DNA of 64,000 nt from positions 1,590 through 65,589 of the forward strand of contig CAYUKQ010000002.1 of assembly GCA_964445355.1 (NCBI GenBank), written 5' to 3'. Source of the stretch: an uncultured Gammaproteobacteria bacterium (GTDB taxonomy: Bacteria > Patescibacteriota > Microgenomatia > CAYQLK01). The position numbers and the translations under genes are program-made. Below are positions 1 through 64,000 of the stretch, piece after piece. How positions within the stretch are numbered: position 1 is the stretch's first letter; each line of letters starts with the position of its first letter. The notes beneath the pieces were generated by a model. That model searched no databases and was not told the DNA's origin. It was given only the letters and a program-made list of their open reading frames with translations.

Positions 1-1314
1 ACTATTTTTTTTATTTTATTACTTACTTTTAGTATTTTATTTGCTATAGAAAATCCCATAACAAAAATAATTTACACCAACCATATTCCATTTTTATCTT
101 CAGCCCAGCCAAGTAGACTAATATTTATTACAATATTTTCGCTAAGCACTTTAGCTGCGGTCGGTTTAGATAACTTTTTAAAACACCGTGAGTCCAAAAA
201 AATAACAATATTCAGTTTTTTGCTTATTCTGACCTTTATCTTAGTCGTATTTGTAATTCTCAAATTTAATTTCAAAATTTATAACCCAAGTGATTTAGTT
301 AAAGATTATACGACTGCTACAAGAAATTTAATATTACCTGTTATCTTAATCATATTTTTAATTGGATTAATTTTATTTTCGTATTTTAAGTTGGCGCCCA
401 AAAAAATTGTTGCTTTATTAATTTCGATTTTGGCAATTGGAGAATTATTGTTTTACTTTTTTAGACTTATCCCGTTATCAGATACACCAATGTTTTACCC
501 TAGCACAAAAATTACTGAATTTCTAAAACATGATGAAGGCGTATTTCGAGTCGCTACTACTGACGACAGAATTTTTCCGCCAAATATATCTGGGGTCTAT
601 GGTATTCAGTCTCCAGAGGGTTACGATCCGCTTTTCCCGAAAAATTATGCTGACTTTGTAAGCATGATTGAGACCGGTAAAAACGAACAAATCAGATTTA
701 ATAGAATATTACGGCCAAAAAATATTGATTCAAATTTATATAGTCTTTTGAATGTTAAATATATTTTAAGTTTTGATTCCAAGTTACACGATCAGTCACC
801 AATTTTTTCTGAAGGGTTAACGAATGTTTTTATTAATAAGAATTACAACGAAAGAGCGTTTATTGTTTACAAAGCCATTTCTGCTACGGATGAAAATGAT
901 TCTAAAAATAAGTTATTGAACAAAAATTTCAAACCCAACCTTGAAGCGGTAGTTTTTGGACTCGAGGACAAAATCTACAATACAAATCAAGGTAATAGTA
1001 TTAAACCAAAGGTTTTGGTCGATGCTTATTCACCAAATATTATCAAGCTTAAAGTTAAAAGTTCAAGTAGTGGAATTTTAATTCTGACCGATAATTATTT
1101 TCCTGGTTGGCGCGCAAAAGTTAACGGAGTCGAATCACGAATTTTTCGAGCCAACCACACATTTCGTGGGGTTGAAGTACCAAACGGTGAAAGTCAGGTA
1201 GATTTTTATTACGAGCCCGGCTCTTTTAAGGTTGGAGTAATAATAGCATTATTTTCTTTACTAGGCATAATGATAATATTACTTAAGTACAAAAAATATG
1301 AGTCCAAAAATTAG
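1..1314 (+). CDS. YfhO-like GT-C membrane glycosyltransferase, 5'-truncated at window edge (frame 1 is open from nt 1)
   Basis: No stop in frame 1 from position 1. The protein is hydrophobic and multi-TM. The C-terminal segment '...YFPGWRAKVNGVESRIFRANHTFRGVEVPNGESQVDFYYEP...' matches the conserved YfhO C-terminal domain. Confidence 0.55.
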   Translation, partial: TIFFILLLTFSILFAIENPITKIIYTNHIPFLSSAQPSRLIFITIFSLSTLAAVGLDNFLKHRESKKITIFSFLLILTFILVVFVILKFNFKIYNPSDLVKDYTTATRNLILPVILIIFLIGLILFSYFKLAPKKIVALLISILAIGELLFYFFRLIPLSDTPMFYPSTKITEFLKHDEGVFRVATTDDRIFPPNISGVYGIQSPEGYDPLFPKNYADFVSMIETGKNEQIRFNRILRPKNIDSNLYSLLNVKYILSFDSKLHDQSPIFSEGLTNVFINKNYNERAFIVYKAISATDENDSKNKLLNKNFKPNLEAVVFGLEDKIYNTNQGNSIKPKVLVDAYSPNIIKLKVKSSSSGILILTDNYFPGWRAKVNGVESRIFRANHTFRGVEVPNGESQVDFYYEPGSFKVGVIIALFSLLGIMIILLKYKKYESKN

Positions 1315-2227
1315 CGTTGTTATTCCAAACTACAACGGAATCAGTTTATTAAAAAAAAACTTACCTGGAATTGTTAAAAACTTTCCTGACTCTCAAATAA
1401 TTGTATCTGATGATTGTTCTCACGACAAAAGTGTTGACTGGATAAAGCAAAATTTCCCGCAAGTTGACGTTACGGTTCATAGGCAAAATTTGGGATTTTC
1501 TTCGACTGCAAACGACGGAGTAAAACTTGCCAGCGGAAAGGTTATTGTTTTATTAAATACCGATGTCTCGGTTAAAAAAAATTATTCTAAAGAAATACTT
1601 CACTATTTTCACGATAAAAATTTATTTGGTATTGGATTTCAAGACCTAAGCTATGAATCCGGGAAAGTTGTGCGAAGGGGAAGAGGGGGTGGAGAATTTA
1701 AAAAAGGACTCTTAAGTCATTACAAGGGTAGTAATTCACATGGAGCAACTCTTTGGGTCTCTGGCGGAAGTTGTGCGATAAACAGGGAAAAATTTAACAG
1801 ATTGGGAGGGTTTAATACAATTTTTAACCCATTTTATTGGGAAGATATTGATTTATCTTATCGGGCACTTAAATCTGGATGGAACATTTTGTTCACGCCT
1901 GAAATTGAAGTTGATCACTACCACGATACGGGTTCGATAAGAACAAATAATTCAAAATTGCGGATTAATCAAATTGCCCAGAGAAATATGTTTATCTTTT
2001 CGGCCAAAAACGTTACAGACTTAAATATATTAATACAATTTTATATTTATATTTTTATCTTATTTATCAAATCATTAATAAAATCAGATTATTCGACAAA
2101 CAAATCCATATTGCAATTTGCACTAAAAATTTTCAAAATTATTCGCTTAAGAAATATTGAAAAAAAACGTTATAAATTGACTGATAAAGAAATAATAAAA
2201 TATTTTGGTAATGCTCAAGAAAATTAA
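1298..2227 (+). CDS. GT2-family glycosyltransferase with C-terminal hydrophobic tail
   Basis: N-terminus 'ISVVIPNYNG...IIVSDDCSHDKS...' is a GT-A/GT2 Rossmann start with a DXD-type acidic motif. Its start overlaps the preceding gene by 17 nt. Confidence 0.75.
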   Translation: MSPKISVVIPNYNGISLLKKNLPGIVKNFPDSQIIVSDDCSHDKSVDWIKQNFPQVDVTVHRQNLGFSSTANDGVKLASGKVIVLLNTDVSVKKNYSKEILHYFHDKNLFGIGFQDLSYESGKVVRRGRGGGEFKKGLLSHYKGSNSHGATLWVSGGSCAINREKFNRLGGFNTIFNPFYWEDIDLSYRALKSGWNILFTPEIEVDHYHDTGSIRTNNSKLRINQIAQRNMFIFSAKNVTDLNILIQFYIYIFILFIKSLIKSDYSTNKSILQFALKIFKIIRLRNIEKKRYKLTDKEIIKYFGNAQEN

Positions 2228-3848
2228 AAAAATATTACCTTTATTATTGATTGTTCTGTTTGGCGCGCTCATTAGGTTGAATGGATTCGGCGAAACCCCC
2301 AAATCAATGAATTGGGACGAAGTTTCCACCTCGTACAATGCTTGGTCGATTATTCAGACAGGGAGAGATGAGTATGGTGATTTGCTGCCGATGGTTTTTA
2401 GATCTTTTGATGATTACAAGGTTCCGTTGTATGTGTATTTAACAATACCGATTGTACTAATTTTTGGCCCTATTGATTACGTGGTTAGGATTCCAAATCT
2501 AATTCTAGGCACACTAAGTATATTAGGTATTTTTTTACTTAGTCGCAGATTATTTGAAAATAAGAACATTGCACTATTATCAGCACTGATTTTTGCAACC
2601 ATACCTTGGAGCATTCATTTTTCTCGTGTTGGATTTGAAGCAAACAGTCTTATTTTTTTTACTATCTTTGGGTGGTATTTTTTTGAAAAATTTCGAAAAC
2701 TTGATGGCAAATGGTTAATTCTATCAATCACCTTCTTTTTTATTAGCCTTTATTCTTACCATTCAGCCAAACTAATAATTCCTCTCTTTGTATTAATTCT
2801 GTGTATTTCTGAGGCTAAAAAAATTCTTGGTTTGAATAAAAATATTAAGATATTATTGATAGTAATATCAATTGCTATTTTATCTCCATTAGTATACTCA
2901 ACTTTTTTTTCAGGAGCTCAAAATAGGTTTGAAGCAACTACAATTTTTTCTAAAAAAAATTTAGATGAACAAGATCCTTTAAGGAGGCTTACAGATATAG
3001 AGTCAGGTGATTCGATATCCGGTAAAATTTACCACAATACTGCCTATTACCAAATTGAAAATTTAGTAAAAAACTATTTTTCTCACTACACGTCCAATTT
3101 TTTGTTATTTACTCAAGATAATCCACGGCACCACGCAACACGAACAGGGTTGTTGCTATTCGCACAAATTATTGTGTTAATTATTGGCTTATTTACCATA
3201 TATGGAAAAAGGTATAAAAATGGTAATAAAATTTCAACGCTATCGCTTTTTCTGATCAGCCCATTGGCTTCAGCAATAACAATAGAATCCCCACACGCAA
3301 TTAGATCCTCATTAATTGTGATTCCGATAACACTTTTTTGTAGTCTAGGTGTCTACCGACTTTATACATTTTCGAAGTCGTACTTGTACACCCCATTAAT
3401 CGTATTTGTGATTTTATATATTTTTAATTTCTATTTTTTTCTTCATCAATACTATGCACATTACAATTACGAATCTGCTGAGTACTGGCAATACGGTCGA
3501 AAAGAGGCGGCATTATTTACCAAAAGTATTGAAAATAATTACGATGAGGTTTGGGTATCTAACGCCATAGAGCAAGCATATATTTATTGGTTGTTTTATC
3601 AACAAATTTCTCCTGATAAATATATTTTGACCGGAGGTACAAAAGCTGGATATCAAGGATTTAATGGAAATAGCTATGGTAAATACAAATTTTTAAATAT
3701 AGATCCAAAAAAAATTCAGTCGGATAAAAAGATTCTTCTTGTAGGATTAAAAGATGAATTTCCAATAAAACCAATTAAGCAGATTAAACTACCATCTGGT
3801 TCGGTCATTATCGACATTACTGATAATACACAATATGTCCAAAATTAA
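2205..3848 (+). CDS. GT-C glycosyltransferase, PMT_2/ArnT-like (polyprenyl-phosphate-sugar dependent)
   Basis: Twelve or more TM helices. The first extracytoplasmic loop carries a 'WDEVS...RDEYGDLLP' acidic motif typical of GT39/GT83 ArnT/PMT enzymes. Size 547 aa. Confidence 0.65.
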   Translation: MVMLKKIKKILPLLLIVLFGALIRLNGFGETPKSMNWDEVSTSYNAWSIIQTGRDEYGDLLPMVFRSFDDYKVPLYVYLTIPIVLIFGPIDYVVRIPNLILGTLSILGIFLLSRRLFENKNIALLSALIFATIPWSIHFSRVGFEANSLIFFTIFGWYFFEKFRKLDGKWLILSITFFFISLYSYHSAKLIIPLFVLILCISEAKKILGLNKNIKILLIVISIAILSPLVYSTFFSGAQNRFEATTIFSKKNLDEQDPLRRLTDIESGDSISGKIYHNTAYYQIENLVKNYFSHYTSNFLLFTQDNPRHHATRTGLLLFAQIIVLIIGLFTIYGKRYKNGNKISTLSLFLISPLASAITIESPHAIRSSLIVIPITLFCSLGVYRLYTFSKSYLYTPLIVFVILYIFNFYFFLHQYYAHYNYESAEYWQYGRKEAALFTKSIENNYDEVWVSNAIEQAYIYWLFYQQISPDKYILTGGTKAGYQGFNGNSYGKYKFLNIDPKKIQSDKKILLVGLKDEFPIKPIKQIKLPSGSVIIDITDNTQYVQN

Positions 3849-5481
3849 TTACTTTTTTAAACATAAGATAATAATATCAATTGTTTTTTTAGGATTGATA
3901 TTGCGTTTGGTTAGAATTTTTGACACCCCGCCGTCCTTGTACTGGGACGAAGTTTCGATTGGTTATAATAGCTATACTTTATCGCAGACATTTCGAGACG
4001 AACATGGTCAACTATTGCCAATAGAGGCGTTTACGGCATATGGGGATTATAAAGCTCCATTGTATATTTATTTAACCGCACCAATTGTCAAACTATTCAG
4101 TCTAAATTATCTAAGTGTCAGAGCAGTTTCAATTATTTCAGGTACTTTATTAATTTTTTTGGTTTTTTTAATTTCTAAAGAACTTTTCCCTAAAAATAAA
4201 CAAATTCCAGTATTTTCGTCGATTTTTATTGCAATTTCCCCTTGGAGTATCCAAATCTCCAGAGCAGCATTTGAAGCAAATTTAGGTGTTACATTGGGTT
4301 CTGCGGCGACGCTTATTTTTCTTAAGTCGTATAAAAATCCAAAATTTTTTTTTCTGTCAACAATACTATTTGTCCTCTCGATGTATAGCTTTAACGGCAC
4401 AAGGTACTTCTTACCATTTTGGATCGTTGGATTAGTATTTTGGTCGTACTTAAAAAATAAACACAAATTTATCAAGACAAAACACTTATTTCTGTCTAGT
4501 CTTATTGGTTTTATGATGATAATCCCATTAATAAGATTCGGATTAACTAATTCGGGACAACTGCGATATAACGAGGTAAATATTTTTTCAGACCCCAAGC
4601 CTGTACTAGAGTCAAACAGGCTACAAGAGGAGAATGGGTATTCACTGCTATCAAAAGTAATTTACAATCGCAGAGTTTTTCATGCCAAGAACTACATAAA
4701 GCACTATTTTGACAACTTCTCGTATAAGTATTTATTTGTAAGTGGAGACATTAATCCAAGATTTTCTTCTCAGCTAACTGGTCAGTTGTATATTATTGAG
4801 CTGATTCTTTTACCACTGGGTGTATATTTCGTATTTAAAAAAAATAGAAAAATATTTTATTTTCTATTTTTATGGGTTGTCATTTCGCCGGTTGCTGCAA
4901 GCGTAGCCAGGGAAACACCACATGCATTAAGAACTCTTCAGATGTTGCCCGCATTATCAATATTAAGTGCAAGCGGAATTGCCTATCTGGTAAATAAACA
5001 AAATAACAAAAAATTAAGGTGGGGGGCGTTATTTATTATTTTTTCAATGCTTGGGTTTCAATTTCTATTTTTCATTTCCAACTACTTTTTTAATTACTCA
5101 GCAAAATATGCGGACGACTGGCAGGATGGATATGCTCAATTGAACACGATACTAAGTAATCGGGAGTATGAAAACAAAAAAATTCTTATTACGGATCATT
5201 ATGGAAGAGCATATGCAAATATACTCTATTATCAAAAGTTTTCGCTTGATACGTATTTATCCACAAGAGATGCGTTTTCTGAGCCTTCAGGGCTTTGGAC
5301 AGTAAAAGGCTTTGGAAATTACAGTTTTAAACCTTCTGTTTCATGTGCAGATGCGTCAATTGCAGATTACATAATTGGTACACCCGACGATTTCGCTAAT
5401 ATTAAATTACAAAATGTTATTTTCAATAGTTTTGGCAAGCCGAAGTTTGTTATCATTAATTCCAATGAGTGTAAAAAATAA
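3835..5481 (+). CDS. GT-C glycosyltransferase, PMT_2/ArnT-like; tandem paralog of the previous gene
   Basis: Same architecture and a near-identical loop motif ('YWDEVSIGYNSYTL...RDEHGQLLP'). It overlaps the upstream paralog by 14 nt. Confidence 0.65.
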   Translation: MSKINYFFKHKIIISIVFLGLILRLVRIFDTPPSLYWDEVSIGYNSYTLSQTFRDEHGQLLPIEAFTAYGDYKAPLYIYLTAPIVKLFSLNYLSVRAVSIISGTLLIFLVFLISKELFPKNKQIPVFSSIFIAISPWSIQISRAAFEANLGVTLGSAATLIFLKSYKNPKFFFLSTILFVLSMYSFNGTRYFLPFWIVGLVFWSYLKNKHKFIKTKHLFLSSLIGFMMIIPLIRFGLTNSGQLRYNEVNIFSDPKPVLESNRLQEENGYSLLSKVIYNRRVFHAKNYIKHYFDNFSYKYLFVSGDINPRFSSQLTGQLYIIELILLPLGVYFVFKKNRKIFYFLFLWVVISPVAASVARETPHALRTLQMLPALSILSASGIAYLVNKQNNKKLRWGALFIIFSMLGFQFLFFISNYFFNYSAKYADDWQDGYAQLNTILSNREYENKKILITDHYGRAYANILYYQKFSLDTYLSTRDAFSEPSGLWTVKGFGNYSFKPSVSCADASIADYIIGTPDDFANIKLQNVIFNSFGKPKFVIINSNECKK

Positions 5482-6286
5482 TCAAACAAAAATTTCAGTC
5501 GCCATAGCCACCTTTAATGAGGAAAAAAACATTCGTTTTTGCCTCGACTCAATAAAAGGTTGGGCAGATGAAATAATAATTTTTGACGGATCTTCAACTG
5601 ATAAAACTGTAGAAATTGCCCGCGGCATGGGTGCAAAAGTGTTTATTGTTGATAATCCTCCCCATTTTCATACAAATAAACAAAAAGCCATAGATAAATG
5701 CAAGAATAATTGGATTTTTCAACTTGATGCAGATGAGGAATTGACCAGCAACTTAAAGGAAGAAATTATTCAAATAATTTCTGATCCAAACAATAAATTC
5801 CACGGCTATTATGTTCCGAGGAGGAATTATTTTTTAGCACATTGGATGAAAAAAACTGCTAACTACCCTGATCCAGTAATTAGACTATTCAAAAGAGGTT
5901 TTGCGAAAGTACCCGTAAAAAACACCCATGAACAAATTGAGATAGAGGGACAGGTGGGATGGCTAAAAAACGATATGCTTCACTACGGTGATGTTAGCTT
6001 TACAAGATATTTAATAAGAGCAAACCGTTACAGTACTATGGATGCTCGATACCTAAAACAGGACAAGGTTAATATATCACTTGGATTTTCGATCAAATAT
6101 CTTTTTCTTTATCCGATAAAAACATTTTTACTTCTATACGTCAGACACCAAGGTTTTCGTGATGGTATGGCCGGGTTTGCCTTTTCTTTGTATTCATCAA
6201 TACATTTTATTAATACGTATTTAAAATATTATGAATCAGCGAATCAAAATATTGATCGATCAGAGCCGCTTGATTACTGGGCATAA
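5465..6286 (+). CDS. GT2 polyprenyl-phosphate sugar synthase-like (GtrB/Ppm1/ArnC-like)
   Basis: GT2 start 'ISVAIATFNEEKNI...' followed by C-terminal TM helices, the GtrB/DPM1 layout. The start was chosen at the internal ATG at 5465 (MSVKNN...), because the track ORF from 5375 would overlap the upstream gene by about 100 nt. Confidence 0.55.
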   Translation: MSVKNNQTKISVAIATFNEEKNIRFCLDSIKGWADEIIIFDGSSTDKTVEIARGMGAKVFIVDNPPHFHTNKQKAIDKCKNNWIFQLDADEELTSNLKEEIIQIISDPNNKFHGYYVPRRNYFLAHWMKKTANYPDPVIRLFKRGFAKVPVKNTHEQIEIEGQVGWLKNDMLHYGDVSFTRYLIRANRYSTMDARYLKQDKVNISLGFSIKYLFLYPIKTFLLLYVRHQGFRDGMAGFAFSLYSSIHFINTYLKYYESANQNIDRSEPLDYWA

Positions 6287-7250
6287 AGCAAGAGGGTCAG
6301 GTACATATATAAATAACCTGATCAATTCACTTAGTGAGAATCGTGGTATTAAGCTAGTTGAGAACTATTCATCTAATCCTGATGTTGTTCATTTCCCATA
6401 TTTTGATCCATTTTTTTTAACTTTACCTAAAAAAATTTCCCCTCCGACCGTTATCACGGTGCATGATTTAATACCGATAGATTATCCAAAAATATTTCCT
6501 AAAGGTATTAAAGGTTGGTTAAGGTGGAAGATACAAAAAAGAAATTTACAGAATGCTGATGCGATCATTACTGATAGTATTTACTGCAGGCAGCGTATTC
6601 AGGATATTACTGGTATTGATAGTAAAAAAATTCATGTAATTCCACTGGCCGCAGATCCACAATTCAAACAGCTAAAAAATCAGACCTTAGATGAAATCAA
6701 AAAAAAGTATTCCTTACCTGAAAAATTCGTTCTATATGTCGGAGATGTTAACCCAAATAAAAACGTTAAAAGGCTTATTTTGGCTTCAAAAGATTTTAAA
6801 TTTAAGTTGTATTTAGCAGGGCGGGCATTTGGAGCGGAATCTGCAGAAGTAAAAGATATTAAGGCACTCGTCGAAAACAGCAATAATTGTTCGATCATTG
6901 GTGAAATTGAATCAAGTAATGACTTAGTCGCGATTTATAATCTAGCTCATCTTACTGTGGTTCCATCTTGGGAGGAGGGTTTTGGTTTCCCAATATTAGA
7001 ATCTATGGCTTGTGGTACGCCTGTAGCAACTTCTAACAGATCATGTTTGCCTGAGGTCGGTAGAGAGGCTGCAAAATATTTTGATCCTTATTCAGTTGAT
7101 GACATTGCAAGGACAGTAAATAAAATTTGTGTACTCTCTCAAAAAAAATATTCAGAATTAAAAAACAAATCGATTAATAATAGTAAAAAATTCACTTGGA
7201 AGAAAACTGCAAAATTAACCATTGATGTATACACACAGCTTAAAGATTAA
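6231..7250 (+). CDS. GT4-family glycosyltransferase
   Basis: GT-B fold with the C-terminal 'EGFGFPILESMACGTPV' E-x7-E motif. Confidence 0.75.
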   Translation: MNQRIKILIDQSRLITGHKARGSGTYINNLINSLSENRGIKLVENYSSNPDVVHFPYFDPFFLTLPKKISPPTVITVHDLIPIDYPKIFPKGIKGWLRWKIQKRNLQNADAIITDSIYCRQRIQDITGIDSKKIHVIPLAADPQFKQLKNQTLDEIKKKYSLPEKFVLYVGDVNPNKNVKRLILASKDFKFKLYLAGRAFGAESAEVKDIKALVENSNNCSIIGEIESSNDLVAIYNLAHLTVVPSWEEGFGFPILESMACGTPVATSNRSCLPEVGREAAKYFDPYSVDDIARTVNKICVLSQKKYSELKNKSINNSKKFTWKKTAKLTIDVYTQLKD

Positions 7251-8367
7251 AAAAAATGTTGACAAATATCGCTTTGTCATTCTGACTTTTCTAGTCTGGA
7301 AAATTACTTTGTCAGTATTTGGACTAATCATTATCCAATTTGTTGATTATCACCCTACCTTTCCCTACTACGAATCGTTAAAATCAAAGTATGATTTTTT
7401 ATACCTTTTTATATGGGGAGGTTTTGATGGCGTTCACTATTTAGACATTGCGCAAGATGGTTATACTAAACAGTTTACACAAGCTTTTTTCCCTTTCTAC
7501 CCATTATTAATTAGTTTTTTTTCATTCGGTTTTATTCCAAAATTGGTTGTAGGTATTTTAATTAACAATCTTGGATTATTTGTGGGGCTAATTTTTTTAC
7601 AGAATATAATCCAAAATAATTTTAAAAAAATTGATTATCGTTTTGTTATTTTGATATTTCTAGCATATCCTTTCTCCTTTTTCTTTAACGCTGTGTACAA
7701 TGAGGGAATATTTTTCGCACTTATATTAATTTGTTTTCAGTCTTATCAGTACAGAAGGACGTTAATGATGATATTAACTGGAATATTTGCTTGCACCACA
7801 AGATTGGCTGGAATATATCTAATTCCCTCACTTGCTGTTTTTACATTATTAGATCAAAAAAGAAAAAAAACTAGTTCGTTAATGGCAATTAGCTTTATAT
7901 CTTTTGGATTGATTATCTACATGATTTATCTGGAAATTAAATTTGGTGATTACCTATATTTCATTACTTCACAAAACTATTTTGGGAACGCAAGGAGTAG
8001 TGATTTAGTGCTATTGCCACAGGTAATTTATCGGTATATAAAAATTATACTAAGTATTTCAGTTACCAGTAATGCGTTTATCATTGCAATAACAGAATTT
8101 TTTGTTGCAATCGTATTTCTTATTTTACCGATAATTTTTCACAAAAAAATTCCAATCGGATATATTATTTTTTCATTATTAGTTGTAATTGTTCCCTCGC
8201 TAACTGGCACTTTTGGATCAATGCCAAGATACGCCCTAATGTCATTTCCAGTTTTTATATTAATTGGCTTTTTAAGTCAAAAATATAAAATGTTACTGAT
8301 TACCGTATTTGTAATTTTGCAATTATACTTTCTTTCATTATTTATCTCCGGCACGTTCGTATCATAA
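7222..8367 (+). CDS. PIG-V/Gpi18-like (GT76-like) GT-C mannosyltransferase family membrane protein
   Basis: Multi-TM protein. The motif 'FDGVHYLDIAQDGY...AFFPFYPLLI' resembles the conserved PIG-V/Mannosyl_trans2 signature. It has a paralog at 52504-53565. Confidence 0.5.
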   Translation: MMYTHSLKIKKNVDKYRFVILTFLVWKITLSVFGLIIIQFVDYHPTFPYYESLKSKYDFLYLFIWGGFDGVHYLDIAQDGYTKQFTQAFFPFYPLLISFFSFGFIPKLVVGILINNLGLFVGLIFLQNIIQNNFKKIDYRFVILIFLAYPFSFFFNAVYNEGIFFALILICFQSYQYRRTLMMILTGIFACTTRLAGIYLIPSLAVFTLLDQKRKKTSSLMAISFISFGLIIYMIYLEIKFGDYLYFITSQNYFGNARSSDLVLLPQVIYRYIKIILSISVTSNAFIIAITEFFVAIVFLILPIIFHKKIPIGYIIFSLLVVIVPSLTGTFGSMPRYALMSFPVFILIGFLSQKYKMLLITVFVILQLYFLSLFISGTFVS

Positions 8368-9803
8368 TGAAAAATCATAAAAAAATAATTGCAATATTAA
8401 TTCTAGCAGCTGTAATTCGTTTGCTCGGCCTTAATCAGAGCTTGTGGCATGATGAGGCAATCGCTGCTCAAACAGTAATAAATTTTAGTATAAAAGAGTA
8501 TTTTACGAATTTTTTACCAGGTGATTTTCACCCACCGATATATTTTTTTATACAGAAAATATTTTATTTTATCTTTGGTAGCTCCGAATTTTCCTTTAGG
8601 CTTCCAGCCTTACTTTCTGGTGTGCTAACTGTCTATTTTGTTTATTTGATTTCAATAATTACCATCCAAAATAAAAAATACATTTTTTGGCCGACAATAC
8701 TTTGTGCTCTCTCTCCAATATTAATTCAATATTCGTTTGAAGCCAGACCATATTCACTTACTACACTCGTTGTCACGATTAATATTTATCTTTTGTTAAG
8801 AATAAAAAATAAATTTTCAAAATTAACATTTATTACTTACCTTACTAGTTGTGTTGTTTTAATTTATTTAAATTATTTATCATATTTTTATTTGATTATT
8901 TCTTCAGCATTTATGATAAATATTTTAATCAGACAAAAAGAAATTTTTAAAAAGTCAACTATTTTTTTTAGTCTAATAGCAATTACCATATCTAGTGGAA
9001 TTGCTCCAATCTTAAATCAGCAGCTGGCAGTAGGTTTCGGAATTTCTGACACAGCTTCTGGGTGGCAAAAAATAATTGGTAGCCAAAATATTTTTAAAAA
9101 TATCGTTCAATTTTGCATCAAAATTATTTCAGGTCACGTAGACTTTGATTACTCAAAATTGTCAATTTTTATTTCCGGCATTGGTGCAATATTACTTTTA
9201 ACTATCTTGATGCTCTCGCTAATTAAACGTGGTAAAGAGTTTTTTTTGACCGCTATTTTTTTAATGGTTCTTTTACTGATTCAAATAGTATCAATGACGA
9301 TTCCAATATATTCCTATTTTAGGTTGTTATATTTAGTGCCACTAATTTTAATTTCAATTTCTGTTGCTATTCAACATTATTCTAGGGCAAGGTACGTATT
9401 TTATTATTTTTTTATTAGTAGTTTGATTTTTAATTTTATGTATTTTTTAAATCCAGTCTTTTGGCGCGAGAATTGGAAAGGGGCTGCCGAATATACCAAA
9501 TATTTAACAGCTAATTATCAAAACAGTATTGTTGTTTTTCCAACGGCAATTCCATATGAGGCATATTCATACTATAATCATTCGCCGGCCATAGGAATAG
9601 GAAAGGACTTTATTGTTACTCAATTAACACAAGAACAAGAATTAGAATTAAAAAAATATCAATATTTAATTGTTTACGACTATTTGGCACAGCTAACCGA
9701 TCCAAAGGGAATTACAAAAAACTTTCTTAATAATAATTATAATGAGTTGACCGGATATAGTTTTAATAAAATAGGGAGCATTAGGTTATACAGTCTGAAA
9801 TGA
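8367..9803 (+). CDS. GT-C glycosyltransferase, PMT_2/ArnT-like
   Basis: Multi-TM protein of 478 aa with an N-terminal loop 'LWHDEAIAAQT' and the ArnT-like topology. Confidence 0.6.
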   Translation: MKNHKKIIAILILAAVIRLLGLNQSLWHDEAIAAQTVINFSIKEYFTNFLPGDFHPPIYFFIQKIFYFIFGSSEFSFRLPALLSGVLTVYFVYLISIITIQNKKYIFWPTILCALSPILIQYSFEARPYSLTTLVVTINIYLLLRIKNKFSKLTFITYLTSCVVLIYLNYLSYFYLIISSAFMINILIRQKEIFKKSTIFFSLIAITISSGIAPILNQQLAVGFGISDTASGWQKIIGSQNIFKNIVQFCIKIISGHVDFDYSKLSIFISGIGAILLLTILMLSLIKRGKEFFLTAIFLMVLLLIQIVSMTIPIYSYFRLLYLVPLILISISVAIQHYSRARYVFYYFFISSLIFNFMYFLNPVFWRENWKGAAEYTKYLTANYQNSIVVFPTAIPYEAYSYYNHSPAIGIGKDFIVTQLTQEQELELKKYQYLIVYDYLAQLTDPKGITKNFLNNNYNELTGYSFNKIGSIRLYSLK

Positions 9804-10894
9804 AAACAATTGCAATTGACATATCACAAGTTATTTATGGCACAGGTGTGTCTAATTTGACTATGGATTTGGTTGATGCAGTTATTAAAAATGACCCAAC
9901 TAATAAATACAAATTGTTTGGTTCAAGCCTAAGAGGTTATTTTAAACTTCGCAAATTTGCATCAAAGTATCCTAAAGCAAAGGCAATAATTCTTCCCTTT
10001 CCAATTTCATTAATCAAGATTATCTTTAATAATCTTAATATTCCCGTAGAGGGTATGTGTCCAGGCATAGACGTATTTCATTGTTCGGATTGGGTTACTC
10101 CGCGTGGAATAAAAACAAAAATATTAGTACCTGTTTACGATCTGACTACAAAAATTCAACCACAAGATCATTTGCAGAGCACAATAAGTTCGCACGATAC
10201 GCGACTTCAGAGGGCAGTCAGATATGCTGATTTTATAATTTTTCTTTCTCGATCGACTAAAGAAGATTTTAAAAGATATTACAAATTTACTTCTCAAAAA
10301 ACTTCAATCATATATCCAAGTACCAATCTGCCACAAATTAAACCAGGCAATATTTCTCAAACATTAAAAAAATACAAAATCATCAAAAAATTTATACTCA
10401 GTGTTTCTACACTTCAACCAAGGAAGAACCTAGAAGGATTGGTTAAGGCCTTTGAAAAATTTAACCAAGAAAAAAAATATCAACTTGTAATCGTTGGTCC
10501 AAAAGGATGGGGAACAATCAATATAAATCAAAGCGAAGATATAATACAAACTGGTTTTATAAGCAACTTAGAGCTGGTTAATTTGTATAGTAAGGCTGAT
10601 GTATTTGTTTACCCCTCATTTTACGAAGGGTTTGGTCTGCCGATAATTGAAGCTATGTCTTTTGGTCTGCCAGTAATTTGTTCTGATACCTCGTCAATGC
10701 CTGAGGCTGGAGGTAAGGCAGCGATATATTTCAATCCTTCCGATATAAATGAGTTAGTAGATCGTCTTATTAAAACTACGAATATGAATGTAAATGAACA
10801 GATCGCAATCAGACATGAGTCCATAGTACAGGCTAAAAAATTTTCATGGGAAAATAGTGCAAAACAATTAATATCAATTTATGAAACACTTTGA
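9800..10894 (+). CDS. GT4-family glycosyltransferase
   Basis: 'EGFGLPIIEAMSFGLPVICSD' E-x7-E motif. Overlaps its neighbor by 4 nt. Confidence 0.75.
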   Translation: MKTIAIDISQVIYGTGVSNLTMDLVDAVIKNDPTNKYKLFGSSLRGYFKLRKFASKYPKAKAIILPFPISLIKIIFNNLNIPVEGMCPGIDVFHCSDWVTPRGIKTKILVPVYDLTTKIQPQDHLQSTISSHDTRLQRAVRYADFIIFLSRSTKEDFKRYYKFTSQKTSIIYPSTNLPQIKPGNISQTLKKYKIIKKFILSVSTLQPRKNLEGLVKAFEKFNQEKKYQLVIVGPKGWGTININQSEDIIQTGFISNLELVNLYSKADVFVYPSFYEGFGLPIIEAMSFGLPVICSDTSSMPEAGGKAAIYFNPSDINELVDRLIKTTNMNVNEQIAIRHESIVQAKKFSWENSAKQLISIYETL

Positions 10895-11987
10895 TTTTTT
10901 AGCAATTGACGGAAACGAAGCAAACGTTTCTAAGCCGGTTGGAAGTAATTATTATGCCCTACAGTCAATTATTAGTTTAACTAAATATTTTCCACAAAAG
11001 AAATTTAGGATACTTCTTAAATCTAGTCCAATGTCCCACATGCCTCAAGCAAATAATATTTCATACGAAATATTTGGCCCGCAAAAGTTTTGGACTCGGT
11101 TCGCCCTACCAATCAGGCTTAAGTTTAAAAGTCCCAAAGTCAAGGTGCTATTTACACCCGGACACTACACTCCAAACATCAACAACCTCAAAAAGATTAT
11201 CGTTATATTTGATTTGGCCTATCTAAAATTTCCAGATCATTTTGCAAAAAAAGATTTAATTCAGCTCAAGAAATGGACTAACATTTCACTAAAAGCATGT
11301 GATGGGATAATTGCTATTTCTCAATCAACCAAAAACGACATAATAACTCATTATCCAGATCTAAAAAAACCAATTAAAGTTATATATCCTGGGTACAATG
11401 AAAAAGTATTTCATCCCATTACCGATCAGTCAATCAAGGCAAAAATCAAAAATAAATATCTACTCCCTGATCATTTCGTTTTATTTGTTGGAACTGTTCA
11501 ACCGAGAAAAAATATTCAAGGTATTATCGCCGCTATGAAGTTAAACAATAAAATTAACCTAGTAGTCGTTGGAAAAAAAGGCTGGCTTTCGGATCCAATA
11601 TTTGAAGATGCACAAAAAATAAAAGATCGGATAATTTTTACAGATTATGTTCCCGAGGGCGATATGCCAGTCATTATGTCTTTATCCGACTGTTTAGTCC
11701 TTCCATCTTTTTATGAAGGGTTTGGTATCCCTGTTGTTGAGGCACTCGCCTGTGGTTGTCCGGTCGTGGTTTCAAAAAATTCAAGTCTTTCTGAGGCAGC
11801 CGGAACAGCCGGAATATTTGTTGATCCATATAATCCAAATGACATCGCCGAAAAAATTGCATTGGTATCAAACGACTTACCACTAAAAAAGAAGTTAATA
11901 AAAAATTCCGCTGAACAAATTAAAAAGTTTTCATGGAAACAAAATGCGAAGGATACTTACGAGTTTATCAATAGTATTGTAGACTAG
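10881..11987 (+). CDS. GT4-family glycosyltransferase
   Basis: 'EGFGIPVVEALACGCPVVVS' motif. Confidence 0.75.
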   Translation: MKHFDFLAIDGNEANVSKPVGSNYYALQSIISLTKYFPQKKFRILLKSSPMSHMPQANNISYEIFGPQKFWTRFALPIRLKFKSPKVKVLFTPGHYTPNINNLKKIIVIFDLAYLKFPDHFAKKDLIQLKKWTNISLKACDGIIAISQSTKNDIITHYPDLKKPIKVIYPGYNEKVFHPITDQSIKAKIKNKYLLPDHFVLFVGTVQPRKNIQGIIAAMKLNNKINLVVVGKKGWLSDPIFEDAQKIKDRIIFTDYVPEGDMPVIMSLSDCLVLPSFYEGFGIPVVEALACGCPVVVSKNSSLSEAAGTAGIFVDPYNPNDIAEKIALVSNDLPLKKKLIKNSAEQIKKFSWKQNAKDTYEFINSIVD

Positions 11988-11992
11988 GGTAT

Positions 11993-12595
11993 ATGATCCA
12001 ACTTAAAGATAAGGACGGAAAGTCACTAACTTCGAGCCAGACAATTTCAAAAATTTTAAAAAGAATACAAAGTTATTTTTTAGATTTTTGGTTGATGGTC
12101 CTTATTTTTACTGGTTATATACCTTCACATTCAATTCGGAATCTTTTTTACAAGATCTCAGGTATCAAAATCGGTAAAAAATCATATATTCACTATGGGG
12201 CCAGATTTTATCTTCCAAAAAATATTATAATCGGTAGAGGTACAATAATTGGTGATCACGCCTTTATTGACGGAAGAGAGAAGGTTCTCATTGGCAACAA
12301 TGTTGATATTGCCTCAGAAGTAAGAATATATAATTCAGAACACGATATTAATAGTATGAACTTTACCGCAATAAATGCGCCTGTTGAAGTTGGTGACTAC
12401 GTGTTCATCGGGCCAAGAGTGACAATATTGCCAGGGGTTAAAATTGGGCAGGGTGCCGTTATTGCTGCAGGATCTGTTGTTGTAAAAGACGTCGAACCAA
12501 GAACACTGGTTGGTGGAATACCGGCCAAATATATAAAAGATCGCGAACTCAAGGAATACACATATAGATTAGGTCGTCCCAAACTATTTCAATAA
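11993..12595 (+). CDS. Hexapeptide-repeat (LbH) acetyltransferase with N-terminal TM segment
   Basis: Repeated [LIV]G hexapeptides ('IGRGTIIGDHAFIDG...IGNNVDIASEVRIY...IGPRVTILPGVKIGQGAVIAAGSVV'), typical of WbbJ/WcaF-like sugar O-acetyltransferases. Confidence 0.7.
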   Translation: MIQLKDKDGKSLTSSQTISKILKRIQSYFLDFWLMVLIFTGYIPSHSIRNLFYKISGIKIGKKSYIHYGARFYLPKNIIIGRGTIIGDHAFIDGREKVLIGNNVDIASEVRIYNSEHDINSMNFTAINAPVEVGDYVFIGPRVTILPGVKIGQGAVIAAGSVVVKDVEPRTLVGGIPAKYIKDRELKEYTYRLGRPKLFQ

Positions 12596-12602
12596 ATTAA
12601 GT

Positions 12603-13517
12603 ATGATCGACTTTAGTTTTGTCATAGTAAATTTTCGTACACCTAAACTAACTGTCGAGGCGGTCAAATCTATTATTTCACACGAAAGAAAAACAAAATA
12701 CGAAATCATTGTCGTTGAAAATAATTCCGGCGATAATAGTGTTTCTTATTTATCCAGATATCTGCCAAAATCAGTTAAATTGATCATATCGAATGAAAAT
12801 ATAGGATTCGGAAATGCGAATAATCTTGGTCTCACCAAGGCAAAGGGCCGATTCTTTGTCATATTTAACTCAGATGCCTACGAAGTTGAAGAAATTTTAC
12901 CAAAAATAAAAAAAACCTTTGACATAAATAAAAAAATTTCAATCCTTGGAACAAAAATTTTATATCCTAATTATGAGTTGCAACAATCACACGGCAGTTT
13001 ACCAGGAGTAATGTCTATCTTTGCATGGATGCTGTTTCTTGATGATATTCCGATATTAAAATTTTTTCTGCCATCAATACACAAAAGATCAAAATTCTTC
13101 TATAGAAAAACCCAAAAAACCGGTTGGGTAACTGGAGCGATGATGGTTTTTAAGCGTAGTGCGTATCGCAAACTTAACGGATTTAATCCTGAAATATTTC
13201 TTTATTCAGAGGATATCGATATTTGTTTACGCGCGAAAAAACAAAAACTTTTAACATATTTTTATTCCGACGTGCAGGTAATACATATTGGACATCAGAG
13301 CTCGGGCGGATTACCAGCCAGCGCCTTAATAGGTGAGATTTCCGGTTTAATTTATCTCTCCAAAAAGTATTTTAATCCCCTAAAATATTTAATAATTAAG
13401 TTGTTATTAACGCTCGGCTCATTGCTTAGGCTGACAATCTTTGGGATAATCCTAAAACGCGGTAGTGCTAAAGATATATACACAAAAATACTTACAAATA
13501 TTTGGCAAAAAAAATAA
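12603..13517 (+). CDS. GT2-family glycosyltransferase with C-terminal TM tail
   Basis: 'FSFVIVNFRTPKLT...VVENNSGDNS' GT2 N-terminus, with a hydrophobic C-terminus. Confidence 0.7.
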   Translation: MIDFSFVIVNFRTPKLTVEAVKSIISHERKTKYEIIVVENNSGDNSVSYLSRYLPKSVKLIISNENIGFGNANNLGLTKAKGRFFVIFNSDAYEVEEILPKIKKTFDINKKISILGTKILYPNYELQQSHGSLPGVMSIFAWMLFLDDIPILKFFLPSIHKRSKFFYRKTQKTGWVTGAMMVFKRSAYRKLNGFNPEIFLYSEDIDICLRAKKQKLLTYFYSDVQVIHIGHQSSGGLPASALIGEISGLIYLSKKYFNPLKYLIIKLLLTLGSLLRLTIFGIILKRGSAKDIYTKILTNIWQKK

Positions 13518-15098
13518 GTGAAAAAGATATTAACCTCGCTCGATAATCGTTTGCTTGAATTTTTAGCAATTTTTTTAATTGTTTTTATACCCATATATCC
13601 AAAGTTCCCATTATTTGATTTAATCCCTGGATACATTGTTCGCGCGCGATTAGAAGATATTCTGATACTACTTGCCTTCTTTACTTTTTGCATTTATCTG
13701 ATTCGAGGTAAAGTCAGCTTAAAGAGTAATCCTTTGACCTGGCCAATAGTTATTTATGCGGTAGTTGGATTGTTATCTTGTTTATCGGCAATATTTATCA
13801 CACAATCCGTTCCTTTAGAGGCTAACCATATTGGTAAGATGTTTTTACATTATTTCAGAAGGCTTGAGTATTTTTCACTATTTTTTATAGTTTTTTCCTC
13901 GGTTAAAACTTTGCCTCAGGTTAAACGATATATATATGCGATTTTTATCGTTATGTTGGTTGTATCGATTTACGGTTTTGCACAGAAGTATATGTATTTC
14001 CCAGCCTTTTCGACCATGAATCGTGAATTTTCAAAAGGGTGGGCACTGTACCTTACTGAACACGCCAGAGTTCTTTCAACATTCGGAGGGCATTACGATC
14101 TGGCAGCTTATTTGATGATGACCCTGACGCTTTTACTTGGTTTAATCTTAACAATCAAAGCCAGATTAATAAAAATTGGTTTGGTTCTTCTGTATGCTTT
14201 TAGTTTTTGGATATTGATTCTAACTGCTTCCAGAATCTCCTTTTTAGCATATCTCGGATCAATAAGTCTTTGTATCGCAGGTGTTTATTATTGGGACAAA
14301 AAGTTGCCCAAGGCAATTATAAGTTTTGCTGTTGTAATGTCACTCTCTCTGATAGTAATGATCTCATTTGGGGATTTATCTTCAAGATTTAGTGGTTTGA
14401 TTAAAAATGAGCAGCTTAATTCAATAATTGAGAAAGCAAAAAATCCATTTACATCAAAACCTACTCAAAAAGCTCAATTTTTGGAGAACAACCCAGAAAG
14501 CCCATTGGCGGTCTCTGACCAGCAGCCAACACCCACAAAACCTAGTGATGTAATTAATGATCAGCCAATTTATGTTGTCGCTACGAACGCTGCTGGGGAA
14601 TCAACGCTTACTGCGGTGCCACGGCAATATTCAGAGAACGCCCTTAAATATGATCTATCAACTGCTATTCGGCTAGATAAACTTTGGCCACAAGCAATCA
14701 ATGGATTTAAAGCTAACCCAATTTTTGGTTCAGGTTACTCAACCTTAACCAAATCATCAAAATATGAATTTACCGAAGCAGAATCTACAGATAATGATTA
14801 TCTTCGCGCATTAGGTGAAACAGGACTGGCTGGTTTTGCTGCATTTTTTGGAATTCTTGGTTACGTCCTGTTTGTAAGTATTCGAGCTCTAAAAAAAACA
14901 AGCGATCCGATTTTGGCTGGTACATTGATAGGTATCAGCTGCGCTGTATTAGGGTTAATGGCTAACGCTCTTTATATTGACATCTTTGAAGCATCCAAGG
15001 TTGCATTTACATTATGGGCAATGGTAGCGATATTGATTGCTACCGTTCAATTGATTGAACGTCACCATATTGCGACTAAAAAACCAAAAGATAAGTAA
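13518..15098 (+). CDS. O-antigen ligase / Wzy-type polymerase-like membrane protein
   Basis: GTG start. Ten or more TM helices, a large periplasmic loop, and the Wzy_C-type motif 'TDNDYLRALGETGLAGFAAFFGIL'. Confidence 0.65.
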   Translation: MKKILTSLDNRLLEFLAIFLIVFIPIYPKFPLFDLIPGYIVRARLEDILILLAFFTFCIYLIRGKVSLKSNPLTWPIVIYAVVGLLSCLSAIFITQSVPLEANHIGKMFLHYFRRLEYFSLFFIVFSSVKTLPQVKRYIYAIFIVMLVVSIYGFAQKYMYFPAFSTMNREFSKGWALYLTEHARVLSTFGGHYDLAAYLMMTLTLLLGLILTIKARLIKIGLVLLYAFSFWILILTASRISFLAYLGSISLCIAGVYYWDKKLPKAIISFAVVMSLSLIVMISFGDLSSRFSGLIKNEQLNSIIEKAKNPFTSKPTQKAQFLENNPESPLAVSDQQPTPTKPSDVINDQPIYVVATNAAGESTLTAVPRQYSENALKYDLSTAIRLDKLWPQAINGFKANPIFGSGYSTLTKSSKYEFTEAESTDNDYLRALGETGLAGFAAFFGILGYVLFVSIRALKKTSDPILAGTLIGISCAVLGLMANALYIDIFEASKVAFTLWAMVAILIATVQLIERHHIATKKPKDK

Positions 15099-15099
15099 A

Positions 15100-16533
15100 A
15101 TGACATCAAGTTTAACTAAAAGACTGTTACCATTGACTTTAGTTGTCATTATTTTTTTTATTACACTTATACCCAGGATTTATAAAATCGATAATTCAAT
15201 TACAGACTGGCACTCTTTTAGGCAGGCCGATACAGCGATGGTTGCTCGAAATTTTTCACAGGAGGGAATTGATTTGCTTCACCCTCGAACCGATAATATT
15301 TTAGCGATATCTGACTCAAAAATACCCAACCCCAAAGGATATACTTTCTTGGAGTTTCCAATTTATACATTAATTGTAGGATATATTTGGCAATTTACCG
15401 GCCCCCTAGAGTGGATTGGAAGGTTGGTATCTGCGATTTTTGCCTCTTTATCCAGCATATTTATCTTTTTGATTGTCAAAAAGTTTTCCTCTACAAGAAT
15501 CGCATTCATATCATCTCTCGTCTTTGCACTTACACCTTATAGTATCTATTACGGGAGAGTAATTATGCCCAACTCAACAATGATTTGTCTTGGTCTAATT
15601 TCAATCTGGTTATTTAGTAAATATTATTTCGAAAATTCTAAAATAAGCCTATTGCTCTCAGGTTTACTTTTTGCTCTATCTAGTCTGAGCTATCCATACG
15701 TAATTTTTTGGATTATTCCAATGATTTACTTAGCCATAATCAAAGATGGACTTTTCTATTATTCGATCCGATATTATATTTTTTTTCTCGTAAGTTTTTT
15801 GCCGTTATTTTTATGGCGAGCTTGGGGGGCAAATTTTCCAGAGGCCCAAATTGGATCCAATTGGTATTTCAATTATGGAGATATTAGATTTACTGGGGCA
15901 TTTTTTAGGTGGCTCATTTTTGAAAGATTATCTAAGTTAATTCTTGGTACAGGTGGATTTGTACTAATGTTTGTTGGGTTATTATCACCCAGAAAACACA
16001 AAGAAAATTATTTTTATTTTATTTGGCTGCTTTCAATGATTTTATATTTCATTATATTTGCTTCATCCAATGTTCGTCATGATTATTATCAATATATCTA
16101 TATGCCCGTATTGTCCATATATGTAGCTCTCGGTATAAATTTTATATTTAATAGCGGTCGATCTTTAGTCGAGCGAGGAATTAGTATTGGTATCGCGGCA
16201 ATCTTGATATTTATGAGCATAGCATTTGGTTATTATGAGGTTAAGGGTTATTATTCAACAAACTCCGATATTGTCGAAGCTGGGAAAAAAGCTGATGAGC
16301 TTTTAGACCCCCAAGCACGCGTTATTGCACCTTTGTCTGGAGATCTTTCATTGCTATATTATGTTAATCGTCCCGGCTGGGCTGAATTTTATGAGGAAAT
16401 TTCTGAATTCAAAAATCAGGGCGCGACCGCAATCGTTTCTCTTAAGTTCGATGAAGGCATAGAAAGATTAGCCAGAGAGAATAATGTTTTATATCGTACA
16501 AACAAGTTTATAATTATTTCACTGAATAAATGA
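15100..16533 (+). CDS. GT-C glycosyltransferase, PMT_2/ArnT-like
   Basis: 'HSFRQADTAMVARNF' loop motif and ArnT-like TM topology. The start was chosen at ATG 15100 (MTSSLTK), directly after the upstream stop. Confidence 0.65.
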   Translation: MTSSLTKRLLPLTLVVIIFFITLIPRIYKIDNSITDWHSFRQADTAMVARNFSQEGIDLLHPRTDNILAISDSKIPNPKGYTFLEFPIYTLIVGYIWQFTGPLEWIGRLVSAIFASLSSIFIFLIVKKFSSTRIAFISSLVFALTPYSIYYGRVIMPNSTMICLGLISIWLFSKYYFENSKISLLLSGLLFALSSLSYPYVIFWIIPMIYLAIIKDGLFYYSIRYYIFFLVSFLPLFLWRAWGANFPEAQIGSNWYFNYGDIRFTGAFFRWLIFERLSKLILGTGGFVLMFVGLLSPRKHKENYFYFIWLLSMILYFIIFASSNVRHDYYQYIYMPVLSIYVALGINFIFNSGRSLVERGISIGIAAILIFMSIAFGYYEVKGYYSTNSDIVEAGKKADELLDPQARVIAPLSGDLSLLYYVNRPGWAEFYEEISEFKNQGATAIVSLKFDEGIERLARENNVLYRTNKFIIISLNK

Positions 16534-17768
16534 AAGTATTATTAATTTCACCATATATTCCATACCCCCCAATCACTGGAGGGAAAGTAAGGGTTTATAA
16601 CTTTTTGAGAAAACTTAGCGAAAAACACGAAATAGTATTGATCTGTTTATTAAAAAATACGGACGAGTTTGAAGACGTCAAGGTGTTAGAAAAACAAGGT
16701 TTCAAAATATACCCTGTATTGCGTCGTAAAGCCTGGTCAATTCAAAATTTAGTTAGAACTTTATTTACCAAATACTCATTTTTAACAGTTGTTAATAATT
16801 TTTCTGCCGAAACTGAAAATTTAATTCTTGAGGTTATAAAAAAAGAAAAGCCAGACTTGATACACTTAGAGACATTTTATATGGCTCAAAGTTTACTTGC
16901 GGTCAGGGACAAGATAAAAATACCGATACTACTCGCGAAGGTCGATGTTGAAGCACAGGTTTATTTTAGAAATGCTCAACAAAAGAAAAACCCAATACTT
17001 AAATTAATGGGGTATATCGATGCAAGAAAAATGTTGAGTTATGAGGTTCAGGTCTGTAAGTATTTTGACAAAGTAACTTTTGCCAGCGAAGTGGATCGTA
17101 CCCTTCTAACCTCCTATCTTAAGAAGCGTAAAATCAATGTATCAACCGACTTGATACCCAATGGGGTAGATACAAAGCATTACGTGCCGACAAAAACTAA
17201 AAAATACTCAAAACCTACGGTTGTTTTTCTTGGAAACTTTCGCTATTTTGCCAATACTGACGCAGCATTTTATTTTGTAAGAAATATCTGGCCAATTATT
17301 ACCTCTAAAATAGATGCTCACCTTTACATTGTTGGACCTCTTTTGCCGAAAGGAATTCAACGTTTGCTTAGTAATGATGTAGCCAAGCTAAACACCGAAA
17401 ACATTACTGTTACAGGGTTTGTTGAAGAGGATGTTAAAAAAAGTATTTTATCCAAATCTTGGATTTCGGTAGCTCCGATTCGAATTGGGTCCGGCACTAA
17501 GCTAAAAATTCTTGAATCTATGGCAATTGGTACTCCGGTTATTGCTACACCGGTTGGAATTGAGGGGATTGATGCTATTGATAATAGTAGTGTGATGATC
17601 GGAGAATCACCTCAGCAAGTGGCTAACAAAATAATCAAACTACTTAAAGATCAACAATTAAGAAGAAAAATTTCAAAAAATGCACGCAAGCTTGTCGAGG
17701 ATGTTTATGAATGGGACGTTATTTGCTCTAGACTAGATCAAATATACCGCGACTTAACAAAAAAATAA
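16530..17768 (+). CDS. GT4-family glycosyltransferase
   Basis: GT-B fold, 'MKVLLISPYIPYPPITGG' N-terminus, C-terminal 'ESMAIGTPVIATPVG'. Confidence 0.75.
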   Translation: MKVLLISPYIPYPPITGGKVRVYNFLRKLSEKHEIVLICLLKNTDEFEDVKVLEKQGFKIYPVLRRKAWSIQNLVRTLFTKYSFLTVVNNFSAETENLILEVIKKEKPDLIHLETFYMAQSLLAVRDKIKIPILLAKVDVEAQVYFRNAQQKKNPILKLMGYIDARKMLSYEVQVCKYFDKVTFASEVDRTLLTSYLKKRKINVSTDLIPNGVDTKHYVPTKTKKYSKPTVVFLGNFRYFANTDAAFYFVRNIWPIITSKIDAHLYIVGPLLPKGIQRLLSNDVAKLNTENITVTGFVEEDVKKSILSKSWISVAPIRIGSGTKLKILESMAIGTPVIATPVGIEGIDAIDNSSVMIGESPQQVANKIIKLLKDQQLRRKISKNARKLVEDVYEWDVICSRLDQIYRDLTKK

Positions 17769-17769
17769 T

Positions 17770-18684
17770 ATGCAGACAAAGCCAACAGTTGATGTAATTA
17801 TTGTTAATTATAATGCTGGTACTTATTTAAAATCCTGCATTTTAAGTCTAAAAACTTGTTTGAAAAACAACTTCAAACTTAATTGCATAATAGTCGATAA
17901 TGCTTCAATCGACGACAGTATTAGCCAAGTACAGGCAGTGAAACTACCCTGGCTAAAAATAATTAAGAATTCGCAGAATGTTGGTTTTGCTGCCGGGTGC
18001 AATATTGGTATAAAACGATCTAAAGGAAGTTATGTTCTGCTACTAAACCCTGATACAAAAGTATCAAAAGACTCAATTAGTAAAATGGTTGATTTTCTAA
18101 AAATTCATCCAAAAGCTGGAATTGTTTCTGCAAAATTAGTTCTTTCTGATGGGAAAATTGACCCCGCTTCACACAGGGGGTTTCCAACTCCATGGGCATC
18201 ATTTACCTATTTCACCGGCCTGGAAAAATTTTTTCCTAAAAATCCAAAATTTAGTCAGTACCACCAGTGGTATAAGCCACTGGATAAGGTGCACGAAATA
18301 GATTCACCTTCCGGCGCATTCATGTTAATCAAAAAAGAAGTGTTCAACAAAATTGGTTTACTTGACGAAGATTTTTTTATGTACGCAGAAGATATTGATT
18401 TTTCATATCGAACTAAGCAGTCAGGTTTTCAAATCTTTTATAATCCGTCCTCGACAGTTTTACACACCAAAGGAATATCTTCTGGAATTAAAAAGCATTC
18501 TGAAAAAAAGTCAAAAGCAAGTGTTGAAACTAGAATTAGAACAACCAGACATTTTTATGAAACTATGAAGATATTTTATTTAAAACATTATTCCAATAAG
18601 TATCCTCATTTATTAAAAAATTTAGTCTTTATTTTTATCGATTTAAAAAAAACCATAAAAATAATTCGTTTAAAATATTTATAG
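17770..18684 (+). CDS. GT2-family glycosyltransferase
   Basis: 'VDVIIVNYNAGTYLKSCI...VDNASIDDS' motif set. Confidence 0.7.
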   Translation: MQTKPTVDVIIVNYNAGTYLKSCILSLKTCLKNNFKLNCIIVDNASIDDSISQVQAVKLPWLKIIKNSQNVGFAAGCNIGIKRSKGSYVLLLNPDTKVSKDSISKMVDFLKIHPKAGIVSAKLVLSDGKIDPASHRGFPTPWASFTYFTGLEKFFPKNPKFSQYHQWYKPLDKVHEIDSPSGAFMLIKKEVFNKIGLLDEDFFMYAEDIDFSYRTKQSGFQIFYNPSSTVLHTKGISSGIKKHSEKKSKASVETRIRTTRHFYETMKIFYLKHYSNKYPHLLKNLVFIFIDLKKTIKIIRLKYL

Positions 18685-18686
18685 AT

Positions 18687-19790
18687 ATGCGTATTTTTAT
18701 AGATGCGCGATTGTATGGCTCGGGCCATACAGGAATAGGGCGTTATAGTCAAAATTTAATTGACAATTTAATTGACATCAATAAAATTCACGACTTAATA
18801 TTATTGACGCATCAAAATGCATCAATCTCTTCTAAATCTAATTTGACGGTTATTAAAACATCAATCGGTCATTATGGATTTTCTGAACAGTTTAAACTAC
18901 TTAAACTAATCTCTTCTCACAACCCCGACCTTGTTCATTTTACGCATTTTAATCATCCGGTTCTTTACAATAAGCCATTTGTGGTCACAATTCATGACTT
19001 GATCAAGTCCGATTATAAAGACTACTCCTCATCAACCAGAACAAAAACCTATTACGAGATCAAACATTTTTTTTACCAAAAGGTAATTAAACATGCGGTA
19101 TTTAAATCACGCGCAATAATTACCCCATCAAACTTTTCTAAAACACGAATAATTTCTCATTTTCCAAACGTTGATAAAAAAAAGATAAACGTAATATATG
19201 AAGGTGTTGATGAATTTAAACAAATTAGTACAAAAAAAATACTCGATCAAAATAATTACTCAAAATATGGAAATTACTGCTTATACGTAGGTAATAGTTA
19301 TCCCTACAAAAATCTTAAGCTTGTTATTGAAGCAATAAAGCAAATTCCTCAACTCAATTTAGTTGTAGTCAGTAAGTCAAGCAAAGATCTCGATCTGATA
19401 AAAGCAAATACACAGCACAATAATCAATTTATTTTTCTTGAAAACGTTACGGATGCGGAACTTTCCTCGCTATATAAATATTCAAAATTTTTTATCTTTC
19501 CCTCAAAATCCGAAGGATTTGGTATCCCAGGGTTAGAAGCAATGGCCATGAGTACGCCGGTCATTTCGTCAAACGCCGGACCAATGCCTGAAATATATGG
19601 GTCTGCAGCTTTATATTTCGACCCTGATAATGTGGATGACTTAACTAAGGTAGTAAACAATTTATTACTAAACTATCAATCAGAATATATTCGACTGACT
19701 AGGCTTGGGAAATCGCAAATAAAGAAATATTCATGGTTAAGAATGGCTAAAGACACCCTTAAAATATATGAAAATTGCCTTAGTCTTTGA
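18687..19790 (+). CDS. GT4-family glycosyltransferase
   Basis: 'MRIFIDARLYGSGHTGIGRY' N-terminus and 'EGFGIPGLEAMAMSTPVISS' motif. Confidence 0.75.
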   Translation: MRIFIDARLYGSGHTGIGRYSQNLIDNLIDINKIHDLILLTHQNASISSKSNLTVIKTSIGHYGFSEQFKLLKLISSHNPDLVHFTHFNHPVLYNKPFVVTIHDLIKSDYKDYSSSTRTKTYYEIKHFFYQKVIKHAVFKSRAIITPSNFSKTRIISHFPNVDKKKINVIYEGVDEFKQISTKKILDQNNYSKYGNYCLYVGNSYPYKNLKLVIEAIKQIPQLNLVVVSKSSKDLDLIKANTQHNNQFIFLENVTDAELSSLYKYSKFFIFPSKSEGFGIPGLEAMAMSTPVISSNAGPMPEIYGSAALYFDPDNVDDLTKVVNNLLLNYQSEYIRLTRLGKSQIKKYSWLRMAKDTLKIYENCLSL

Positions 19791-20847
19791 TCCAATTACT
19801 CAAAACGGTGGAGCTGAAAAACTGTTGTGGTCCCTGGCTGATAGCTTGCCCATCGGTTCAGTTTTTACGGCCGTCGCCAATCCAGAAATTGTCCCAAAAA
19901 AATTATTACCAAGGATAATAACCTCTTGGATTCAAAATCTTCCGCTTGCCTACAAAAATCCTAAACCATACTTACCGTTTTTTCCATTAGCATACGAATC
20001 GTTTGATTTTAGTGATTTTGACTGTGTTATTTCGATTACGACTTTATTCGCGAAGGCTGTAATTACTCAGCCACACACACTTCATATTGGATATATCAAC
20101 TCCCCTCCGAGATTCCTATACTCCAAAAAAAACTTAGAGAAATACATCAACTCTCAATCTTTTGGATTAGCTCTTAATCCATTTTTTAACTGGTTAAAAA
20201 AATATGATCAAATCGCAACTAGACGTCCAGACATCTTAATAGCAAATTCCCATAACATTCAGCGTAAAATCCGCGACATTTATCATCTCGACAGTCAAGT
20301 AGTTTACCCGTTTGCTGATGATTTTTATTTTTCCTATGGATCAAAAACAGATCGATTAGATAATTTTGTGCTGGTTTCTAGACTTGAAAGATGGAAAAAC
20401 ATTGACTATGTCATCGAGGCTTTTAACCATCTGCCAGGAAAAAAATTAATTGTTGTCGGGGTTGGCAGTGATGGTAATCGTCTAAGGAAAAAAGCTGCTT
20501 CAAATATTTCCTTCACAGGCTGGATTGATTCTGCTTCTGTGGCCAAAATTGTTTCTAGTTCACAGGCCTTGATAATGCCACAGAATGAAGACTTCGGAAT
20601 TACATCAATCGAAGCACAAGCACTCCGAACGCCGGTGATCGCATTTGGTCAAGGTGGGGCAGTTGAAACGGTGATAAACAACCAGACAGGTATACTTTTT
20701 CCATCGCAAACCGTTGATTCGCTTACCCAAGCAGTTAACTCATTTACTCAAAAGAATTTCAGCGCTGACAAACTTTATCAAAATGCGCTAAAATACCGCG
20801 AGAAAGACTTTATTCAAAATATTTCAAAAATTATCTATGGGAAGTGA
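19768..20847 (+). CDS. GT4-family glycosyltransferase
   Basis: 'MKIALVFDPITQNGGAEKLL' GT4 N-terminus. Overlaps its neighbor by 23 nt. Confidence 0.7.
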   Translation: MKIALVFDPITQNGGAEKLLWSLADSLPIGSVFTAVANPEIVPKKLLPRIITSWIQNLPLAYKNPKPYLPFFPLAYESFDFSDFDCVISITTLFAKAVITQPHTLHIGYINSPPRFLYSKKNLEKYINSQSFGLALNPFFNWLKKYDQIATRRPDILIANSHNIQRKIRDIYHLDSQVVYPFADDFYFSYGSKTDRLDNFVLVSRLERWKNIDYVIEAFNHLPGKKLIVVGVGSDGNRLRKKAASNISFTGWIDSASVAKIVSSSQALIMPQNEDFGITSIEAQALRTPVIAFGQGGAVETVINNQTGILFPSQTVDSLTQAVNSFTQKNFSADKLYQNALKYREKDFIQNISKIIYGK

Positions 20848-21940
20848 TCAGTCGGTTAAAATAGCAATTTTTTGCGGGGGAAGTGGCTCAAGAATGTGGC
20901 CCGCATCTCGTTCTGACAAACCAAAACAGTTCCAGCCATTAATTGGAGGCAAAAGCACGTTTGAAAAATTAGTTGTGATTTTGGAAAAAGAGTTTGGCTC
21001 CGCAAATATTTTCCCTGTTGCCAGAAGAGAATTTGTTGGTCATATTGTTTCTCAGGCGCCTCATATTCCCCTAGAGAACATCATTATCGAGCCTGAAGGG
21101 CGAGACACAATGGCCGCCATTGGATTTGCAGCAATGGTTCTTGATACAAAATTCAATAATCCAACTGTAATTAGTCTTTGGAGTGATCATCTGATAAAAA
21201 ATGAGACAAACTTTCTTAAATCTTTGAGAAAGGCAGCAAAGGTCAGTGCAAATACATCCAAAATTGTCGAGTTGGGTGTTCGTGCAACATTTCCGAGCAC
21301 TCAGTTAGGCTATATAAAAATCGGCAAAATGCTAGAAAAGGAGGATGGTCTTGGCTTGTTCGAGTTTATTGCTCAGATTGAGAAGCCTAACCTTGAAAAG
21401 GCACAGGAATTCTTGGAATCATGGGAATATTTATGGCACCTAGGTTATTCAGTCTGGAATACGAAAACCCTGCTTGGTTATTATGAACAATTTGCTCCGA
21501 CAACTTACAAAACGCTACAAAAAATTTCTCAGCTAATTTTGAGCGGTGATAATTCAAGTAAAAGTATTAAGGATTTATTCTCTACGATCGACAAAACGTC
21601 GATTGATTATGCAATTTACGAAAAGCTAGGGGCTACCGATCGTTTAGTAATCTCTGCTGATCTGGGTTGGAGTGATGTCGGCACATGGGATGTATTAAAA
21701 GATGAGTTAAGCAAAAAACCAGAAGATAATGTCTCAACAAATAATTCAATCACTGTCGAATCAAGTGATACGCTACTATTCTCGACTAATCAGCGAAAAA
21801 TGCTGGTTGCCGTGGGAGTAAAAGGTGTAGTCGTCGTCGACACAGACGACGCTATACTTGTCGTATCCAAAGACAACAGCGGAAAAGTTAAGGACGCTGT
21901 GGTAAAACTTAAAGAAGAAGGGCATGAAGACTATCTTTAA
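20837..21940 (+). CDS. Mannose-1-phosphate guanylyltransferase-like (ManC-type NTP transferase, no PMI domain)
   Basis: 'IAIFCGGSGSRMWPASRSDKPKQF' is the nucleotidyltransferase G-loop of ManC/GMP family enzymes. At 367 aa it lacks the C-terminal cupin/PMI domain. Confidence 0.7.
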   Translation: MGSDQSVKIAIFCGGSGSRMWPASRSDKPKQFQPLIGGKSTFEKLVVILEKEFGSANIFPVARREFVGHIVSQAPHIPLENIIIEPEGRDTMAAIGFAAMVLDTKFNNPTVISLWSDHLIKNETNFLKSLRKAAKVSANTSKIVELGVRATFPSTQLGYIKIGKMLEKEDGLGLFEFIAQIEKPNLEKAQEFLESWEYLWHLGYSVWNTKTLLGYYEQFAPTTYKTLQKISQLILSGDNSSKSIKDLFSTIDKTSIDYAIYEKLGATDRLVISADLGWSDVGTWDVLKDELSKKPEDNVSTNNSITVESSDTLLFSTNQRKMLVAVGVKGVVVVDTDDAILVVSKDNSGKVKDAVVKLKEEGHEDYL

Positions 21941-21943
21941 TAA

Positions 21944-22582
21944 ATGTTATACGATTTTTTAAAACGTACTCTAGACATCATCGGCTCACTGTTCGGTATC
22001 ATAATTTTAGGTTTAATATTTCCATTTATTGCTGTAGCTGTTAAGCAATCAAGCCCTGGCCCAATTTTCGCCGATGTTCCCAAGCGAAGTGGAAAAGATG
22101 GTAAATCTTTCAAGATGTACAAATTCAGATCAATGATAAAAGATGCGCATTTGTTGTTGCAAAGCGATCCTAAGTTCAAAAAATTATACGAAGAATATAA
22201 AAAAAATTCGTACAAGCTCTCACACGATCCTCGGGTTACACCAGTTGGACATTTTATCCGGAAAACCAGTATTGATGAACTACCTCAATTCATTAATGTC
22301 CTAAAGGGTGAAATGAGTCTAGTTGGTCCGAGGGCGTATTATCCCGATGAGTTAATCAATCAACAAAAAGCTTACCCTGAGACAAAGAAATACGTCAAAA
22401 CCTTACTCACAGCCAAACCTGGACTGACTGGTCCATGGCAGGTATCAGGGCGCAGTGATATTTCTTTTGAAAAGCGAGTTAAGCTTGATGCATCCTATGC
22501 AAAAAAAAGATCAATCCTGTATGATTTAAAGATCATTATTCTCACGATTCCTGCCCTATTGTCTCAGAAAGGTGCAGTCTAG
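21944..22582 (+). CDS. Polyprenyl-phosphate sugar-1-phosphate transferase, small PglC/WbaP-C-terminal type (initiating enzyme)
   Basis: One N-terminal TM helix, then 'KMYKFRSM...' and '...IDELPQFINVLKGEMSLVGPRA', the bacterial sugar transferase signature. Confidence 0.8.
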   Translation: MLYDFLKRTLDIIGSLFGIIILGLIFPFIAVAVKQSSPGPIFADVPKRSGKDGKSFKMYKFRSMIKDAHLLLQSDPKFKKLYEEYKKNSYKLSHDPRVTPVGHFIRKTSIDELPQFINVLKGEMSLVGPRAYYPDELINQQKAYPETKKYVKTLLTAKPGLTGPWQVSGRSDISFEKRVKLDASYAKKRSILYDLKIIILTIPALLSQKGAV

Positions 22583-22628
22583 ACGCTTGTGAGTATTAAT
22601 AATATTTCAGTTCAGTAACAGGAGAAAT

Positions 22629-24518
22629 ATGCTCAAATTCAGCACGTCATATCAATCACATAATGGTTTTAGATACCGAGTAAAAAAGAAAACTTTTTCT
22701 TACAAAAAAGTAATTATTTTATTGGGTATTATTTCTGTTTTTTTACTTTATATTGCGATTCCGGGTCTAATAATTGCTTCAAACCTTAAAAATGCAAAAA
22801 ACAATCTTTCGGCCTCTGTTGCCAGTCTTCGTTCCGGGAGCTTGGCTGATACCCAATCCAAATTAATTAACGCGAAAGGTGATTTGAGAAAGGCCCAAGC
22901 GGCCTCAATGGTGTACAAACCACTAACATTTATTCCTTTAATTGGAGCTTACCCATCCGATCTTGAGCATGCTTTATCTGCCGGAGTGGAGGGTGTTGAG
23001 GCCGGGTTAATTATTACCAGTGCTATTGAGCCATACGCTGATCTGCTTGGACTGGGAAGTGGTGATTTTTTGGGTGGTACTGCCCAAGATCGAATGCAAA
23101 AAGCCATCCAAACACTTTCAAAGATCACCCCTGAGCTTGACAAGGTTGCTGGCAAGCTCGCTACAGCAAATAAAGAAATCTCCCAAATTAATGCCAATCG
23201 ATACCCTGATTTTTTGCCAGGAAAGCCAAAAACAAACATCAATTTAGCAAAGTCATATTTAATCCAAGGTGAAAAAATCCTTACCGAGACCAAGCCATTA
23301 TTAGAGGTTTTACCTAGTATTATGGGTGAAGATCGAGCAAAAAAATATATGGTTTTATTTTTGAATGACAAAGAGTTAAGACCCGGCGGAGGATTTATTA
23401 CTGCCTATGCCTACCTCAATATTGATAAAGCAGCAATAAAGGCCGAAGGGTCTGATAATATCTATGATTTGGACGATACAATAACATCAAAGCCGTCTGC
23501 GCCAGCGCCGATCATCAAATATCTTCCATTAGTTGATCAATTTAATCTTCGCGACTCTAATCTTTCTCCCGACTTCCCGACATGGCTTCAAGATTTTGAA
23601 ACACTTTACAAACTTTCACCCGGTGCACAACAGGTTGACGGGTATTTCACTGTAAATACAAGAGCGCTTTCAGAAATATTAAATGTTCTGGGTCCAATAG
23701 AGGTCGAGGGTGTCAAATACACGAATGAAATTGTTCCCGCCTGCGACTGTCCTCAGATTGTATATTCCTTGCTCGAAAGTTCTGGTCAGCCTAGAGGATT
23801 TATTGTCGAAGAGCGTAAGGCATTAATTGGCGTACTTATGAATGCCATTATGGAAAAGAGCTTAAATGCTAATAAGGACACGTTGCCAAGATTAGTTGAA
23901 CTAGGATTTGCTTTGCTTGCGCAAAAAGATGTGATGCTTAATTTTAAAGATGAAAAATCTCAATTAGCGACTGAAAAGCTAGGGTACGCTGGCAAAATTA
24001 AATCAAGTAATCATGATTATTTGTCTGTGGTCGACAGTAATTTCGCCGGTGCAAAAAGCAATTTATACATCCAACAATCAATTACCCAGGATATTAGCAT
24101 CAAAGACAATAAAATAATCAAAAAAGTATCGATTAATCTCAAAAATCCCAGGGCCGCCGATAATTGTTCTTTAGAACGAACAGAAGGATTATGTCTCAAC
24201 GGTGTTTATCGCGACTGGATTAGAATCTTCGTTCCATCCGGTTCACGGCTTATAAGTTCTAATGGGTCCGAAACTGAAATTGTGACATATGACGATTTAG
24301 GTAAGACCGTTTTTGAAGGTTTTTTCACCCTTAGACCGCTTGGAGCATCGCAAATAGATTTTGAATACGAACTTCCATTTAAGGCCGAGAACGATTTAGT
24401 AATTCTTATGCAAAAGCAATCCGGCAAGGGGCCAATTCCGCATCAAATAAACATAAACGGTAAAAAGAGGGAATCGTTTGACCTCAATAGTGATTTAGAG
24501 CTAAAGTTAAAAATATAG
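22629..24518 (+). CDS. DUF4012-like exported protein with N-terminal membrane anchor
   Basis: N-terminal TM helix, 629 aa, and the 'NDKELRPGGGFITAYAYLNI' motif, which resembles the DUF4012 signature. AGGAG Shine-Dalgarno upstream. Confidence 0.55.
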   Translation: MLKFSTSYQSHNGFRYRVKKKTFSYKKVIILLGIISVFLLYIAIPGLIIASNLKNAKNNLSASVASLRSGSLADTQSKLINAKGDLRKAQAASMVYKPLTFIPLIGAYPSDLEHALSAGVEGVEAGLIITSAIEPYADLLGLGSGDFLGGTAQDRMQKAIQTLSKITPELDKVAGKLATANKEISQINANRYPDFLPGKPKTNINLAKSYLIQGEKILTETKPLLEVLPSIMGEDRAKKYMVLFLNDKELRPGGGFITAYAYLNIDKAAIKAEGSDNIYDLDDTITSKPSAPAPIIKYLPLVDQFNLRDSNLSPDFPTWLQDFETLYKLSPGAQQVDGYFTVNTRALSEILNVLGPIEVEGVKYTNEIVPACDCPQIVYSLLESSGQPRGFIVEERKALIGVLMNAIMEKSLNANKDTLPRLVELGFALLAQKDVMLNFKDEKSQLATEKLGYAGKIKSSNHDYLSVVDSNFAGAKSNLYIQQSITQDISIKDNKIIKKVSINLKNPRAADNCSLERTEGLCLNGVYRDWIRIFVPSGSRLISSNGSETEIVTYDDLGKTVFEGFFTLRPLGASQIDFEYELPFKAENDLVILMQKQSGKGPIPHQININGKKRESFDLNSDLELKLKI

Positions 24519-24543
24519 ATTTTATATTTAGCATATAGTATAT

Positions 24544-25200
24544 ATGTCCCGACAGAGATCGTATCGAACCAGGGGAATTATTATTTCTAGAAAGCGTTTT
24601 TCAGAGTCCGACAGAATTGTCACTTTTTTTTCTCCAGACTTAGGTATTCACGAAGCAGTTGCACACGGCATTCGCAAACCAACTTCAAAGAAAACCGGTA
24701 CATTAGAATTGTTTAATTATGTCAATCTACATATCGTCAAAGGAAAGAATCTCGATTTTGTAAGCGAGGCACAAATAATCGATAGCTTTGGTCACGTAAA
24801 AAAAGATTTTAACCTAACTCATCCTGTTTTTTATATGCTGGAAATAGTGGGCAGATTATTTAATCCGGGTCAACCACAAAAAGAAATTTTCGACTTACTT
24901 CAGACTTCGATCAACCTTCTTAATACGAAAAAACTAAATCAAACCCAGATCGATTGTTTGTTGAGTCGCTTTGAAATAAAAGTATTAGAAGAGTCGGGAT
25001 TTTTTAATCTTCACGAGTCAAATTTTTCTAGCCCTCAAATTTTCAGATCAGCACTAACATTATCAAAACAAAGCTTGCCTCACTTATTAAGTTCACAGTT
25101 TAAACCTACAAAATCACTTAAGGATTCACTAAAATCCAGCCTTGAGGAGATTATTGGACGTTCGTTTGTGACCTTGTCATACAGACCGGTTTTAGCTTAA
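24544..25200 (+). CDS. recO: DNA repair protein RecO
   Basis: The N-terminal OB-fold 'RGIIISRKRFSESDRIVTFFSPDLG' matches the RecO N-terminus. 218 aa. Confidence 0.65.
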   Translation: MSRQRSYRTRGIIISRKRFSESDRIVTFFSPDLGIHEAVAHGIRKPTSKKTGTLELFNYVNLHIVKGKNLDFVSEAQIIDSFGHVKKDFNLTHPVFYMLEIVGRLFNPGQPQKEIFDLLQTSINLLNTKKLNQTQIDCLLSRFEIKVLEESGFFNLHESNFSSPQIFRSALTLSKQSLPHLLSSQFKPTKSLKDSLKSSLEEIIGRSFVTLSYRPVLA

Positions 25201-25210
25201 TATTACGCAG

Positions 25211-26038
25211 ATGAATATTTCGTCAACAGTCAAAACAATTTTTTCACATTACCGTGCGTTAAAAATCATACTTCCTATTCTGGTAAGTTTGTTGTTTTTG
25301 TTGGTAGTTTTTAGATTTGTTGGTCTTGGGAATACTGATTCAAGCAAATCTCAAGCGAGCGAAGAGACAGGTGAAATTAGAGATCTGGATTCATCAAACA
25401 GACCTTATATCGGTTTAGTCCCGCGAGCCGACGGACACGCAATTATTCTTACGGTCACTAATCATCAACAATTTTCGTCACTAGATTTTGAAATATTGTA
25501 TCAAGCAGGTAGTTTGCAACAGGGCTCGATTGGTCAGATTGATATCAGTAAGGCTGCTTACAAGACAGAAATCACACTAGGTGCTTGCTCAAAAGGGGTG
25601 TGTCGATACGATGACAACGTCAGAACCGGTAGTATAAAATTGAATGGAAGATTCAAAGGAAAGCAATATGTCGCTCAAGTGCCATTTGTTCTGGAAAAAA
25701 TTACGCCGGAAGCAAGTAATATTGTTGGACCAGAAAATACATTTGATATTTCGATTCAGTCAGGCTCTGTTTCAAGTGAATATTATGTTCTTATTGCTGA
25801 AACACTCGGCTTACCTATTAAGCTTAATAATCATAAAGGGCTTTCGGTTGCAGCATTCTCAATTGCACCTAAGTTAAATCGACCGGCAGTAATCAAGCTA
25901 AAAAATCAGAACATTGAAGGATTGAATGTTAATCGGTTTGATTTTGTCCAAAACTCATGGACAAAGATTGATAGTCAAATTGAAAATGGTAACCAATTTA
26001 GTGTTGATAATTTTGGACTATTCGCCTTTACGCAATAA
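25211..26038 (+). CDS. Hypothetical exported protein (N-terminal TM/signal anchor)
   Basis: ORF packed tightly between recO and the glycyl-tRNA synthetase gene, with a hydrophobic N-terminus and no recognizable motifs. Confidence 0.4.
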   Translation: MNISSTVKTIFSHYRALKIILPILVSLLFLLVVFRFVGLGNTDSSKSQASEETGEIRDLDSSNRPYIGLVPRADGHAIILTVTNHQQFSSLDFEILYQAGSLQQGSIGQIDISKAAYKTEITLGACSKGVCRYDDNVRTGSIKLNGRFKGKQYVAQVPFVLEKITPEASNIVGPENTFDISIQSGSVSSEYYVLIAETLGLPIKLNNHKGLSVAAFSIAPKLNRPAVIKLKNQNIEGLNVNRFDFVQNSWTKIDSQIENGNQFSVDNFGLFAFTQ

Positions 26039-26040
26039 AA

Positions 26041-27417
26041 ATGGAATTAATCGAAAAAGTTGTTGATGTCAGCAAGCGGCGGGGTTTTATTTTCCCATCT
26101 TCCGAAATATATGGCGGTATGGCTAATACCTACGACTTTGGTCCATACGGGGCAGCATTAAAAGAAAATATTCGTCGTTTATGGTGGCGTAAGTTTGTTG
26201 AAAGCAGGGAGGATATCTACGGAATCGACAGCAGTATTATTGTCAATCCAAAGGTATGGGAAGCTAGCGGTCACGTGGCTAATTTTGGAGATGTAATGGT
26301 CGAAGATGTTAAGACTCATAAACGCTATAGGGCAGACCATTTAATTGAAGATCATTTTGAAAAAAAAGGTGAAACTATTAAAGTCGATGGGAAAACAGCC
26401 GAAGAGCTCAATGAAATAATTACCAGTGAAAAAATCAAAAGTCCTGAAGGAAATAATCTAAGCAAAGCCAGAAAATTTAATCTTCTTTTTAGAACCGAGA
26501 TCGGGATTATTGAAGGTGAAGGGGCAACAGCCTATTTACGGGGAGAGATCGCTCAAGGTTTGTTTATTAACTTTAAAAATATTCTTGATTCAATTCACCC
26601 TAAACTTCCGTTCGGTATAGCTCAGACAGGTAAAGCGTTTAGAAACGAAATAACTAAGGGCCAGTTTACTTTTCGGACTTTAGAGTTCGATTTGATGGAA
26701 TTTGAATATTTTTTTGATCCGGAAGACAATGACTGGAATAAGCTATTCGATAACTTCAAAGTTCAAATGGACGAATTTGCCAGAGAAATTGGTCTTGATG
26801 GTGCAAAATTAAGATGGAGATCGCACGAAGAGTTTGAGTTATCACATTATTCCAAGCGTACAGAAGATTTGGAATATGAATTCCCCTGGGGTTTTAAGGA
26901 AATGTTTGGAATCGCTTACAGGACGAACTTCGATTTAAAAAATCACCAAGAACACTCTGGTGTAAGTCAAGAATATACATATCCAGACGGTAAAAAAATT
27001 ATTCCGCATGTCATTGAACCAACATTTGGATTGTCACGTCTTGTCACAATTGTTTTGATGAACGCCTTTAGTGAGGAAGAGGTGGGAGATGAGAAACGTA
27101 TAGTTATGAAATTCAATCCGAAGATTGCTCCAGTCAAAGTAGCTGTTCTTCCTCTGATTAAAAAAGAAGAGCTGATCACCCTAGCAAAAGAGATCCAACA
27201 ACAACTTAAACAACTTGGAGCCATATCCTATGATGAGACTGCCAGTATTGGGAAACGCTATCGAAAACAAGACGAAATTGGCACGCCTTACTGTATTACA
27301 GTTGATTTTGACTCGATAAGCGACAAAAAGGTCACTATTAGGAATAGGGACACTATGGAGCAAGAAAGAATAACTATATCTGAGCTTTTGACCTATCTCA
27401 CTCCGCACTTTAGTTAA
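26041..27417 (+). CDS. glyQS: Glycine--tRNA ligase (alpha2-type GlyRS)
   Basis: 'RRGFIFPSSEIYGGMANTYDFGPYG...WEASGHVANFGD' matches class II dimeric GlyRS. Confidence 0.85.
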   Translation: MELIEKVVDVSKRRGFIFPSSEIYGGMANTYDFGPYGAALKENIRRLWWRKFVESREDIYGIDSSIIVNPKVWEASGHVANFGDVMVEDVKTHKRYRADHLIEDHFEKKGETIKVDGKTAEELNEIITSEKIKSPEGNNLSKARKFNLLFRTEIGIIEGEGATAYLRGEIAQGLFINFKNILDSIHPKLPFGIAQTGKAFRNEITKGQFTFRTLEFDLMEFEYFFDPEDNDWNKLFDNFKVQMDEFAREIGLDGAKLRWRSHEEFELSHYSKRTEDLEYEFPWGFKEMFGIAYRTNFDLKNHQEHSGVSQEYTYPDGKKIIPHVIEPTFGLSRLVTIVLMNAFSEEEVGDEKRIVMKFNPKIAPVKVAVLPLIKKEELITLAKEIQQQLKQLGAISYDETASIGKRYRKQDEIGTPYCITVDFDSISDKKVTIRNRDTMEQERITISELLTYLTPHFS

Positions 27418-27503
27418 ATTTTCTCTTCATACACCATTATTTTTCTACCCCAAGTAATTAAGTAAAACTGAAATATTCAGGGTTTAATGGTGCTTTTTAG
27501 TTG

Positions 27504-27533
27504 TTGACAATAATTCTTTTTATGGTGAATAAT
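27504..27533 (+). promoter_or_regulatory. Putative sigma70-type promoter of the dcw operon (TTGACA-18-AATAAT)
   Basis: TTGACA at 27504-27509 and AATAAT at 27528-27533, about 45 nt upstream of the mraZ ATG. Confidence 0.4.
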
Positions 27534-27580
27534 GGTTGCAGATGGTAATAAATGGTGATTTAGGGCAACTTAGGGCAGAT
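27521..27580 (+). repeat. Array of six 10-bp-phased direct repeats (four ATGGTNN..., two TAGGGCA...) overlapping the -10 region and the mraZ start: candidate MraZ operator
   Basis: The 60 nt read as six phased 10-mers: tATGGTGAAT, aATGGTTGCA, gATGGTAATA, aATGGTGATT, TAGGGCAACT, TAGGGCAGAT. MraZ is known to bind phased direct repeats in its own promoter. Confidence 0.5.
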
Positions 27581-27983
27581 GTTCTTAGGACAATTTGAAC
27601 CACAATTTTCTTCAAATTCTAAGAGGCTTTCTATTCCGGTCAAACTCCGGTCGGGCTTAACGAAGAATAAAGTTATTCTTTCAAAAGGCTTTGATCAGTG
27701 TATCTTCGGGTATTCTACCGAAGGCTGGGAGGCACAAAGTGTCAAGCACCTTGAAAACCCAATCTCTGACCAAACAGGGCGAGATCTGCGTCGATTTATC
27801 TTTTCTGCCTCGGAAGAAGTTGATTTCGATAAACAAGGCAGAATTGTGATCCCAAAAACCTTAATTGATTACGCTGAGATTGATCAGTCTGTAACCGTCA
27901 TTGGTGCAGGTGATCATTTCGAAATTTGGTCAACCAAAAAATGGAACGAAAAAATATATGCCATTGACACTAAAAACCGTTGA
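27579..27983 (+). CDS. mraZ: Transcriptional regulator MraZ
   Basis: 134 aa, first gene of the dcw cluster, with the duplicated MraZ/AbrB-like half-domain pattern. Confidence 0.8.
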   Translation: MFLGQFEPQFSSNSKRLSIPVKLRSGLTKNKVILSKGFDQCIFGYSTEGWEAQSVKHLENPISDQTGRDLRRFIFSASEEVDFDKQGRIVIPKTLIDYAEIDQSVTVIGAGDHFEIWSTKKWNEKIYAIDTKNR

Positions 27984-28836
27984 AAAACACATTCCTGTTC
28001 TGCCGGATGAATCGTTAAATCTACTCGAGATAACGACCGGATCAAAAATAATTGATGCCACATTAGGTGACGCCGGACATGCATCGCTCTTTTTAAGTCA
28101 TGGTGCCAGAGTACTCGGTATTGATGCTGATCCCGAAAATATCAATAAAGCACAAAATCTTTCTCCAAGCCTACAAGTGGTTCATGGAAATTTTTGCAAT
28201 TTATCTGAGATTGCAAAAAGAGAGAAATTTGATTTTGTTGACGGAATTTTTTTTGATCTCGGTTATTCGTCCACGCAACTTCAGGACAGTACTAAAGGTA
28301 TCAGTTTTCTTAACGACGGACCATTGGATATGAGATTGGATCCCACATCGCAAGGTGTGACAGCTGCCGATTTATTAAAAGTATTAACTGAAAAACAATT
28401 ATATGAATTATTTATCGAATTTGGTCAAGAGAAGCGTGCTCGGCTCATTGCTGACGCTATTGTCCGCGCCCGTTTGATCAAACCAATTGAGACGACTGCT
28501 CAACTGCGCGAAATTGTTGAGCACGTTAGCCCCCGGAGGAGTAAAGATAAAATTCATCCGGCGACTAAGGTTTTTCAGTCGTTAAGAATTGCAATTAACA
28601 GCGAATTGGAAAATCTTGAATCTGCACTTTTACAGTCTGTTGAACTTCTAAAACCCGGAGGTGTTTTGGTAGTTATTTCATTTCACTCATTAGAAGATAA
28701 AATTGTCAAAAATTTTATCCGAAATAATTATTTACTCGTTAATATTACTGATAAGCCTATAGTTCCGAGTATAAACGAAGTTCAGTTAAACAGACGTGCT
28801 CGAAGTGCCAAACTTCGAGCAGCACGGAAAATTTAA
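27958..28836 (+). CDS. rsmH: 16S rRNA (cytosine1402-N4)-methyltransferase RsmH
   Basis: 'DATLGDAGHA' SAM site and 'FDLGYSSTQLQD...GISFLNDGPLDMRLD' RsmH signature. The start was chosen at ATG 27958 (MPLTLK). Confidence 0.85.
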   Translation: MPLTLKTVEKHIPVLPDESLNLLEITTGSKIIDATLGDAGHASLFLSHGARVLGIDADPENINKAQNLSPSLQVVHGNFCNLSEIAKREKFDFVDGIFFDLGYSSTQLQDSTKGISFLNDGPLDMRLDPTSQGVTAADLLKVLTEKQLYELFIEFGQEKRARLIADAIVRARLIKPIETTAQLREIVEHVSPRRSKDKIHPATKVFQSLRIAINSELENLESALLQSVELLKPGGVLVVISFHSLEDKIVKNFIRNNYLLVNITDKPIVPSINEVQLNRRARSAKLRAARKI

Positions 28837-28887
28837 AAAACTGGGCAGCAGTTTTTTGTTACAAGTACAAAAAACAAACTGCTCAAA

Positions 28888-29235
28888 ATGAATGCCGCAA
28901 CAATTCAGTCAAATATATTAATCAGTAGACAGTCTCCAGCTGCGAGAACACTGCCGCACAGTACAAAAATTATTGCGATTGTTTTTACTTTGGTATCCAT
29001 TCTGATTATTGCTAACCTTTTTATTGCTAATTCTTTGGCAACAAAAGGAAAATTAGTTAGTGATCTCAAAATTAAAAGTGAATCCCTAAAAAAAGAAAAT
29101 ATTAGTCTAAAAAGTGAAATTGCCCAGCTTGGATCACTTTCAACGATTGAACAAAAAGCCCGAGTTTTGGGGTTCGAAAAAAATATTACTAACAAAATTT
29201 ATATTAAAGATCCGTCTTTTGCGTATAATCGCTGA
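28888..29235 (+). CDS. ftsL: Cell division protein FtsL-like
   Basis: Small bitopic protein with a TM helix followed by a coiled coil, in the position between rsmH and the PBP gene. Confidence 0.5.
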   Translation: MNAATIQSNILISRQSPAARTLPHSTKIIAIVFTLVSILIIANLFIANSLATKGKLVSDLKIKSESLKKENISLKSEIAQLGSLSTIEQKARVLGFEKNITNKIYIKDPSFAYNR

Positions 29236-29278
29236 ATACTTTTTATAATAACACAATCTATTACTCATAATATTAACT

Positions 29279-31048
29279 ATGCGTGAAATCCGTTGGGTTT
29301 ACTTTGTTTGTTTAGCAGTTTTTATTCTCATCGTTATAAGGTTATTTTATTGGCAGGTGATTAGTCGGGATTCGTTGCAGGCAAAAGCTGAGAAGCAATA
29401 TCTTCGCGATATAGAATTACTTCCAAAAAGAGGCGAAATTTTAACATCTGACGGATCGCCATTAGTCACCAATCAAACGGCATACTTAATGTATGCTAAC
29501 CCTAAGGAAATTATTGATCCAATAGCTGTTGCCGAGAAAATTCAACCAGTCCTGGATTTGAGTGATGTTGCTACAATTAGTGCAGAATTATTGCCAAATT
29601 ATGAAAAAGATTCCTACCAAAAAGACCAAGAATTAAAGAGAAAGGACCGGGAACTAAAATTAGCTGAAAAAATTTCCCAAACCAATTTGGATTGGGTCCT
29701 TGTTGGGCGTAAATTATCCCCAATTCAAAAACAGCAAATCGAAAAATTAAACATCTCAGGCTTAGGATTTAACGATGAAATTGCAAGAGAATATCCAGAA
29801 GGTTCAATGTCTGCTCACTTGCTAGGGTTTGTTGGTTTAGATGATTTTGGACGTGATACCGGATATTTTGGTCTTGAAGGATTTTATAACCGGCAACTCA
29901 AGGGTCGTCTTGGTTTAACTAAAGAAGAGACCGACGCAAAAGGAAATCCAATACTATTAGGTGATTATGGGCGAATTGGAGAGAATCCTGGAAGGACATT
30001 AAAGCTAACTATCGACAGATCAGTGCAAAAGACCGTAGAGGAAGAACTGAAGTCGTCAATTGAGGCCTATCAGGCAAAAGCTGGACAAGTTTTGGTAATG
30101 GATCCTCATACTGGCGCAATTATAGCTTCAGCAGCCTATCCTGCCTACGATCCTGCCAACTACACCAAGTATCCGGATGCTAACTTCGTCAATCCGGTGG
30201 TCGCAGAAACCTACGAACCAGGTTCCACTTTTAAGGTTTTAGCAATGGCAGCAGGAGTCAATGAAAAAGTCATAGAACCTGATACGATTTGTACTATTTG
30301 TGACAAGCCTGTTGAGATTAGTGGCTACAAAATTTCGACTTGGGATAATAAATATCATCCCGGCTCAACAATGACCGAGGTTATCCAAAATTCTGATAAC
30401 ACCGGCATGGTCTTCCTGTCCCAAAAACTAGGATTTGAAAAATTTTATGAGTATCTTAAGAATTTTGGGTTCGGAGATTTGACCGGGGTCGATATTCAAG
30501 ACGAAACATACGGAGTAATTAGGTCCAAAAAGGACTGGAGAGAAATCGATCTGGCAACGGCATCGTTTGGCCAGGGAATTGGGGTTACTTCGATTCAAAT
30601 GGTACGGGCGGTTTCGGCGATTGCTAACGGCGGGACACTACCTACACCACATTTTGTAACTGAAATACTTGAATCAGACAATGCGCTCAAGATTGCTCCA
30701 GAGCAAAAGAATTTTAAAAAAATAATTAGTAAAGAGTCTGCTGACAAAGTCACTCAGATGATGGTTAAGGCCGTAACCGCAGGAGAGGCGCATTACAAAA
30801 TTCCGCAAGGCTATTCTCTGGCAGGAAAAACCGGGACGGCACAGATACCTGTAGCTGGTCACTATGACCCCACAAAAACAATAGCTAGTTTTGTTGGTTT
30901 TGGACCGCTACCTAATCCAAGGTTTGTTATGTTGGTAAGATTTACCGAGCCCAAATCCTCGCCGTACGGATCAGAAACCGCTGCCCCTACATTTTTTAGA
31001 ATTGCATCTGAAATATTTCGCTTATGGTCTATTCCTCCTAATCTTTGA
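29279..31048 (+). CDS. ftsI: Penicillin-binding protein, FtsI-type transpeptidase
   Basis: N-terminal TM helix. Active-site motifs STFK ('GSTFKVLAMAAG'), SDN ('NSDNTG') and KTGT ('AGKTGTAQ'). Confidence 0.8.
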   Translation: MREIRWVYFVCLAVFILIVIRLFYWQVISRDSLQAKAEKQYLRDIELLPKRGEILTSDGSPLVTNQTAYLMYANPKEIIDPIAVAEKIQPVLDLSDVATISAELLPNYEKDSYQKDQELKRKDRELKLAEKISQTNLDWVLVGRKLSPIQKQQIEKLNISGLGFNDEIAREYPEGSMSAHLLGFVGLDDFGRDTGYFGLEGFYNRQLKGRLGLTKEETDAKGNPILLGDYGRIGENPGRTLKLTIDRSVQKTVEEELKSSIEAYQAKAGQVLVMDPHTGAIIASAAYPAYDPANYTKYPDANFVNPVVAETYEPGSTFKVLAMAAGVNEKVIEPDTICTICDKPVEISGYKISTWDNKYHPGSTMTEVIQNSDNTGMVFLSQKLGFEKFYEYLKNFGFGDLTGVDIQDETYGVIRSKKDWREIDLATASFGQGIGVTSIQMVRAVSAIANGGTLPTPHFVTEILESDNALKIAPEQKNFKKIISKESADKVTQMMVKAVTAGEAHYKIPQGYSLAGKTGTAQIPVAGHYDPTKTIASFVGFGPLPNPRFVMLVRFTEPKSSPYGSETAAPTFFRIASEIFRLWSIPPNL

Positions 31049-31094
31049 CATGGGCCACTAATCGACTAAAATAACTCGGGTAACAACTAAAATA

Positions 31095-32288
31095 ATGCAA
31101 AAGTACAAAAACATCTGGCACTTAATCGTAGCTATTTTTGCTAATGTCTACTTTAAATTTCCAACAAAGAAATTAATTGTTATTGGAGTAACTGGTACTG
31201 ACGGCAAAACTACAGTATCGAGTGCTATTCATCATATTTTATCCAAGTCTGGACAAAAAAGCGCATTAATTTCTACAGTCGGCGCAGAAATTGACGGCAA
31301 ACTTGTTGAAACTGGGCTGCATGTGACCACACCTGGTCCAATGGATATACAAAAATTTGCTTGTTTGGCAGTTCAAAAAAAATGCAAATACTTAGTACTA
31401 GAAATCACATCTATCGGCCTGGATCAATTCAGAGATTTCGGGCTTCATTATCAAATAGGGTTGATTACTAATCTTAGTCATGAACATCTTGATTACCATA
31501 TCAATATGGAAAATTACGCTAAAGCAAAAGCCAAACTTCTAAACCGGTCTGAATACCGACTCATTAACCCTAAAGCAGAATTAGTTTATAAGTACTTGTC
31601 GGATAAAAATTCAATTGAAACTTACTCAACTAGTGGAAATACAAATTACACACAAAAATCTTATAAGCTCCCAAAAATCCCAGGAGAATATAATTCTGAG
31701 AACCTAATTGGTGCTGCAGCCGTCTGTACAACACTTGGGCTGACAAAAGTTCAGATTGAACGGGCTTTATTATCATTTTCCCTCCCTAAGGGGCGGATGC
31801 AAAAAATCATTTCGAATAATAAGACTTTTTTTATAGATTTTGGTCACACTCCTCAAGCGCTTGAGTCAACACTCAATTCGATTAAACATAGTTACCCTGA
31901 TAAAAAAATAATTGCAGTTTTTGGTTCAGCAGGTGAACGTGATCGTTCTAAACGACCGTTAATGGGTAGGGCAGCATCAAAATATTCAAACACGATTATT
32001 ATTACAAGCGAAGATCCTCGTCATGAAGATCAGAATAAAATTGCAAACGAGATCAAAGCAGGTTTGGTATCTAAGTTCAATAAAATAGGAAAATTACTGA
32101 CAATTAACGATCGCCAGTCTGCATTTAATGAGGCGGTAAAAATAACTAAAGCCGGTGATATTTGTGTTTTTTTTGGTAAAGGACATGAACAATCAATGAA
32201 CATTCAAGGTGTAGAACATCCCTGGAGTGAAGAAAACGCACTCAAAAAGGCTTTAAAGGAAAATGATCTCACAATATCAAATAAATGA
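31095..32288 (+). CDS. murE: Mur ligase, MurE-like by position (short, 397 aa)
   Basis: 'VIGVTGTDGKTT' P-loop. It starts almost at the P-loop, so the usual N-terminal domain is missing. The murE assignment rests on gene order. Confidence 0.55.
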   Translation: MQKYKNIWHLIVAIFANVYFKFPTKKLIVIGVTGTDGKTTVSSAIHHILSKSGQKSALISTVGAEIDGKLVETGLHVTTPGPMDIQKFACLAVQKKCKYLVLEITSIGLDQFRDFGLHYQIGLITNLSHEHLDYHINMENYAKAKAKLLNRSEYRLINPKAELVYKYLSDKNSIETYSTSGNTNYTQKSYKLPKIPGEYNSENLIGAAAVCTTLGLTKVQIERALLSFSLPKGRMQKIISNNKTFFIDFGHTPQALESTLNSIKHSYPDKKIIAVFGSAGERDRSKRPLMGRAASKYSNTIIITSEDPRHEDQNKIANEIKAGLVSKFNKIGKLLTINDRQSAFNEAVKITKAGDICVFFGKGHEQSMNIQGVEHPWSEENALKKALKENDLTISNK

Positions 32289-33271
32289 CAGAGCAGCAGA
32301 TAAAATCCCTGACAAATGCTCTAGGGATTGACAGGATACTTTTTGACGAGCCAGTTAAAACACACACTTTTTTTAAACAGAATGGGAGAACTAAGCTTTT
32401 TTTTGAAGCAAAAAATACGTTTGATCTAGAACAGGCGGTATCGGTAGCTATTGCGAATAATATTCCATTTGTACTTATTGGAACCGGATCTGGAACAATA
32501 CTGCCCGATAATTTTTCAGATTATCTATTGATAAAAAATTCGAGCAGGGGAATCAAGTTAAAAGGATTTCGCTCATCATCTGGTTCTCAAAAAAAAACTC
32601 CAGAAGTACTGATTCAAGTTGAGTCAGGGGTTACTCTAACAATGCTATCAAGATATTGTGCACATGAGGGTTTGGCGGGTCTAGAATTTTTGCAAACTAT
32701 GCCCGGAAGTGTCGGTGGTGGTGTAAAAAACAACGTAGGCGCCATGCCTACGGTAAAAAATCTACTCGGTAATTTTGTCTATCTTGCAGAAATAATAGAT
32801 ACCAAAACCGGAAAGAAAAAGTTAGTAAATTATGAATATTTCAATTTTGATTACGGCCGCACTACACTTCAGGGAACTAATACGGTTATTATCCAGGTGG
32901 TATTAAAACTACAAAAAGAATTAGCTGAAAATGACTCGATCGATTTTCCAAAATATGTTACAAATTTAGGCGCAAATTTATTAAGTAATCCGATTTTTAT
33001 TAATATTTCTCATAGAGATGCGGTTCGACTCTCAACAAAGCATTTTACGCTCTCGCCATCATATATAATCCGTCAGCTTCAACTAGAAAAAGATCGATTT
33101 GAAAAAGTTAGCATTTATCCTGAGGATCCGAATCGCTTTATACTTGAACCGGGCTTTGCACCTGATGATGTATCTAGGCTGATCAGATATATTAAAAAGA
33201 ATGCGAAAGAGAAATTTAAGTTAAATTTAGAGCCCCGGATTGATATTATTAAATTAAAGAACGCAAAATGA
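32285..33271 (+). CDS. murB: UDP-N-acetylenolpyruvoylglucosamine reductase MurB
   Basis: FAD-binding PCMH motifs 'NIPFVLIGTGSGTIL' and 'GLAGLEFLQTMPGSVGGGVKNNVGA'. The C-terminus 'IRYIKKNAKEKFKLNLEPRIDII' resembles the MurB C-terminus. Confidence 0.7.
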   Translation: MTEQQIKSLTNALGIDRILFDEPVKTHTFFKQNGRTKLFFEAKNTFDLEQAVSVAIANNIPFVLIGTGSGTILPDNFSDYLLIKNSSRGIKLKGFRSSSGSQKKTPEVLIQVESGVTLTMLSRYCAHEGLAGLEFLQTMPGSVGGGVKNNVGAMPTVKNLLGNFVYLAEIIDTKTGKKKLVNYEYFNFDYGRTTLQGTNTVIIQVVLKLQKELAENDSIDFPKYVTNLGANLLSNPIFINISHRDAVRLSTKHFTLSPSYIIRQLQLEKDRFEKVSIYPEDPNRFILEPGFAPDDVSRLIRYIKKNAKEKFKLNLEPRIDIIKLKNAK

Positions 33272-34383
33272 TTTATTACACAGTCCTAAAGGATATATCG
33301 TTCGCCAAAAAACCTCTGCATGTACTCAGAGCACTATTGGCAAAATATTTATTAGCCATTTCGTCTAAAACCGTTATTGGGGTAACAGGTAGTGTAGGCA
33401 AAACAACGACAACAAACACGATTCGCTGTGCACTGGCTGGACTGGCGATTTCAACTAGCAGTAATTTAGACTCAATTTTTAATATTCCAATTACAATTCT
33501 CAAGTCCTTTCGATTCCGATATCTGGTTCTCGAAATGGGGGTTCAGTATCCGCAAGATATGGAATACAACGTATCTGTAGCACCGGTTGACGTGGCTGTA
33601 TTCACAAAAATTTCTCCAGCGCATACCAAATTTTTGAAAGATACGAATGGAATATTTTTTGAAAAAACAAAAATAATTACGCCAAAAACCAAGTTAATCG
33701 TTTTCAATTTTGACGATCCTTTACAGTTGCAAAAGTTTAGAAATTCTAAAATTAAAACCATTAGTTATGGATTCTCGAAAAACGCCGATGTGAGTATTAC
33801 CATAAATCAATCAACACTTACCAACACGTCAATAACATTAATAAGCGATGGGAAAAAATATCTAGTCAGTTCTCGACTAATTGGCAAACATCAAGCATAT
33901 TCCGTTGGTGCGGCATTTGCAGTGGGAAAATATTTTAAAATTCACCCCGATCAATTAATTACTAATATTGAAAAAACCGAACCGGCAAACAATCGATTTA
34001 ATCTTGTAAAAATTAAACAATGGGATGTTATAAAAGATATCTATAATTCTTCTCCGCAAGCTCTCAGCGACGCGATTGAATTCGTTAAACGGCAAGACCA
34101 GAGACAGAAAATAATTATTATTGGCGATATGCTCGAGTTAGGTGAAATATCAACAGATCAACATTTAATAATTGCCAGGCAATTGCTTGCAGCAAACTTT
34201 GATCAGGTATTTACATATGGATCAGAATCAAAAAAAATTCACGATTACCTGTCAAAGCATCATTCCAAATCAAAATTAGTGCATCTTACTAAACCGTTTA
34301 AGTTGTCTGATCAAAAATTTGATTCAAACTCTCTAATCTTGATCAAAGGTTCGCATGGTATGCACATGGAAAATTTTCTTTAA
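33268..34383 (+). CDS. murF: Mur ligase, MurF-like by position (short, 371 aa)
   Basis: 'VIGVTGSVGKTTTTN' P-loop, positioned just before mraY. No N-terminal domain. Confidence 0.5.
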   Translation: MIYYTVLKDISFAKKPLHVLRALLAKYLLAISSKTVIGVTGSVGKTTTTNTIRCALAGLAISTSSNLDSIFNIPITILKSFRFRYLVLEMGVQYPQDMEYNVSVAPVDVAVFTKISPAHTKFLKDTNGIFFEKTKIITPKTKLIVFNFDDPLQLQKFRNSKIKTISYGFSKNADVSITINQSTLTNTSITLISDGKKYLVSSRLIGKHQAYSVGAAFAVGKYFKIHPDQLITNIEKTEPANNRFNLVKIKQWDVIKDIYNSSPQALSDAIEFVKRQDQRQKIIIIGDMLELGEISTDQHLIIARQLLAANFDQVFTYGSESKKIHDYLSKHHSKSKLVHLTKPFKLSDQKFDSNSLILIKGSHGMHMENFL

Positions 34384-34424
34384 AATATTTATATGAATTT
34401 ATTTAACTGTATAATGCAAATAGC

Positions 34425-35459
34425 ATGATAGGATTACTTAGCTTAATATTAGTATCATTTTTTACCGTTGCGGTACTATCAGTTCCGTTTATCAATCTTC
34501 TTTATAAGATTAAATTTCAGCGTCAAAATCAACAAACCAGGGATATGTTCAACAAGCGTACCCCGATTTTTGATAAATTTCATGCGCATAAGGCCGGTAC
34601 ACCTTTGGGTGGTGGTGTTTTAGTTGTTTTCAGTGTTGTTGTTCTTTTTTTGCTAGTTGGTTTAGTGAGGGAAATTTTTTCTTTTGAATCCACTTCCGTT
34701 TATCCCTACGCTCAAGAGGTATTTATCATTCTTTTCAGCGTCGTCTCATTTGCAGTATTAGGTCTCGTCGACGATGTCAGAAAAACATTTCAACTCAAAA
34801 AAACTAGTTTTTTTGGTCTTCGTTTTAGACAAAAGATCTTAATACAAATAATACTTGCACTATTTATCTCGTCATATCTGTATTTTGTTTTAAAAATCGA
34901 CATAGTAAATTTAAGATTTATTGACGTCTTTCATATTGGTCCTTTATTCATCCCCTTTGCCACTCTGGTGATAGTAAGTTTTGTGAATGCAGTGAATATT
35001 GCTGATGGTTTAGACGGCTTAGCTGGTGGGCTACTATTAATTGCACTAATTGCATTCTTAATGATTTCGTCCTCAATTCTCGACACTACATTGTCGGCGT
35101 TTTTAGGTTTATGGATCGGCGCACTAATTGCATTCCTATACTTTAATATCTATCCAGCTAGAATTTGGATGGGTGACGCTGGCGCATTGGGCTTTGGGGC
35201 GGGTTTGGCAATTACAGGATTACTATTAGGCAAAACGCCAGCACTGGCGATTATCTGCGGGATGTTTGTGGTTGAGGTTGCTTCTTCTTTGATTCAGCTT
35301 CTTTCCAAAAAGTTTTTTCACCGTAAGATATTCGAAGCAGCTCCACTCCATCTTTATTTGCAAAATAAAGGTTGGCCAGAGCCTAAAATTGTGATGAGAT
35401 TTTGGCTTGCTGGTATCCTTCTAGCGGTTATGGGTTTACTATTGGCATTTTTAGGTTAG
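34425..35459 (+). CDS. mraY: Phospho-N-acetylmuramoyl-pentapeptide transferase MraY
   Basis: 'NAVNIADGLDGLAGG' MraY/WecA signature in a ten-TM protein. Confidence 0.85.
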   Translation: MIGLLSLILVSFFTVAVLSVPFINLLYKIKFQRQNQQTRDMFNKRTPIFDKFHAHKAGTPLGGGVLVVFSVVVLFLLVGLVREIFSFESTSVYPYAQEVFIILFSVVSFAVLGLVDDVRKTFQLKKTSFFGLRFRQKILIQIILALFISSYLYFVLKIDIVNLRFIDVFHIGPLFIPFATLVIVSFVNAVNIADGLDGLAGGLLLIALIAFLMISSSILDTTLSAFLGLWIGALIAFLYFNIYPARIWMGDAGALGFGAGLAITGLLLGKTPALAIICGMFVVEVASSLIQLLSKKFFHRKIFEAAPLHLYLQNKGWPEPKIVMRFWLAGILLAVMGLLLAFLG

Positions 35460-35509
35460 GTTAAGGCTAATCTGTATTGTTCAGTTGGAAATGGTTAAAA
35501 TCTAATGAT

Positions 35510-36814
35510 ATGGATATTCCGAATTTCTCAGGTAAAAAAGTTTTGATCATGGGTTTGGGTGTGAACGGTGGTGGAGTTGAATCGGCAAAATTTTTTTTTA
35601 ATGCAGGGAGCATCGTCACCGTGACTGATCTTCAAGATGAAAATGTGCTCAAAAAATCACTTCAGGAGTTAAAAAAGTATAAAGGTATTACTTATCACCT
35701 GGGCCAACATATTGAGACAGATTTTATCGATACCGATATCATTATAAAAAATCCGGGTGTGCCGCCAACTTCTAAATTTCTGCAAATTGCACAGAAAAAT
35801 TCTAAATTAGTAACTTCCGATTTGGAAGTATTTATGCGATTAGCCATGCCTAAAAAAGTTATTGCAATCACAGGAACGAAAGGAAAAAGCACAACAGCGA
35901 CATTTATTAGTCAAATATTAGATAGTCTCAAAGTGCCTAATATATTAGTGGGCAATATTGGTAAGTCTCCGCTGAATTGTTTAGGGATTGAAAAAGATAA
36001 ATATGTAATTTTAGAGCTTTCTTCATTTCAGATCGATGATTTGGGTGGTCAAAAGCCATATTTTGACGTGGTTACAATTACTAATATTTTTCCAGATCAT
36101 CTAAATAGATACGGAAGTTTTGAAAATTATCAGAATGCAAAATTGAATTTGATTAAGTACATTAAACCTGATGGAAAAGTAATTTTGCCGAAGTTAAATA
36201 ATTTTGATCATCTGGTAAATGTTCCTAAAATTGTATTTTTTTCAGATAAATTTACTTTAAATATTTTTAATAATACATCGGAAAATGTTCTCAACTTTAA
36301 TGCCGCATTATTATCCGTATCGGAACTACTTGCAATTAATGATCCTTCTCAGATTCTCACTAAAATTAAAAAGCTCAGCCCGCCTCGCTTCAGGAATGAA
36401 GTTGTTCGCAAACTGAATAATATTTATTTTATCAACGACTCTACGGCCACAAATCCGACCGTCGCGGTGGCAACCCTAAAGAATTACCCGCCAAAAGGTA
36501 CGATTGTAATTCTTGGCGGCTCGAGTAAAGATTTGTCTAGTAATATCCTGGCAAATTACATTAACCAGCATGAGTTTCATGTAATTCTCTTACAATCGAT
36601 CGTTGGTCAAGAATTATCACAGAAAATCAAAAAATCATTAATTATTTCAAAACCAGATAATTTAAAAGATGCAGTGAACGCCGGATATAAATATCTCAGA
36701 AAAACTCAAGGGACACGTTTAATACTTACTCCAGGAGCGGCATCATTTGGTATGTTTATTAACGAATTCGATCGCGGTGAACAGTTTAATCAATTAGTCA
36801 CTAGCCTCAAATGA
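35510..36814 (+). CDS. murD: UDP-N-acetylmuramoylalanine--D-glutamate ligase MurD
   Basis: N-terminal Rossmann 'KKVLIMGLGVNGGG' plus the Mur ligase P-loop 'IAITGTKGKSTT'. The start was set at ATG 35510. Confidence 0.75.
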   Translation: MDIPNFSGKKVLIMGLGVNGGGVESAKFFFNAGSIVTVTDLQDENVLKKSLQELKKYKGITYHLGQHIETDFIDTDIIIKNPGVPPTSKFLQIAQKNSKLVTSDLEVFMRLAMPKKVIAITGTKGKSTTATFISQILDSLKVPNILVGNIGKSPLNCLGIEKDKYVILELSSFQIDDLGGQKPYFDVVTITNIFPDHLNRYGSFENYQNAKLNLIKYIKPDGKVILPKLNNFDHLVNVPKIVFFSDKFTLNIFNNTSENVLNFNAALLSVSELLAINDPSQILTKIKKLSPPRFRNEVVRKLNNIYFINDSTATNPTVAVATLKNYPPKGTIVILGGSSKDLSSNILANYINQHEFHVILLQSIVGQELSQKIKKSLIISKPDNLKDAVNAGYKYLRKTQGTRLILTPGAASFGMFINEFDRGEQFNQLVTSLK

Positions 36815-37971
36815 AATCCAGAATTTTTCAAAACCGTAACATTGTGACGTTATTTTCAACGACGTATTTACTAACAGTTATCGGATTAATTTTAATTTAT
36901 AACGCCTCAGCAGTAACAAGTCTTAGGGATTTCGGTGATCAGAGTTATTTATTAAAAAAACAGCTCGTGTCTGTTTTGTTGGGCTCAATGGCCTTAATTA
37001 TTCTTTCCTTGATTAACTATCGTGTTTTGCTAAGTTTTGCCAAGATTTTCTATATTCTTTCATTGACTTTACTCGCCTCATTATATATTCCGGGAGTTGC
37101 GGATAGTATCTACGGGGCAAAACGCTGGATAACCATTGCCGGCCAGCAGTTTCAACCATCGGAAGCGGCAAAATTATCGGTCATAATTTATTTATCACAC
37201 TGGCTTGGTGGATCAAAAATTCCCAGAAAACTTTATTTTTCTTCACAGCATGCAAATTTTGGATTGGTTATTGCACCAATATTAGGTTTGATCGTATTTG
37301 AGCCCGATCTCAAATCAACTGTAATTATTGCTGCGACCGCGATCGTCGTATATTTTGTTTCGGGAGCAATAACATTAAGGTTGCTAACCACACTTATTCC
37401 ATTATTTCTAGTTTCGGTCATAATTTTAATTTTTACCCAAAGTTATCGAATCGATCGGCTTAAAACATTTATCGATCCTACTTCGGACACCCAGAATACT
37501 TCATATCATATTAATCAAATACTTATAGCACTAGGTAATGGCGGTTGGTTTGGGGTAGGGTTAGGTCAGTCACGCCAAAAATTTGAATTTATTCCTGAGA
37601 TTACAACAGATAGTATTTTTGCAATTGCTGCTGAGGAACTGGGTTTTTTTGGAGCAATCACGATTATTGGATCACTTTGGTTTTTGCTTGCACACTGCTT
37701 TAATATAGCTATGTCCACGAAGGATCCGATGGCTCGACTACTAGCTACAGGAATTAGTACATCGCTCGCACTTCAGGTCATAATTAATCTTGCATCGATG
37801 GTATCACTGCTTCCATTAACAGGCATACCTCTACCGTTTCTATCTTATGGTGGAACCTCTTTAATTATGGCAATGTCATCGATCGGTATATTAATTAATA
37901 TTGCAAAAAATGATAATCAGCAACAATCTTCCAGAATATATAAAATCCAAAAGAAAAGATGGAAAAGATAA
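36811..37971 (+). CDS. ftsW: SEDS-family peptidoglycan glycosyltransferase, FtsW by context
   Basis: Ten-TM FtsW/RodA/SpoVE family protein between murD and murG. Confidence 0.75.
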   Translation: MKSRIFQNRNIVTLFSTTYLLTVIGLILIYNASAVTSLRDFGDQSYLLKKQLVSVLLGSMALIILSLINYRVLLSFAKIFYILSLTLLASLYIPGVADSIYGAKRWITIAGQQFQPSEAAKLSVIIYLSHWLGGSKIPRKLYFSSQHANFGLVIAPILGLIVFEPDLKSTVIIAATAIVVYFVSGAITLRLLTTLIPLFLVSVIILIFTQSYRIDRLKTFIDPTSDTQNTSYHINQILIALGNGGWFGVGLGQSRQKFEFIPEITTDSIFAIAAEELGFFGAITIIGSLWFLLAHCFNIAMSTKDPMARLLATGISTSLALQVIINLASMVSLLPLTGIPLPFLSYGGTSLIMAMSSIGILINIAKNDNQQQSSRIYKIQKKRWKR

Positions 37972-39092
37972 AAAAAGTCGTTATCATTGGTGGCCACGCC
38001 ACTCCGGCAATCGCATTAATTGATGCGTTAGAAAAAAAATCCAACTTACATATTTATTTTTTTGGCCGAAAATACTCTACTGAAGGGGATGAAGCGCCGT
38101 CGATAGAATTTAAATTTCTAAGCGATCGTAAAAATGTCATTTTTGTCCCAATAACTTCCGGCAGATTACAGCGTTCGTTTACAGTACACACAATACCTTC
38201 TTTAGCCAAGATTCCAATTGGTTTTTTACAGTCGTTTTTCTACTTAGTTCGAATCCGCCCCAGTGTTGTCGTTGGGTTTGGCGGCTATCTTTCCGTTCCG
38301 ATCATCATTAGCGCTGCAATTCTTAAAATTCCTATTTTTGTTCACGAACAGACTTCCATTCCCGGACTTTCTATCAAAATAACCGCAAAATTTGCATCTA
38401 AAATTTTTATTTCATTTAAAAAATCCCAAAAATATTTTGATCCAAAAAAAACAGTATTTAGCGGAAATCTTCTCAGAAAAGAGATTTTTTCCTCAACTCC
38501 AATAGCTGACCAGGAATTAAATGATTTCTTGTCCAAAAAGTCTGCCAAAATCATATATATTACAGGCGGTGGTCAGGGATCAAGAATACTTAATAATTTT
38601 GTTATTGATAATTTTGATAATCTTTTAAAAACTCAATTTCGTTTTATTATTCAAACAGGAAGTTTGGATAATCAACAGAGTTTTAATATTTTATCAGCAA
38701 AGATCTCAAATCATTCAGAGGCTCGTAGTCGGTTTTTGGTCCGGCAACATTTTTCGTCAGAGCAAGTTGCTGGAATTTTTCAAAAGAACCCAATTGTTTT
38801 TGGAAGATCTGGTGCGAACACCGTTTGTGAGATTGTATTTTTTAAATTAAAGGCAATTTTTGTACCATTAGATATTGCTGCCGGATCAGAACAAATGATC
38901 AATGCAAAACTTTTAGCTGATCATGATTTTGCCAAAATTATCCCAGCAGCAGAGCTAAATATTGAAACTTTTCTTACAGTTCTAAATTCACACAATGCGG
39001 TTATTTCTCAGTCAAATATCGAACTTGTCAAGCAAGAGATCCGCATCGATTCTGAGGGAGCTTTATCTGCTGCCATAATTACTGCTGTATAG
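37959..39092 (+). CDS. murG: Undecaprenyldiphospho-muramoylpentapeptide beta-N-acetylglucosaminyltransferase MurG
   Basis: GT28-like; 'VVIIGGHATPAIALIDAL' N-terminus; position after ftsW. Confidence 0.65.
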   Translation: MEKIKKVVIIGGHATPAIALIDALEKKSNLHIYFFGRKYSTEGDEAPSIEFKFLSDRKNVIFVPITSGRLQRSFTVHTIPSLAKIPIGFLQSFFYLVRIRPSVVVGFGGYLSVPIIISAAILKIPIFVHEQTSIPGLSIKITAKFASKIFISFKKSQKYFDPKKTVFSGNLLRKEIFSSTPIADQELNDFLSKKSAKIIYITGGGQGSRILNNFVIDNFDNLLKTQFRFIIQTGSLDNQQSFNILSAKISNHSEARSRFLVRQHFSSEQVAGIFQKNPIVFGRSGANTVCEIVFFKLKAIFVPLDIAAGSEQMINAKLLADHDFAKIIPAAELNIETFLTVLNSHNAVISQSNIELVKQEIRIDSEGALSAAIITAV

Positions 39093-39103
39093 CTTATACT
39101 ATC

Positions 39104-39961
39104 ATGAAGTATTCCTCCCGGCATCATCGCATTAAACGACCGCGCCAGCCGTTTAAAATTTCTAAAAAAAAGCTAATCACTGTTACTCTAATTTTCTTTG
39201 TTACCCCGTTTATTTACTGGTTAGTCTTTCACAGTGCATTATTCAAAATTCAAAAAACCGAATTTGCAACTCCAGCTAATTTTAATTGCTTAAATACTTC
39301 CCAGCTATCTCAATTCGACCGCACGGGTAAGTCGATATTCTTCTTCAACACTTCTCAACTTGAGGAAGAGCTTAAGCAAAATAGTTGTATCGAAGAAGTA
39401 TTTGTAGAATTAAATCCCAAGAGAGTACTTAAAATCTCTTTCACATTAGCTCGTCCAATGGCAGAGATTTACGTTAATCCAAAACTCCAGGATGTATATA
39501 AGGTTGCAACATCGAGTATTGACCTTCGGTCATCGACTGTTTCCGCAATCCTAAAACCCACATCATTAATCGATACAAATAAAAACCTCAATTCGAGATC
39601 ACTTACTCAGGTTAGGGTTGCGTCCGATAGCTCGCTACCAAAACTTTTTTTAGGTGAGGATCAAAAAAGTAATCAGGATTTTAGCAAGTTTCAAATAATA
39701 CCAGTCCTTAATTGTCTAAGTGAAAACCTAATTCAATCAATTTATTTTACCGTAATCAACCAGCGTCTTGTTGTCTACAATCTTAATGTAAACAACGGAT
39801 TTACAACACTTGATGCAAAATTGCTTGTCAATCCAGAAATGCTTCCTCAAAACTTTTGTCTAACTTTGCAAGAAATAATTCAAAAAAGTACAATAGATGG
39901 TATCAAACTAGATTCAATTGACCTTAGGTTTAAAGATCCTGTTGTAAACATATTAAAATAA
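39104..39961 (+). CDS. ftsQ: Cell division protein FtsQ/DivIB-like
   Basis: Bitopic: a basic N-terminus, one TM helix, then an extracytoplasmic domain. It lies immediately upstream of ftsA. Confidence 0.45.
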   Translation: MKYSSRHHRIKRPRQPFKISKKKLITVTLIFFVTPFIYWLVFHSALFKIQKTEFATPANFNCLNTSQLSQFDRTGKSIFFFNTSQLEEELKQNSCIEEVFVELNPKRVLKISFTLARPMAEIYVNPKLQDVYKVATSSIDLRSSTVSAILKPTSLIDTNKNLNSRSLTQVRVASDSSLPKLFLGEDQKSNQDFSKFQIIPVLNCLSENLIQSIYFTVINQRLVVYNLNVNNGFTTLDAKLLVNPEMLPQNFCLTLQEIIQKSTIDGIKLDSIDLRFKDPVVNILK

Positions 39962-39977
39962 ATTTAACCTAGTATTT

Positions 39978-41255
39978 ATGGCTAAAGATAGAGTAATTGT
40001 CGGAATAGATATTGGCTCCTCCAAAGTGTGTACAATTATTGCTACTATCGACGAAGATTTAACGCCGCACATTATTGGTGTATCAGCAACCCCTTCAAAA
40101 GGAATTAGAAAAGGGCAAATTATTGATATAGAAGAATCTGTTGGTGCGGTGACCAAATCCATTGAAGCAGCTGAAAGAATGGCGGGATTTTCCGCGGGGA
40201 ACGCCTTTGTTTTGATTGGTGGTACGCATATCGAGTGTCAAAATTCCAAAGGAGTCGTAGCGATCAGTAGTACTAGTAGTGAGGTAGATCACGCAGATAT
40301 TAATCGGGTCATTGAAGCGGCCAGAGCCGTGTCACTACCATCTTCGCGAGAGGTGCTGCATGTAATACCAAGGCATTTTTCAATCGACTCCCAGACTGGC
40401 ATTAAAGATCCTGTTGGTATGACTGGTGTTCGTCTCGAGGTAGAAACACACCTTATCACTGGCGCTACCACGGCAATTCGTAATCTTGGCAAGTGTGTTC
40501 AGACCGTTGGTGTCGGTGTTGAATCAATGGTTTTTTCAGGTCTGGCAGCAGCTGAAGCTGTACTTTCAGATACTGAAAAGGAGTTAGGTGTAGTAGTTGT
40601 CGATATTGGTGGTGGTACGACAGACGTCGTAATCTATGTTGACGGCGCTGTTGCTCATTCTGCAGTCTTGCCTGTTGGGGCAAAAAACATTACTAACGAT
40701 ATTGCGATTGGGCAAAGAATTAGTTTGGAGTCTGCCGAAAAAATAAAACTTCATCTCTCCAAACCAAACTCCTTGAAGTTTCTCAAGCCGCAATCTGAAA
40801 AACCGACTCACAAAAAAGACGATTATTTGGATCTTTCAAGTCTTAATTTGGACGAATCGGTTGAAAAAGCTTCATTTAAAATGCTTACCGATGGTTTTAT
40901 CAAGCCGAGAGTTAATGAGATTCTTAAGATGGTTAAAGATGAAATAAAAAAATCCGGATTTGGTTCACTTACACCCGCTGGAGTAGTTTTAACTGGCGGA
41001 GGGGCACAAACAATAGGTATTGTAGAGCACGCGAAACGAGAATTAGGTATGCCGGTCAGATTGGGTAAGCCGCAATATGCGAAAGGCTTAATTGACGAAA
41101 TTTCAACACCTGAATACTCAGCCTCACTTGGTTTGATTCTGTTTGCACTAAAAACAGACACCTACGAAGACTCTCGTCTCCCCATTGTTGGTAGAGTAGA
41201 AATCAAAGAGAGTGTTACGAAAGCAGTTAATTGGGTAAAGTCTTTACTCCCCTAA
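39978..41255 (+). CDS. ftsA: Cell division protein FtsA
   Basis: Actin-fold motifs 'VGIDIGSSKV' and 'VVVDIGGGTTDV', with ftsZ downstream. Confidence 0.85.
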   Translation: MAKDRVIVGIDIGSSKVCTIIATIDEDLTPHIIGVSATPSKGIRKGQIIDIEESVGAVTKSIEAAERMAGFSAGNAFVLIGGTHIECQNSKGVVAISSTSSEVDHADINRVIEAARAVSLPSSREVLHVIPRHFSIDSQTGIKDPVGMTGVRLEVETHLITGATTAIRNLGKCVQTVGVGVESMVFSGLAAAEAVLSDTEKELGVVVVDIGGGTTDVVIYVDGAVAHSAVLPVGAKNITNDIAIGQRISLESAEKIKLHLSKPNSLKFLKPQSEKPTHKKDDYLDLSSLNLDESVEKASFKMLTDGFIKPRVNEILKMVKDEIKKSGFGSLTPAGVVLTGGGAQTIGIVEHAKRELGMPVRLGKPQYAKGLIDEISTPEYSASLGLILFALKTDTYEDSRLPIVGRVEIKESVTKAVNWVKSLLP

Positions 41256-41403
41256 TAATATCCATCAAAATCACTTGAATAAAGTTATATAATTTGTTAG
41301 AGTTCGACTAGACAATTTAGTCCAAATTCTTTCCCTGCCTATAAAACCATTACACGACTAAATTGTGAAAAATGATTAAAAAAAGTGTTCAATTAGTCAC
41401 AAA

Positions 41404-42615
41404 ATGCTTGTAAAACCAGAGGTAACAAATTTCGCAAAAATTAAAGTAATTGGTGTTGGTGGTGGCGGTGGAAACGCAATTAATTCTATGATCGCCGGAA
41501 ATACCATACACGATGTCGATTTTGTTGCAATAAACACGGATGCACAGCAATTATTATCTTCATTAGCGCCTGTTAAAGTTCAATTAGGTGACCAATTAAC
41601 CAAAGGTCTTGGTGCTGGTGCCGATCCTGAAATAGGCAGGCAGGCTGCAGAGGAATCGATAGACAAAATTCAGGAAGTTCTAGAAGGATCAGACATGGTA
41701 TTCGTGACATATGGTGGTGGCGGTGGTACCGGGACCGGAGCCGGACCAGTTGTAGCATCAGTTGCCAAAAAATTAGGCATTTTGACAGTTGCAGTAGTGA
41801 CAAAACCATTTGCTTTTGAAGGAACACGTCGTATGCTGATTGCCGAAGAGGGTATTGCTAATCTCAGAGACAATGTTGATACGCTTATTGTTATTCCTAA
41901 TCAAAGACTAATTGAAGTAGTAGATAAGAAGGTTTCGCTAATCGACGCGTTTAAGCTTTCTGATACTATTTTAACCAACGGCGTTCAGGGTATTTCAGAT
42001 TTGATAACTGTATCCGGGAATATTAATGTTGACTTTGCGGACGTTAAAGCAGTAATGAAAGATTCTGGTTCTGCACTAATGGGTATGGGTATTGCTTCAG
42101 GTGATAATCGGGCAATTAACGCCGCTCGGCAAGCGGTGGTTTCGCCACTATTGGACGTATCAATTGAAGGAGCAAAAGGTCTGCTTTTTAATATTACGGG
42201 TGGTCCGGATCTTTCTCTTTCAGAAGTTGACGAAGCAGCACAGGTAATCACAAAACCAGCCGATCCTGACGCTCAAATAATATATGGCTATACAATAGAT
42301 GAAAATATGGTCGATCAGATAAAGATCACTGTCGTTGCTACGGGTTTTGATGACGAAATAAAATTAGGCGGCGGTTATGCTTCGCCGTCGACGTACGCAC
42401 AACGTCCGGTTTATGAAGAAGATGACACAAAAAACCGTAGGGATGATGACTACGATGAAGATCGAAATAATTTTTCCAAGTCGCCCGCTTCTTCAAATCA
42501 CTCTGAGTCAAATCTCTCTTCTGTCCATGAAGAGGCAAAATCTATTGAAGAAAAAGAAGAGTTTGTTGAAGAAGATGAGTGGGATGTTCCTGCCTTCCTT
42601 CGTCAGCGAAATTAA
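41404..42615 (+). CDS. ftsZ: Cell division GTPase FtsZ
   Basis: '[15 protein letters not shown]' and '[10 protein letters not shown]' tubulin signature, followed by an acidic C-terminal tail. Confidence 0.9.
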
Positions 42616-42661
42616 GCTAACATAATAGGATAAATAGAAAATTAAAAACCTTTAATACTTC

Positions 42662-44290
42662 GTGGTTAAAAAACCTAGAAAATACATTTTTGTATCTGGT
42701 GGTGTAATTTCCGGAGTCGGAAAAGGTATAACGACCGCTTCAATCAGTCTTCTGCTCAAAAGTCACGGCTTTAAGGTTTCCCCTTTTAAATGCGATCCAT
42801 ATATAAACGTCGACGCAGGAACAATGAACCCTACCGAGCACGGTGAAGTGTTCGTTACTGACGATGGTGCAGAAACTGATCAAGACTTAGGTAATTATGA
42901 AAGGTTTCTAAATGAAAATCTTTCAAAATTTAATTTCACAACAACTGGAAAAGTTTATTCTGAGATAATCGATCGAGAGCGACGATTGGAGTTTGGTGGG
43001 CGATGTGTTGAGGTTGTTCCTGACGTCCCCAACGAAATTATCAGACAAATCAATCTTCTGGCTGACAAATCTCGATCTGATATCGTTGTGATCGAGATCG
43101 GCGGAACCGTTGGCGAGTACCAAAATACGCTTTTTCTCGAAGCTAATAGATTGCTTAAATTACATAATCCCAACGATGTTGTACACATACACGTAGGGTA
43201 TTTGCCAACTCCAAAATCTATCGGTGAAATGAAGTCGAAACCAATACAAATGTCTGTTCGCATGCTTAACTCATTCGGTTTGCAGCCAGACTTTTTAATT
43301 TGTCGGTCAGAAGTCCCTATGGATCAAAAACGCAAAGACAAACTATCACTCTTTTGCAATATCTTGCCTCAGAATATTATTTCCAATCCAGATGTAGATT
43401 CAATTTATGATATTCCGCTTATTTTAAATTCGCAAAAATTTTGCCAGCGAATTTTAAAAAAACTACATTTGAATCCTAAAAAAGTCAAATTATCTTCCTG
43501 GGAAAGATTTGTTCAAAAATCAAAATCAACAAAAAAAGAAATAAAAATTGCTATTGTGGGTAAATATTTCAACACTGGTGATTTTAATCTTTCAGACTCA
43601 TACATATCTGTTATCGAAGCAGTCAAACATGCAGCTATTGCAAACAACGTTTCAGTTCAGCTCTCTTGGGTCGATTCACAATTATTAACTAGTGACAAAA
43701 CAGCCAAGGAAATTTTATCGCAATATAAAGGCATAGTTGTTCCAGGCGGTTTTGGTGTCAGAGGGGTCGAAGGAATTCTGCGAGCAATCAAGTATTCAAG
43801 AATGGAGAATATTCCTTACTTGGGCTTGTGTTACGGGCTACACTTGGCTGTTGTTGAATTTTGCAGAAATGTAATTGGACTTAATGATGCTGACACCACC
43901 GAAATATCCCCCAAGACTCCAAACCCTGTTATTGATATTATGGAAAGTCAAAAAGCAAAACTTGCCAATATGCAGATGGGCAACTCTATGCGGTTAGGTT
44001 TATATAAATGTAAGATTTCCAACGGAACCTTAGCCAAGAAGATCTTTGGCAAAAGTATGATTTCAGAACGGCATCGTCATCGTTGGGAGGTGAATAATGC
44101 GTACTTACCAAAACTAATCAAAAGTGGAATGGTCATTAGTGGGGTAAATCCGCAATCTAATTTAGTTGAAATTATTGAGCTACCACAACATAAATTTTTC
44201 ATCGCCAGTCAGTTTCATCCCGAGTTGATGTCACGTCCACTCGCCCCACATCCAATGTTCGTTTCGTTCATAAAATCAACAATAAAATAA
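42662..44290 (+). CDS. pyrG: CTP synthase PyrG
   Basis: GTG start. 'YIFVSGGVISGVGKG' synthase N-terminus and a C-terminal glutamine amidotransferase domain (GLCYG). Confidence 0.85.
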   Translation: MVKKPRKYIFVSGGVISGVGKGITTASISLLLKSHGFKVSPFKCDPYINVDAGTMNPTEHGEVFVTDDGAETDQDLGNYERFLNENLSKFNFTTTGKVYSEIIDRERRLEFGGRCVEVVPDVPNEIIRQINLLADKSRSDIVVIEIGGTVGEYQNTLFLEANRLLKLHNPNDVVHIHVGYLPTPKSIGEMKSKPIQMSVRMLNSFGLQPDFLICRSEVPMDQKRKDKLSLFCNILPQNIISNPDVDSIYDIPLILNSQKFCQRILKKLHLNPKKVKLSSWERFVQKSKSTKKEIKIAIVGKYFNTGDFNLSDSYISVIEAVKHAAIANNVSVQLSWVDSQLLTSDKTAKEILSQYKGIVVPGGFGVRGVEGILRAIKYSRMENIPYLGLCYGLHLAVVEFCRNVIGLNDADTTEISPKTPNPVIDIMESQKAKLANMQMGNSMRLGLYKCKISNGTLAKKIFGKSMISERHRHRWEVNNAYLPKLIKSGMVISGVNPQSNLVEIIELPQHKFFIASQFHPELMSRPLAPHPMFVSFIKSTIK

Positions 44291-44317
44291 AATCCATTGT
44301 TGTTTATGGTTTTTTTT
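44291..44317 (+). terminator. Weak intrinsic terminator after pyrG (imperfect AT-rich stem plus T8)
   Basis: aatccat-tgttgttt-atgg followed by tttttttt. Confidence 0.35.
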
Positions 44318-44352
44318 GGCATAATCAGCCACACACTTTCATTTAATTCGTA

Positions 44353-47163
44353 ATGATTAAGAAAAAATTAGCATCTAATCAAAATTTTATAGAACTTGAA
44401 AAAGAAGTACTGGATTTTTGGTATAAGGAAAAAATTGTTGATCAATATCTTCAAAAAAACAAAAATTCTAAGACGACCTTTTCGTTCATCGATGGACCAA
44501 TTACCGCCAATAACAAAATGGGCGTTCATCACGGCTGGGGTAGAACATACAAAGATATTTTTCAAAGGTATCATACTCTCCTTGGAGATGCGCAAAGATA
44601 TCAGAACGGTTTTGATTGTCAAGGGTTATGGGTTGAAGTCGAGGTTGAAAAAGAGCTCGGGTTCAAGACGAAAAAAGACATTGAATCTTACGGGATAGAC
44701 CTTTTTGTCGAAAAATGTAAAGAAAGAGTAGTTAAATACGCGCATACAATTACCGAGCAAAGCAAAAGACTTGGCTATCTTATGGATTGGGAAAATTCAT
44801 ATTTCACCATGTCTGAAGAAAATAATTATGCAATTTGGAACTTTCTTAAACAATGTCACGAAAAGGGCTGGATATACAAAGGTCGTGACGCTGTACCCTG
44901 GTGCCCTCGTTGTGGAACAGCGATCTCTCAACATGAGATATTATCTGAAGAATATCAAAATATTACTCACAAATCGATATATTTTGCACTACCTATCATC
45001 AATGACGATCGTAAACTCTTGGTTTGGACAACAACACCTTGGACAATTCCGGGTAACGTAGCTGTGGCGGTAAATCCTGAACTGGATTACGTTCAGATTA
45101 AATCAGGTCATGATCAGTTTATACTTGCGAAAAAAATGGCCAACAAGATTATTCCCAATGCCACAATTATTAAAGAACTCAAAGGCAAAGAAATACTCGA
45201 TTTAGAATACTCTGGACCTTTTGACGACCTCAGTCTATTAACTAATATTAATCATCGGGTTGTTTCCGCACCCGAATTAGTTACAGAATCCGAAGGAACC
45301 GGTCTTGTGCATATTGCTCCAGGAGCAGGTATGGAGGATTTTGCATTAAGCAAAGAGTACGACCTTGCCGTGATCAATCTAATTGGTGAAGACGCGGTCT
45401 ATAATCAAGATCTTGATTATCTGAGTGGCAAAAACGCCAAAGATAATCCGGAGATGATCATCGAACTTCTAAAAGAGCGGGGATTTTTATTTAAAACACT
45501 TGACTATACTCATCGCTACCCTAACTGTTGGCGGTGTAAGACAGAATTAGTTTTTAGAGTAGTTGATGAATGGTATATCTCGATGGATACACCTGATCAA
45601 ACCGGTAAAACTTTTCGGGAGCAAATTATTCAGAGTGCCAACATGGCCAACTGGATGCCGCAGTGGGGTTTATACCGAGAACTTGATTGGTTGAAAAACA
45701 TGCATGATTGGTTGATTTCCAAAAAAAGATACTGGGGTTTGGCTCTACCGATTTATGAATGTCAATCATGCTCTAGTTTTCAAGTTATCGGCTCAAAGGG
45801 TGAACTTAAAGAAAAGGCGGTTATCGGTTGGCAAGATTTCGAAGGCAATACTCCACACAGGCCATACATCGATCACGTCGAAATAAATTGTGACAAATGT
45901 AATCAACCAACCAAACGCATACTAGATGTGGGCAATCCATGGCTTGATGCTGGAATTGTCCCGGAGGCAACACTGAAATATGGAGTTGATCAAGCATATT
46001 TTGACAAATGGTTTCCGGCTGACTTCGTCGTAGAGGGGTTTCCCGGGCAATTTAAAAACTGGTTTTATTCTTTACTTGCAATGTCAACAGTTCTTACGGG
46101 ACAGTCTCCATTCAAGAATCTATTAGGACATGGCAATGTTTTGGATGAAAACGGTAAAGAAATGCATAAAAGCACCGGAAATGCGATCTGGTTCGACGAC
46201 GCCGCAGAAGAAATGGGCTCCGATATTATGCGCATCATGTATGCCCTGGCTAATCCAGAGCTCAATCTCAAATTTGGATACAAGACAGCATCTGACATTA
46301 AGCGACGATTCTATTTGATTTTCTGGAATTCATTTTTGTTTTATTACAACAACGAGAACAAACACTCATTCACTACGGAGTCAAAACATGTCCTTGATCT
46401 TTGGATCCTGGATGCGCTCGGTGAGTTAATTGCTGATTGTCAAAAATCACTTGAAAATTTTGACGCTTCAAGCGCAATGAGGGCGATCGAAAGATTTATC
46501 GTTAATGATCTGTCTGGTTGGTATATTAGACTTTCGAGGAAGAGAGCTGAAGATCCGCAAACATCCGATCAGGTATTGGTCACATTAAGGAAGGTCTTTA
46601 CGGATCTGTCAATCATTTTATCCCCATTCGCTCCTTTTATTTCCGAAAAAATTTACACGCTTACTACCGGCAATAAGTCAGTACTATTAGAAAATTGGCC
46701 AAAAATTTCCCCTGCGGATAAATCGCTGACTACAATTACTGAAAATATTAGACTTACAAGAGAGCTGGCTGAACTTGGCCATTCCACTCGTAAATCACTT
46801 GGAATAAAAGTCCGACAAACTATCGATGCTAACTACACTTCACCAGAAAGATTAGACAATATTTATGAAGAAATGCTTTGTATTGAGCTAAATATTCGTA
46901 ACCTTACACATGCTAAAGGTGAAAATAAAAAAATTACAATTAATGACAACTACAAAACAGACAAAGAATTGATTAATTTGGGTATCACACGTGATTTAAT
47001 TAGAGAGATTCAAACTTTAAGGAAAAATCAGCGGCTAAATAAATCTCAAAAAATAAAAATCTATTTACCTTCCTGGCCGGAAGAAATGACAGAAGCAATT
47101 TTAAATGCCACCTCTGCTACAGAAATAATCAAAGACCCAGAACTTAAAATTGAACTAGTATAA
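44353..47163 (+). CDS. ileS: Isoleucine--tRNA ligase (type 2 / eukaryote-like)
   Basis: Class I HIGH region 'DGPITANNKMGVHHGWGRTYKDIFQRY', KMSKS variant 'EMHKSTGN', and several CxxC zinc knuckles. At 936 aa and placed after the dcw cluster, it matches the usual position of ileS. Confidence 0.7.
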   Translation: MIKKKLASNQNFIELEKEVLDFWYKEKIVDQYLQKNKNSKTTFSFIDGPITANNKMGVHHGWGRTYKDIFQRYHTLLGDAQRYQNGFDCQGLWVEVEVEKELGFKTKKDIESYGIDLFVEKCKERVVKYAHTITEQSKRLGYLMDWENSYFTMSEENNYAIWNFLKQCHEKGWIYKGRDAVPWCPRCGTAISQHEILSEEYQNITHKSIYFALPIINDDRKLLVWTTTPWTIPGNVAVAVNPELDYVQIKSGHDQFILAKKMANKIIPNATIIKELKGKEILDLEYSGPFDDLSLLTNINHRVVSAPELVTESEGTGLVHIAPGAGMEDFALSKEYDLAVINLIGEDAVYNQDLDYLSGKNAKDNPEMIIELLKERGFLFKTLDYTHRYPNCWRCKTELVFRVVDEWYISMDTPDQTGKTFREQIIQSANMANWMPQWGLYRELDWLKNMHDWLISKKRYWGLALPIYECQSCSSFQVIGSKGELKEKAVIGWQDFEGNTPHRPYIDHVEINCDKCNQPTKRILDVGNPWLDAGIVPEATLKYGVDQAYFDKWFPADFVVEGFPGQFKNWFYSLLAMSTVLTGQSPFKNLLGHGNVLDENGKEMHKSTGNAIWFDDAAEEMGSDIMRIMYALANPELNLKFGYKTASDIKRRFYLIFWNSFLFYYNNENKHSFTTESKHVLDLWILDALGELIADCQKSLENFDASSAMRAIERFIVNDLSGWYIRLSRKRAEDPQTSDQVLVTLRKVFTDLSIILSPFAPFISEKIYTLTTGNKSVLLENWPKISPADKSLTTITENIRLTRELAELGHSTRKSLGIKVRQTIDANYTSPERLDNIYEEMLCIELNIRNLTHAKGENKKITINDNYKTDKELINLGITRDLIREIQTLRKNQRLNKSQKIKIYLPSWPEEMTEAILNATSATEIIKDPELKIELV

Positions 47164-47173
47164 TCTAAGCGAA

Positions 47174-48235
47174 ATGTTTTCGATTAGATATATATTCTGG
47201 ACCCTGCTTCCATTTGTTGCGATTTTACTTTTTGGCGCACTCGGTGTCGCGAGTACCGAAATATCATTACTACCTAATCAGCTTACTTATTATGCGCTAG
47301 GCATAATCATTATCGCGATCTTTACGTTCCTTGATACGAGCCTGATTCAAAAATTTTCTATATATTTTTTTATCTTCGTCATTCTGTCACTGATAGCTGT
47401 GTTAATCTTTGGCGAAAATATTCGTGGTTCTGTGCGTTGGTTTGATTTTGGATCCTTCAGGTTTCAGCCGTCTGAGTTAGCAAAATCAGCAACGATTTTT
47501 TTCCTCGCATCACTGATTTCATTTACTGAAGGTCTTGGTCGGCGTATTCAAATTTTTTCTAGTCTGGCAGTAGCATGTATTCCTTTTATACTAATTTTTA
47601 TTCAGCCTGATTTAGGTTCTGCGATGCCAATTTTGTTGATCTGGTTTTCTATGATATTTATCAAAGGATTACAAACGCGATACATTCTATTCCTGGTGAT
47701 ATTTTTTATTATTTCGCTACCGATTAGTTGGACACTGCTCGCCCCATACCAAAAAGAGCGCGTTAATACTTTTTTTAACCCAACCCAAGACCCGTTAGGT
47801 GCAGGTTATGCAGTTATTCAATCCCAGATTTCAGTCGGCTCAGGAGAGTTTTTTGGCAAGGGTCTAAGTCGCGGAACACAGAGCCAGTTGAATTTTTTAC
47901 CAGAAAAACATACTGATTTTGTTTTTGCTTCTGTAGCTGAAGAAGTTGGATTTTTAGGGTCATTCGTGATCTTACTTTCATTCTCAACTCTTGTCTCATC
48001 AATCTTCTATTACGCTTCACGTATTCAAAATAGTTTTGCAACGTTGGTACTTATTTCAGCCGGAACACTCGTATTGTTTCAGTTTTTTGTAGCCATAGGA
48101 ATGAATTTAGGCTTATTACCGGTTACTGGTATCACTCTGCCTTTTATTTCTTATGGTGGTTCATCTATTCTCAGTTTATCGCTGATCCTTGGGGTAGTTA
48201 ATGGAATCATAGTACAGAACCGATTGTCTAAGTAG
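47174..48235 (+). CDS. Second SEDS-family (RodA/FtsW-type) peptidoglycan glycosyltransferase
   Basis: Ten-TM protein with an FtsW/RodA family C-terminus 'LPVTGITLPFISYGGSS'. Confidence 0.65.
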   Translation: MFSIRYIFWTLLPFVAILLFGALGVASTEISLLPNQLTYYALGIIIIAIFTFLDTSLIQKFSIYFFIFVILSLIAVLIFGENIRGSVRWFDFGSFRFQPSELAKSATIFFLASLISFTEGLGRRIQIFSSLAVACIPFILIFIQPDLGSAMPILLIWFSMIFIKGLQTRYILFLVIFFIISLPISWTLLAPYQKERVNTFFNPTQDPLGAGYAVIQSQISVGSGEFFGKGLSRGTQSQLNFLPEKHTDFVFASVAEEVGFLGSFVILLSFSTLVSSIFYYASRIQNSFATLVLISAGTLVLFQFFVAIGMNLGLLPVTGITLPFISYGGSSILSLSLILGVVNGIIVQNRLSK

Positions 48236-48256
48236 CATTTCTGCCTTTATACAACC

Positions 48257-48286
48257 TTGACATGCTTATAGTGTCTACACTAAAAT
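48257..48286 (+). promoter_or_regulatory. Putative promoter for rplU-rpmA (TTGACA-18-TAAAAT)
   Basis: Consensus -35 at 48257-48262 and -10 at 48281-48286, 22 nt before the rplU ATG. Confidence 0.4.
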
Positions 48287-48307
48287 ACCCACTCGTTACT
48301 AAACATT

Positions 48308-48616
48308 ATGCAAAAAGCAGTCATACTAACCGGCGGTAAACAATTTTTGGTCTCAGTTGGTGATACGATCAAGGCTGAAAAGATCAAAACTGACGCAAAG
48401 ACCATCAAACTTGAAGAAGTCTTGGCGATAACAGATGGTAAAAAATACACATTTGGCAAACCATTCATTAAAGAAGCGATCGTTGAGGCTGAAATAATTA
48501 AAAATTTCAAAGAGGACAAAGTGCAGGTATTAAAATTCCGTTCAAAATCACGATATCGTCGTCGCAATGGTCATCGTCAGTCAAAAACATTATTAAAAAT
48601 TACTAAAATTTCATAA
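48308..48616 (+). CDS. rplU: 50S ribosomal protein L21
   Basis: 'AVILTGGKQFLVSVGDTI' L21 N-terminus. Confidence 0.85.
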   Translation: MQKAVILTGGKQFLVSVGDTIKAEKIKTDAKTIKLEEVLAITDGKKYTFGKPFIKEAIVEAEIIKNFKEDKVQVLKFRSKSRYRRRNGHRQSKTLLKITKIS

Positions 48617-48625
48617 TTTTCACAC

Positions 48626-48655
48626 TTGACTTAAGGCGTGAAAAAAATCTAAAAT
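48626..48655 (+). promoter_or_regulatory. Possible internal promoter before rpmA (TTGACT-18-TAAAAT)
   Basis: Hexamers at 48626-48631 and 48650-48655. Confidence 0.3.
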
Positions 48656-48667
48656 CTCAATCATCAT

Positions 48668-48937
48668 ATGGCACACAAAAAAGGCGGAGGCGCAACCAGA
48701 GGTAATAAAGACAGTATCTCCAAGCGACTTGGTGTAAAAAAATACGGTGGTCAGCAAGTTTTGGCTGGAAATATCATTGTTAGACAAAAAGGAACCAAAT
48801 TTCATCCAGGTGCGAATGTTGGAGTTGGTAATGATTTTACTCTTTTTGCTCTAACCTCAGGTGTGGTTAACTTTTCTGTCAGACGCGGACGCAAACTGGT
48901 CAGTGTTTTTGAAAAAGCCGTGGTCAAAAATAGTTAA
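48668..48937 (+). CDS. rpmA: 50S ribosomal protein L27
   Basis: '[16 protein letters not shown]' L27 N-terminus. Confidence 0.9.
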
Positions 48938-48939
48938 CT

Positions 48940-49776
48940 ATGGCAGAGTCGACACAGACCGAGCTTGACATCAACCTACTTCAACCTAATCCTCTACAAC
49001 CACGCGGCATTATCACCCCAGAATCTTTGGTCGAACTTGTCGACTCTATCCGTGAGCACGGCGTTTTAGAACCAATCATTGTTGCTCAAACTCCCGCTGG
49101 TTATCAGATTATTGCCGGCGAGAGGCGCTGGAGGGCATCGAAAATTGCCGGTCTTGCCAGAGTTCCCGTTAGTATCAAAATAACCACCCCACAAGGCATG
49201 TTGGAGATGGCAATAGTCGAAAACGTGCAGCGAATCGATCTTAATCCGCTTGAGCGCTCCAAGGCATATATGCGATTAATGGAAGAGTTCAATCTTAGTA
49301 ATCAAGAAATTGCAAAAAGGGTCGGAAAATCACCTTCTTATATCAGTAACACAATTCGACTTTTAAGCCTTCCAGACGCCCTCAAAGACGCTTTAGCTAG
49401 CGGGGCAACTACCGAAGGGCATGCCAGAGCCCTAGCCTCACTTGAAGACTCGCATTTAATTGTCGAAGCATACCGTCAAGTGCTAGCCAAGAACCTTTCC
49501 GTTCGAGCGACAGAGGAATTGGCACGCAAGATGAAAGCCAATAATAATATTGAGCCCAAAACCCGTGCTTCGATCGCAGCCCGACATTCTGATGAAATTG
49601 AAACGATACAGACCAATCTTACCGACAAGCTTTCTAATTTAAGCAGTTCCAAAGCTAAAGTTAAGCTTACCCAAAGCAGGGTCGAAGCAAGAATTCAGAT
49701 CGTTATTAAAGGAAAAACGGATTTGACGACTGATATGCTTAATCGGATTTCTGAAGCGATTTTAAAAATTTCCTGA
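48940..49776 (+). CDS. parB: ParB/Spo0J-family partition protein
   Basis: 'LEPIIVAQTPAGYQIIAGERRWRASKIAGLARVPV' ParB box plus an HTH segment. Confidence 0.75.
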   Translation: MAESTQTELDINLLQPNPLQPRGIITPESLVELVDSIREHGVLEPIIVAQTPAGYQIIAGERRWRASKIAGLARVPVSIKITTPQGMLEMAIVENVQRIDLNPLERSKAYMRLMEEFNLSNQEIAKRVGKSPSYISNTIRLLSLPDALKDALASGATTEGHARALASLEDSHLIVEAYRQVLAKNLSVRATEELARKMKANNNIEPKTRASIAARHSDEIETIQTNLTDKLSNLSSSKAKVKLTQSRVEARIQIVIKGKTDLTTDMLNRISEAILKIS

Positions 49777-49780
49777 AGTT

Positions 49781-50353
49781 TTATTTAACTAGCCGTATTC
49801 CGCCAAATGTGTCCGTCTTAAAAATCGGCCAATAGACCACCCAAGCTTTCCCAGTTATTTCGTCCTCTTTAACTGTTCCCCAGTCACGCGAATCAGAACT
49901 ATGATCCCTATTATCTCCCATCACAAAATATTCACCATCAGGCACAACAAATTCCTTATCCTCGACCACATAACCTTGTTTGAGCGCAAGCGCAGGTTTA
50001 TCGGTGAACCTCGTCAAATCAATTTCATTATCGTTAATATAGACCTTACCTTGGCTAAATAGCATTTTATCGCCGGGCATCCCAACAATACGTTTAATAA
50101 AGTCAAATTTTGGTGCTTTTGGTGCCTTAAATACCACCACATCTCCGAATTCAGGCTTACCGAACAAATACGAGATTTTTTGCGTTAGTATGAGCTCACC
50201 ATCGTGAAAATTCGGCTCCATCGATGCCCCTTTAATGCGATGAGGTTGAATGATGAATAGATTAAGTATAAAAAATATCACAATTGCGATCACAACTGTT
50301 TCGATAATGTCTCGCAAAAAACCAAGCATTGTGTTAAGTGCAGTTTGATTCAT
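49781..50353 (-). CDS. lepB: Signal peptidase I
   Basis: 'GASMEPNFHDGE' Ser box, 'KRIVGMPGD' Lys box and 'GDNRDHSSDSRDWG' box E. Confidence 0.8.
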   Translation of the reverse strand: MNQTALNTMLGFLRDIIETVVIAIVIFFILNLFIIQPHRIKGASMEPNFHDGELILTQKISYLFGKPEFGDVVVFKAPKAPKFDFIKRIVGMPGDKMLFSQGKVYINDNEIDLTRFTDKPALALKQGYVVEDKEFVVPDGEYFVMGDNRDHSSDSRDWGTVKEDEITGKAWVVYWPIFKTDTFGGIRLVK

Positions 50354-50470
50354 ACCTTATAGATTCTAACAAAAATCAGTACTCATCTTTTGGTTAATTT
50401 CAATCGATTTCAATCAAATCTAACTAATTTCTCAGTTTTGAGTAAGGAAAAATGTTTATAATCACACACA

Positions 50471-51346
50471 ATGATTAACACGCTTTCATTTTTACTCGTT
50501 ACCTACAACAACCCCAAAGATACACTTAAGTGTATTGAATCGATTCGTCAGCAGTCACAAAAAATCAGATCGATAAAAGTCGAGATATTTGTTTATGATA
50601 ATTCAATCGTTTTAACTAAGTATCCTCAAAATGTTACCGTCTTTAGTTCTGGAAAAAATATCGGATTTGCAGCCGCGTGTAATTATCTAGCCCAAAAAGC
50701 ATCAAAATATTCAGATATTTTCGTATTTATTAATAATGACACCAAGCTCATGCCAAACTTTATAAGTAATCTAATAAAACTTGTCCCTGAAATATTACAA
50801 AATACTGCAGTCTGTCCTCAAATCTTCAACCCGGATGGGTCGGTCTGGTTCTCTCAGGGTACTGTTAAAAAACTTATTACACGGCCCGAAACCAGTCAGA
50901 AAAAAATCACCTCACCCATCACAAGTCAGTTTTTGACTGGTTGTTGTATTATCATTTCCAAAAAAAACTGGATCGATTCTGGGGGTTTTGATGAAAAATA
51001 CTTCCTTTACTATGAAGATGTCGATTGGTCGCTGAGGGTAAGCAATATACTCAATCTTGTCGTCCATCCCAAGCTTGAGCTGATTCATTATCCGCACTCT
51101 TCTTCCGGTGGTCCAAATGGGGCCACTCAAAGCTATTTTCAGACAAGGAATAATCTTTATTTGGCCAAAAAACAAGGTCAGCTTGGTTTTAGCATTTTTT
51201 ACGTTGCATTACTTTCTGTTAAGCGAATCATTAATCTTTTGTTCCGGCCATACCCAGACAAAAAAAAGGTGATTAAGATGATATTGTTTGCTTGGAAAGA
51301 TTTTATTTTTTCTAATTATGAACAAGGAAGTTTTATTAAAAAATAA
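50471..51346 (+). CDS. GT2-family glycosyltransferase
   Basis: 'LSFLLVTYNNPKDTLKCIESI' GT2 N-terminus, with a C-terminal hydrophobic tail. Confidence 0.7.
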   Translation: MINTLSFLLVTYNNPKDTLKCIESIRQQSQKIRSIKVEIFVYDNSIVLTKYPQNVTVFSSGKNIGFAAACNYLAQKASKYSDIFVFINNDTKLMPNFISNLIKLVPEILQNTAVCPQIFNPDGSVWFSQGTVKKLITRPETSQKKITSPITSQFLTGCCIIISKKNWIDSGGFDEKYFLYYEDVDWSLRVSNILNLVVHPKLELIHYPHSSSGGPNGATQSYFQTRNNLYLAKKQGQLGFSIFYVALLSVKRIINLLFRPYPDKKKVIKMILFAWKDFIFSNYEQGSFIKK

Positions 51347-52517
51347 CATTGTTTTGCTTAATAATTTTTTCTTAATATTTAGTTTGAGCCTGCTCATTTT
51401 GGGTGAATTACCAAGACTGTCTGTTCCTGGGTTTGGAAGCTTCAGAATGATTGACCTGACAATCCTTGTGTCTGTAATTTCCAGCTTGATTATTTCTCCA
51501 AAGAATTTTTTTTCATCAATATTTGTTCGACTAATACTCTGCTTCAGCGCATTCAACACCCTACTTTTATTTTTTAATTATTTCCGCTTTGGCATCGAAG
51601 AATTAGTTGGTATTACGCACTTTCTTCGGTTAGTAATGTTTCTCTTGCTTTACCCAAGTATCGTTCTGTTTATTAATCGATATTCCAAGAAAAAATTATT
51701 AAATTTTTTAGTCGTGGTTTCTGCAATTACTGCCTCGATTGGTTTGGTTCAATTAGTTGTGGTTCCGGATATCGGATTTTTATCACAGTACGGATGGGAT
51801 CCGCACCGCAACCGGGTTGTGTCAACCTGGCTTGATCCCAACTTTTTATCTTCATTCTTAATTATCCCTCTAGCTATTGTGATCAGTTCATTAGATAAAA
51901 ACATCAGATCCAGCAGTAAAAAACTCGGACAGCTAGGTATGCTTGCAATAATTACCATAGCAGCATTATTAACCTTGTCCAGATCCGGACTAATGATATT
52001 TGGAGTATTTTTTGTTCTTATTGGCGTGAGGTATTATCAAAAATTAATGATTTTATTATTTATATCGTTAGCTGTCGTCATTATGCTTTACACTCCTGCC
52101 AGACAGAGAATTACTGGCATTATCAATCCTGACATTACTGCCAGTGCGAGACTAATCTCTTGGTCCGAGTCATTAACAATCGGTATCGAAAACACCCTTA
52201 AGCCTATTGGATATAATAATTACTCGATTTATAAAAATAATTCAATCTATATTGAACAAAAAAATTCATCATTCGGGGCAGATTCATCTATTCTATTAAT
52301 CTTTTCAACAACGGGAATTATTGGTACGATATTGTTTATTGCACCATTTTTTTACTCAATAATTAGATCCTTGAGATCAAAAAGGAAAGAGTATTGTATT
52401 TTATCTGCGAGCCTAGCTTCGTTGATAATTGGTTCCAATTTTAATAATTTATTGCTATATTCACTCATTATTCCTGCCTATTTGATAATTATGGCGGCAA
52501 TTAATGAAGAAAATTAA
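51318..52517 (+). CDS. O-antigen ligase/Wzy-like membrane protein
   Basis: Ten or more TM helices and a periplasmic loop with 'RLISWSESL...GYNNYS'. The start was chosen at ATG 51318. Confidence 0.5.
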   Translation: MNKEVLLKNNIVLLNNFFLIFSLSLLILGELPRLSVPGFGSFRMIDLTILVSVISSLIISPKNFFSSIFVRLILCFSAFNTLLLFFNYFRFGIEELVGITHFLRLVMFLLLYPSIVLFINRYSKKKLLNFLVVVSAITASIGLVQLVVVPDIGFLSQYGWDPHRNRVVSTWLDPNFLSSFLIIPLAIVISSLDKNIRSSSKKLGQLGMLAIITIAALLTLSRSGLMIFGVFFVLIGVRYYQKLMILLFISLAVVIMLYTPARQRITGIINPDITASARLISWSESLTIGIENTLKPIGYNNYSIYKNNSIYIEQKNSSFGADSSILLIFSTTGIIGTILFIAPFFYSIIRSLRSKRKEYCILSASLASLIIGSNFNNLLLYSLIIPAYLIIMAAINEEN

Positions 52518-53565
52518 TCACATTTTTTTTATCTGGCTACTGTCGCTGTACCTGGTCGGGATATTGGTTTATTTATTCTTCGAATTCAATCGCAACGGGG
52601 GAGTTTTTTTTGAGTTTGCCCAAGAGCCTTCACTAACCAAATACTTTTCCATATTCGCTCAATGGGACGGAGGCAATTATTTATCGATTAGCAAGTATGG
52701 GTATATTCACCAGTATTTTTTTGCCTACTTTCCTCTATATCCGGCCATTATTGGCTTATTTGGATTTGTAATTTCACCAATAATTGCAGGGATTACAACC
52801 AGTATTTTTTGTACAGTGTTTTTTATTCAATTCTGGATTCAATACTGCAAAAATATTTACCGTCTCGATCAGATCGACAATCTGATTTTGGCAATAATTC
52901 TTTTTCCCTCAAGCTTTATTCTTGTTTGTGTTTACCCCGAAAGTCTGTTTTTACTGTTAAGTGTTGTTTCTTCATATCTTTTTTTTGTTAAAAAACAATA
53001 TTTTCCTGCGGTAATTTTTGCTTCACTGGCATCAATTACAAGGGTGCATGGATTAATTTTCCTTTTCTTATTAAATTGCAACCTAATGCTTAAAAAAGAG
53101 CTTAATCGGGTTCAAAAAGTATTATTAGTTAGTATTTCCGTAATTCCATTTTCGATTTGGATGCAATCTCAATTCGTTTATACAGGAAACCCATTTAACT
53201 TTCTTTCCTCACAAACTCATTGGCAAAGATTTAATTTACCAAAATTAACCATTCAATTTGACTACATTGGAATTATTACTTTAATCAATAGCACTCTGAT
53301 CCTTGTTGTTTTTTTTCTGATAGCAAAGCATATCAGTAAGCTTAAAAAATTCGATCGATTGTATTTGATCCTATCGATTGCAATGCCAATTTTGACAGGG
53401 AGTTTAGATAGTGTGCCAAGATATTTACTTTCCAGCTATCCGATCTATCTAATTTTATTTTACTCAATGCAAAAGTCTAAATTACGGAACTTAATAATGG
53501 GTGGATTTATTTTGCTTCAATCGTTTTACTTAAGCTTATTTCTGGCAGGATACTGGACTTTCTAA
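52504..53565 (+). CDS. PIG-V/Gpi18-like GT-C membrane protein (paralog of 7222-8367)
   Basis: 'WDGGNYLSISKYGYIHQYFFAYFPLYPAII' matches the motif of the first paralog. The C-terminus 'PRYLLSSYPIYL' parallels 'PRYALMSFPVFI'. Confidence 0.5.
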   Translation: MKKINHIFFIWLLSLYLVGILVYLFFEFNRNGGVFFEFAQEPSLTKYFSIFAQWDGGNYLSISKYGYIHQYFFAYFPLYPAIIGLFGFVISPIIAGITTSIFCTVFFIQFWIQYCKNIYRLDQIDNLILAIILFPSSFILVCVYPESLFLLLSVVSSYLFFVKKQYFPAVIFASLASITRVHGLIFLFLLNCNLMLKKELNRVQKVLLVSISVIPFSIWMQSQFVYTGNPFNFLSSQTHWQRFNLPKLTIQFDYIGIITLINSTLILVVFFLIAKHISKLKKFDRLYLILSIAMPILTGSLDSVPRYLLSSYPIYLILFYSMQKSKLRNLIMGGFILLQSFYLSLFLAGYWTF

Positions 53566-53585
53566 AGACTGCTTGCACAGAAAAA

Positions 53586-54308
53586 TTATTTTCGATAATT
53601 AATCTTGAGCATTTTTTCTGTCTTATTGCCCGCTTGATCTTCTACAGATATTTTAATCTCGTTATCACCATCTTTGAGAGGATAATTATAAGTAAACTCG
53701 CCATTGTCATCCACTGACGTCCGCAGATTATTGAGCTTGACACTGGTAATTTCATCGGTCTTACCCTTAATTTCAGTTTTTGCTTCACCACCGGTAATTT
53801 GTTTTTCTGGTGAATCCGGCGAAATTATCTCAAGCTTGGGTGGTTTTGTATCAAGTAGGACCGTGATCGATTTTTCGTTTGATTTGTTGTTTGCGCCATC
53901 TTTTGCATATCCGACAATACTATTCTTGCCTTCCAATATCCTAAAATCACTAAACTCAAAACTGCCGTCAGAATCGGTCAATTTCTCGGTTTCTTTGCCA
54001 TTGAGCGTCAATATTACTGTACTTCCAGGCTCGGCATTTCCGGTGACATCCAATAGGGCTGAATTAGTTGCCCCGCCAATATAATCGAACGATGGGGAAC
54101 TTGGTGCGATAATATCGGTTTTGTTTGAAGCAGTGTCGATTGAGTTGCTGTTTCCGTTTATCAAACTGGCCAATTTGGCCAAAATTGGAACACCAAACAT
54201 TACCAGTACCACCAAAATAATCACTGATGCGGTAATTGTAAGAAAGAACTTACGATAAATCGCCCTTTCCTGGGCGTTTGATACCCTTCTGGTTTTATAG
54301 CGTTTCAT
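53586..54308 (-). CDS. Type II membrane protein with two bacterial Ig-like domains
   Basis: Basic N-terminus and one TM helix. Two repeats with 'GxxNxxS...DGxFxF...' Big-domain character. Confidence 0.5.
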   Translation of the reverse strand: MKRYKTRRVSNAQERAIYRKFFLTITASVIILVVLVMFGVPILAKLASLINGNSNSIDTASNKTDIIAPSSPSFDYIGGATNSALLDVTGNAEPGSTVILTLNGKETEKLTDSDGSFEFSDFRILEGKNSIVGYAKDGANNKSNEKSITVLLDTKPPKLEIISPDSPEKQITGGEAKTEIKGKTDEITSVKLNNLRTSVDDNGEFTYNYPLKDGDNEIKISVEDQAGNKTEKMLKINYRK

Positions 54309-54374
54309 CTATCAAAAATTATACCTTATTTTTTGCTATAAGCTCTTTATGTATCCTTCAAACTATTCATGGTT

Positions 54375-54446
54375 AGATAATCTGAGCCGAAGGTGGGAAT
54401 CGAACCCACGACCTACTGTTTACGAAACAGCCGCTCTACCACTGAG
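54375..54446 (-). tRNA. tRNA-Thr (anticodon CGU)
   Basis: The reverse complement folds as a cloverleaf: acceptor GCCGAAG/CTTCGGC, D-arm GCTC-AGTGGTA-GAGC, anticodon arm GCTGT-TTCGTAA-ACAGT, T-arm GTGGG-TTCGATT-CCCAC. CCA is not encoded. Confidence 0.8.
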
Positions 54447-54546
54447 CCACTTCGGCACTCCAATTTTAAATTCTGGCCTCAATATAAGGCAGAACCACCC
54501 CTTAGCTAGCTACCGCCAAATAATCCTCTCAGGGGCTAGATTATAA

Positions 54547-55272
54547 CTATTTAATGCCTTCCACCCAAGTACCTTTGTAGTTCGATATTTTTGCCAAATC
54601 GCCAGCTCTGATTTCATATTTTGGTAACAGTCCTATTTTAAGGTCATAATCTGGGTCAATAATATAGAATCGATCCAAATCGGCATCATAATCGCTGACT
54701 ACGATCAGATGACTTGCTTGCCGGGCAATTAATTCTGTTTTTGTTAATAATTGTCTCCTAGGAGCTACGGATAGTATCAAAATTTCACCCCTCTTAAGTC
54801 TGTTTTTGATATCGCTAATTTGTACATTTTCAAAAAAACCCGCTTTCAGTCCAAATTGGGAGAATAAATATTGCGAAATTCGGTGGTCATATCCACGGAT
54901 CAGGCTAAATGCCGGCTGGTATTTACTATCAGACTCGAACTCGCGTTGATTTTTTGCGAAATGGATTTCTTCCACAGTTCCGACTGTAATCCAGCGAGGT
55001 TCACCATCAAGAATGAACTTTTGTTTAACACTTGGTGATCCGTTTTTATGTAACAAATTGATTATATTAATCAGCCATTCGATATTCTGAATCTTTTTAT
55101 TAGTCGGATATTTACCAAAGTAATTAAGAATCATAGCAATACACGCAGGGCCGCAAACCACACGCCCTAAAACGCTTCTGTTTTGTAGGTCAACACTCAG
55201 GTCTTGTGAAATTGGGAAGAATTTTAGTGATTTTAATTCCAAAAGCCTGGGCCTGTCTGTTGTTTTGTTCAT
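54547..55272 (-). CDS. Peptidase C39-like (papain-fold) domain protein, standalone
   Basis: 'RVVCGPACIAMILNYFG' is a C39_2-type Cys motif and 'HLIVVSDYD...FYIIDP' a His motif. No TM segment and no fused ABC domain. Confidence 0.5.
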   Translation of the reverse strand: MNKTTDRPRLLELKSLKFFPISQDLSVDLQNRSVLGRVVCGPACIAMILNYFGKYPTNKKIQNIEWLINIINLLHKNGSPSVKQKFILDGEPRWITVGTVEEIHFAKNQREFESDSKYQPAFSLIRGYDHRISQYLFSQFGLKAGFFENVQISDIKNRLKRGEILILSVAPRRQLLTKTELIARQASHLIVVSDYDADLDRFYIIDPDYDLKIGLLPKYEIRAGDLAKISNYKGTWVEGIK

Positions 55273-55301
55273 CTAGTAATCGCTGTGTATATCCAAAAAA
55301 T

Positions 55302-55375
55302 TGGAGCGGGTAAGGGGAGTCGAACCCCTGTCTCAGCCTTGGGAAGGCCGCGTGCTACCGCTGTACCATACCCGC
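55302..55375 (-). tRNA. tRNA-Gly (anticodon CCC), CCA encoded
   Basis: Reverse complement GCGGGTA...CGGCC-TTCCCAA-GGCTG...AGGGG-TTCGACT-CCCCT-TACCCGC-T-CCA. Confidence 0.85.
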
Positions 55376-55380
55376 ATTGA

Positions 55381-55416
55381 TAAACAAAAAGCTAACTTAT
55401 TTAAGGTTAGCTTTTT
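55381..55416 (-). terminator. Bidirectional intrinsic terminator hairpin after the LysM gene
   Basis: The + strand reads aaaaa-AGCTAAC-ttatttaag-GTTAGCT-tttt. On the minus strand the stem is followed by TTTTTGTTT and ends 6 nt before the tRNA-Gly 5' end. Confidence 0.5.
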
Positions 55417-55460
55417 ACATTATCGTTTGAATTATTCTATCAAACTACCATCAACAAGCC

Positions 55461-56108
55461 TTACGGTAGCTTGATGGTGCTGCCACTATAAATAAGTGGG
55501 TTACCGAGTGAATTATTCTTGACGTTGTTTAGCTTTGCAATTTCGACCCATCGAGTCGGATCTCCATATTTGCTTTGAGCAATTTCCCAAAGCGTATCGC
55601 CTTCAACAACGGTATACTCTCCATTAACTGACTCCGGCTTAGCGACGACCTTATCTGTTGTCGATCTCATCGTGGCTGGTGTAAGAGTCGCTGCTGGTTT
55701 GCTTACCGTAGCGGTTGGTGTTGACGATTCAGGGATCTTGAGTGTCTGTCCAACTTCGACAGTTGTCGATTTAAGCTGATTTTCTTCGACCAGTAACGGC
55801 CAGAGATTAGCGTCGCCAAGTTCGCGTTTAGCAATTGACGACAGTGATTCTCCAGACTCGACCGTAACCACCTTGCCGGCTTGTTCCACATTGCTGACAT
55901 CTGTTTTGATGTCTGAAACAGTGTTTGTGCTTTTTACAAAATAATTAGCCACCAGAATTCCAATTGCGACCAAAATTATTGCGCCGAGAATAAACCCAGC
56001 ATAGTTTTCCTTCCAAACGAACCGATTCTGAACCTTTTCTGATTTTTTTGCCTCAGTCTTCAAACTGGACATCTTTGATCTATTAGTGGATTTTTTTGGC
56101 CTTGCCAT
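55461..56108 (-). CDS. Type II membrane protein with two LysM peptidoglycan-binding domains
   Basis: Lys-rich N-terminus and one TM helix. LysM signatures 'VVTVESGESLSSIA...GQTLKIP' and 'YTVVEGDTLWEIAQSKYGDP...GSTIKLP'. Confidence 0.75.
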   Translation of the reverse strand: MARPKKSTNRSKMSSLKTEAKKSEKVQNRFVWKENYAGFILGAIILVAIGILVANYFVKSTNTVSDIKTDVSNVEQAGKVVTVESGESLSSIAKRELGDANLWPLLVEENQLKSTTVEVGQTLKIPESSTPTATVSKPAATLTPATMRSTTDKVVAKPESVNGEYTVVEGDTLWEIAQSKYGDPTRWVEIAKLNNVKNNSLGNPLIYSGSTIKLP

Positions 56109-56201
56109 AAACTCCTATTGCTTCCTTTCTCAGCTCGTAACAATTGCGAGCTAATATTATTCTTTTAAGTTTTGGGCAGGAGGATTATTAAAATATTTGT
56201 G

Positions 56202-56276
56202 CGGACCCGAACGGATTCGAACCGTCGATCTCTTCCGTGACAGGGAAGCGTGTTAGGCCGGCTACACCACGGGTCC
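56202..56276 (-). tRNA. tRNA-Asp (anticodon GUC)
   Basis: Reverse complement GGACCCG-TG-GTGT...ACAC-G-CTTCC-CTGTCAC-GGAAG-AGATC-GACGG-TTCGAAT-CCGTC-CGGGTCC-G. Confidence 0.85.
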
Positions 56277-56371
56277 TTTCCGGAGTTAATAAACACGTAC
56301 CCGAGACTCACGTTGTCGAAGCTAAGTCCAAGCACTCTTACTAACCTAAAAAGTATAGCAACTTACTCCAA

Positions 56372-56417
56372 GTTGTCAATCCCGACCATTGACAACCCAT
56401 AATATATCAACTATAAC
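56372..56417 (+). promoter_or_regulatory. Perfect 8-bp inverted repeat operator (TTGTCAAT-N7-ATTGACAA) whose right arm forms the -35 of a TTGACA-16-TATAAC promoter
   Basis: Palindrome arms at 56372-56379 and 56387-56394. The -35 is at 56389-56394 and the -10 at 56411-56416. AAGGAG at 56445-56450 lies before the ATG at 56463. Confidence 0.45.
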
Positions 56418-56462
56418 GCTTCCCCAGGTACATTAACCATTTCCCAAGGAGTCACCAATAAC

Positions 56463-57023
56463 ATGGTTGCAATCAGTACCGAAGAGTTTTTTCGCAAACG
56501 GCAAGCTGAGTCCGTCAACCTCGTCCTGATGTTTGCCGATGTTCTGCATCAGTACTACGGCTTTATTCTACACCCCAAGATCGTCTGCCATGTGAGCTGT
56601 CACTGGAAGGATAGTTTCAGAATCAGCCTCGAACAGAGCGATGTCTCTGCAGGTGTCACACCACACCAGCTCGGACAGTTCAGTCTTGATTTCCCGTTCC
56701 AAAATGGTATCCGGGTTATGAGATGGCTTCGAGACTCGATTATTGGGCAGGGTCTGGGCATCGAGCTTCAGCGTCACAGTGCCGGAATCAAAAACTTCAG
56801 CTTTCTTTTAGCTGGCGATCCGCATAAGGTTGTCCAGGCAGTTCAGCTCATCAATATCGCCATGTTCGCGCTCGACCCGTGCGTTACGACCGATAAACGC
56901 TGTCCGCACTGCCCTCAGTCTTACGGCGACCCTTCATATCTCTACGATGATGGTGAGGTTCTGACTTGCGCCAGGTGCGATATGACCTTCGGTCGGCACC
57001 TTCTTGAGACGGAAACAGTCTAA
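56463..57023 (+). CDS. Hypothetical protein with C-terminal CxxC...CxxC zinc-ribbon; GC-rich relative to neighbors
   Basis: 186-aa ORF with its own promoter and operator, an AAGGAG Shine-Dalgarno, and a strong terminator immediately downstream. 'CPHCPQ...(17)...CARCD' zinc ribbon. Confidence 0.5.
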   Translation: MVAISTEEFFRKRQAESVNLVLMFADVLHQYYGFILHPKIVCHVSCHWKDSFRISLEQSDVSAGVTPHQLGQFSLDFPFQNGIRVMRWLRDSIIGQGLGIELQRHSAGIKNFSFLLAGDPHKVVQAVQLINIAMFALDPCVTTDKRCPHCPQSYGDPSYLYDDGEVLTCARCDMTFGRHLLETETV

Positions 57024-57047
57024 AAGCCTCCATTTGCCGTTCGCCAA

Positions 57048-57080
57048 GCCCAGACCATAACAAGTCTGGGCTTTTTCATT
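57048..57080 (+). terminator. Rho-independent terminator
   Basis: GCCCAGAC-cataacaa-GTCTGGGC followed by TTTTTCATTT. Confidence 0.7.
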
Positions 57081-57093
57081 TAAAATAGATTTG

Positions 57094-58839
57094 ATGAACG
57101 AGAATCGCCAAATTGCTCAGATTTTGCGTAACATTGCCTCAGTCTACGAAATTATAGGCAAGAGTTTTTTTGAGGTAGCGGCTTACAAAAGGGCGGCTGA
57201 TTCCGTCGAGCAGTCAACCAGTGATCTGAGGCAGCTCTGGAAAGCAGGCGAACTCGATACAGTTCCTGGATTAGGCAAAGCCCTAATCGGCTACATGAAT
57301 GAATACTTCGAAACAGGAAAAATTAAGCATTTCGAGTCAGTTTATAAAAAAGCCCCAAAAGGATTCTTTGAGCTGCTTACCGTACCAGGCATTGGCCCAA
57401 AAAAGGCTTACGAATTATGCACTAAGCTCAATATTAGCTCGATCGGCGATCTCGAGCGCGCAATTAAGTCGAACAGTATTTCAGCACTGCCTAGGTTTGG
57501 ACATAAGAGTCAGGAGCAAATAGCTAATAATCTCAGCAGAGTAGTCGCCAAATCACACAGAACACCTCTTTGGGTTGCCGATGCGGTGGTAAACGAAGTG
57601 ACTCAATGGATGCAGGCTGATCCAAAAATTCTCGATTTTGCCGCCCTTGGCAGTTTCAGAAGAAGGCTGAATAGTGTTGGTGATTTGGATTTTGCCGCCT
57701 CTAGTCACAACACTCAGGATGCGGTTGACAGATTTTTATCCTATCCGGCAATAGGTTCAATTGTTGAAAAAGGTCCAGCTTCGGCAACAATAACTCTTAA
57801 TGATACGGAATTTCAGCTGGATTTACTTGTGTCTGAACCGGATAGTTATGGAAGTCTTCTGCAGCATTTTACGGGTTCGCGGGAGCATAATATTGCTCTG
57901 CGCACCTTAGCGGTCAAAAAAAACCTGTCTCTATCTGAAAAAGGGATCAAATTAGCAAGTAATACGCTTAAAAAATTCGCAACAGAAAAAGAATTTTATA
58001 ATTTTCTTGGATTAGATTACATTCCGCCTGAATTGCGGGAAAATACTGGCGAAATCGAGCTTGCTCAGAAGCACAGTATCCCGCGACTGGTTAAAATAGA
58101 AGATATCAAGGGTGATTTTCACACCCACTCAAATTTTTTCACGACTTCTATGCACGACTTTGGTGCATCTTCAATCACGGATTTAGTATCGAAGGCCAAG
58201 GAGAAAAAATATCAATATTTAGGAATATCTGACCATCCTCCGTCAGAAAAAAGTTGGCAGGATCCTAAAATTATCAAACAAATAAAAAGCCATAGAACAA
58301 TAATTAATAGACTTAATGAACAAAAAAACTCTATAAGAGTAATTAATTTACTCGAAGTTGACATAGGTATCAATGGATCAATCAAGTTTCCTGATCAATA
58401 TGTTCAATATTATGACGCCTTCATTGCAGGAGTTCACTCTAATTTTTCACAGCCTCGAGAACAGATGACTCAGCGCATTCTGAATGGACTAACTTGTTCT
58501 AAAGTATTTGGGCTTTCTCATCCGACCGGTAGGCTAATAGACAAGCGTGAAGGATACGACGCTGATTGGGATCAGATCTTTGACTATTGCAGCAAAAATA
58601 ATAAGGTCTTAGAAATCAATGCTTCAGTCGATAGGCTTGATTTGACTGAAACCTTGGTCCGCCGTGCAAGTGCCAAAGGTTGTTTGTTTATGATTAATAC
58701 CGACACCCATGACCTGCCAAGTATGGATCTGATGAGTTACGGGGTGGACGTCGCCAGGCGAGGGGGATTGACTGCCGAGTCGATCATCAATACCTGGCCA
58801 AAAGATCGATTAATTAAATTCATCTTAAGGACTATATAA
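57094..58839 (+). CDS. Family X DNA polymerase (Pol beta-like) with C-terminal PHP phosphoesterase domain
   Basis: HhH motifs 'LPGIGKK'-like ('VPGLGKALIGY', 'VPGIGPKKAYEL'), nucleotidyltransferase core 'GSFRRRLNSVGDLDF', and PHP 'GDFHTHSNF...'. Confidence 0.8.
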   Translation: MNENRQIAQILRNIASVYEIIGKSFFEVAAYKRAADSVEQSTSDLRQLWKAGELDTVPGLGKALIGYMNEYFETGKIKHFESVYKKAPKGFFELLTVPGIGPKKAYELCTKLNISSIGDLERAIKSNSISALPRFGHKSQEQIANNLSRVVAKSHRTPLWVADAVVNEVTQWMQADPKILDFAALGSFRRRLNSVGDLDFAASSHNTQDAVDRFLSYPAIGSIVEKGPASATITLNDTEFQLDLLVSEPDSYGSLLQHFTGSREHNIALRTLAVKKNLSLSEKGIKLASNTLKKFATEKEFYNFLGLDYIPPELRENTGEIELAQKHSIPRLVKIEDIKGDFHTHSNFFTTSMHDFGASSITDLVSKAKEKKYQYLGISDHPPSEKSWQDPKIIKQIKSHRTIINRLNEQKNSIRVINLLEVDIGINGSIKFPDQYVQYYDAFIAGVHSNFSQPREQMTQRILNGLTCSKVFGLSHPTGRLIDKREGYDADWDQIFDYCSKNNKVLEINASVDRLDLTETLVRRASAKGCLFMINTDTHDLPSMDLMSYGVDVARRGGLTAESIINTWPKDRLIKFILRTI

Positions 58840-58887
58840 AATTTTGTTCAAAATTATTTATAAAAGACAGTCTGTTATAATCAGGTT

Positions 58888-59457
58888 ATGAATATCTTTA
58901 GTTCCGTACTTACTCTTCCGTTAATTGTCGTTGGAGCGATATTTCTATTTTTGTTGTTTTTGTACAACAGTCTGGTTAGACTGAGGATTAGAGTTAAAGA
59001 AGCGTGGTCTGGAATCGATGTTCAGCTCAAAAGACGTGCTGATCTTATTCCTAACCTAGTCGAAACAGTCAAAGGATACGCTAAACACGAAAAGTCAGTT
59101 TTTGAAAATGTCACCAAGGCCCGCGCTGCAATGTTGGCAGCCGAAGGCCCACAAGCCAAGGCTCAAGCAGAAAATATGCTGAGCAACACACTTAAATCTC
59201 TGTTTGCTGTTGCAGAAGCTTATCCAAAACTTCAAGCATCTGAGAATTTCAAACAACTCCAGGATGAGCTATCGGACACCGAATCCAAAATTGCATATGC
59301 AAGGCAGTTCTATAATGCTAACGTTCGTGACTACAACACCAAAATCGCTACTTTCCCAAACGTACTTTTAGCAGGGATGTTTGGTTTCAAGGAAGAAGAA
59401 TTTTTTGAGGCTATTGGTGATGATCGTGAGCCGGTCAAAGTAGATTTTGAGAAATAA
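58888..59457 (+). CDS. lemA: LemA-family protein
   Basis: One N-terminal TM helix and LemA signature '[20 protein letters not shown]...[20 protein letters not shown]'. Confidence 0.85.
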
Positions 59458-59600
59458 TCTTCTTTCTTCTTGCAATTGGTGTATCAAAATATCCCCTAGT
59501 ATTTGCATTTTTTCCTAATCAAGCTTAGAATCTGCATCAAATGAGCTCTGTAGTGATATCTCATAGAGCACGTTAACAACACTTACCGTGGAGTTCGTAA

Positions 59601-61364
59601 TTGTACAAGTTGCTAGGCAGTCTTGCCCTGAGTTTAGTCATCCTCATTTTGCCATCTCCATCATCAAACCAAGAGCGCTCCGGATCATCTTCTTTGATTT
59701 TTCTCGCCACTGACCAGGGACTTTTTAGTGCACACGAAAAAGATCAGAGTTTTAGCCGAATACCAAAATTCCAAAACATCAGTTTTCTGGAATCCAATCT
59801 GGAAAACCAGGCAGTCTTTCTGATCCATCAACCCGTGCCCGGCAGTATCGCTAATATTGCCGAGATCACCTACGATTTCGGAAAGAATTGGCTAACCGTC
59901 GACCCTGCCAAAACCGGGCTAACCAAGCCTGACGGGGCAAAAGTAACCAGTTTTGGTTACTTTACTGTTACCGACTCCAAAACATATGTTGCCGGAATCG
60001 GCTACGGACGCGTCGCTATCAAACTCACTTCCGAAAAAAACTGGAGACTACTCGATCTACAAGCCAACTCTGACAACTACCAAGTGATCGGAGAATGGCT
60101 CTATCTGCTTTCGCCAAAAGGTTACGAGAACCAGCTGGTTCGCTGTTCGCTCGTCACATTCCAATTGGAGGTTTTAACCAATCCCGAAAGCCCGAACTCT
60201 CGATTCGCAGGATTCGAGCTTGTCGGTGTGGTCGATCACCAGTTGCTGTTAAGTACTTCAGGATCCGATGGTCTCAGGTTATTTGATCCCGAAAACCAAA
60301 TCTTTTCAGCACGCCTTAGTGGTAATTTCGACCGGATTTATGCGTCTGCAAAGGGGGTTGCTACCCAAAATACTCAAAACTACGAAGTTGCTGTCTGGGG
60401 AAGCTCGCTGGAAAAAGTTGCTAGCTATCTAGCCGAAAGCAACGAGGTGCTTGGTTACAGTCTGCAAAACGACTGTTTATACCAATTAAGCCTCGATCTG
60501 CTGAGATGCTTACCTGCCGGTCGTTCAATCTCTTTGCCGATCTCGCTCACACGTTCCGAATTTGCCTTCGCCGGCCTTGCTGTGGTCTACCCACCGCACG
60601 CAGTGGATCACCAAGGGGCAGAACCGGTTTTGTTTGTCTCCGGACTGGGTGGAGGAGCGCTTGGTGACCTTTACTGGGAAGGCAAGCACAAGGATTTGAT
60701 ACCACTGACAACCGTTTCAGGTCATAACTTTATGCTAAGCCGATCCACCTGGACCACGGGGCAGTTGGGGTACTTCTTGACTTTCGACTTCGTGCTCAGT
60801 CACGATATCTGTTCAATCGCCGAAGTGGTTGGACGGTCAGTTGACTACATCAGACTTAGGTCTGGTGTAGAAAAAATCGATTTGATCGGCTATTCGATGG
60901 GAGGTCTACTGGCTCGTTGTTTTGTGGAGGATTTGGTTCCTTTGTACAGATACGACGACTCGGTTGATGATCTCCTGCTTATCGCCACTCCGAACAACGG
61001 TTCCTTTGCGGCCGGCTTGGCTGGACCTCTGCTCGGCTTCATCGACCTTTATAAGGGTTTGCAGGCCAGCTGGCTAACTCCATATAGTCCGCAGATCCAC
61101 CACATCAACTCAAAGCCAATTCCGTTTGGTGTTTCAGTCACGGTAATCTATGGCACCGGTTTCTGGTTGCCACTCTATGAGGGAAACGACGGACTAGTGT
61201 CTTACTTCGATGCGAGACTTGACCCGTCGGTCAAGGCCTCTGTTCGATACATAGAACTGCCTGAAGCGGTTCATTCTCGATCACACGACCATCTGGAGAA
61301 GCATTATCCGATCCTGGAGGATAAACTATTCTTGTTTGATCAAATCAAACTAATGGGGAAGTGA
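59601..61364 (+). CDS. Secreted two-domain protein: N-terminal domain of unknown fold plus C-terminal alpha/beta-hydrolase (lipase/esterase-like)
   Basis: TTG start 7 nt after GGAG. Signal peptide. C-terminal 'VLFVSGLGGG' oxyanion region and 'GYSMGG' GXSXG nucleophile elbow. About 52% GC. Confidence 0.6.
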   Translation: MYKLLGSLALSLVILILPSPSSNQERSGSSSLIFLATDQGLFSAHEKDQSFSRIPKFQNISFLESNLENQAVFLIHQPVPGSIANIAEITYDFGKNWLTVDPAKTGLTKPDGAKVTSFGYFTVTDSKTYVAGIGYGRVAIKLTSEKNWRLLDLQANSDNYQVIGEWLYLLSPKGYENQLVRCSLVTFQLEVLTNPESPNSRFAGFELVGVVDHQLLLSTSGSDGLRLFDPENQIFSARLSGNFDRIYASAKGVATQNTQNYEVAVWGSSLEKVASYLAESNEVLGYSLQNDCLYQLSLDLLRCLPAGRSISLPISLTRSEFAFAGLAVVYPPHAVDHQGAEPVLFVSGLGGGALGDLYWEGKHKDLIPLTTVSGHNFMLSRSTWTTGQLGYFLTFDFVLSHDICSIAEVVGRSVDYIRLRSGVEKIDLIGYSMGGLLARCFVEDLVPLYRYDDSVDDLLLIATPNNGSFAAGLAGPLLGFIDLYKGLQASWLTPYSPQIHHINSKPIPFGVSVTVIYGTGFWLPLYEGNDGLVSYFDARLDPSVKASVRYIELPEAVHSRSHDHLEKHYPILEDKLFLFDQIKLMGK

Positions 61365-61386
61365 AATCACTACCAAAAGCTCTTTA

Positions 61387-61417
61387 GCCCCGCATACTTA
61401 CTTGCGGGGCATTTTTT
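61387..61417 (+). terminator. Rho-independent terminator
   Basis: GCCCCGCA-tacttact-TGCGGGGC followed by ATTTTTT. Confidence 0.7.
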
Positions 61418-61451
61418 AATTTAAAATGTCGTCTATAAAAGACTTATAGTA

Positions 61452-61480
61452 TTTACATATATCATAAAAAATGATAAAAT
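61452..61480 (+). promoter_or_regulatory. Near-consensus sigma70 promoter (TTTACA-17-TAAAAT)
   Basis: Hexamers at 61452-61457 and 61475-61480, sitting in an AT-rich stretch upstream of a GC-rich small ORF. Confidence 0.45.
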
Positions 61481-61599
61481 TGCTGGTAACAGGTTACAGC
61501 TTCTTCTATCCGTTCAGGCTGGAGACCTTAAGTCAAGTGGCACCTTAACCACTCTCAGAACCAACAACCCTAATCACTTAGAAAAAGCGAGGAGACATT

Positions 61600-61758
61600 T
61601 TGACCCCCGAGCGCAAGAAAGCCCTCAAACGCGGATCGATCAAGTACGGCAAGAAATACGCCCGCCAGTCATGGCGAACCTCAGGACTGCTTACCCAGCT
61701 GATCCAACGGATCGCCTACGCCCTGGCCGGATTCGGCCGCTCGACCCCTCCGCAGTAA
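61600..61758 (+). CDS. Candidate 52-aa basic small protein (TTG start, not in ORF track)
   Basis: GAGGAG lies 5 nt upstream of TTG. The product is (M)TPERKKALKRGSIKYGKKYARQSWRTSGLLTQLIQRIAYALAGFGRSTPPQ. Codons are strongly GC3-biased, unlike host genes. Confidence 0.35.
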   Translation: MTPERKKALKRGSIKYGKKYARQSWRTSGLLTQLIQRIAYALAGFGRSTPPQ

Positions 61759-61792
61759 TGCGGGAATTATTTCACGGAGTGTTTTCACAACC

Positions 61793-63187
61793 ATGTTCAG
61801 CTTCGCTGATGGGTGGCAAAACCACCTTAAAAGACTTCTGATCTTTGGAGTAATGCTGCTGGCAGCATTTATGCCGCTAACAGCCAATGCTCAAAGCCCA
61901 ACAGTCGATCCGTCTGTGTGGCGCTTTGTCACACATCAGGAGCGTCTGTATATCGCCTCAGGCAGTCAGGAGTTCGTTACGGAAGTCGACACTAGTCAAC
62001 TTCCGTCCAAACTCTTTCTCCGGCCTCAGCTGGATGAAAAAGGCAACATTTACCTTCTGTCTGCCTCGTCGTCAAGTTCTGCGCTCTCGCTATACTACAG
62101 CCGGACCGAAAACGGCAAAAGTCGCTGGTACGAACTAAGTGCCAAGAGTCTCGGACTCTCGTCCGGCTCCGGCATTTACGACTACTCTGTCAGCAAGCAG
62201 GGCACACTCACGATTCTGGGGCAGACTGGTGAAGTCATAACCGGCCAGGCTGGTGTCGACCAATCATATAAGCTTCAGCAGTCGGATCTACCGCCACGGG
62301 TCAGCTTCACCAAGTTCGTCAGCAACGTTGGTCAGACAGCAATTGCTACTACGCAAGGGCTGGTCAGTCTGTTTGGTGACAACGGCAAGCTGAACAAGTC
62401 CAGCTACTTAAAGGCTGGAATCGGGGAGCATGAATCAATTTCGGCACTTGGTCCTGCGCTGTATGTGTACCCCGGGCCACGCAATCCGCAAGCCGAAGAT
62501 CGCAAAGCAGTTACCTACGTCCACCAGTTCGCCGACAATAGTCTGTCGAAGATCACACTCGACAGTCCGATCGTCGACATGATGCTCGTCGGTGATTATG
62601 ATTACCATCTCGTCTTGACTGAGCAAAAGGTCTGGATGTTTTCGAGGTCAACCTCTCAGGCATTCGGTCAGCTGGTCGACGTTACTGCCAAATTCGGGCA
62701 ACCGCCCGTTAAGGCGATCACGAGCTATAACAGAGGCAAGGATAACGTTTTTTACGTATCTGCCGGTGACAAAGTCAGCAGGTATGTGATCAACAGTCCC
62801 ACCGACATTACCTCCACCGCGCTCAAGCTACTTGCTCCGACCTACAAGATCGCCTCATCAGTCTCTGGTGTGGGCACTAGCGGGGCACTTGCGCCTACGC
62901 CGCAGAACCCGAATGAGGTTGTCCCTTCTCAGCCGGGACAGTCTCAAGGTGTATCTACCAATCAGTCGGGTACAATCATCCAAACAACGGTGGTTGAACA
63001 GCCAGTAGCAGGGGATCAATCAAATAAGTCGTTTTGGTCGCCGGCGGTGATCATCTCGATCGTTGTGATCGTCCTCGCGCTGGTTTTGTTTATCGTTCTT
63101 GCTCGTTTGATCTTTTCTCGGGCAAAGAATCGCTTCCCGCCAGCCGGCACGACGATGCATCCGCCACACGGTCGTCGTCTGCCGTAG
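61793..63187 (+). CDS. Cell-surface protein: signal peptide, about 400-aa ectodomain, C-terminal TM anchor with short basic tail
   Basis: '...LLAAFMPLTANA/QSP' signal peptide; C-terminal 'AVIISIVVIVLALVLFIVLARLIF' helix. About 52% GC. Confidence 0.5.
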   Translation: MFSFADGWQNHLKRLLIFGVMLLAAFMPLTANAQSPTVDPSVWRFVTHQERLYIASGSQEFVTEVDTSQLPSKLFLRPQLDEKGNIYLLSASSSSSALSLYYSRTENGKSRWYELSAKSLGLSSGSGIYDYSVSKQGTLTILGQTGEVITGQAGVDQSYKLQQSDLPPRVSFTKFVSNVGQTAIATTQGLVSLFGDNGKLNKSSYLKAGIGEHESISALGPALYVYPGPRNPQAEDRKAVTYVHQFADNSLSKITLDSPIVDMMLVGDYDYHLVLTEQKVWMFSRSTSQAFGQLVDVTAKFGQPPVKAITSYNRGKDNVFYVSAGDKVSRYVINSPTDITSTALKLLAPTYKIASSVSGVGTSGALAPTPQNPNEVVPSQPGQSQGVSTNQSGTIIQTTVVEQPVAGDQSNKSFWSPAVIISIVVIVLALVLFIVLARLIFSRAKNRFPPAGTTMHPPHGRRLP

Positions 63188-63212
63188 AAAAGTGTCACGT
63201 TTCATATCTCTC

Positions 63213-63247
63213 GACCCAGTCTTTCTTTTAAGACTGGGTCTTTTTTA
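63213..63247 (+). terminator. Rho-independent terminator (10-bp perfect stem)
   Basis: GACCCAGTCT-ttctttta-AGACTGGGTC followed by TTTTTT. Confidence 0.75.
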
Positions 63248-63267
63248 ATTTTTACCCGACACGAACT

Positions 63268-63276
63268 TGGTATAAT
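63268..63276 (+). promoter_or_regulatory. Extended -10 promoter element (TGgTATAAT) upstream of htpX
   Basis: TG at 63268-63269 and TATAAT at 63271-63276. The ATG is at 63305. Confidence 0.35.
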
Positions 63277-63304
63277 CAAAGCCCTGTAAATAAAAACATT
63301 GAAC

Positions 63305-64000
63305 ATGAAATTCGAGAGCGAAAGAACAATCTATTCCCAAATTGGCATCAACCGCCTCAAAACAGCGGTATTAATGATACTTTTTACCGTGTTTATTACG
63401 ATCATGGTATATATTTTCACTCAAGCACTTGGTTATCAGTCGTCATCCGGTCTGTTGTTTGTTGGTGTCGCTTTGATTATCACAGGGGTTATGAACTATT
63501 TGGCTTACTTTAACTCCGACAAGATGGTGATGAAGATCGCCGGAGCACAAATTGTTGACGCAAAATCTCACCCTCAATTATTCAAATTAGTTGAAAACCT
63601 GTCTATTGGTTCAGGATTACCAATGCCAAAAACTTATCTCATTCCGGACGATGCTCCCAACGCCTTCGCGACCGGACGTGATCCCAAACATGCTTCAATA
63701 GCCGTAACAACCGGCCTGCTGGATATTATGAGTAAAACAGAGCTGGAAGGTGTGCTTGCACACGAACTTAGTCATATTGGTAACTACGACACTAGATTAA
63801 TGACGGTTGTGGTCATTTTGGTAGGTGTTGTGGCTATGCTGGCGGACTTTTTCAGTCATTTTATGTTCTTTGGTGGTAGTAATAATGATGATCGCGAATC
63901 TCGTAATGGATTATTTTTGATCCTGGGTATCCTTGCTGCCATTCTTGCTCCGATTGCAGCCCAGCTGATTCAATTGGCTGTTTCACGCAAGCGAGAATAT
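63305..64000 (+). CDS. htpX: M48 zinc metalloprotease HtpX (3'-truncated at window end)
   Basis: Two N-terminal TM helices and the 'VLAHELSHIGNYD' HExxH motif. The ORF is still open at position 64000. Confidence 0.8.
   Translation, partial: MKFESERTIYSQIGINRLKTAVLMILFTVFITIMVYIFTQALGYQSSSGLLFVGVALIITGVMNYLAYFNSDKMVMKIAGAQIVDAKSHPQLFKLVENLSIGSGLPMPKTYLIPDDAPNAFATGRDPKHASIAVTTGLLDIMSKTELEGVLAHELSHIGNYDTRLMTVVVILVGVVAMLADFFSHFMFFGGSNNDDRESRNGLFLILGILAAILAPIAAQLIQLAVSRKREY

What the first reader, a model, noticed from the sequence alone, without database searches (positions are those of the whole stretch)
1..22582. 22-kb uninterrupted co-directional glycan-assembly operon with unusually many GT-C enzymes and no obvious exporter
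Twenty consecutive + strand genes have overlapping or abutting boundaries, with no gap over about 45 nt. The set is six GT4, four GT2, and six multi-pass GT-C glycosyltransferases (YfhO-like, four PMT_2/ArnT-like, one PIG-V-like). It also has one Wzy/O-antigen-ligase-like gene, an acetyltransferase, ManC and a PglC-type primer. Classical O-antigen or capsule loci carry one polymerase or ligase and a Wzx or ABC exporter. Here I see six enzymes that transfer sugars on the extracytoplasmic face and no flippase or transporter. The locus is about 10 GC points below the housekeeping genes. This argues for a dedicated extracytoplasmic glycosylation system, possibly for a protein, pilin, S-layer or lipoglycan, rather than a standard O-antigen locus.
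Basis: partly seen in the sequence, partly recalled or inferred. Interest (0 to 1): 0.75.

Follow-up and report, generated by a model that had tools for sequence, protein, structure and literature searches.

The report
Surface-glycan gene cluster of a CPR bacterium
This is the downstream two-thirds of a roughly 37-kb cell-surface sugar-polymer assembly locus that is conserved across Levybacteria-type ultrasmall (CPR) bacteria and unusually rich in outward-facing membrane glycosyltransferases; its apparently missing flippase most likely lies just upstream of the window edge.

Summary
The gene inventory is confirmed. Twenty tightly packed + strand genes are one YfhO, four PMT_2, one PIG-V-like GT-C, one Wzy_C, six GT4, four GT2, one hexapeptide acyltransferase, one ManC-like enzyme and one small phosphoglycosyltransferase.

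Two claims fail. First, the missing exporter is a window-edge artefact. In the closest relative (about 73% nt identity, one 90-kb contig), in about 52% relatives, and in 54 of 59 GTDB loci with enough flank, a Wzx flippase sits a few genes upstream of the same GT4-YfhO pair. A contig from a sample that also holds the window's species shows, in order:
- Dol-P-Man-synthase-like GT2 fused to a GtrA domain
- PMT_2
- short DPMS-like GT2
- MptA/B-like protein
- PMT_2
- two YfhO/PTPS-like proteins
- Wzx
- GT2, GT2

It ends about 256 nt before the known upstream GT4. Second, the GC deficit is 4.5 points (GC3 3.2), not 10.

The organism is a Patescibacteria (Levybacteria-related) bacterium, so O-antigen is the wrong comparison. 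The best reading is a Wzx/Wzy-type polyprenol-linked glycan pathway. The glycan is extended outside the membrane by about 11-12 GT-C enzymes fed by polyprenyl-phosphate-hexose. [quoted passage not shown] The locus is lineage-typical, present in public genomes and uncharacterised.

The parts
1..1314 (+). g1: C-terminal 437 aa of a 772-aa YfhO-family GT-C glycosyltransferase (N-terminus lies upstream of the window)
   Evidence: PF09586 scores 65 bits against a cut-off of 28.5. The full-length gene is in L001, which is 100% identical to the window. 402 homologs, named ones from Levybacteria and Microgenomates.
1298..2227 (+). g2: GT2 (GT-A fold) glycosyltransferase, always immediately downstream of YfhO in relatives
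   Evidence: PF00535 and PF13641. Its PDB and NCBIfam matches are generic GT2 enzymes, not Dol-P-sugar synthases. The YfhO-GT2 adjacency is conserved in nearly all of the 80 GTDB loci.
2205..3848 (+). g3: PMT_2 family GT-C (about 10 TM)
   Evidence: PF13231 at 46.9 bits and PF02366 at 25.9 bits. TM count. It is 31% identical to g4.
3835..5481 (+). g4: PMT_2 family GT-C
   Evidence: PF13231 at 32.5 bits. Ortholog present in L006, L009 and L014.
5375..6286 (+). g5: GT2 glycosyltransferase (real start probably ATG 5465, giving 273 aa as in orthologs)
   Evidence: PF00535 at 67.8 bits. Alternative starts. Ortholog lengths of 272-287 aa.
6231..7250 (+). g6: GT4 (GT-B fold) glycosyltransferase
   Evidence: PF00534 at 91 bits and PF13439.
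7222..8367 (+). g7: 380-aa, 11-TM GT-C fold protein, divergent PIG-V/GT76-like (ATG at 7225)
   Evidence: No direct Pfam hit. 8463 representative homologs. 34 of 66 homologs hit PF04188. AF2 pLDDT 95.6. The strongest Foldseek PDB hits are GT-C enzymes: STT3, GPI-MT-I, ArnT, AftB, ALG12/9/3. D68 is invariant in the first external loop.
8367..9803 (+). g8: PMT_2 family GT-C
   Evidence: PF13231 at 38 bits. Weak NCBIfam hit to a mannosyltransferase model.
9800..10894 (+). g9: GT4 glycosyltransferase
   Evidence: PF00534 at 99 bits.
10881..11987 (+). g10: GT4 glycosyltransferase
   Evidence: PF00534 at 118 bits.
11993..12595 (+). g11: left-handed beta-helix (hexapeptide) acyl/acetyltransferase
   Evidence: PF00132 at 59 bits.
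12603..13517 (+). g12: GT2 glycosyltransferase
   Evidence: PF00535 at 60.9 bits.
13518..15098 (+). g13: 526-aa, about 13-TM Wzy_C-domain protein (polymerase, ligase or O-oligosaccharyltransferase class)
   Evidence: PF04932 at 54 bits against a cut-off of 31.7. TM count. No PDB relative by sequence.
15055..16533 (+). g14: PMT_2 family GT-C (start probably ATG 15100)
   Evidence: PF13231 at 49.1 bits. Alternative starts.
16530..17768 (+). g15: GT4 glycosyltransferase
   Evidence: PF13692 at 88.8 bits and PF00534 at 69 bits.
17770..18684 (+). g16: GT2 glycosyltransferase
   Evidence: PF00535 at 72 bits. It is 34% identical to the upstream 291-aa GT2 of L011.
18687..19790 (+). g17: GT4 glycosyltransferase
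   Evidence: PF00534 at 101.8 bits.
19768..20847 (+). g18: GT4 glycosyltransferase
   Evidence: PF00534 at 88.6 bits.
20837..21940 (+). g19: mannose-1-phosphate guanylyltransferase-like enzyme (GMP part only, no isomerase domain), supplying GDP-mannose
   Evidence: PF00483 and PF22640. TIGR01479 at 241 bits over model positions 4-352 of 467, below the equivalog cut-off of 373.
21944..22582 (+). g20: small (212 aa) monotopic polyprenyl-phosphate phosphoglycosyltransferase, the priming enzyme
   Evidence: PF02397 at 198 bits. TIGR03025 at 242 bits. PDB matches: WbaP catalytic domain 2.6e-43 and PglC 6.9e-29, with the DELPQ motif aligned.
22629..24518 (+). g21: DUF4012 protein with an N-terminal TM helix; probable accessory member and 3' end of the cluster
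   Evidence: PF13196 at 70 bits. DUF4012 is a CPR-enriched family and lies next to the priming glycosyltransferase in the Bifidobacterium longum EPS locus (PMC6744442 and PMC5412050). The single-sequence structure model was unusable.

Best explanation
The window holds the 3' two-thirds of a locus of about 37 kb and about 33 genes. It is vertically inherited in a Levybacteria-related CPR bacterium and builds one or more cell-surface glycans on polyprenyl-phosphate carriers.

Proposed mechanism:
1. g19 makes GDP-mannose.
2. g20, a PglC-sized monotopic phosphoglycosyltransferase, primes polyprenyl-P with a sugar-1-phosphate.
3. Seven GT4 and about six GT2 enzymes extend the lipid-linked oligosaccharide on the cytoplasmic face, and g11 acylates it.
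4. A Wzx flippase flips the intermediate. It is encoded four genes upstream of the window start.
5. In parallel, two Dol-P-Man-synthase-like GT2 enzymes upstream load hexose, probably mannose, onto polyprenyl-P. One of them is fused to a GtrA-type TM domain.
6. About 11-12 GT-C enzymes then add sugars on the outer face. They are two to three YfhO/PTPS-like proteins, six PMT_2, one PIG-V-like and one MptA/B-like protein.
7. The Wzy_C protein g13 polymerises the unit or transfers it to its acceptor. DUF4012 acts as an accessory protein.

Shown: gene families, order, folds and conservation. Inferred: the order of reactions, the sugars, the topology, whether this is one pathway or several, and the acceptor (lipid, peptidoglycan or protein).
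For: -
- L001 overlaps the window at 100% identity and adds the full YfhO and an upstream GT4.
- The closest relative, L014 (73% nt identity, colinear, one 89,987-nt contig), carries PMT_2 - GT2(242) - MptA_B - PMT_2 - YfhO-like - PTPS_related - Wzx - GT2 - GT2 - GT4 - YfhO - GT2 - PMT_2 - PMT_2 - GT2 - GT4 - g7 ortholog - PMT_2.
- The same order occurs in L008, L009, L012, L013, L021 and L022.
- L010/L011 are 75% identical to L014 (the window is 73%). L010 comes from sample SRR14932482, which also yielded L003, a contig 100% identical to the window. L011 ends 256 nt before L001 begins on the L014 scaffold.
- L010 Pfam content is a GDP_Man_Dehyd-like protein, a GT2+GtrA_DPMS_TM fusion, PMT_2, GT2, PMT_2, a weak YfhO, PTPS_related and Wzx.
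- The GT2-GtrA fusion matches P. furiosus Dol-P-Man synthase 5MLZ end to end at E 2.5e-48. The 242-aa GT2 also has DPMS as its best hit, at 1.7e-23.
- The 366-aa protein matches MptA weakly, at 6.8e-13.
- g7 has the GT-C fold.
- At least 543 YfhO relatives were found in GTDB species genomes. In the best 80 loci, 54 of 59 with 7 kb or more of upstream flank have a Wzx upstream, and the median is 7 GT-C-like genes per 22 kb.
- The GT-A + flippase + GT-C (YfhO/PMT_2) logic is established in Gram-positives, and a Wzx/Wzy plus GtsABC precedent exists in B. anthracis (PMC8035078).
Against: - The link between L011 (which carries the Wzx) and the window's genome is not closed. A gap of about 256 nt remains, and the source contig seems to begin near the GT4.
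- Nothing shows that all genes serve one product. The conserved order could simply reflect inheritance of several adjacent systems.
- No Wzz/PCP, LCP ligase or oligosaccharyltransferase (STT3/PglB) was found in the window.
- The role of Wzy_C is ambiguous.
- Most NCBIfam hits are far below the equivalog cut-offs, so sugar specificities are unknown.
- Promoter and terminator scans were at chance level, so operon structure is unproven.
Confidence: 0.6

Rival explanations
1. This is a protein glycosylation system. The lipid-linked glycan is transferred en bloc to pilins or S-layer proteins by the Wzy_C protein acting as a PglL/PilO-type O-oligosaccharyltransferase. Alternatively or additionally, PMT_2 enzymes O-mannosylate secreted proteins directly from polyprenyl-P-mannose, as actinobacterial Pmt and the streptococcal Pgf and GtrB/GT-C systems do.
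For: - The Wzy_C domain is shared by O-oligosaccharyltransferases (domain call only).
- PMT_2/PMT hits for g3.
- The YfhO and the upstream GT2 enzymes give weak NCBIfam hits to S. mutans PgfM2 and PgfS.
- Type IV pili are a CPR hallmark (PMC6744442).
- ManC and DPMS-like genes supply mannose donors.
Against: - No acceptor protein was identified. No strongly Ser/Thr-rich candidate lies in the window.
- About 14 cytoplasmic glycosyltransferases plus a Wzx suggest a large glycan or polymer.
- No sequence feature tested here separates an O-OTase from a Wzy or a ligase (one search found no solved relative).
Confidence: 0.2
2. This is a glycosylation 'island' of several independent systems that merely sit side by side. 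Examples would be a YfhO-GT2 pair decorating a teichoic-acid-like polymer, PMT_2 enzymes with other targets, and a separate Wzx/Wzy exopolysaccharide module.
For: - In Firmicutes, GT-A/GT-C pairs act independently on different polymers while sharing one flippase (PMC8035078).
- GT-C copy number and order vary among Levybacteria loci around a stable core of Wzx...GT4-YfhO-GT2.
- The paralogs are ancient, at 25-35% identity.
- A second mini-locus of GT2, Wzy_C and a PIG-V-like protein exists at 50.5-53.6 kb.
Against: - Overlapping or abutting reading frames run across all 20 genes.
- The locus has only one priming phosphoglycosyltransferase and one Wzx.
- Colinearity is strict across species at 52-73% identity.
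Confidence: 0.17
3. One reading: an exporter-independent, purely extracytoplasmic glycosylation system that was acquired horizontally, as suggested by low GC.
For: Inside 1..22582 there is no flippase or ABC gene. GC is lower than in neighbouring genes.
Against: - A Wzx and a GtrA-domain protein lie in the upstream part of orthologous loci, and in a contig most likely from the same species.
- The GC gap is only 4.5 points, and 3.2 at third codon positions.
- The locus is conserved in hundreds of related species genomes.
Confidence: 0.03

Closest known systems
Multi-component transmembrane glycosylation systems of Gram-positive bacteria (CsbB-GtcA-YfhO, GtlA/GtlB, L. lactis CsdAB/CD/EF, B. anthracis GtsABC acting on a Wzx/Wzy-made SCWP)
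   Same: A GT-A (GT2) enzyme loads a sugar on polyprenyl-P. A GtrA- or Wzx-type protein flips it. A YfhO- or PMT_2-type GT-C transfers it outside the membrane. The locus also has priming PGT + Wzx + Wzy logic, as proposed for the B. anthracis SCWP (PMC8035078). All three component types are present here.
   Different: The known systems have one GT-C per module, and one to three modules scattered in the genome. Here about 11-12 GT-C genes of five sequence families are packed into one conserved locus. There are only two recognisable polyprenyl-P-hexose synthases. The GtrA domain is fused to the synthase, as in archaeal DPMS. The target polymer is unknown.
Mycobacterial/corynebacterial LM/LAM and PIM assembly (PimA/B GT4 inside; Ppm1; PimE, MptA, MptB, MptC GT-C outside)
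   Same: Two-stage mannan assembly. GDP-Man-dependent GT4 enzymes act inside. Polyprenyl-P-Man-dependent GT-C enzymes act outside. An MptA/B-like protein and GT87-like relatives are present. ManC and DPMS-like genes lie in the locus.
   Different: Priming here is by a phosphoglycosyltransferase on polyprenyl-P, not on phosphatidylinositol. A Wzx and a Wzy_C protein are present. The MptA match is 48 bits against a cut-off of 439, so this is resemblance and not membership. The actinobacterial genes are dispersed rather than in one locus.
Eukaryotic/archaeal lipid-linked oligosaccharide (ALG) pathway
   Same: Cytoplasmic GT-B mannosyltransferases act first, then flipping, then a series of Dol-P-Man/Glc-dependent GT-C enzymes. 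The DPMS-like synthase matches P. furiosus DPMS end to end. The g7 fold matches ALG3/9/12 and GPI mannosyltransferase I.
   Different: No STT3/AglB/PglB oligosaccharyltransferase was found in the window. The priming enzyme is a monotopic PGT, not ALG7/WecA-type. The terminal step is presumably carried out by a Wzy_C protein.
Wzx/Wzy-dependent O-antigen, capsule and EPS loci (including the Bifidobacterium longum EPS locus with priming GT + DUF4012 + Wzz)
   Same: Priming PGT, GT2/GT4 enzymes, acetyltransferase, nucleotide-sugar gene, Wzx (upstream) and a Wzy_C protein. The PGT-DUF4012 adjacency matches B. longum.
   Different: No Wzz/PCP was found. The host is a CPR bacterium without LPS. The large GT-C complement is absent from standard loci.

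Membership tests
GT-C fold glycosyltransferase superfamily (for g7, 7225-8364) | Multi-pass membrane protein with the conserved GT-C N-terminal module, and an acidic residue in the first extracytoplasmic loop | tested here: met
   11 hydrophobic segments. AF2 pLDDT 95.6. The strongest Foldseek PDB hits are all GT-C enzymes, at TM 0.41-0.50. D68 is invariant in 66 homologs and lies in the loop after TM1.
PIG-V / Mannosyl_trans2 (PF04188, CAZy GT76) for g7 | Score at or above the Pfam gathering threshold for PF04188 | tested here: not met
   g7 itself gives no Pfam hit even at E<=1. 34 of 66 homologs do hit PF04188, best 7.4e-15; 9 hit PMT_2 and 6 hit GT87. g7 is therefore a divergent relative of the PIG-V-like clade, not a demonstrated member.
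YfhO family (PF09586) for g1 | Pfam gathering score; length about 750-850 aa; multi-TM | tested here: met
   65 bits against 28.5 on the truncated product. Full length is 772 aa in L001. The precomputed PF09586 hit is present on all homologs.
PMT_2 (PF13231; GT39/GT83-like) for g3, g4, g8, g14 | Pfam gathering score of 26.1 bits | tested here: met
   46.9, 32.5, 38.0 and 49.1 bits. CAZy family assignment (dbCAN) was not run.
Wzx/Wzy-dependent glycan pathway | Priming polyprenyl-phosphate phosphoglycosyltransferase in the locus | tested here: met
   g20 scores 198 bits on PF02397 and matches the WbaP and PglC catalytic domains.
Wzx/Wzy-dependent glycan pathway | Wzx (PST-family, PF01943/PF13440) flippase encoded in the locus of this genome | tested here: inconclusive
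   Absent from window 1-22582. Present at the orthologous position in L008, L009, L012, L013, L014, L021 and L022, and in 54 of 59 GTDB loci. Present in L010/L011, which are most likely the same species; L010 shares its sample with a contig 100% identical to the window, both have matching divergence from L014, and a 256-nt gap remains unbridged.
Wzx/Wzy-dependent glycan pathway | Wzy-type polymerase | tested here: inconclusive
   g13 has the Wzy_C domain at 54 bits. That domain does not separate polymerase, ligase and O-oligosaccharyltransferase. No solved relative was found by sequence.
Wzx/Wzy-dependent glycan pathway | Wzz/PCP chain-length regulator | tested here: not met
   No Wzz-type hit among the window ORFs of 120 aa or more that were scanned, or among the L010 genes. 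The fold of DUF4012 is unresolved.
Multi-component transmembrane glycosylation system (GT-A + flippase + GT-C) | Membrane-associated GT2 that makes polyprenyl-P-sugar | tested here: met
   L010:513-1661 matches Dol-P-Man synthase 5MLZ over its full length at E 2.5e-48. The 242-aa GT2 matches DPMS at 1.7e-23, and also GtrB and ArnC. Both lie upstream of the window, on a contig that is probably, but not provably, from the same genome. Activity was not tested.
Multi-component transmembrane glycosylation system (GT-A + flippase + GT-C) | GtrA-type small flippase, or an equivalent | tested here: met
   A GtrA_DPMS_TM domain (47 bits) is fused to the DPMS-like GT2. Flippase activity cannot be tested here.
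LPS O-antigen locus | Host with lipid A-core and a WaaL ligation step | not testable with these tools
   Only 64 kb of the genome is visible. Relatives are CPR bacteria, which are reported to lack a Gram-negative envelope (PMC6744442). That part is inference.
N-glycosylation (OST-dependent) pathway | STT3/AglB/PglB oligosaccharyltransferase | tested here: not met
   No STT3-family Pfam hit in any scanned protein. The g7 fold resembles STT3 only at the level of the shared GT-C core.
Mycobacterial MptA (TIGR03459) | NCBIfam equivalog cut-off of 439 bits | tested here: not met
   L010:3956-5053 scores 48 bits. The precomputed PF26314 MptA_B_family hit is on record for the orthologs, but my own hmmscan gave no hit.

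The most novel reading that the evidence does not exclude
Levybacteria-type CPR bacteria run a bacterial counterpart of the ER-type ALG pathway. A single lipid-linked oligosaccharide is started by a PGT and GT4/GT2 enzymes in the cytoplasm, flipped by Wzx, and then matured outside by about a dozen polyprenyl-P-hexose-dependent GT-C enzymes. A Wzy_C-type transferase then moves it en bloc onto pilins or S-layer proteins that mediate attachment to host cells. That would make it the most GT-C-intensive glycan pathway known in bacteria and a determinant of episymbiosis.
Probability: 0.15. Interest if true: 0.8.

Novelty: new variant of a known kind. Interest (0 to 1): 0.45.

Why it matters
CPR/Patescibacteria have genomes of about 1 Mb and depend on other cells. 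A conserved locus of about 37 kb devoted to surface glycan assembly would be roughly 3-4% of such a genome. That is a large investment, and the locus is therefore a good candidate determinant of envelope architecture and host attachment.

The locus has a compact layout: two polyprenyl-P-hexose synthases feeding about a dozen GT-C enzymes next to a Wzx/Wzy core. It could serve as a natural test bed for GT-C specificity, and for how extracytoplasmic glycan elaboration evolved, by comparison with mycobacterial lipoglycans and eukaryotic ALG enzymes.

For the scan itself, the case is a warning. An 'absent exporter' at a window edge should be checked against orthologous loci before it is treated as an anomaly.

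Tried and rejected
- Single-protein scans of GTDB genomes and JGI metagenomes with the YfhO found no close relative. Only the alignment-based scan worked.
- The source record could not be fetched. It is an NCBI contig of 75,253 nt carrying an identical YfhO (P0001), and it is not on record for look-up.
- No 100% match to the upstream GT4 exists in the protein database, so the source contig probably begins in or near that gene.
It was redone with hits from the representative search.
- Direct Pfam searches of g7, of 25211-26038 and of 52504-53565 gave nothing.
- A PDB sequence search with the Wzy_C protein gave only chance hits.
- The single-sequence AF2 model of DUF4012 was unusable (pLDDT 38), so no fold search was run on it.
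- Sigma-70 promoter and intrinsic terminator scans were at or below shuffled expectation. Operon boundaries remain undefined. The only good promoter-like site (11 of 12) is at 27504-27533, before mraZ.
- The horizontal-transfer idea was rejected. The GC3 gap is 3.2 points and the locus is conserved across the lineage.
- Full-text searches for CPR or Patescibacteria together with GT-C, YfhO or mannosyltransferase found no description of this locus. They returned only passing remarks on multiple Dol-P-mannosyltransferase genes in Peregrinibacteria and a PIM-like pathway in Saccharibacteria.
- A search for Ser/Thr-rich candidate acceptor proteins in the window found nothing striking.

Full report
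OBSERVATION

ORF listing shows 20 consecutive + strand genes filling 1..22582. Junctions run from -107 to +7 nt with longest-ORF starts. With starts that match ortholog lengths they are small overlaps or gaps of 7 nt or less.

- g1 is YfhO, cut by the window start.
- g3, g4, g8 and g14 are PMT_2.
- g13 is Wzy_C.
- g6, g9, g10, g15, g17 and g18 are GT4.
- g2, g5, g12 and g16 are GT2.
- g11 is a hexapeptide transferase.
- g19 is ManC-like. It has the guanylyltransferase part only.
- g20 is a 212-aa Bac_transf phosphoglycosyltransferase. Its catalytic domain aligns to WbaP (2.6e-43) and PglC (6.9e-29), with the DELPQ motif aligned.

The 'PIG-V-like' g7 has no direct Pfam hit. An exhaustive phmmer search found 8463 representative homologs. 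Of 66 aligned homologs, 34 hit PF04188 Mannosyl_trans2/PIG-V, 9 hit PMT_2 and 6 hit GT87. An AlphaFold model built on that alignment has pLDDT 95.6. Its strongest PDB matches are all GT-C enzymes: STT3, GPI mannosyltransferase I, ArnT, AftB, ALG12/9/3, PglB and PMT. So g7 is a GT-C fold protein related to, but not formally in, the PIG-V family.

Position 1 is not a boundary. Contig L001 is 100% identical to window 1-2834. It extends 2025 nt upstream and gives the full 772-aa YfhO and an overlapping upstream GT4.

The YfhO has hundreds of homologs. The named ones come from Candidatus Levybacteria, Microgenomates, Saccharimonadales and Patescibacteria.

In the closest relative found (70% YfhO identity, about 73% nt identity, colinear), one 89,987-nt contig (L014) carries, all on one strand: PMT_2 - GT2(242 aa) - MptA_B-like - PMT_2 - YfhO-like(543) - PTPS_related(565) - Wzx(491) - GT2 - GT2 - GT4 - YfhO - GT2 - PMT_2 - PMT_2 - GT2 - GT4 - g7 ortholog - PMT_2. 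The same order is seen in relatives at about 52% identity: L008, L009 and L012/L013, and in GTDB genomes L021 and L022.

Contigs L010 and L011 are 99.95% identical to each other. L010 comes from sample SRR14932482, which also yielded L003, a contig 100% identical to the window. They are 75% identical to L014, where the window is 73%. L011 ends at L014 position 9745, and L001 begins at 10002. They are therefore most likely the window's own upstream sequence, with an unbridged gap of about 256 nt.

Their genes, in order:
- a GDP-mannose-dehydratase-like enzyme
- a GT2 fused to a GtrA_DPMS_TM domain
- PMT_2
- a 242-aa GT2
- a 366-aa MptA/B-like protein (weak TIGR03459 hit)
- PMT_2
- two YfhO/PTPS-related proteins
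- Wzx (PF13440, 161 bits)
- two GT2

The Wzx is 88% identical to that of L014. The GT2-GtrA fusion aligns end to end with Pyrococcus furiosus dolichol-phosphate mannose synthase (5MLZ, E 2.5e-48). The 242-aa GT2 also has DPMS as its best hit (1.7e-23), followed by GtrB and ArnC. g2, by contrast, resembles generic GT2 enzymes.

HOW GENERAL IT IS

A scan of one genome per GTDB species with a YfhO alignment found at least 543 relatives. The best 80 loci carry titles such as Levybacteria/Levyibacteriota, Microgenomates, Curtiss-, Roizman- and Gottesmanbacteria, and Patescibacteria. Many co-assembly MAGs are titled 'uncultured Gammaproteobacteria', which I take to be a placeholder.

I classified their ORFs with phmmer against this cluster's proteins. 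This gives a recurring order: PTPS-like - short GT2 - Wzx - GT2 - GT2 - (GT2) - (YfhO) - GT4 - YfhO - GT2 - short GT2 - PMT_2 xN. Of 59 loci with 7 kb or more of upstream flank, 54 have a Wzx upstream of the YfhO. The median is 7 GT-C-like genes per 22 kb, with a range of 4-9. These labels are best-hit approximations.

The locus is thus a lineage-typical, vertically inherited feature and not an island. GC supports this. The cluster is 33.5% against 38.0% for the flanking RecO-to-ParB genes, and GC3 is 28.9% against 32.1%. Only the 54-64 kb tail, at 45%, is about 11 points higher.

Co-directionality is also not specific to the cluster. All genes to 49.8 kb are on the + strand, and spacing of 46 nt or less continues to 27.4 kb. 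The functional 3' end is probably DUF4012 (g21). That family is CPR-enriched, and in Bifidobacterium longum it lies next to the priming transferase of the EPS locus.

MECHANISM

Taken together, the locus combines two known logics.

The first is a Wzx/Wzy-type pathway: a priming PGT, GT4/GT2 extension on the cytoplasmic face, an acetyltransferase, Wzx and a Wzy_C protein.

The second is the multi-component transmembrane glycosylation scheme of Gram-positive bacteria. There a GT-A enzyme makes polyprenyl-P-sugar, a GtrA- or Wzx-type protein flips it, and a YfhO or PMT_2 GT-C transfers it outside the membrane (PMC8035078).

ManC plus two DPMS-like synthases point to mannose as a major donor. This gives a resemblance to mycobacterial LM/LAM assembly and to the eukaryotic ALG pathway. 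Membership in those families fails the tests applied. There is no PI-based priming, no STT3, and the MptA score is far below cut-off.

The families, their order, the folds and the conservation are shown. The reaction order, sugar identities, topology, one pathway versus several, and the acceptor are inferred. No Wzz, LCP or OST was seen in the window.

VERDICT

The anomaly that made it interesting, no exporter, is a window-edge artefact, and the GC argument is overstated. What remains notable is the number and diversity of GT-C genes, about 11-12 from five sequence families, in one conserved locus of an ultrasmall-genome lineage. My full-text searches found no paper describing this locus. I rate it a new variant of a known kind, of moderate interest.

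Noticed in passing
window 50471-53565 (+): A second, small glycan locus: GT2 (50471-51346), a Wzy_C protein (51288-52517, 46 bits) and an 8-TM protein with no Pfam hit (52504-53565). The last is a paralog of g7 (27.5% identity, E 3e-23). The trio mirrors the g12-g13 pair and g7 of the main cluster.
   Followed up: partly
window 53586-56276 (- strand): Three - strand surface or secreted-type genes alternate with tRNA-Thr(CGT), tRNA-Gly(CCC) and tRNA-Asp(GTC). The genes are an Ig-like/Glucodextranase-B domain protein, a peptidase C39-like protein and a LysM protein.
   Followed up: no
window 54400-64000: GC rises to 45-49% against 37% for the whole window. Genes here are PolX-PHP (57091-58839), LemA, a 587-aa alpha/beta-hydrolase-like protein and a 464-aa unknown protein whose hydrophobic N-terminus looks like a signal peptide. 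The compositional shift is unexplained.
   Followed up: no
whole window: Only 3 of 46 gene starts have a Shine-Dalgarno-like core (GGAG, GAGG or AGGA) within 20 nt upstream. One of the three is DUF4012 at 22629. Many cluster genes overlap their neighbour by 4-23 nt, which suggests translational coupling or SD-independent initiation.
   Followed up: partly
window 1-49776: All of about 41 genes lie on the + strand. After the glycan cluster come RecO, GlyRS, a complete dcw cluster (mraZ, rsmH, ftsI, Mur ligases, mraY, murD, ftsW, murG, ftsA, ftsZ), pyrG, ileS, rodA, probable rplU/rpmA (48.2-48.9 kb) and parB.
   Followed up: partly
loci L020-L099 (GTDB records): Many MAG records that carry the Levybacteria-type locus are titled 'uncultured Gammaproteobacteria bacterium' (binchicken/SRP co-assemblies). 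One (L084) is titled Candidatus Sulfotelmatobacter. The titles look like placeholders, mislabels or contaminant contigs.
   Followed up: no
L018 8640-8882, L019 8560-8835 (- strand): In more distant Levybacteria loci, a small DUF5652 gene on the opposite strand interrupts the cluster just upstream of the GT4-YfhO pair. It is absent from the window's lineage.
   Followed up: no
L006/L007 starts; L001, L010, L011 ends: Independent short-read assemblies from several samples all break within the 2-3 kb around the GT2-GT4-YfhO junction. The source NCBI contig also seems to begin there. Low coverage is the simplest reason, but strain-level variation at this point was not excluded.
   Followed up: no

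What the first reader, a model, noticed from the sequence alone, without database searches (positions are those of the whole stretch)
5465..22582. Inferred polyprenyl-phosphate-mannose-dependent pathway: ManC, GtrB/Ppm-like GT2, PMT/PIG-V-like GT-C transferases
One operon encodes a GDP-mannose-forming guanylyltransferase (20837-21940). It also encodes a GT2 with C-terminal TM helices in the GtrB/Dpm1/Ppm1 arrangement (5465-6286) and a PglC-type primer. Alongside these are GT-C enzymes from families that use polyprenyl-P-mannose donors in characterized systems. Examples are PMT protein O-mannosyltransferases, mycobacterial lipomannan enzymes and eukaryotic PIG-V. This co-occurrence gives the logic of a lipid-linked mannose donor feeding multiple periplasmic mannosyltransferases, similar to actinobacterial LM/LAM or protein O-mannosylation. 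To my knowledge this has not been described in this kind of organism.
Basis: inference. Interest (0 to 1): 0.75.

Follow-up and report, generated by a model that had tools for sequence, protein, structure and literature searches.

The report
Giant CPR surface-glycan operon, synthase misassigned
This is part of a roughly 37-kb cell-surface sugar-building operon of a tiny candidate-phyla-radiation (Microgenomates-type) bacterium. [quoted passage not shown]

Summary
These are ManC (20837-21940), a PglC-type primer (21944-22582), four PMT_2 GT-C enzymes, a YfhO GT-C and a PIG-V/Gpi18-like GT-C (7222-8367). They sit in one tightly packed + strand operon.

The key claim fails. The GT2 at 5465-6286 has a DXD motif, but it is not GtrB/Dpm1/Ppm1-like. 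Its closest relatives by sequence and predicted fold are GmaR and SunS/ThuS. Profile alignments to GtrB, ArnC and a DPMS homologue stop at residue 103-133. Its C-terminal helices are far less hydrophobic than GtrB/ArnC membrane helices.

The pathway logic survives through other genes. Contigs that overlap the window at 100% identity, or are colinear with it through a relative, extend the operon about 15 kb upstream. That stretch encodes a full-length Dol-P-Man-synthase homologue (5mlz, E=2.5e-48, with the GtrA/DPMS membrane domain). It also encodes a second Dpm1-like GT2, an MptA-like GT-C, more PMT_2 genes, Gmd and Wzx.

In 42 related loci this GT2 family sits after PMT_2 arrays (41/42) and before a GT4 (41/42). 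A separate Dpm1-like GT2 is present in 34/42.

PPM-type genes were already annotated in Saccharibacteria.

The parts
1..1314 (+). C-terminal part of a 772-aa YfhO-family GT-C; the gene starts upstream of the window
   Evidence: Pfam YfhO 60.5 bits. The frame is open from base 1. The full gene is seen in L008, which is 100% identical to window 1-2834.
1298..2227 (+). GT2 (Glyco_tranf_2_3 type) with one C-terminal hydrophobic helix; a generic Leloir GT, not GtrB-like
   Evidence: ArnC E=0.097, N-terminal part only.
2205..3848 (+). PMT_2 GT-C (a), with a WDE motif after TM1
   Evidence: PMT_2 46.9 bits and PMT 25.9 bits. Motif seen.
3835..5481 (+). PMT_2 GT-C (b), a paralogue of (a) at 31% identity, with a WDE motif
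   Evidence: PMT_2 32.5 bits. Paralogy and motif.
5465..6286 (+). GT2 of the GmaR/SunS/ThuS-like (LgtF/WaaE-type) family, with DAD at 'QLDADEE' and three weakly hydrophobic C-terminal helices.
6231..7250 (+). GT4, the conserved downstream partner of the GT2 (41/42 related loci)
   Evidence: Glycos_transf_1 91.1 bits. Synteny.
7222..8367 (+). PIG-V/Gpi18-like (GT76-type) GT-C membrane protein
   Evidence: No Pfam hit for the protein itself. Most listed homologues carry PF04188. AF2 pLDDT 93. The high-probability Foldseek matches are GT-C-fold proteins.
8367..9803 (+). PMT_2 GT-C (c), with an HDE motif after TM1
   Evidence: PMT_2 38 bits. Weak hit to the MT1671 mannosyltransferase model. Motif.
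9800..10894 (+). GT4
10881..11987 (+). GT4
11993..12595 (+). WcaF-like hexapeptide O-acetyltransferase
   Evidence: PRK10502 E=9.9e-29.
12603..13517 (+). GT2 (generic; one C-terminal hydrophobic helix)
13518..15098 (+). Wzy_C-family polymerase/ligase
   Evidence: Wzy_C 54 bits.
15055..16533 (+). PMT_2 GT-C (d). The true start is probably the ATG near 15100, because the homologous gene is called at 477 aa.
   Evidence: PMT_2 49.1 bits..
16530..17768 (+). GT4 (stp1-like)
   Evidence: TIGR03087 E=4.3e-62.
17770..18684 (+). GT2 (rhamnosyltransferase-like)
18687..19790 (+). GT4
19768..20847 (+). GT4
20837..21940 (+). ManC, a mannose-1-phosphate guanylyltransferase without a PMI domain
21944..22582 (+). 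Small monotopic PglC-type phosphoglycosyltransferase (initiating enzyme)
   Evidence: Bac_transf 197.9 bits..
22629..24518 (+). DUF4012 membrane-anchored protein, 46 nt downstream of the primer gene. It may be part of the system; its role is unknown.

Best explanation
The region is the 3' two-thirds of a very large cell-envelope glycan operon of a Microgenomates-type CPR bacterium, about 32 genes over about 37.6 kb.

Inferred mechanism:
1. ManC makes GDP-mannose.
2. A PglC-type phosphoglycosyltransferase primes a polyprenyl phosphate.
3. Cytoplasmic Leloir enzymes build a lipid-linked glycan. These are seven GT4 and four GT2 enzymes in the window, more upstream, and an acetyltransferase.
4. 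Wzx (upstream) flips the glycan and a Wzy_C protein polymerises or ligates it.
5. On the outer face, a battery of GT-C enzymes adds sugars from polyprenyl-phosphate-monosaccharide donors. The window encodes four PMT_2, one YfhO and one PIG-V-like. Upstream there are two more PMT_2, an MptA-like, and two weakly assigned GT-C-like membrane proteins.

The donor synthases are most likely the two GT2 genes upstream of the window. One is a 383-aa protein homologous over its whole length to archaeal Dol-P-Man synthase, including its GtrA/DPMS membrane domain. The other is a 242-aa TM-less Dpm1-like GT2. The lipid-linked sugar is probably, but not demonstrably, mannose.

The GT2 at 5465-6286 is not that synthase. 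It is an inverting GT-A enzyme of the GmaR/SunS/LgtF type. It probably sits peripherally on the membrane and, together with its invariably adjacent GT4, makes or extends the cytoplasmic acceptor that the GT-C enzymes later decorate.

Shown: the family assignments, fold, gene order, conserved synteny and the upstream DPMS homologue. Inferred: physical contiguity across a gap of about 256 nt, donor sugar identity, acceptor identity and the order of steps.
For: - Family assignments.
- The GT2 is not GtrB/Dpm1-like. By PDB sequence search the best matches are GmaR (1.2e-14), ThuS and SunS, with DPMS at only E=0.25 over residues 8-59.
- The AF2 model has pLDDT 88. Foldseek puts SunS/ThuS on top at TMq 0.51-0.57. 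ArnC, GtrB and DPMS reach TMq 0.38-0.44, within or below the range of unrelated GT-A enzymes.
- hhalign of the family profile against GtrB aligns residues 9-103, against ArnC 9-133, and against the in-operon DPMS homologue 9-110.
- Hydrophobicity controls.
- Upstream extension. L008 is 100% identical to window 1-2834 and adds 2 kb. L010, from sample SRR14932482, is 100% identical to window 715-4714. L098, from the same sample, and L099 are colinear with relative L016 at 76-78% nucleotide identity, the same distance as window versus L016 (74%).
- L098 genes. The 383-aa GT2 matches DPMS 5mlz at E=2.5e-48 over residues 1-379 versus 23-373, with GtrA_DPMS_TM at 47 bits. Its top NCBIfam hits are AglJ, PgfS, Dol-P-hexose transferase, PpgS and ArnC.
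- The 242-aa GT2 has the Dol-P-hexose transferase model as its top hit and also matches PgfS, ArnC, AglJ and PpgS, interleaved with generic GT2 models. The 366-aa protein hits MptA TIGR03459 at E=6.8e-13. The first ORF hits Gmd at E=1.9e-68.
- Conserved cassette in 42 loci of at least 12 kb: PMT_2 in 41, almost always as an array directly upstream; GT4 in 41, almost always next downstream; PIG-V-like in 25; a separate Dpm1/ArnC-like GT2 in 34.
Against: - Contiguity of L098/L099 with the window rests on synteny with a relative. It also rests on sample co-occurrence, consecutive contig numbers and equal divergence. A gap of about 256 nt is not bridged by sequence.
- The window's own NCBI contig (75 kb) could not be fetched.
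- Sugar specificity of DPMS-family enzymes cannot be read from homology. Relatives make Dol-P-Glc, polyprenyl-P-GalNAc, Und-P-Ara4FN and others.
- No ManB or ManA gene is in the window.
- The PMT_2 proteins have no detectable single-sequence similarity to any solved GT-C, so their donors and acceptors are unknown.
- The role proposed for the GT2/GT4 pair is inferred from synteny alone.
Confidence: 0.62

Rival explanations
1. One reading: the GT2 at 5465-6286 is itself the GtrB/Ppm1-type polyprenyl-phosphate mannose synthase that feeds the GT-C enzymes.
For: - It has a DXD motif and hydrophobic C-terminal helices.
- It is translationally coupled to a PMT_2 gene, and in 41/42 related loci it accompanies PMT_2 arrays, almost always directly after them.
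- In this lineage no Dpm1-like GT2 lies between Wzx and the primer gene.
Against: - No similarity to GtrB, ArnC or DPMS extends past the nucleotide-binding half.
- Its structural neighbours are SunS/ThuS.
- The C-terminal helices are not TM-like when compared with the controls.
- 34/42 loci carry a separate true Dpm1/ArnC-like GT2 alongside it.
- This lineage has a full-length DPMS homologue upstream.
Confidence: 0.06
2. The GT-C stage is real but not mannose-based. The DPMS-like enzymes make polyprenyl-P-glucose, -GlcNAc or another sugar. ManC serves only the cytoplasmic GT4 mannosyltransferases and the Gmd branch (GDP-6-deoxyhexoses).
For: - PMT_2 and YfhO families include users of Und-P-Ara4N, Und-P-GlcNAc, Und-P-GalA and similar donors (established knowledge).
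- The top NCBIfam hits of the upstream synthases are hexose, GalNAc and Ara4FN enzymes, none above its cut-off.
- Seven GT4 genes in the window, one more upstream, and an upstream Gmd can consume GDP-Man.
Against: - The best full-length solved match of the 383-aa synthase is a Dol-P-Man synthase.
- MptA-like and PIG-V-like GT-C families are known only as mannosyltransferases (established knowledge).
- ManC is the only nucleotide-sugar pyrophosphorylase found in the operon.
Confidence: 0.25
3. The GT2 at 5465-6286 is a cytoplasmic protein or peptide glycosyltransferase like its nearest solved relatives (GmaR O-GlcNAcylates flagellin; SunS/ThuS S-glycosylate peptides). It would prime a secreted protein, such as a pilin or S-layer protein, that the GT-C enzymes then extend.
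For: Its closest sequence and fold matches are GmaR, SunS and ThuS. PMT-type GT-C enzymes are protein glycosyltransferases in other organisms.
Against: - It lacks the TPR/substrate-binding domain of SunS and GmaR, being only 273 aa.
- One source annotates a 50%-identical homologue as an LPS-core glucosyltransferase.
- No obvious substrate peptide gene is adjacent.
- The similarity is confined to the GT-A domain and TM-scores are only about 0.55.
Confidence: 0.1

Closest known systems
Corynebacterineae lipomannan/LAM pathway (ManC, PimA/PimB' GT4, Ppm1, PimE, MptA/MptB GT-C)
   Same: GDP-mannose supply, cytoplasmic GT4 steps, a DPMS/Ppm1-type GT2 and several GT-C enzymes including an MptA-like one, with extracytoplasmic extension from a lipid-linked monosaccharide.
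   Different: - No GT87 (PimE) hit, no phosphatidylinositol genes and no Lnt-like Ppm2/D1 partner were seen.
- The synthase has the archaeal-type fused GtrA/DPMS membrane domain.
- The operon also has a PglC-type primer, Wzx and Wzy_C, so the acceptor is more likely a polyprenyl-PP-linked glycan than a PI anchor.
- The organism is a CPR bacterium.
Actinobacterial and eukaryotic protein O-mannosylation (Ppm1/Dpm1 plus Pmt, GT39)
   Same: PMT/PMT_2 family GT-C enzymes with a DE motif in the first outer loop, together with a DPMS homologue and ManC.
   Different: - The PMT_2 proteins match only the broad PF13231 model. Just one also reaches the PMT model, weakly.
- They lack MIR domains and have no detectable similarity to solved Pmt1/2/4 by sequence.
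- Six PMT_2 paralogues in one operon is unlike the single Pmt of Actinobacteria.
Gram-positive three-component glycosylation (CsbB/GtcA/YfhO; PgfS/PgfM1/PgfM2; YkcC/YkcB)
   Same: A YfhO or PMT_2 GT-C is paired with a polyprenyl-P-sugar-forming GT2. The upstream synthases hit PgfS, and the YfhO weakly hits PgfM1/2.
   Different: The synthase is DPMS-type rather than two-TM GtrB-type. No separate GtrA/GtcA flippase gene was seen. The system is embedded in a far larger operon.
SunS/ThuS S-glycosyltransferases, GmaR, and LgtF/WaaE LPS-core glucosyltransferases (for the GT2 at 5465-6286)
   Same: They are the best sequence and fold matches of the GT-A domain and share the DXD motif. The short helical C-terminus with the R-H-x-G-F-x-D-G motif resembles the LgtF/WaaE type (from memory; one JGI annotation supports it).
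   Different: The GT2 has no TPR or anti-repressor domain. The organism has no LPS. The family is syntenic with GT-C arrays, which is not known for those enzymes.
Wzx/Wzy-dependent heteropolysaccharide (O-antigen/capsule-type) pathway
   Same: A PglC-type primer, many GT4/GT2 enzymes, an acetyltransferase, Wzx (upstream) and a Wzy_C protein.
   Different: An exceptional number (about 11) of GT-C-type genes is interleaved with it, plus two polyprenyl-P-sugar synthase homologues.

Membership tests
GtrB/ArnC/Dpm1/Ppm1 polyprenyl-phosphate GT2 (tested on 5465-6286) | GT-A domain with a DXD motif | tested here: met
   The DAD motif in 'QLDADEE' is invariant in 34 homologues and aligns with the DXD of GtrB, ArnC and DPMS. 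This feature is shared by all GT2 enzymes.
GtrB/ArnC/Dpm1/Ppm1 polyprenyl-phosphate GT2 (tested on 5465-6286) | Homology through the acceptor half and interface helices of the catalytic domain | tested here: not met
   hhalign alignments end at query residue 103 (GtrB), 133 (ArnC) and 110 (in-operon DPMS homologue). DPMS 5mlz gives E=0.25 over residues 8-59. No ArnC/GtrB-type NCBIfam hit; AglJ and Dol-P-hexose hits cover only the N-terminal ~90 residues. Positive controls reach ArnC residues 176-236.
GtrB/ArnC/Dpm1/Ppm1 polyprenyl-phosphate GT2 (tested on 5465-6286) | Two (GtrB/ArnC) or four (DPMS) C-terminal transmembrane helices, or a TM-less Dpm1 catalytic core | tested here: not met
   KD peaks are 1.38 and 0.93 against 2.0-2.6 in GtrB/ArnC. 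Eisenberg mean hydrophobicity is 0.43 and 0.23 against 0.79-0.86. The protein is not a Dpm1-type core either.
GtrB/ArnC/Dpm1/Ppm1 polyprenyl-phosphate GT2 (tested on 5465-6286) | Closest structural neighbours are polyprenyl-phosphate GTs | tested here: not met
   The Foldseek top six are SunS/ThuS (TMq 0.51-0.57). ArnC is at rank 13, GtrB at 26 and DPMS at 48, with TMq 0.38-0.44.
Dol-P-Man synthase type (GT2 + GtrA/DPMS TM domain), tested on the upstream gene L098:513-1664 | Full-length similarity to a characterised DPMS, including the four-helix membrane domain and DXD | tested here: met
   5mlz E=2.5e-48, residues 1-379 versus 23-373, with DAD aligned. PF00535 98.7 bits and PF04138 47.2 bits. 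Donor sugar was not tested.
Dol-P-Man synthase type, tested on the upstream gene L098:513-1664 | Physically part of the same operon as the window genes | tested here: inconclusive
   The chain L098/L099, a gap of about 256 nt, L008 and the window is supported by colinearity with L016, the same sample, equal divergence and 100% overlaps. The gap itself is not sequenced in the data held.
ManC (mannose-1-phosphate guanylyltransferase) | NTP_transferase domain plus ManC-type beta-helix, and closer to GMP than to RmlA/GalU | tested here: met
   E=1.7e-71; below the equivalog cut-off, the PMI half of the 467-position model being unmatched; 2x5s E=1.3e-44; only GMP-type chains listed at E<=1e-3.
PMT_2 / GT39-GT83-type GT-C | Pfam PF13231 above the gathering score, multi-pass membrane protein | tested here: met
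   46.9, 32.5, 38.0 and 49.1 bits against a cut-off of 26.1. Many predicted hydrophobic segments.
PMT_2 / GT39-GT83-type GT-C | Acidic (DE) motif in the first extracytoplasmic loop | tested here: met
   WDE, WDE and HDE follow TM1 in three of the four; the fourth has QAD (by inspection).
PMT_2 / GT39-GT83-type GT-C | Uses polyprenyl-P-mannose specifically | not testable with these tools
   The family includes users of other lipid-linked sugars. There were no PDB sequence matches.
PIG-V/Gpi18 (GT76, PF04188), tested on 7222-8367 | Match to PF04188 | tested here: inconclusive
   The protein itself gives no hit even at E<=1. Most of the 120 listed homologues (33-54% identical) carry PF04188, and several are named 'Gpi18-like mannosyltransferase' by JGI.
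PIG-V/Gpi18 (GT76, PF04188), tested on 7222-8367 | GT-C fold | tested here: met
   AF2 pLDDT 93.4, pTM 0.92. High-probability Foldseek matches are STT3, AftB, GPI-MT-I, Pmt4, ArnT and ALG3/9/12, with TMq 0.41-0.53.
GT87 (PimE-type) | Match to the GT87 Pfam model | tested here: not met
   No such hit for any ORF scanned.
PglC-type small phosphoglycosyltransferase | Bac_transf domain in a protein of about 200 aa with one N-terminal hydrophobic segment | tested here: met
   197.9 bits, 212 aa, hydrophobic segment at residues 8-38.

The most novel reading that the evidence does not exclude
Microgenomates-type CPR bacteria do not make their own lipids and have genomes of about 1 Mb. In this reading they devote a widely conserved cassette to building a lipomannan- or mannoprotein-like surface glycoconjugate. 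The cassette is [PMT_2]n, a SunS/LgtF-like GT2, a GT4, a PIG-V-like GT-C, Wzx and a Dpm1-like GT2. The SunS-like GT2 and the GT4 would make a cytoplasmic primer on a scavenged lipid or a protein. Arrays of GT-C enzymes would extend it outside the cell from polyprenyl-P-mannose. That would be a counterpart, outside Actinobacteria, of the LM/LAM and O-mannosylation systems, and a candidate for the host-contact surface.
Probability: 0.3. Interest if true: 0.65.

Novelty: new variant of a known kind. Interest (0 to 1): 0.42.

Why it matters
The composition of the CPR/Patescibacteria cell surface is largely unknown, and it is the interface with their hosts. This lineage appears to spend about 37 kb on one operon with about 11 GT-C-type enzymes and two polyprenyl-P-sugar synthase homologues.

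The core cassette recurs in nearly all related loci examined. That gives concrete, testable candidates for a lipid-linked-sugar-dependent surface glycan in these organisms. The candidates are the upstream 383-aa DPMS homologue, the PMT_2 arrays and the conserved GT2-GT4 pair.

The result also corrects a plausible but wrong annotation. Not every small GT2 next to a GT-C gene is a GtrB/Ppm1.

Tried and rejected
- A genome-contig scan with the YfhO fragment found only distant Planctomycetota, Chloroflexi and similar loci, not the window's own genome. The upstream region had to be reached indirectly.
- A fold search against afdb50 was unavailable.
- PDB sequence searches with two PMT_2 proteins returned nothing.
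- phmmer of E. coli GtrB, ArnC, ArnT and GtrA against all window ORFs found no GtrB-like gene and no GtrA-like flippase gene.
- Orthologues of the Daviesbacteria Dpm1-like GT2s, Wzx and LPG_synthase_TM protein are absent from the window.
- I considered the other GT2 genes (1298-2227, 12603-13517, 17770-18684, 50471-51346) as alternative synthases. They were rejected because they give only N-terminal similarity and generic EPS/rhamnosyltransferase-type hits.
- The two upstream GT2 genes in relative L016 are a generic GT2 and a second GmaR/SunS-like paralogue, not DPMS-like.
- The terminator and promoter scan was uninformative apart from a strong promoter-like site before mraZ.
- Rfam found only three tRNAs.
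- Literature searches for Patescibacteria plus dolichyl-phosphate-mannose, for Microgenomates plus glycosylation, and for 'Gpi18-like mannosyltransferase' returned nothing.

Full report
**Context**

The window is AT-rich, 29-39% G+C over the region of interest. After the glycan genes it carries DUF4012, RecO, a class II tRNA synthetase and a complete dcw cluster from MraZ to FtsZ, then CTP synthase and a class I aminoacyl-tRNA synthetase. Named homologues of its proteins come mostly from Daviesbacteria, Curtissbacteria, Gottesmanbacteria, Woesebacteria, Levybacteria and 'Microgenomates group' MAGs. The organism is therefore a Microgenomates-type member of the CPR/Patescibacteria. No name could be retrieved for the window's own contig.

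**Checking the observation**

From position 1 to 22582 there are 20 + strand genes that overlap or are separated by at most 7 nt. Pfam and NCBIfam assign them as follows:

| Coordinates | Assignment |
|---|---|
| <1-1314 | YfhO GT-C (runs off the window start) |
| 1298-2227 | GT2 |
| 2205-3848 | PMT_2 GT-C |
| 3835-5481 | PMT_2 GT-C |
| 6231-7250 | GT4 |
| 7222-8367 | 10-helix membrane protein with no direct Pfam hit |
| 8367-9803 | PMT_2 GT-C |
| 9800-10894 | GT4 |
| 10881-11987 | GT4 |
| 11993-12595 | WcaF-like acetyltransferase |
| 12603-13517 | GT2 |
| 13518-15098 | Wzy_C |
| 15055-16533 | PMT_2 GT-C |
| 16530-17768 | GT4 |
| 17770-18684 | GT2 |
| 18687-19790 | GT4 |
| 19768-20847 | GT4 |
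| 20837-21940 | ManC |
| 21944-22582 | 212-aa Bac_transf (PglC-type) primer |

ManC is unambiguous. NCBIfam GMP_PMI gives E=1.7e-71 over the guanylyltransferase part, and the ManC beta-helix domain is present. The best solved relative is Thermotoga GMP 2x5s at E=1.3e-44, with no thymidylyl- or uridylyltransferase listed.

- Most of its 120 listed homologues carry PF04188, and some are named Gpi18-like mannosyltransferase.
- Its AF2 model is confident, with pLDDT 93.
- Its high-probability PDB matches are all GT-C-fold membrane proteins: STT3, AftB, GPI-MT-I, Pmt4, ArnT and ALG3/9/12.

Three of the four PMT_2 proteins have a (W/H)DE motif just after the first membrane helix.

**The GT2 at 5465-6286**

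The family alignment supports the ATG at 5465 as the start. It shows an invariant DADE motif, an invariant HEQ, and a C-terminal R-H-x-G-F-x-D-G motif. Several lines of evidence show it is not a GtrB/ArnC/Dpm1/Ppm1-type enzyme.

1. Against all PDB sequences its best matches are GmaR (1.2e-14, residues 10-177), ThuS and SunS. The Dol-P-Man synthase 5mlz reaches only E=0.25 over residues 8-59, and GtrB and ArnC are not listed. NCBIfam's top hit is SunS. AglJ and a Dol-P-hexose transferase model match only the N-terminal 90 or so residues, and no ArnC model hits.
2. The family profile aligns to E. coli GtrB (YfdH) only over residues 9-103. It aligns to ArnC over 9-133, and to the DPMS homologue of the same operon over 9-110. 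These stretches cover only the nucleotide-binding half common to all GT2 enzymes.
3. The AF2 model (pLDDT 88) has three C-terminal helices. Its nearest solved folds are SunS/ThuS at TMq 0.51-0.57. ArnC, GtrB and DPMS appear at ranks 13-48 with TMq 0.38-0.44, within or below the range of SpsA, TarS and chondroitin polymerase.
4. Its C-terminal helices have Kyte-Doolittle maxima of 1.38 and 0.93, and Eisenberg means of 0.43 and 0.23. The E. coli GtrB and ArnC membrane helices give 2.0-2.6 and 0.79-0.86 with the same scripts.
5. One source annotates a 50%-identical homologue as '(heptosyl)LPS beta-1,4-glucosyltransferase'. That fits my recollection that the R-x-G-F-x-D-G C-terminus is typical of the LgtF/WaaE group. 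I did not test that membership.

No other ORF in the 64-kb window resembles GtrB, ArnC, GtrA or Dpm1 either.

**Related loci**

The GT2 family has more than 4,000 relatives. In 42 loci of at least 12 kb, 38 from metagenomes and 4 from assemblies, I classified neighbouring ORFs with profiles and reference sequences:

| Neighbour of the GT2 | Loci out of 42 |
|---|---|
| PMT_2-type GT-C genes, almost always an array of 2-7 directly upstream | 41 |
| GT4, almost always the next or next-but-one gene downstream | 41 |
| PIG-V-like GT-C, usually after the GT4 | 25 |
| Wzx | 15 |
| Separate GT2 similar to ArnC/GtrB/Dpm1 into the acceptor half | 34 |

The separate Dpm1-like ORFs number 47. Of these, 27 are hit directly by E. 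coli ArnC or GtrB as far as residue 150 or beyond, and they lack predicted TM helices. One Daviesbacteria example matches 5mlz at E=7e-11 over residues 4-203 and lies next to an LPG_synthase_TM protein.

The SunS-like GT2 is thus a conserved partner of GT-C arrays, but it coexists with a genuine Dpm1-like enzyme. That argues against it being the synthase.

**Upstream of the window**

A close relative, L016, has a GT2 85% identical to the window's and is colinear with the window at 74% nucleotide identity. It shows Wzx, GT2 (291 aa), GT2 (265 aa), GT4 and YfhO before the window's first genes. The 265-aa protein is another GmaR/SunS-like paralogue.

For the window's own lineage:
- L008 is 100% identical to window 1-2834 and extends it by 2,025 nt, covering the GT4 and the full 772-aa YfhO.
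- L010, from run SRR14932482, is 100% identical to window 715-4714.
- From the same run, contig L098 and the 99.95%-identical L099 carry a Wzx 86% identical to that of L016.
- L098 and L099 align to L016 at 76-78% nucleotide identity, the same distance as the window itself. The alignment ends about 256 nt before L008 begins, in L016 coordinates.
- L098 and the window-identical contig L100 have consecutive numbers in that assembly, which is weak support.

I therefore infer, but have not shown base by base, that L098 lies immediately upstream of the window. Window coordinate is approximately L098 coordinate minus 15,052.

L098 encodes the following genes, all on the same strand and tightly packed:

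| L098 coordinates | Assignment |
|---|---|
| 2-505 | 3' half of Gmd (TIGR01472, E=1.9e-68) |
| 513-1664 | 383-aa GT2 with a GtrA/DPMS membrane domain |
| 1619-3196 | PMT_2 |
| 3223-3951 | 242-aa TM-less GT2 |
| 3956-5056 | 366-aa protein hitting MptA (TIGR03459, E=6.8e-13; precomputed PF26314 MptA_B_family) |
| 5053-6561 | PMT_2 |
| 6577-8205 | 542-aa protein with a weak YfhO hit |
| 8205-9902 | PF10131 (PTPS_related) membrane protein |
| 9889-11361 | Wzx |

The 383-aa protein matches Pyrococcus Dol-P-Man synthase 5mlz over its whole length at E=2.5e-48, residues 1-379 versus 23-373, with the DAD motif aligned. Its best NCBIfam hits are AglJ, PgfS, Dol-P-hexose transferase, PpgS and ArnC.

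The 242-aa GT2 has the Dol-P-hexose transferase model as its top NCBIfam hit, and PgfS, ArnC, AglJ and PpgS are also among its hits, alongside generic GT2 models.

It lies about 13.4-14.5 kb before window position 1.

**Most likely mechanism**

1. ManC provides GDP-mannose. Gmd diverts part of it to 6-deoxyhexoses.
2. The PglC-type enzyme primes a polyprenyl phosphate.
3. GT4 and GT2 enzymes and the acetyltransferase build a lipid-linked repeat on the cytoplasmic face.
4. Wzx flips it and Wzy_C polymerises or ligates it.
5. The DPMS-like enzymes charge polyprenyl phosphate with a monosaccharide, probably mannose.
6. About eleven GT-C-type proteins transfer that sugar on the outer face to the glycan, to a glycolipid or to proteins.

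The SunS/LgtF-like GT2 and its GT4 partner most likely make or extend the acceptor at the inner face.

Family membership, fold, gene order and conserved synteny are shown. Contiguity across the 256-nt gap, the sugar, the acceptors and the order of steps are inferred.

**Comparison with known systems and novelty**

The system works like the actinobacterial PPM-dependent pathways (LM/LAM and protein O-mannosylation). It also resembles the Gram-positive GtrB-like/GT-C three-component systems, here grafted onto a Wzx/Wzy-type assembly line.

It differs in four ways:
- the archaeal-type DPMS architecture of the synthase;
- the very large number of GT-C paralogues;
- the absence of GT87 and PI-anchor genes;
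- the conserved, unexplained SunS-like GT2-GT4 pair.

At annotation level, PPM-dependent GT87 and Dol-P-Man synthase genes were already reported in a Saccharibacterium (PMC6031116). A PPM pathway is also drawn in a figure for TM7x and its host (PMC10768705). The idea is therefore not new for CPR as a whole. I found no description of the Microgenomates cassette.

I rate it a new variant of a known kind and of moderate interest.

Noticed in passing
window 50471-53565: A second small glycan cluster: GT2 (50471-51346), Wzy_C (51288-52517), and a paralogue of the PIG-V-like GT-C (52504-53565). The paralogue is 28% identical to 7222-8367 and has no Pfam hit of its own.
   Followed up: partly
window 22629-24518: A DUF4012 protein with an N-terminal hydrophobic segment lies 46 nt after the primer gene, followed closely by RecO. 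Its role is unknown, and it may belong to the glycan system.
   Followed up: no
window 53586-56276 (- strand): Three tRNA genes (54385-54456, 55305-55375, 56202-56276) are interleaved with genes for probable secreted proteins. These are a protein with Big/Glucodextranase_B repeats, a Peptidase_C39_2 protein and a LysM protein.
   Followed up: no
window 56000-64000: G+C rises to 0.45-0.49, against 0.29-0.39 in the glycan operon. ORF 61793-63187 (464 aa) has no Pfam family. No rRNA was detected.
   Followed up: no
window 36811-37971 and 47174-48235: There are two FtsW/RodA-family genes, one inside the dcw cluster and one after the class I aminoacyl-tRNA synthetase gene (44353-47163). Strong sigma-70-like promoter match (TTGACA-18-AATAAT) at 27504-27533, just upstream of mraZ.
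   Followed up: no
L004 4544-8162 and L005 1-1210 (Daviesbacteria): A compact CRISPR-Cas locus (Cas1, Cas2, Cas4 and a Cas12f1-like TNB protein) lies between the PMT_2 genes and the GT-C/GT2/GT4 module of the homologous cassette.
   Followed up: no
L007 13504-13872: A 122-aa EamA-like (weak) four-helix protein lies between the GT4 and Wzx in one related cassette. It could be an ArnE/F-type polyprenyl-P-sugar flippase. No counterpart was found in the window.
   Followed up: no
L006 10764-12332, L007 10815-12377 and 15 of 42 related loci: A 520-aa membrane protein with no Pfam family often lies directly after, or in a few loci directly before, the SunS-like GT2 in related cassettes. It is absent from the window.
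   Followed up: partly
window 5375-5464: The ORF of the GT2 is open from a TTG at 5375, and one Logan gene call gives 284 aa. The extra N-terminal residues are hydrophobic but are not conserved in homologues, so the ATG at 5465 is the likely start.
   Followed up: yes

Follow-up and report, generated by a model that had tools for sequence, protein, structure and literature searches.

The closest characterised relative of the two proteins described here is the eukaryotic PIG-V/Gpi18 (GT76, Pfam model PF04188), a Dol-P-Man alpha-1,6-mannosyltransferase whose acceptor in the GPI pathway is Man-GlcN-(acyl)PI. PIG-V carries a D/E-x-E acidic pair between TM1 and TM2 (PMC6056205), and a 1-6-4 GT-C layout has been proposed for it (PMC6801728). 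Among GT-C enzymes, the C-terminal module is the variable one, and in Gpi14 and ALG6 the catalytic base is the first-loop Asp (PMC12653191). Two bacterial systems also invite comparison: the Gtr-type three-component systems, made up of a GtrA flippase, GtrB, and a GT-C enzyme such as GtrC, ArnT or YfhO, and PimE (GT87), the polyprenyl-phosphate-mannose-dependent enzyme of mycobacterial PIM synthesis.

Bacterial relatives of PIG-V already appear in databases, as "Gpi18-like mannosyltransferase" (JGI) and "mannosyltransferase family protein" (NCBI PGAP). ORF A and ORF B, both encoded within the 64 kb stretch of DNA that was analysed (the window), belong to this family and show no difference in kind from it. 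Their identity to named members in Curtiss-, Gottesman-, Woese- and Daviesbacteria is 34-69%, and more distant members come from Aneurinibacillus and Thermoleophilia. The family had been described as rare in bacteria, a view that does not survive an exhaustive HMM search, which gathered 19,663 clusters at 50% identity with E<=1e-3 and 5,033 with E<=1e-30; two short peptide patterns alone returned 319 loci in species-representative genomes. That it is uncharacterized appears true, as a literature search covering PIG-V/Gpi18-like proteins of bacteria, COG5542, AZOBR_p60025 and the mannosyltransferases of Patescibacteria brought up nothing of relevance and no paper on bacterial members. Given the size of the family and its existing annotation in bacteria, the two ORFs are ordinary additions to it, amounting to a refinement of annotation rather than a new kind of system. 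The large bacterial membership of the PIG-V branch of GT-C enzymes, confirmed by these counts, bears on the origin of the GPI mannosyltransferases.

The features of the locus are collected in Table 1. ORF A and ORF B are full-length paralogs (28% identity over about 367 columns, BLASTP E 7e-25) that share a first-loop motif, as had been noted. The start first listed for ORF A was a TTG at 7222, here taken as the alternative; an ATG at 7225, one codon after it, is the start both in a 99%-identical database protein and in all homologs. The 5' end of ORF A overlaps the GT4 gene by 26 nt and its 3' end overlaps a PMT_2 gene by 1 nt, while ORF B shares 14 nt with the Wzy_C gene that precedes it.

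Table 1. Positions of ORF A, ORF B, their first-loop motifs and the glycan genes around them, numbered within the window.
Feature	Position	Strand	Detail
Two tandem PMT_2-type GT-C glycosyltransferases	2205-3848, 3835-5481	+	conserved upstream part of module
GT2 glycosyltransferase	5465-6286	+	GmaR/SunS-like; two genes upstream of ORF A; conserved partner
GT4 (GT-B fold) glycosyltransferase	6231-7250	+	immediately upstream of ORF A; conserved partner
ORF A, PIG-V/Gpi18-like GT-C membrane glycosyltransferase	7225-8367	+	380 aa
ORF A first extracytoplasmic loop motif FDGVHYLDIAQDGYTKQFTQAFFPFYP	7423-7503	+	aa 67-93
Asp68 of ORF A	7426-7428	+	first-loop motif; putative catalytic residue
PMT_2-type GT-C glycosyltransferase	8367-9803	+	directly downstream of ORF A
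ManC-like mannose-1-phosphate guanylyltransferase	20837-21940	+	TIGR01479, 241 bits
Bac_transf initiating phosphoglycosyl transferase	21944-22582	+	
GT2, rhamnosyltransferase-like	50471-51346	+	part of the ORF B module
Wzy_C-family membrane protein	51288-52517	+	adjoins ORF B
ORF B, paralog of ORF A, same family	52504-53565	+	353 aa
ORF B first-loop motif WDGGNYLSISKYGYIHQYFFAYFPLYP	52663-52743	+	aa 54-80
Asp55 of ORF B	52666-52668	+	first-loop motif

The motif originally proposed is present in both proteins, with corrections to its wording: the gap from GY to Q in ORF A is five residues rather than three, and in ORF B the H is replaced by N, the A by S and the Q by F, while AFFP reads AYFP. 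The core common to the two, DG..YL.I...GY..Q....[FY]FP.YP, matches only ORF A and ORF B in the six reading frames of the window. Of 386 bacterial relatives, 385 retain the Asp, all 386 the Pro of FFP and 382 the Tyr of GY; the motif lies well beyond chance. Two residues elsewhere in the sequence are held just as firmly, Glu160 (383 of 386) and Arg335 (385 of 385).

Neither ORF A nor ORF B matched any Pfam model, and neither gave a match to PF04188 even at E<=1; the two are divergent enough to fall below the Pfam threshold (the gathering cut-off for PF04188 is 22.4 bits). PF04188 was reached instead through their relatives, 22 of 30 of which match it (best 7e-15); relatives score 29-45 bits, above the gathering score, over model positions 20-206 of 443. 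When the family profile built for ORF A was aligned by hhalign to 14 vertebrate PIG-V sequences, the probability was 98.4% with an E-value of 5e-15 over 187 columns. A human PIG-V sequence, 97% identical to the Mandrillus cluster representative, served as bait only for retrieving database sequences, and all PIG-V comparisons were run with the authentic sequences so retrieved. The alignment places the first-loop motif exactly on its 27-residue PIG-V counterpart, where 13 of 27 positions agree in the pattern (W/F)D..H(F/Y)L.IA..GY......AFFP..P, and the invariant residues fall into register in three segments: this one, then P...Y.E..F, then R..G. As a control, the same profile was compared with the four PMT_2 families of the window and gave E-values of 1e-6 to 0.26, 8 to 14 orders of magnitude worse. 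The C-terminal halves show no detectable similarity to PIG-V by hhalign (E 0.47, probability 0.1%). Profile comparison thus limits the homology to the N-terminal half and makes ORF A and ORF B true, distant relatives of eukaryotic PIG-V, within the PIG-V/Gpi18-related branch of GT-C enzymes; the predicted link is real but partial.

None of the 30 aligned relatives matched the model of the suggested alternative, GT87/DUF2029 (PimE, MptA and relatives), and none matched GT22; PF04188 and, weakly, PMT_2 were the only models to appear. The PMT_2/GT39-GT83 models PF13231 and PF02366 matched neither ORF, although PMT_2 was hit weakly by five of the 30 relatives (1.4e-5). Spurious matches to RGS domains and procathepsin were all that a sequence-profile search of the PDB produced. 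The sole result of the NCBIfam scan of both ORFs was a match of ORF A to NF046093 (AZOBR_p60025 family cell surface glycopolymer formation protein), in which residues 33-225 align with positions 27-227 of the 232 in the model (E 8e-8). The N-terminal module and the presumed role in envelope glycans are common to both, but ORF B has no match, and ORF A is not a member, because its 31.7 bits are far below the 150-bit cut-off. Long database matches to the family were considered as GT2-GT4-PIG-V fusions, an idea that was rejected: they join PTPS_related, another GT-C domain, to the PIG-V-like one, or have no extra domain.

Structure prediction points the same way. AF2 models were obtained with pLDDT 89.9 and pTM 0.91 for ORF A, and 91.0 and 0.92 for ORF B, and the confident top matches of these models by Foldseek against the PDB are all GT-C enzymes: STT3, AftB, ArnT, Gpi14, Pmt4, ALG9, ALG12, ALG3, PIG-U, PglB and PimE. 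The likeness to these solved enzymes is weak (best E 1.7e-3, TM 0.37-0.52). Secondary structure from AF2 together with hydropathy predicts 11 transmembrane helices, an inside N-terminus and an outside C-terminus, reproducing the 1-6-4 layout proposed for PIG-V, and Lys and Arg are distributed accordingly, 15 in 45 inside-loop residues versus 8 in 124 outside. Two large loops are predicted on the outer face (EL1, 66 aa; EL4, 42 aa), as are Asp68, Glu160 and Arg335, all more than 99% conserved. The fold similarity and the topology of the GT-C superfamily (Pfam clan CL0111), with its long first extracytoplasmic loop and a conserved N-terminal module ahead of a variable C-terminal one, are thus both found in prediction, and the acidic residue typical of the first extracytoplasmic loop is Asp68 in ORF A and Asp55 in ORF B.

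PIG-V differs from these proteins in several respects. It has 493 residues versus 353-381 in the bacterial proteins, and its D-x-E is D-G-V in ORF A and D-G-G in ORF B, reduced to a single Asp. The position of the second acid is occupied in the 386 relatives chiefly by V (237), G (53), E (19) and I (18), and the acid is absent in 95% of the bacterial members. No other GPI-pathway family is found among the proteins of the window. As bacterial proteins, ORF A and ORF B would work in the plasma membrane and presumably with carriers of the bactoprenol type rather than the dolichol type.

We conclude, with a probability of roughly 0.8, that ORF A and ORF B are catalytically competent glycosyltransferases of the GT-C fold, members of a bacterial family related to PIG-V/Gpi18, that use a polyprenyl-phosphate sugar at the outer face of the membrane. 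Each most likely decorates an envelope glycoconjugate. By analogy with solved GT-C enzymes, the invariant Asp, with which a short helix of the first outer loop begins, would activate a hydroxyl of the acceptor, which would then attack C1 of a polyprenyl-phosphate-linked monosaccharide in a membrane-embedded site; candidates for binding sugar and phosphate are Glu160, Arg193 and Arg335, which are invariant and face outward. Such an attack would therefore place a sugar on an envelope glycoconjugate at the outer side of the cytoplasmic membrane. Candidate acceptors are lipid-linked glycans, lipoglycans and surface proteins, and the GT2 and GT4 enzymes that the same operons encode would have started the acceptor in the cytoplasm. 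Homology, fold, topology, residue conservation and a conserved gene order are the parts of this picture that the analysis shows; the catalytic role of Asp68, the lipid-phosphate donor and the outside position of the acceptor are inferred.

The gene neighborhood shows with which enzymes these proteins travel. The order PMT_2 – GT2 – GT4 – ORF A ortholog, with overlapping genes, is found in about 64-69 of 73 loci; its conservation across Microgenomates is new here. The PMT_2 gene that follows ORF A is kept as a neighbor only in the closest relatives. For ORF B, the three-gene module GT2 – Wzy_C – ORF B recurs in a related genome, a recurrence that is also new here. The ManC-like and Bac_transf genes belong to the co-directional glycan cluster that also holds ORF A. 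In total, the window encodes six GT-C enzymes, two Wzy_C proteins and a dozen cytoplasmic glycosyltransferases.

The identity of the transferred sugar is a separate matter. The original prediction took the two proteins for mannosyltransferases, strengthened in that role by lying beside ManC and a Ppm-like GT2. "Beside" overstates the case for ManC, which lies 12.5 kb downstream of ORF A in the same co-directional cluster, and the adjacent GT2 has its nearest matches in GmaR and SunS; no GT2 protein among the five of the window resembles DPMS, GtrB, ArnC or Ppm. With ManC that far away and a Ppm-like GT2 absent, the mannose assignment comes down to the family name. In its full form, this reading makes both proteins polyprenyl-phosphate-mannose-dependent alpha-mannosyltransferases, counterparts of GPI mannosyltransferase II, supplied with GDP-mannose by ManC by way of a Ppm-type synthase. 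The kinship with PIG-V, the database name and the shared cluster with a ManC-like GDP-mannose pyrophosphorylase all favor it, but six GT4 enzymes in that cluster could use GDP-mannose directly, the second acid of the PIG-V D-x-E is mostly missing, and the variable C-terminal module is unrelated to that of PIG-V. Nor does the window encode a polyprenyl-phosphate-sugar synthase, whether Ppm, DPM1 or GtrB-like, or a GtrA-type flippase.

One family member has an informative context. On the Mesorhizobium plasmid pMESCI01, a distant but full-length relative (WP_013525081.1; 99.5%, E 1e-22) adjoins GtrA and a GtrB-type polyprenyl-phosphate glycosyltransferase that scores 277 bits to 5EKP, and the archetype of that partner makes undecaprenyl-phosphate glucose. 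Members from Aneurinibacillus (WP_272439836.1) and a Thermoleophilia MAG are orphan genes or adjoin DUF2142, contexts that are uninformative. Of 80 related loci, only 2, both from Patescibacteria, have a full-length GtrB-like gene, which lies about 3 kb downstream. The Gtr-type systems share with ORF A and ORF B the predicted chemistry and side of the membrane, but tblastn with the Mesorhizobium GtrB-like and GtrA-like proteins found nothing in the window, where the partners are instead a GmaR/SunS-like GT2, a GT4 and PMT_2 paralogs. Mannose is a possible, putative substrate, and the mannosyltransferase reading as a whole seems to us doubtful.

Appreciably less probable is that the Microgenomates operon PMT_2(n) – GT2 – GT4 – PIG-V-like is a lipoglycan or glycolipid pathway resembling mycobacterial PIM/LM or the GPI core. 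Cytoplasmic GT4 and GT2 steps would build on a lipid, the product would be flipped, and the PIG-V-type enzyme would extend it outside with a polyprenyl-phosphate sugar; were this so, the bacterial family would represent the prokaryotic stock of GPI mannosyltransferase II. PimE, which is also small, bacterial and of the GT-C class and lengthens a glycolipid on the outside of the membrane once GT4 enzymes have acted in the cytoplasm, is among the structural matches of ORF B (9dm5), but that match is weak (E 1.2, TM 0.43) and the GT87 Pfam model is not matched by the alignment.

The proteins might also keep the GT-C fold without catalysis, as a scaffold or substrate-presenting subunit like PIG-U, or as a polymerase or ligase accessory for the neighboring Wzy_C, whose gene ORF B overlaps. 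PIG-U has the same fold and appears among the structural matches, but its first loop has SSW instead of DxD (PMC12653191), whereas the bacterial relatives almost without exception retain the Asp, with invariant Glu and Arg on the same face, and their homology is to catalytic PIG-V rather than to PIG-U. We regard a non-catalytic role as very unlikely. That the PIG-V resemblance is a compositional artefact of hydrophobic membrane proteins joined to a short chance motif, as the lack of direct Pfam matches and the alignment of only half the protein might suggest, is effectively refuted by the hhalign result, with its three separate segments of aligned invariant residues, by the far worse scores of the equally hydrophobic PMT_2 families, and by relatives that exceed the PF04188 gathering score.

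Most Patescibacteria have not been cultured, and to our knowledge next to nothing is known of the chemistry of their cell surface. A window with this content reflects a heavy investment in extracytoplasmic glycosylation. Because the four-part module is conserved across Microgenomates, the PIG-V-like gene is a sensible target for defining the envelope glycans of this group.

A scan of the window for promoters and terminators returned fewer sites than shuffled controls, a result that says only that the genes are tightly packed. The Rfam scan of the window returned three tRNAs only. The region of ORF A and ORF B has a GC content of about 31-33%.

ORF A and ORF B, the two PIG-V-like genes of the window, are full-length paralogs (28% identity, BLASTP E 7e-25) that share a first-loop core, DG..YL.I...GY..Q....[FY]FP.YP, matched nowhere else in a six-frame scan of the whole window. 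The paralogy and common motif claimed by the original prediction are thereby borne out, although the pattern first written for the motif was slightly off in its spacing and fit ORF B only loosely. ORF A had been listed at 7222-8367 (+) and is best read as one codon shorter, because every homolog, along with a 99%-identical database protein, starts one codon later. It overlaps its upstream neighbor by 26 nt and its downstream neighbor by 1 nt; ORF B overlaps the preceding Wzy_C gene by 14 nt.

Coordinates of the features discussed (window positions unless stated)
Feature	Position	Strand	Detail
ORF A	7225-8367	+	380 aa
ORF A first-loop motif	7423-7503	+	FDGVHYLDIAQDGYTKQFTQAFFPFYP, aa 67-93
ORF B	52504-53565	+	353 aa
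ORF B first-loop motif	52663-52743	+	WDGGNYLSISKYGYIHQYFFAYFPLYP, aa 54-80
Co-directional cluster	220 to about 24518	+	YfhO-like, GT2, PMT_2, PMT_2, GT2, GT4, ORF A, PMT_2, GT4, GT4, hexapeptide acyltransferase, GT2, Wzy_C, PMT_2, GT4, GT2, GT4, GT4, ManC-like, Bac_transf initiating transferase, DUF4012
YfhO-like	220-1314	+	364 aa
PMT_2 genes	2205, 3835, 8367, 15055	+	start positions
GT2	5465-6286	+	
GT4	6231-7250	+	
ManC-like guanylyltransferase	20837-21940	+	
dcw-type block, with later genes	27579-48235	+	mraZ, mraW, DivIC-like, ftsI, murE-like, murB-like (weak), murF-like, mraY, murD, ftsW, murG, 285-aa gene, ftsA, ftsZ
285-aa gene	39104-39961	+	unassigned
Ig-like	53586-54308	-	small, membrane-anchored or secreted
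tRNA-Thr (cgt)	54384-54456	-	
C39-like peptidase	54547-55272	-	small, membrane-anchored or secreted
tRNA-Gly (ccc)	55302-55375	-	
LysM	55461-56108	-	small, membrane-anchored or secreted
tRNA-Asp (gtc)	56201-56276	-	
PolX-type polymerase	57091		with PHP domain
LemA	58888		
Alpha/beta hydrolase	59601		
464-aa protein	61793		no family match
Mesorhizobium gene set with WP_013525081.1	7746-11738 of locus L089		NC_014918.1 91512-95504; WP_013525081.1 is annotated 'hypothetical protein'

A Pfam scan of both proteins, the check proposed for PF04188 (Mannosyl_trans2, PIG-V), returned no match even at E<=1, and the sole NCBIfam match, of ORF A to the AZOBR_p60025 cell-surface glycopolymer family, is sub-threshold (31.7 bits, cut-off 150). 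It is their homologs that settle the assignment. Among the 120 top-ranking relatives of ORF A (34-69% identity), the majority have a precomputed PF04188 match; their sources are mainly MAGs of Curtiss-, Gottesman-, Woese- and Daviesbacteria, and JGI calls them 'Gpi18-like mannosyltransferase', NCBI 'mannosyltransferase family protein'. Relatives of ORF B, among them a RefSeq protein from a cultured Aneurinibacillus and Thermoleophilia proteins, likewise have PF04188 matches and mannosyltransferase names. In a 30-sequence alignment of ORF A with bacterial relatives, 22 members match PF04188 (best E 7e-15), five match PMT_2 weakly, and no other family was found. Relatives score 29-45 bits against PF04188 (gathering cut-off 22.4), and the match always spans positions ~20-206 of the 443 in the model. 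ORF A and ORF B are therefore bacterial members of a PIG-V-related GT-C family, with the catalytic N-terminal module and the loop motif, and the original interpretation is partly right. Four matches to the family HMM, P0156 (980 aa), P0161 (946 aa), P0200 (1033 aa) and P0171 (606 aa), carry the family domain at the C-terminus of much longer proteins. The N-terminal part of P0156 is a PTPS_related membrane domain, another GT-C family, which points to fusions of GT-C domains in tandem or to gene calls that were merged.

For direct comparison, 14 authentic vertebrate 'GPI mannosyltransferase 2' sequences were retrieved and aligned. The bait was a human PIG-V sequence that shares 97% identity with the representative of the primate cluster; later comparisons used retrieved sequences only. 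Profile-profile comparison with the 30-sequence alignment gave 98.4% probability and E 5.2e-15 over 187 columns (ORF A 20-204, human 13-214), placing FDGVHYLDIAQDGYTKQFTQAFFPFYP on PIG-V's own loop segment with 13 of 27 residues identical, P149...Y158-x-E160..F163 opposite human P159...Y168-x-E170..F173, and R193..G196 opposite R203..G206. Hydrophobic composition does not explain this score: four PMT_2-type GT-C alignments built on window proteins score far worse (E 1.3e-6, 0.010, 0.014 and 0.26), so the relationship to PIG-V is specific.

The likeness covers the N-terminal module and the loop motif, and stops there. The C-terminal halves show no similarity detectable by profile comparison (E 0.47), and in place of the acidic D/E-x-E of the first PIG-V loop (PMC6056205) ORF A has D-G-V and ORF B has D-G-G. 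At the position of the PIG-V Glu, the 386 bacterial relatives compared carry V in 237 cases, G in 53, E in 19 and I in 18. ORF A and ORF B thus lack both the second acidic residue and PIG-V's C-terminal module. Half-length homology fits the pattern of GT-C enzymes, in which the N-terminal module (TM1-7) is conserved and the C-terminal module variable (PMC12653191).

Alignment-based AlphaFold2 models of ORF A (pLDDT 89.9, pTM 0.91) and ORF B (pLDDT 91.0, pTM 0.92) were searched by Foldseek against a PDB set that holds no PIG-V structure. All confident matches were GT-C enzymes, with weak E-values (best 1.7e-3) and TM-scores of 0.37-0.52: STT3, AftB, ArnT, AglB, Gpi14 (GPI-MT-I), Pmt4, ALG9, ALG12, ALG3, PIG-U, PglB and PimE. 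Model helices and hydropathy give 11 transmembrane helices. Because Lys and Arg are concentrated in the predicted cytoplasmic loops (15 in 45 residues, against 8 in 124 for outer loops), the N-terminus is placed inside and the C-terminus outside. This predicted topology, with outer loops of 66 (first) and 42 (fourth) residues, agrees with the '1-6-4' layout put forward for PIG-V and for the majority of GT-C enzymes (PMC6801728). Residues conserved above 99% all lie on the predicted outer face: Asp68 (385/386), Pro90 (386/386), Glu160 (383/386), Gly196 (386/388) and Arg335 (385/385). In solved GT-C enzymes the catalytic base is a first-loop Asp, for example Asp39 of Gpi14 and Asp69 of ALG6 (PMC12653191). 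We infer that Glu160, Arg193 and Arg335 are candidates for sugar or phosphate binding.

The family had been called rare and uncharacterized. Rarity does not hold: when 1.84 billion cluster representatives were searched exhaustively with the family HMM, 19,663 matched at E<=1e-3, 14,111 at E<=1e-10 and 5,033 at E<=1e-30, two short peptide patterns alone found 319 loci in GTDB species representatives, and NCBI and JGI pipelines already name the family. The second description stands within the literature searched, where no experimental paper on any bacterial member was found.

The very large envelope-glycan cluster containing ORF A encodes six GT-C-type membrane glycosyltransferases (the YfhO-like protein, the four PMT_2 proteins and ORF A itself), one Wzy_C, six GT4 and four GT2, together with an acyltransferase, ManC, DUF4012 and an initiating phosphoglycosyl transferase. 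No recognizable Wzx, GtrA or GtrB gene was found in it. Its first gene matches only the last ~90 of 835 YfhO model positions, and the product has three helices in its N-terminal part and one at the C-terminus. The gene may encode a short YfhO-like protein, or it may be the last part of a split gene that starts ahead of the window; loci L001 and L002 carry the same piece. Eighty related loci from species-representative genomes were compared, 73 of them informative. The order PMT_2 (1-4 copies), GT2 5465 ortholog, GT4 6231 ortholog, PIG-V-like gene is kept in ~64-69 of the 73, with the genes usually overlapping or abutting in Microgenomates loci, and this operon conserved across Microgenomates is the modest new element. 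In about 15 loci the GT4 and PIG-V-like genes are separated by an additional gene of ~1.5-1.9 kb. The closest genomes, L001, L002 and L003 (CAYQLK01, CAYOLO01, CAYROP01; 52-54% identity to ORF A), include two, L001 and L002, in which 14 genes stand in the order seen in the window. All three are titled 'uncultured Gammaproteobacteria bacterium', which looks like a placeholder or error; other informatively named relatives are mostly Patescibacteria. ORF B follows a GT2 and a Wzy_C gene, an arrangement that recurs with its flanking genes in a related MAG (43% protein identity).

The most likely function, to which we give a probability of roughly 0.8, is a general one: ORF A and ORF B would take a sugar from a polyprenyl phosphate carrier and attach it, on the outer face of the membrane, to an envelope glycoconjugate that the GT2 and GT4 enzymes of the operon had begun. 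That the sugar is mannose seems doubtful. The original prediction saw a mannosyltransferase assignment strengthened by a ManC and a Ppm-like GT2 beside these genes. ManC is real (its GMP domain scores 241 bits against TIGR01479, cut-off 373 for the bifunctional enzyme); it lies 12.5 kb from ORF A, and its GDP-mannose could supply any GT4 of the cluster. No Ppm-like GT2 is present in the window, and none flanks ORF A: the nearby GT2 (5465-6286) is closest to the protein/peptide glycosyltransferases GmaR (E 1e-14) and SunS, the remaining window GT2s resemble chondroitin-synthase, GalT1 or rhamnosyltransferase types, none has GtrB-style paired C-terminal helices, and tblastn with a genuine GtrB-type protein found no such gene in the window. 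The donor synthase is therefore elsewhere in the genome or unrecognizably divergent.

A lipid-phosphate-sugar donor gains independent support from other genomes. On Mesorhizobium ciceri plasmid pMESCI01, WP_013525081.1 is a distant full-length family member (99.5% probability, E 1e-22, 301 columns against the 30-sequence alignment) that adjoins genes for a GtrA-family protein, for a SAM methyltransferase and for a GT2 of GtrB type, which scores 277 bits against Synechocystis GtrB (5EKP) and 132 bits against ArnC; together these make up a classical three-component periplasmic glycosylation set. Two Patescibacteria loci have a GtrB-like gene ~3 kb downstream of the family gene. This GtrB-type context agrees with the general mechanism and speaks against assuming mannose.

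Beyond the glycan cluster lie a dcw cluster for cell wall and division, and housekeeping genes. The complete dcw-type block indicates that the organism makes peptidoglycan; its 285-aa gene stands where ftsQ would be expected, and pyrG, ileS and a second SEDS gene (rodA) follow. The alpha/beta hydrolase resembles PGAP1 too weakly (21.9 bits, threshold 24.3) to suggest a link to GPI biology. Between 53586 and 56276 three tRNA genes alternate with the three small Ig-like, C39-like and LysM genes, and a related genome has a giant fn3-repeat protein two genes past the Ig-like gene. GC content rises from ~32% at the left end of the window to 43-49% in 56000-64000.
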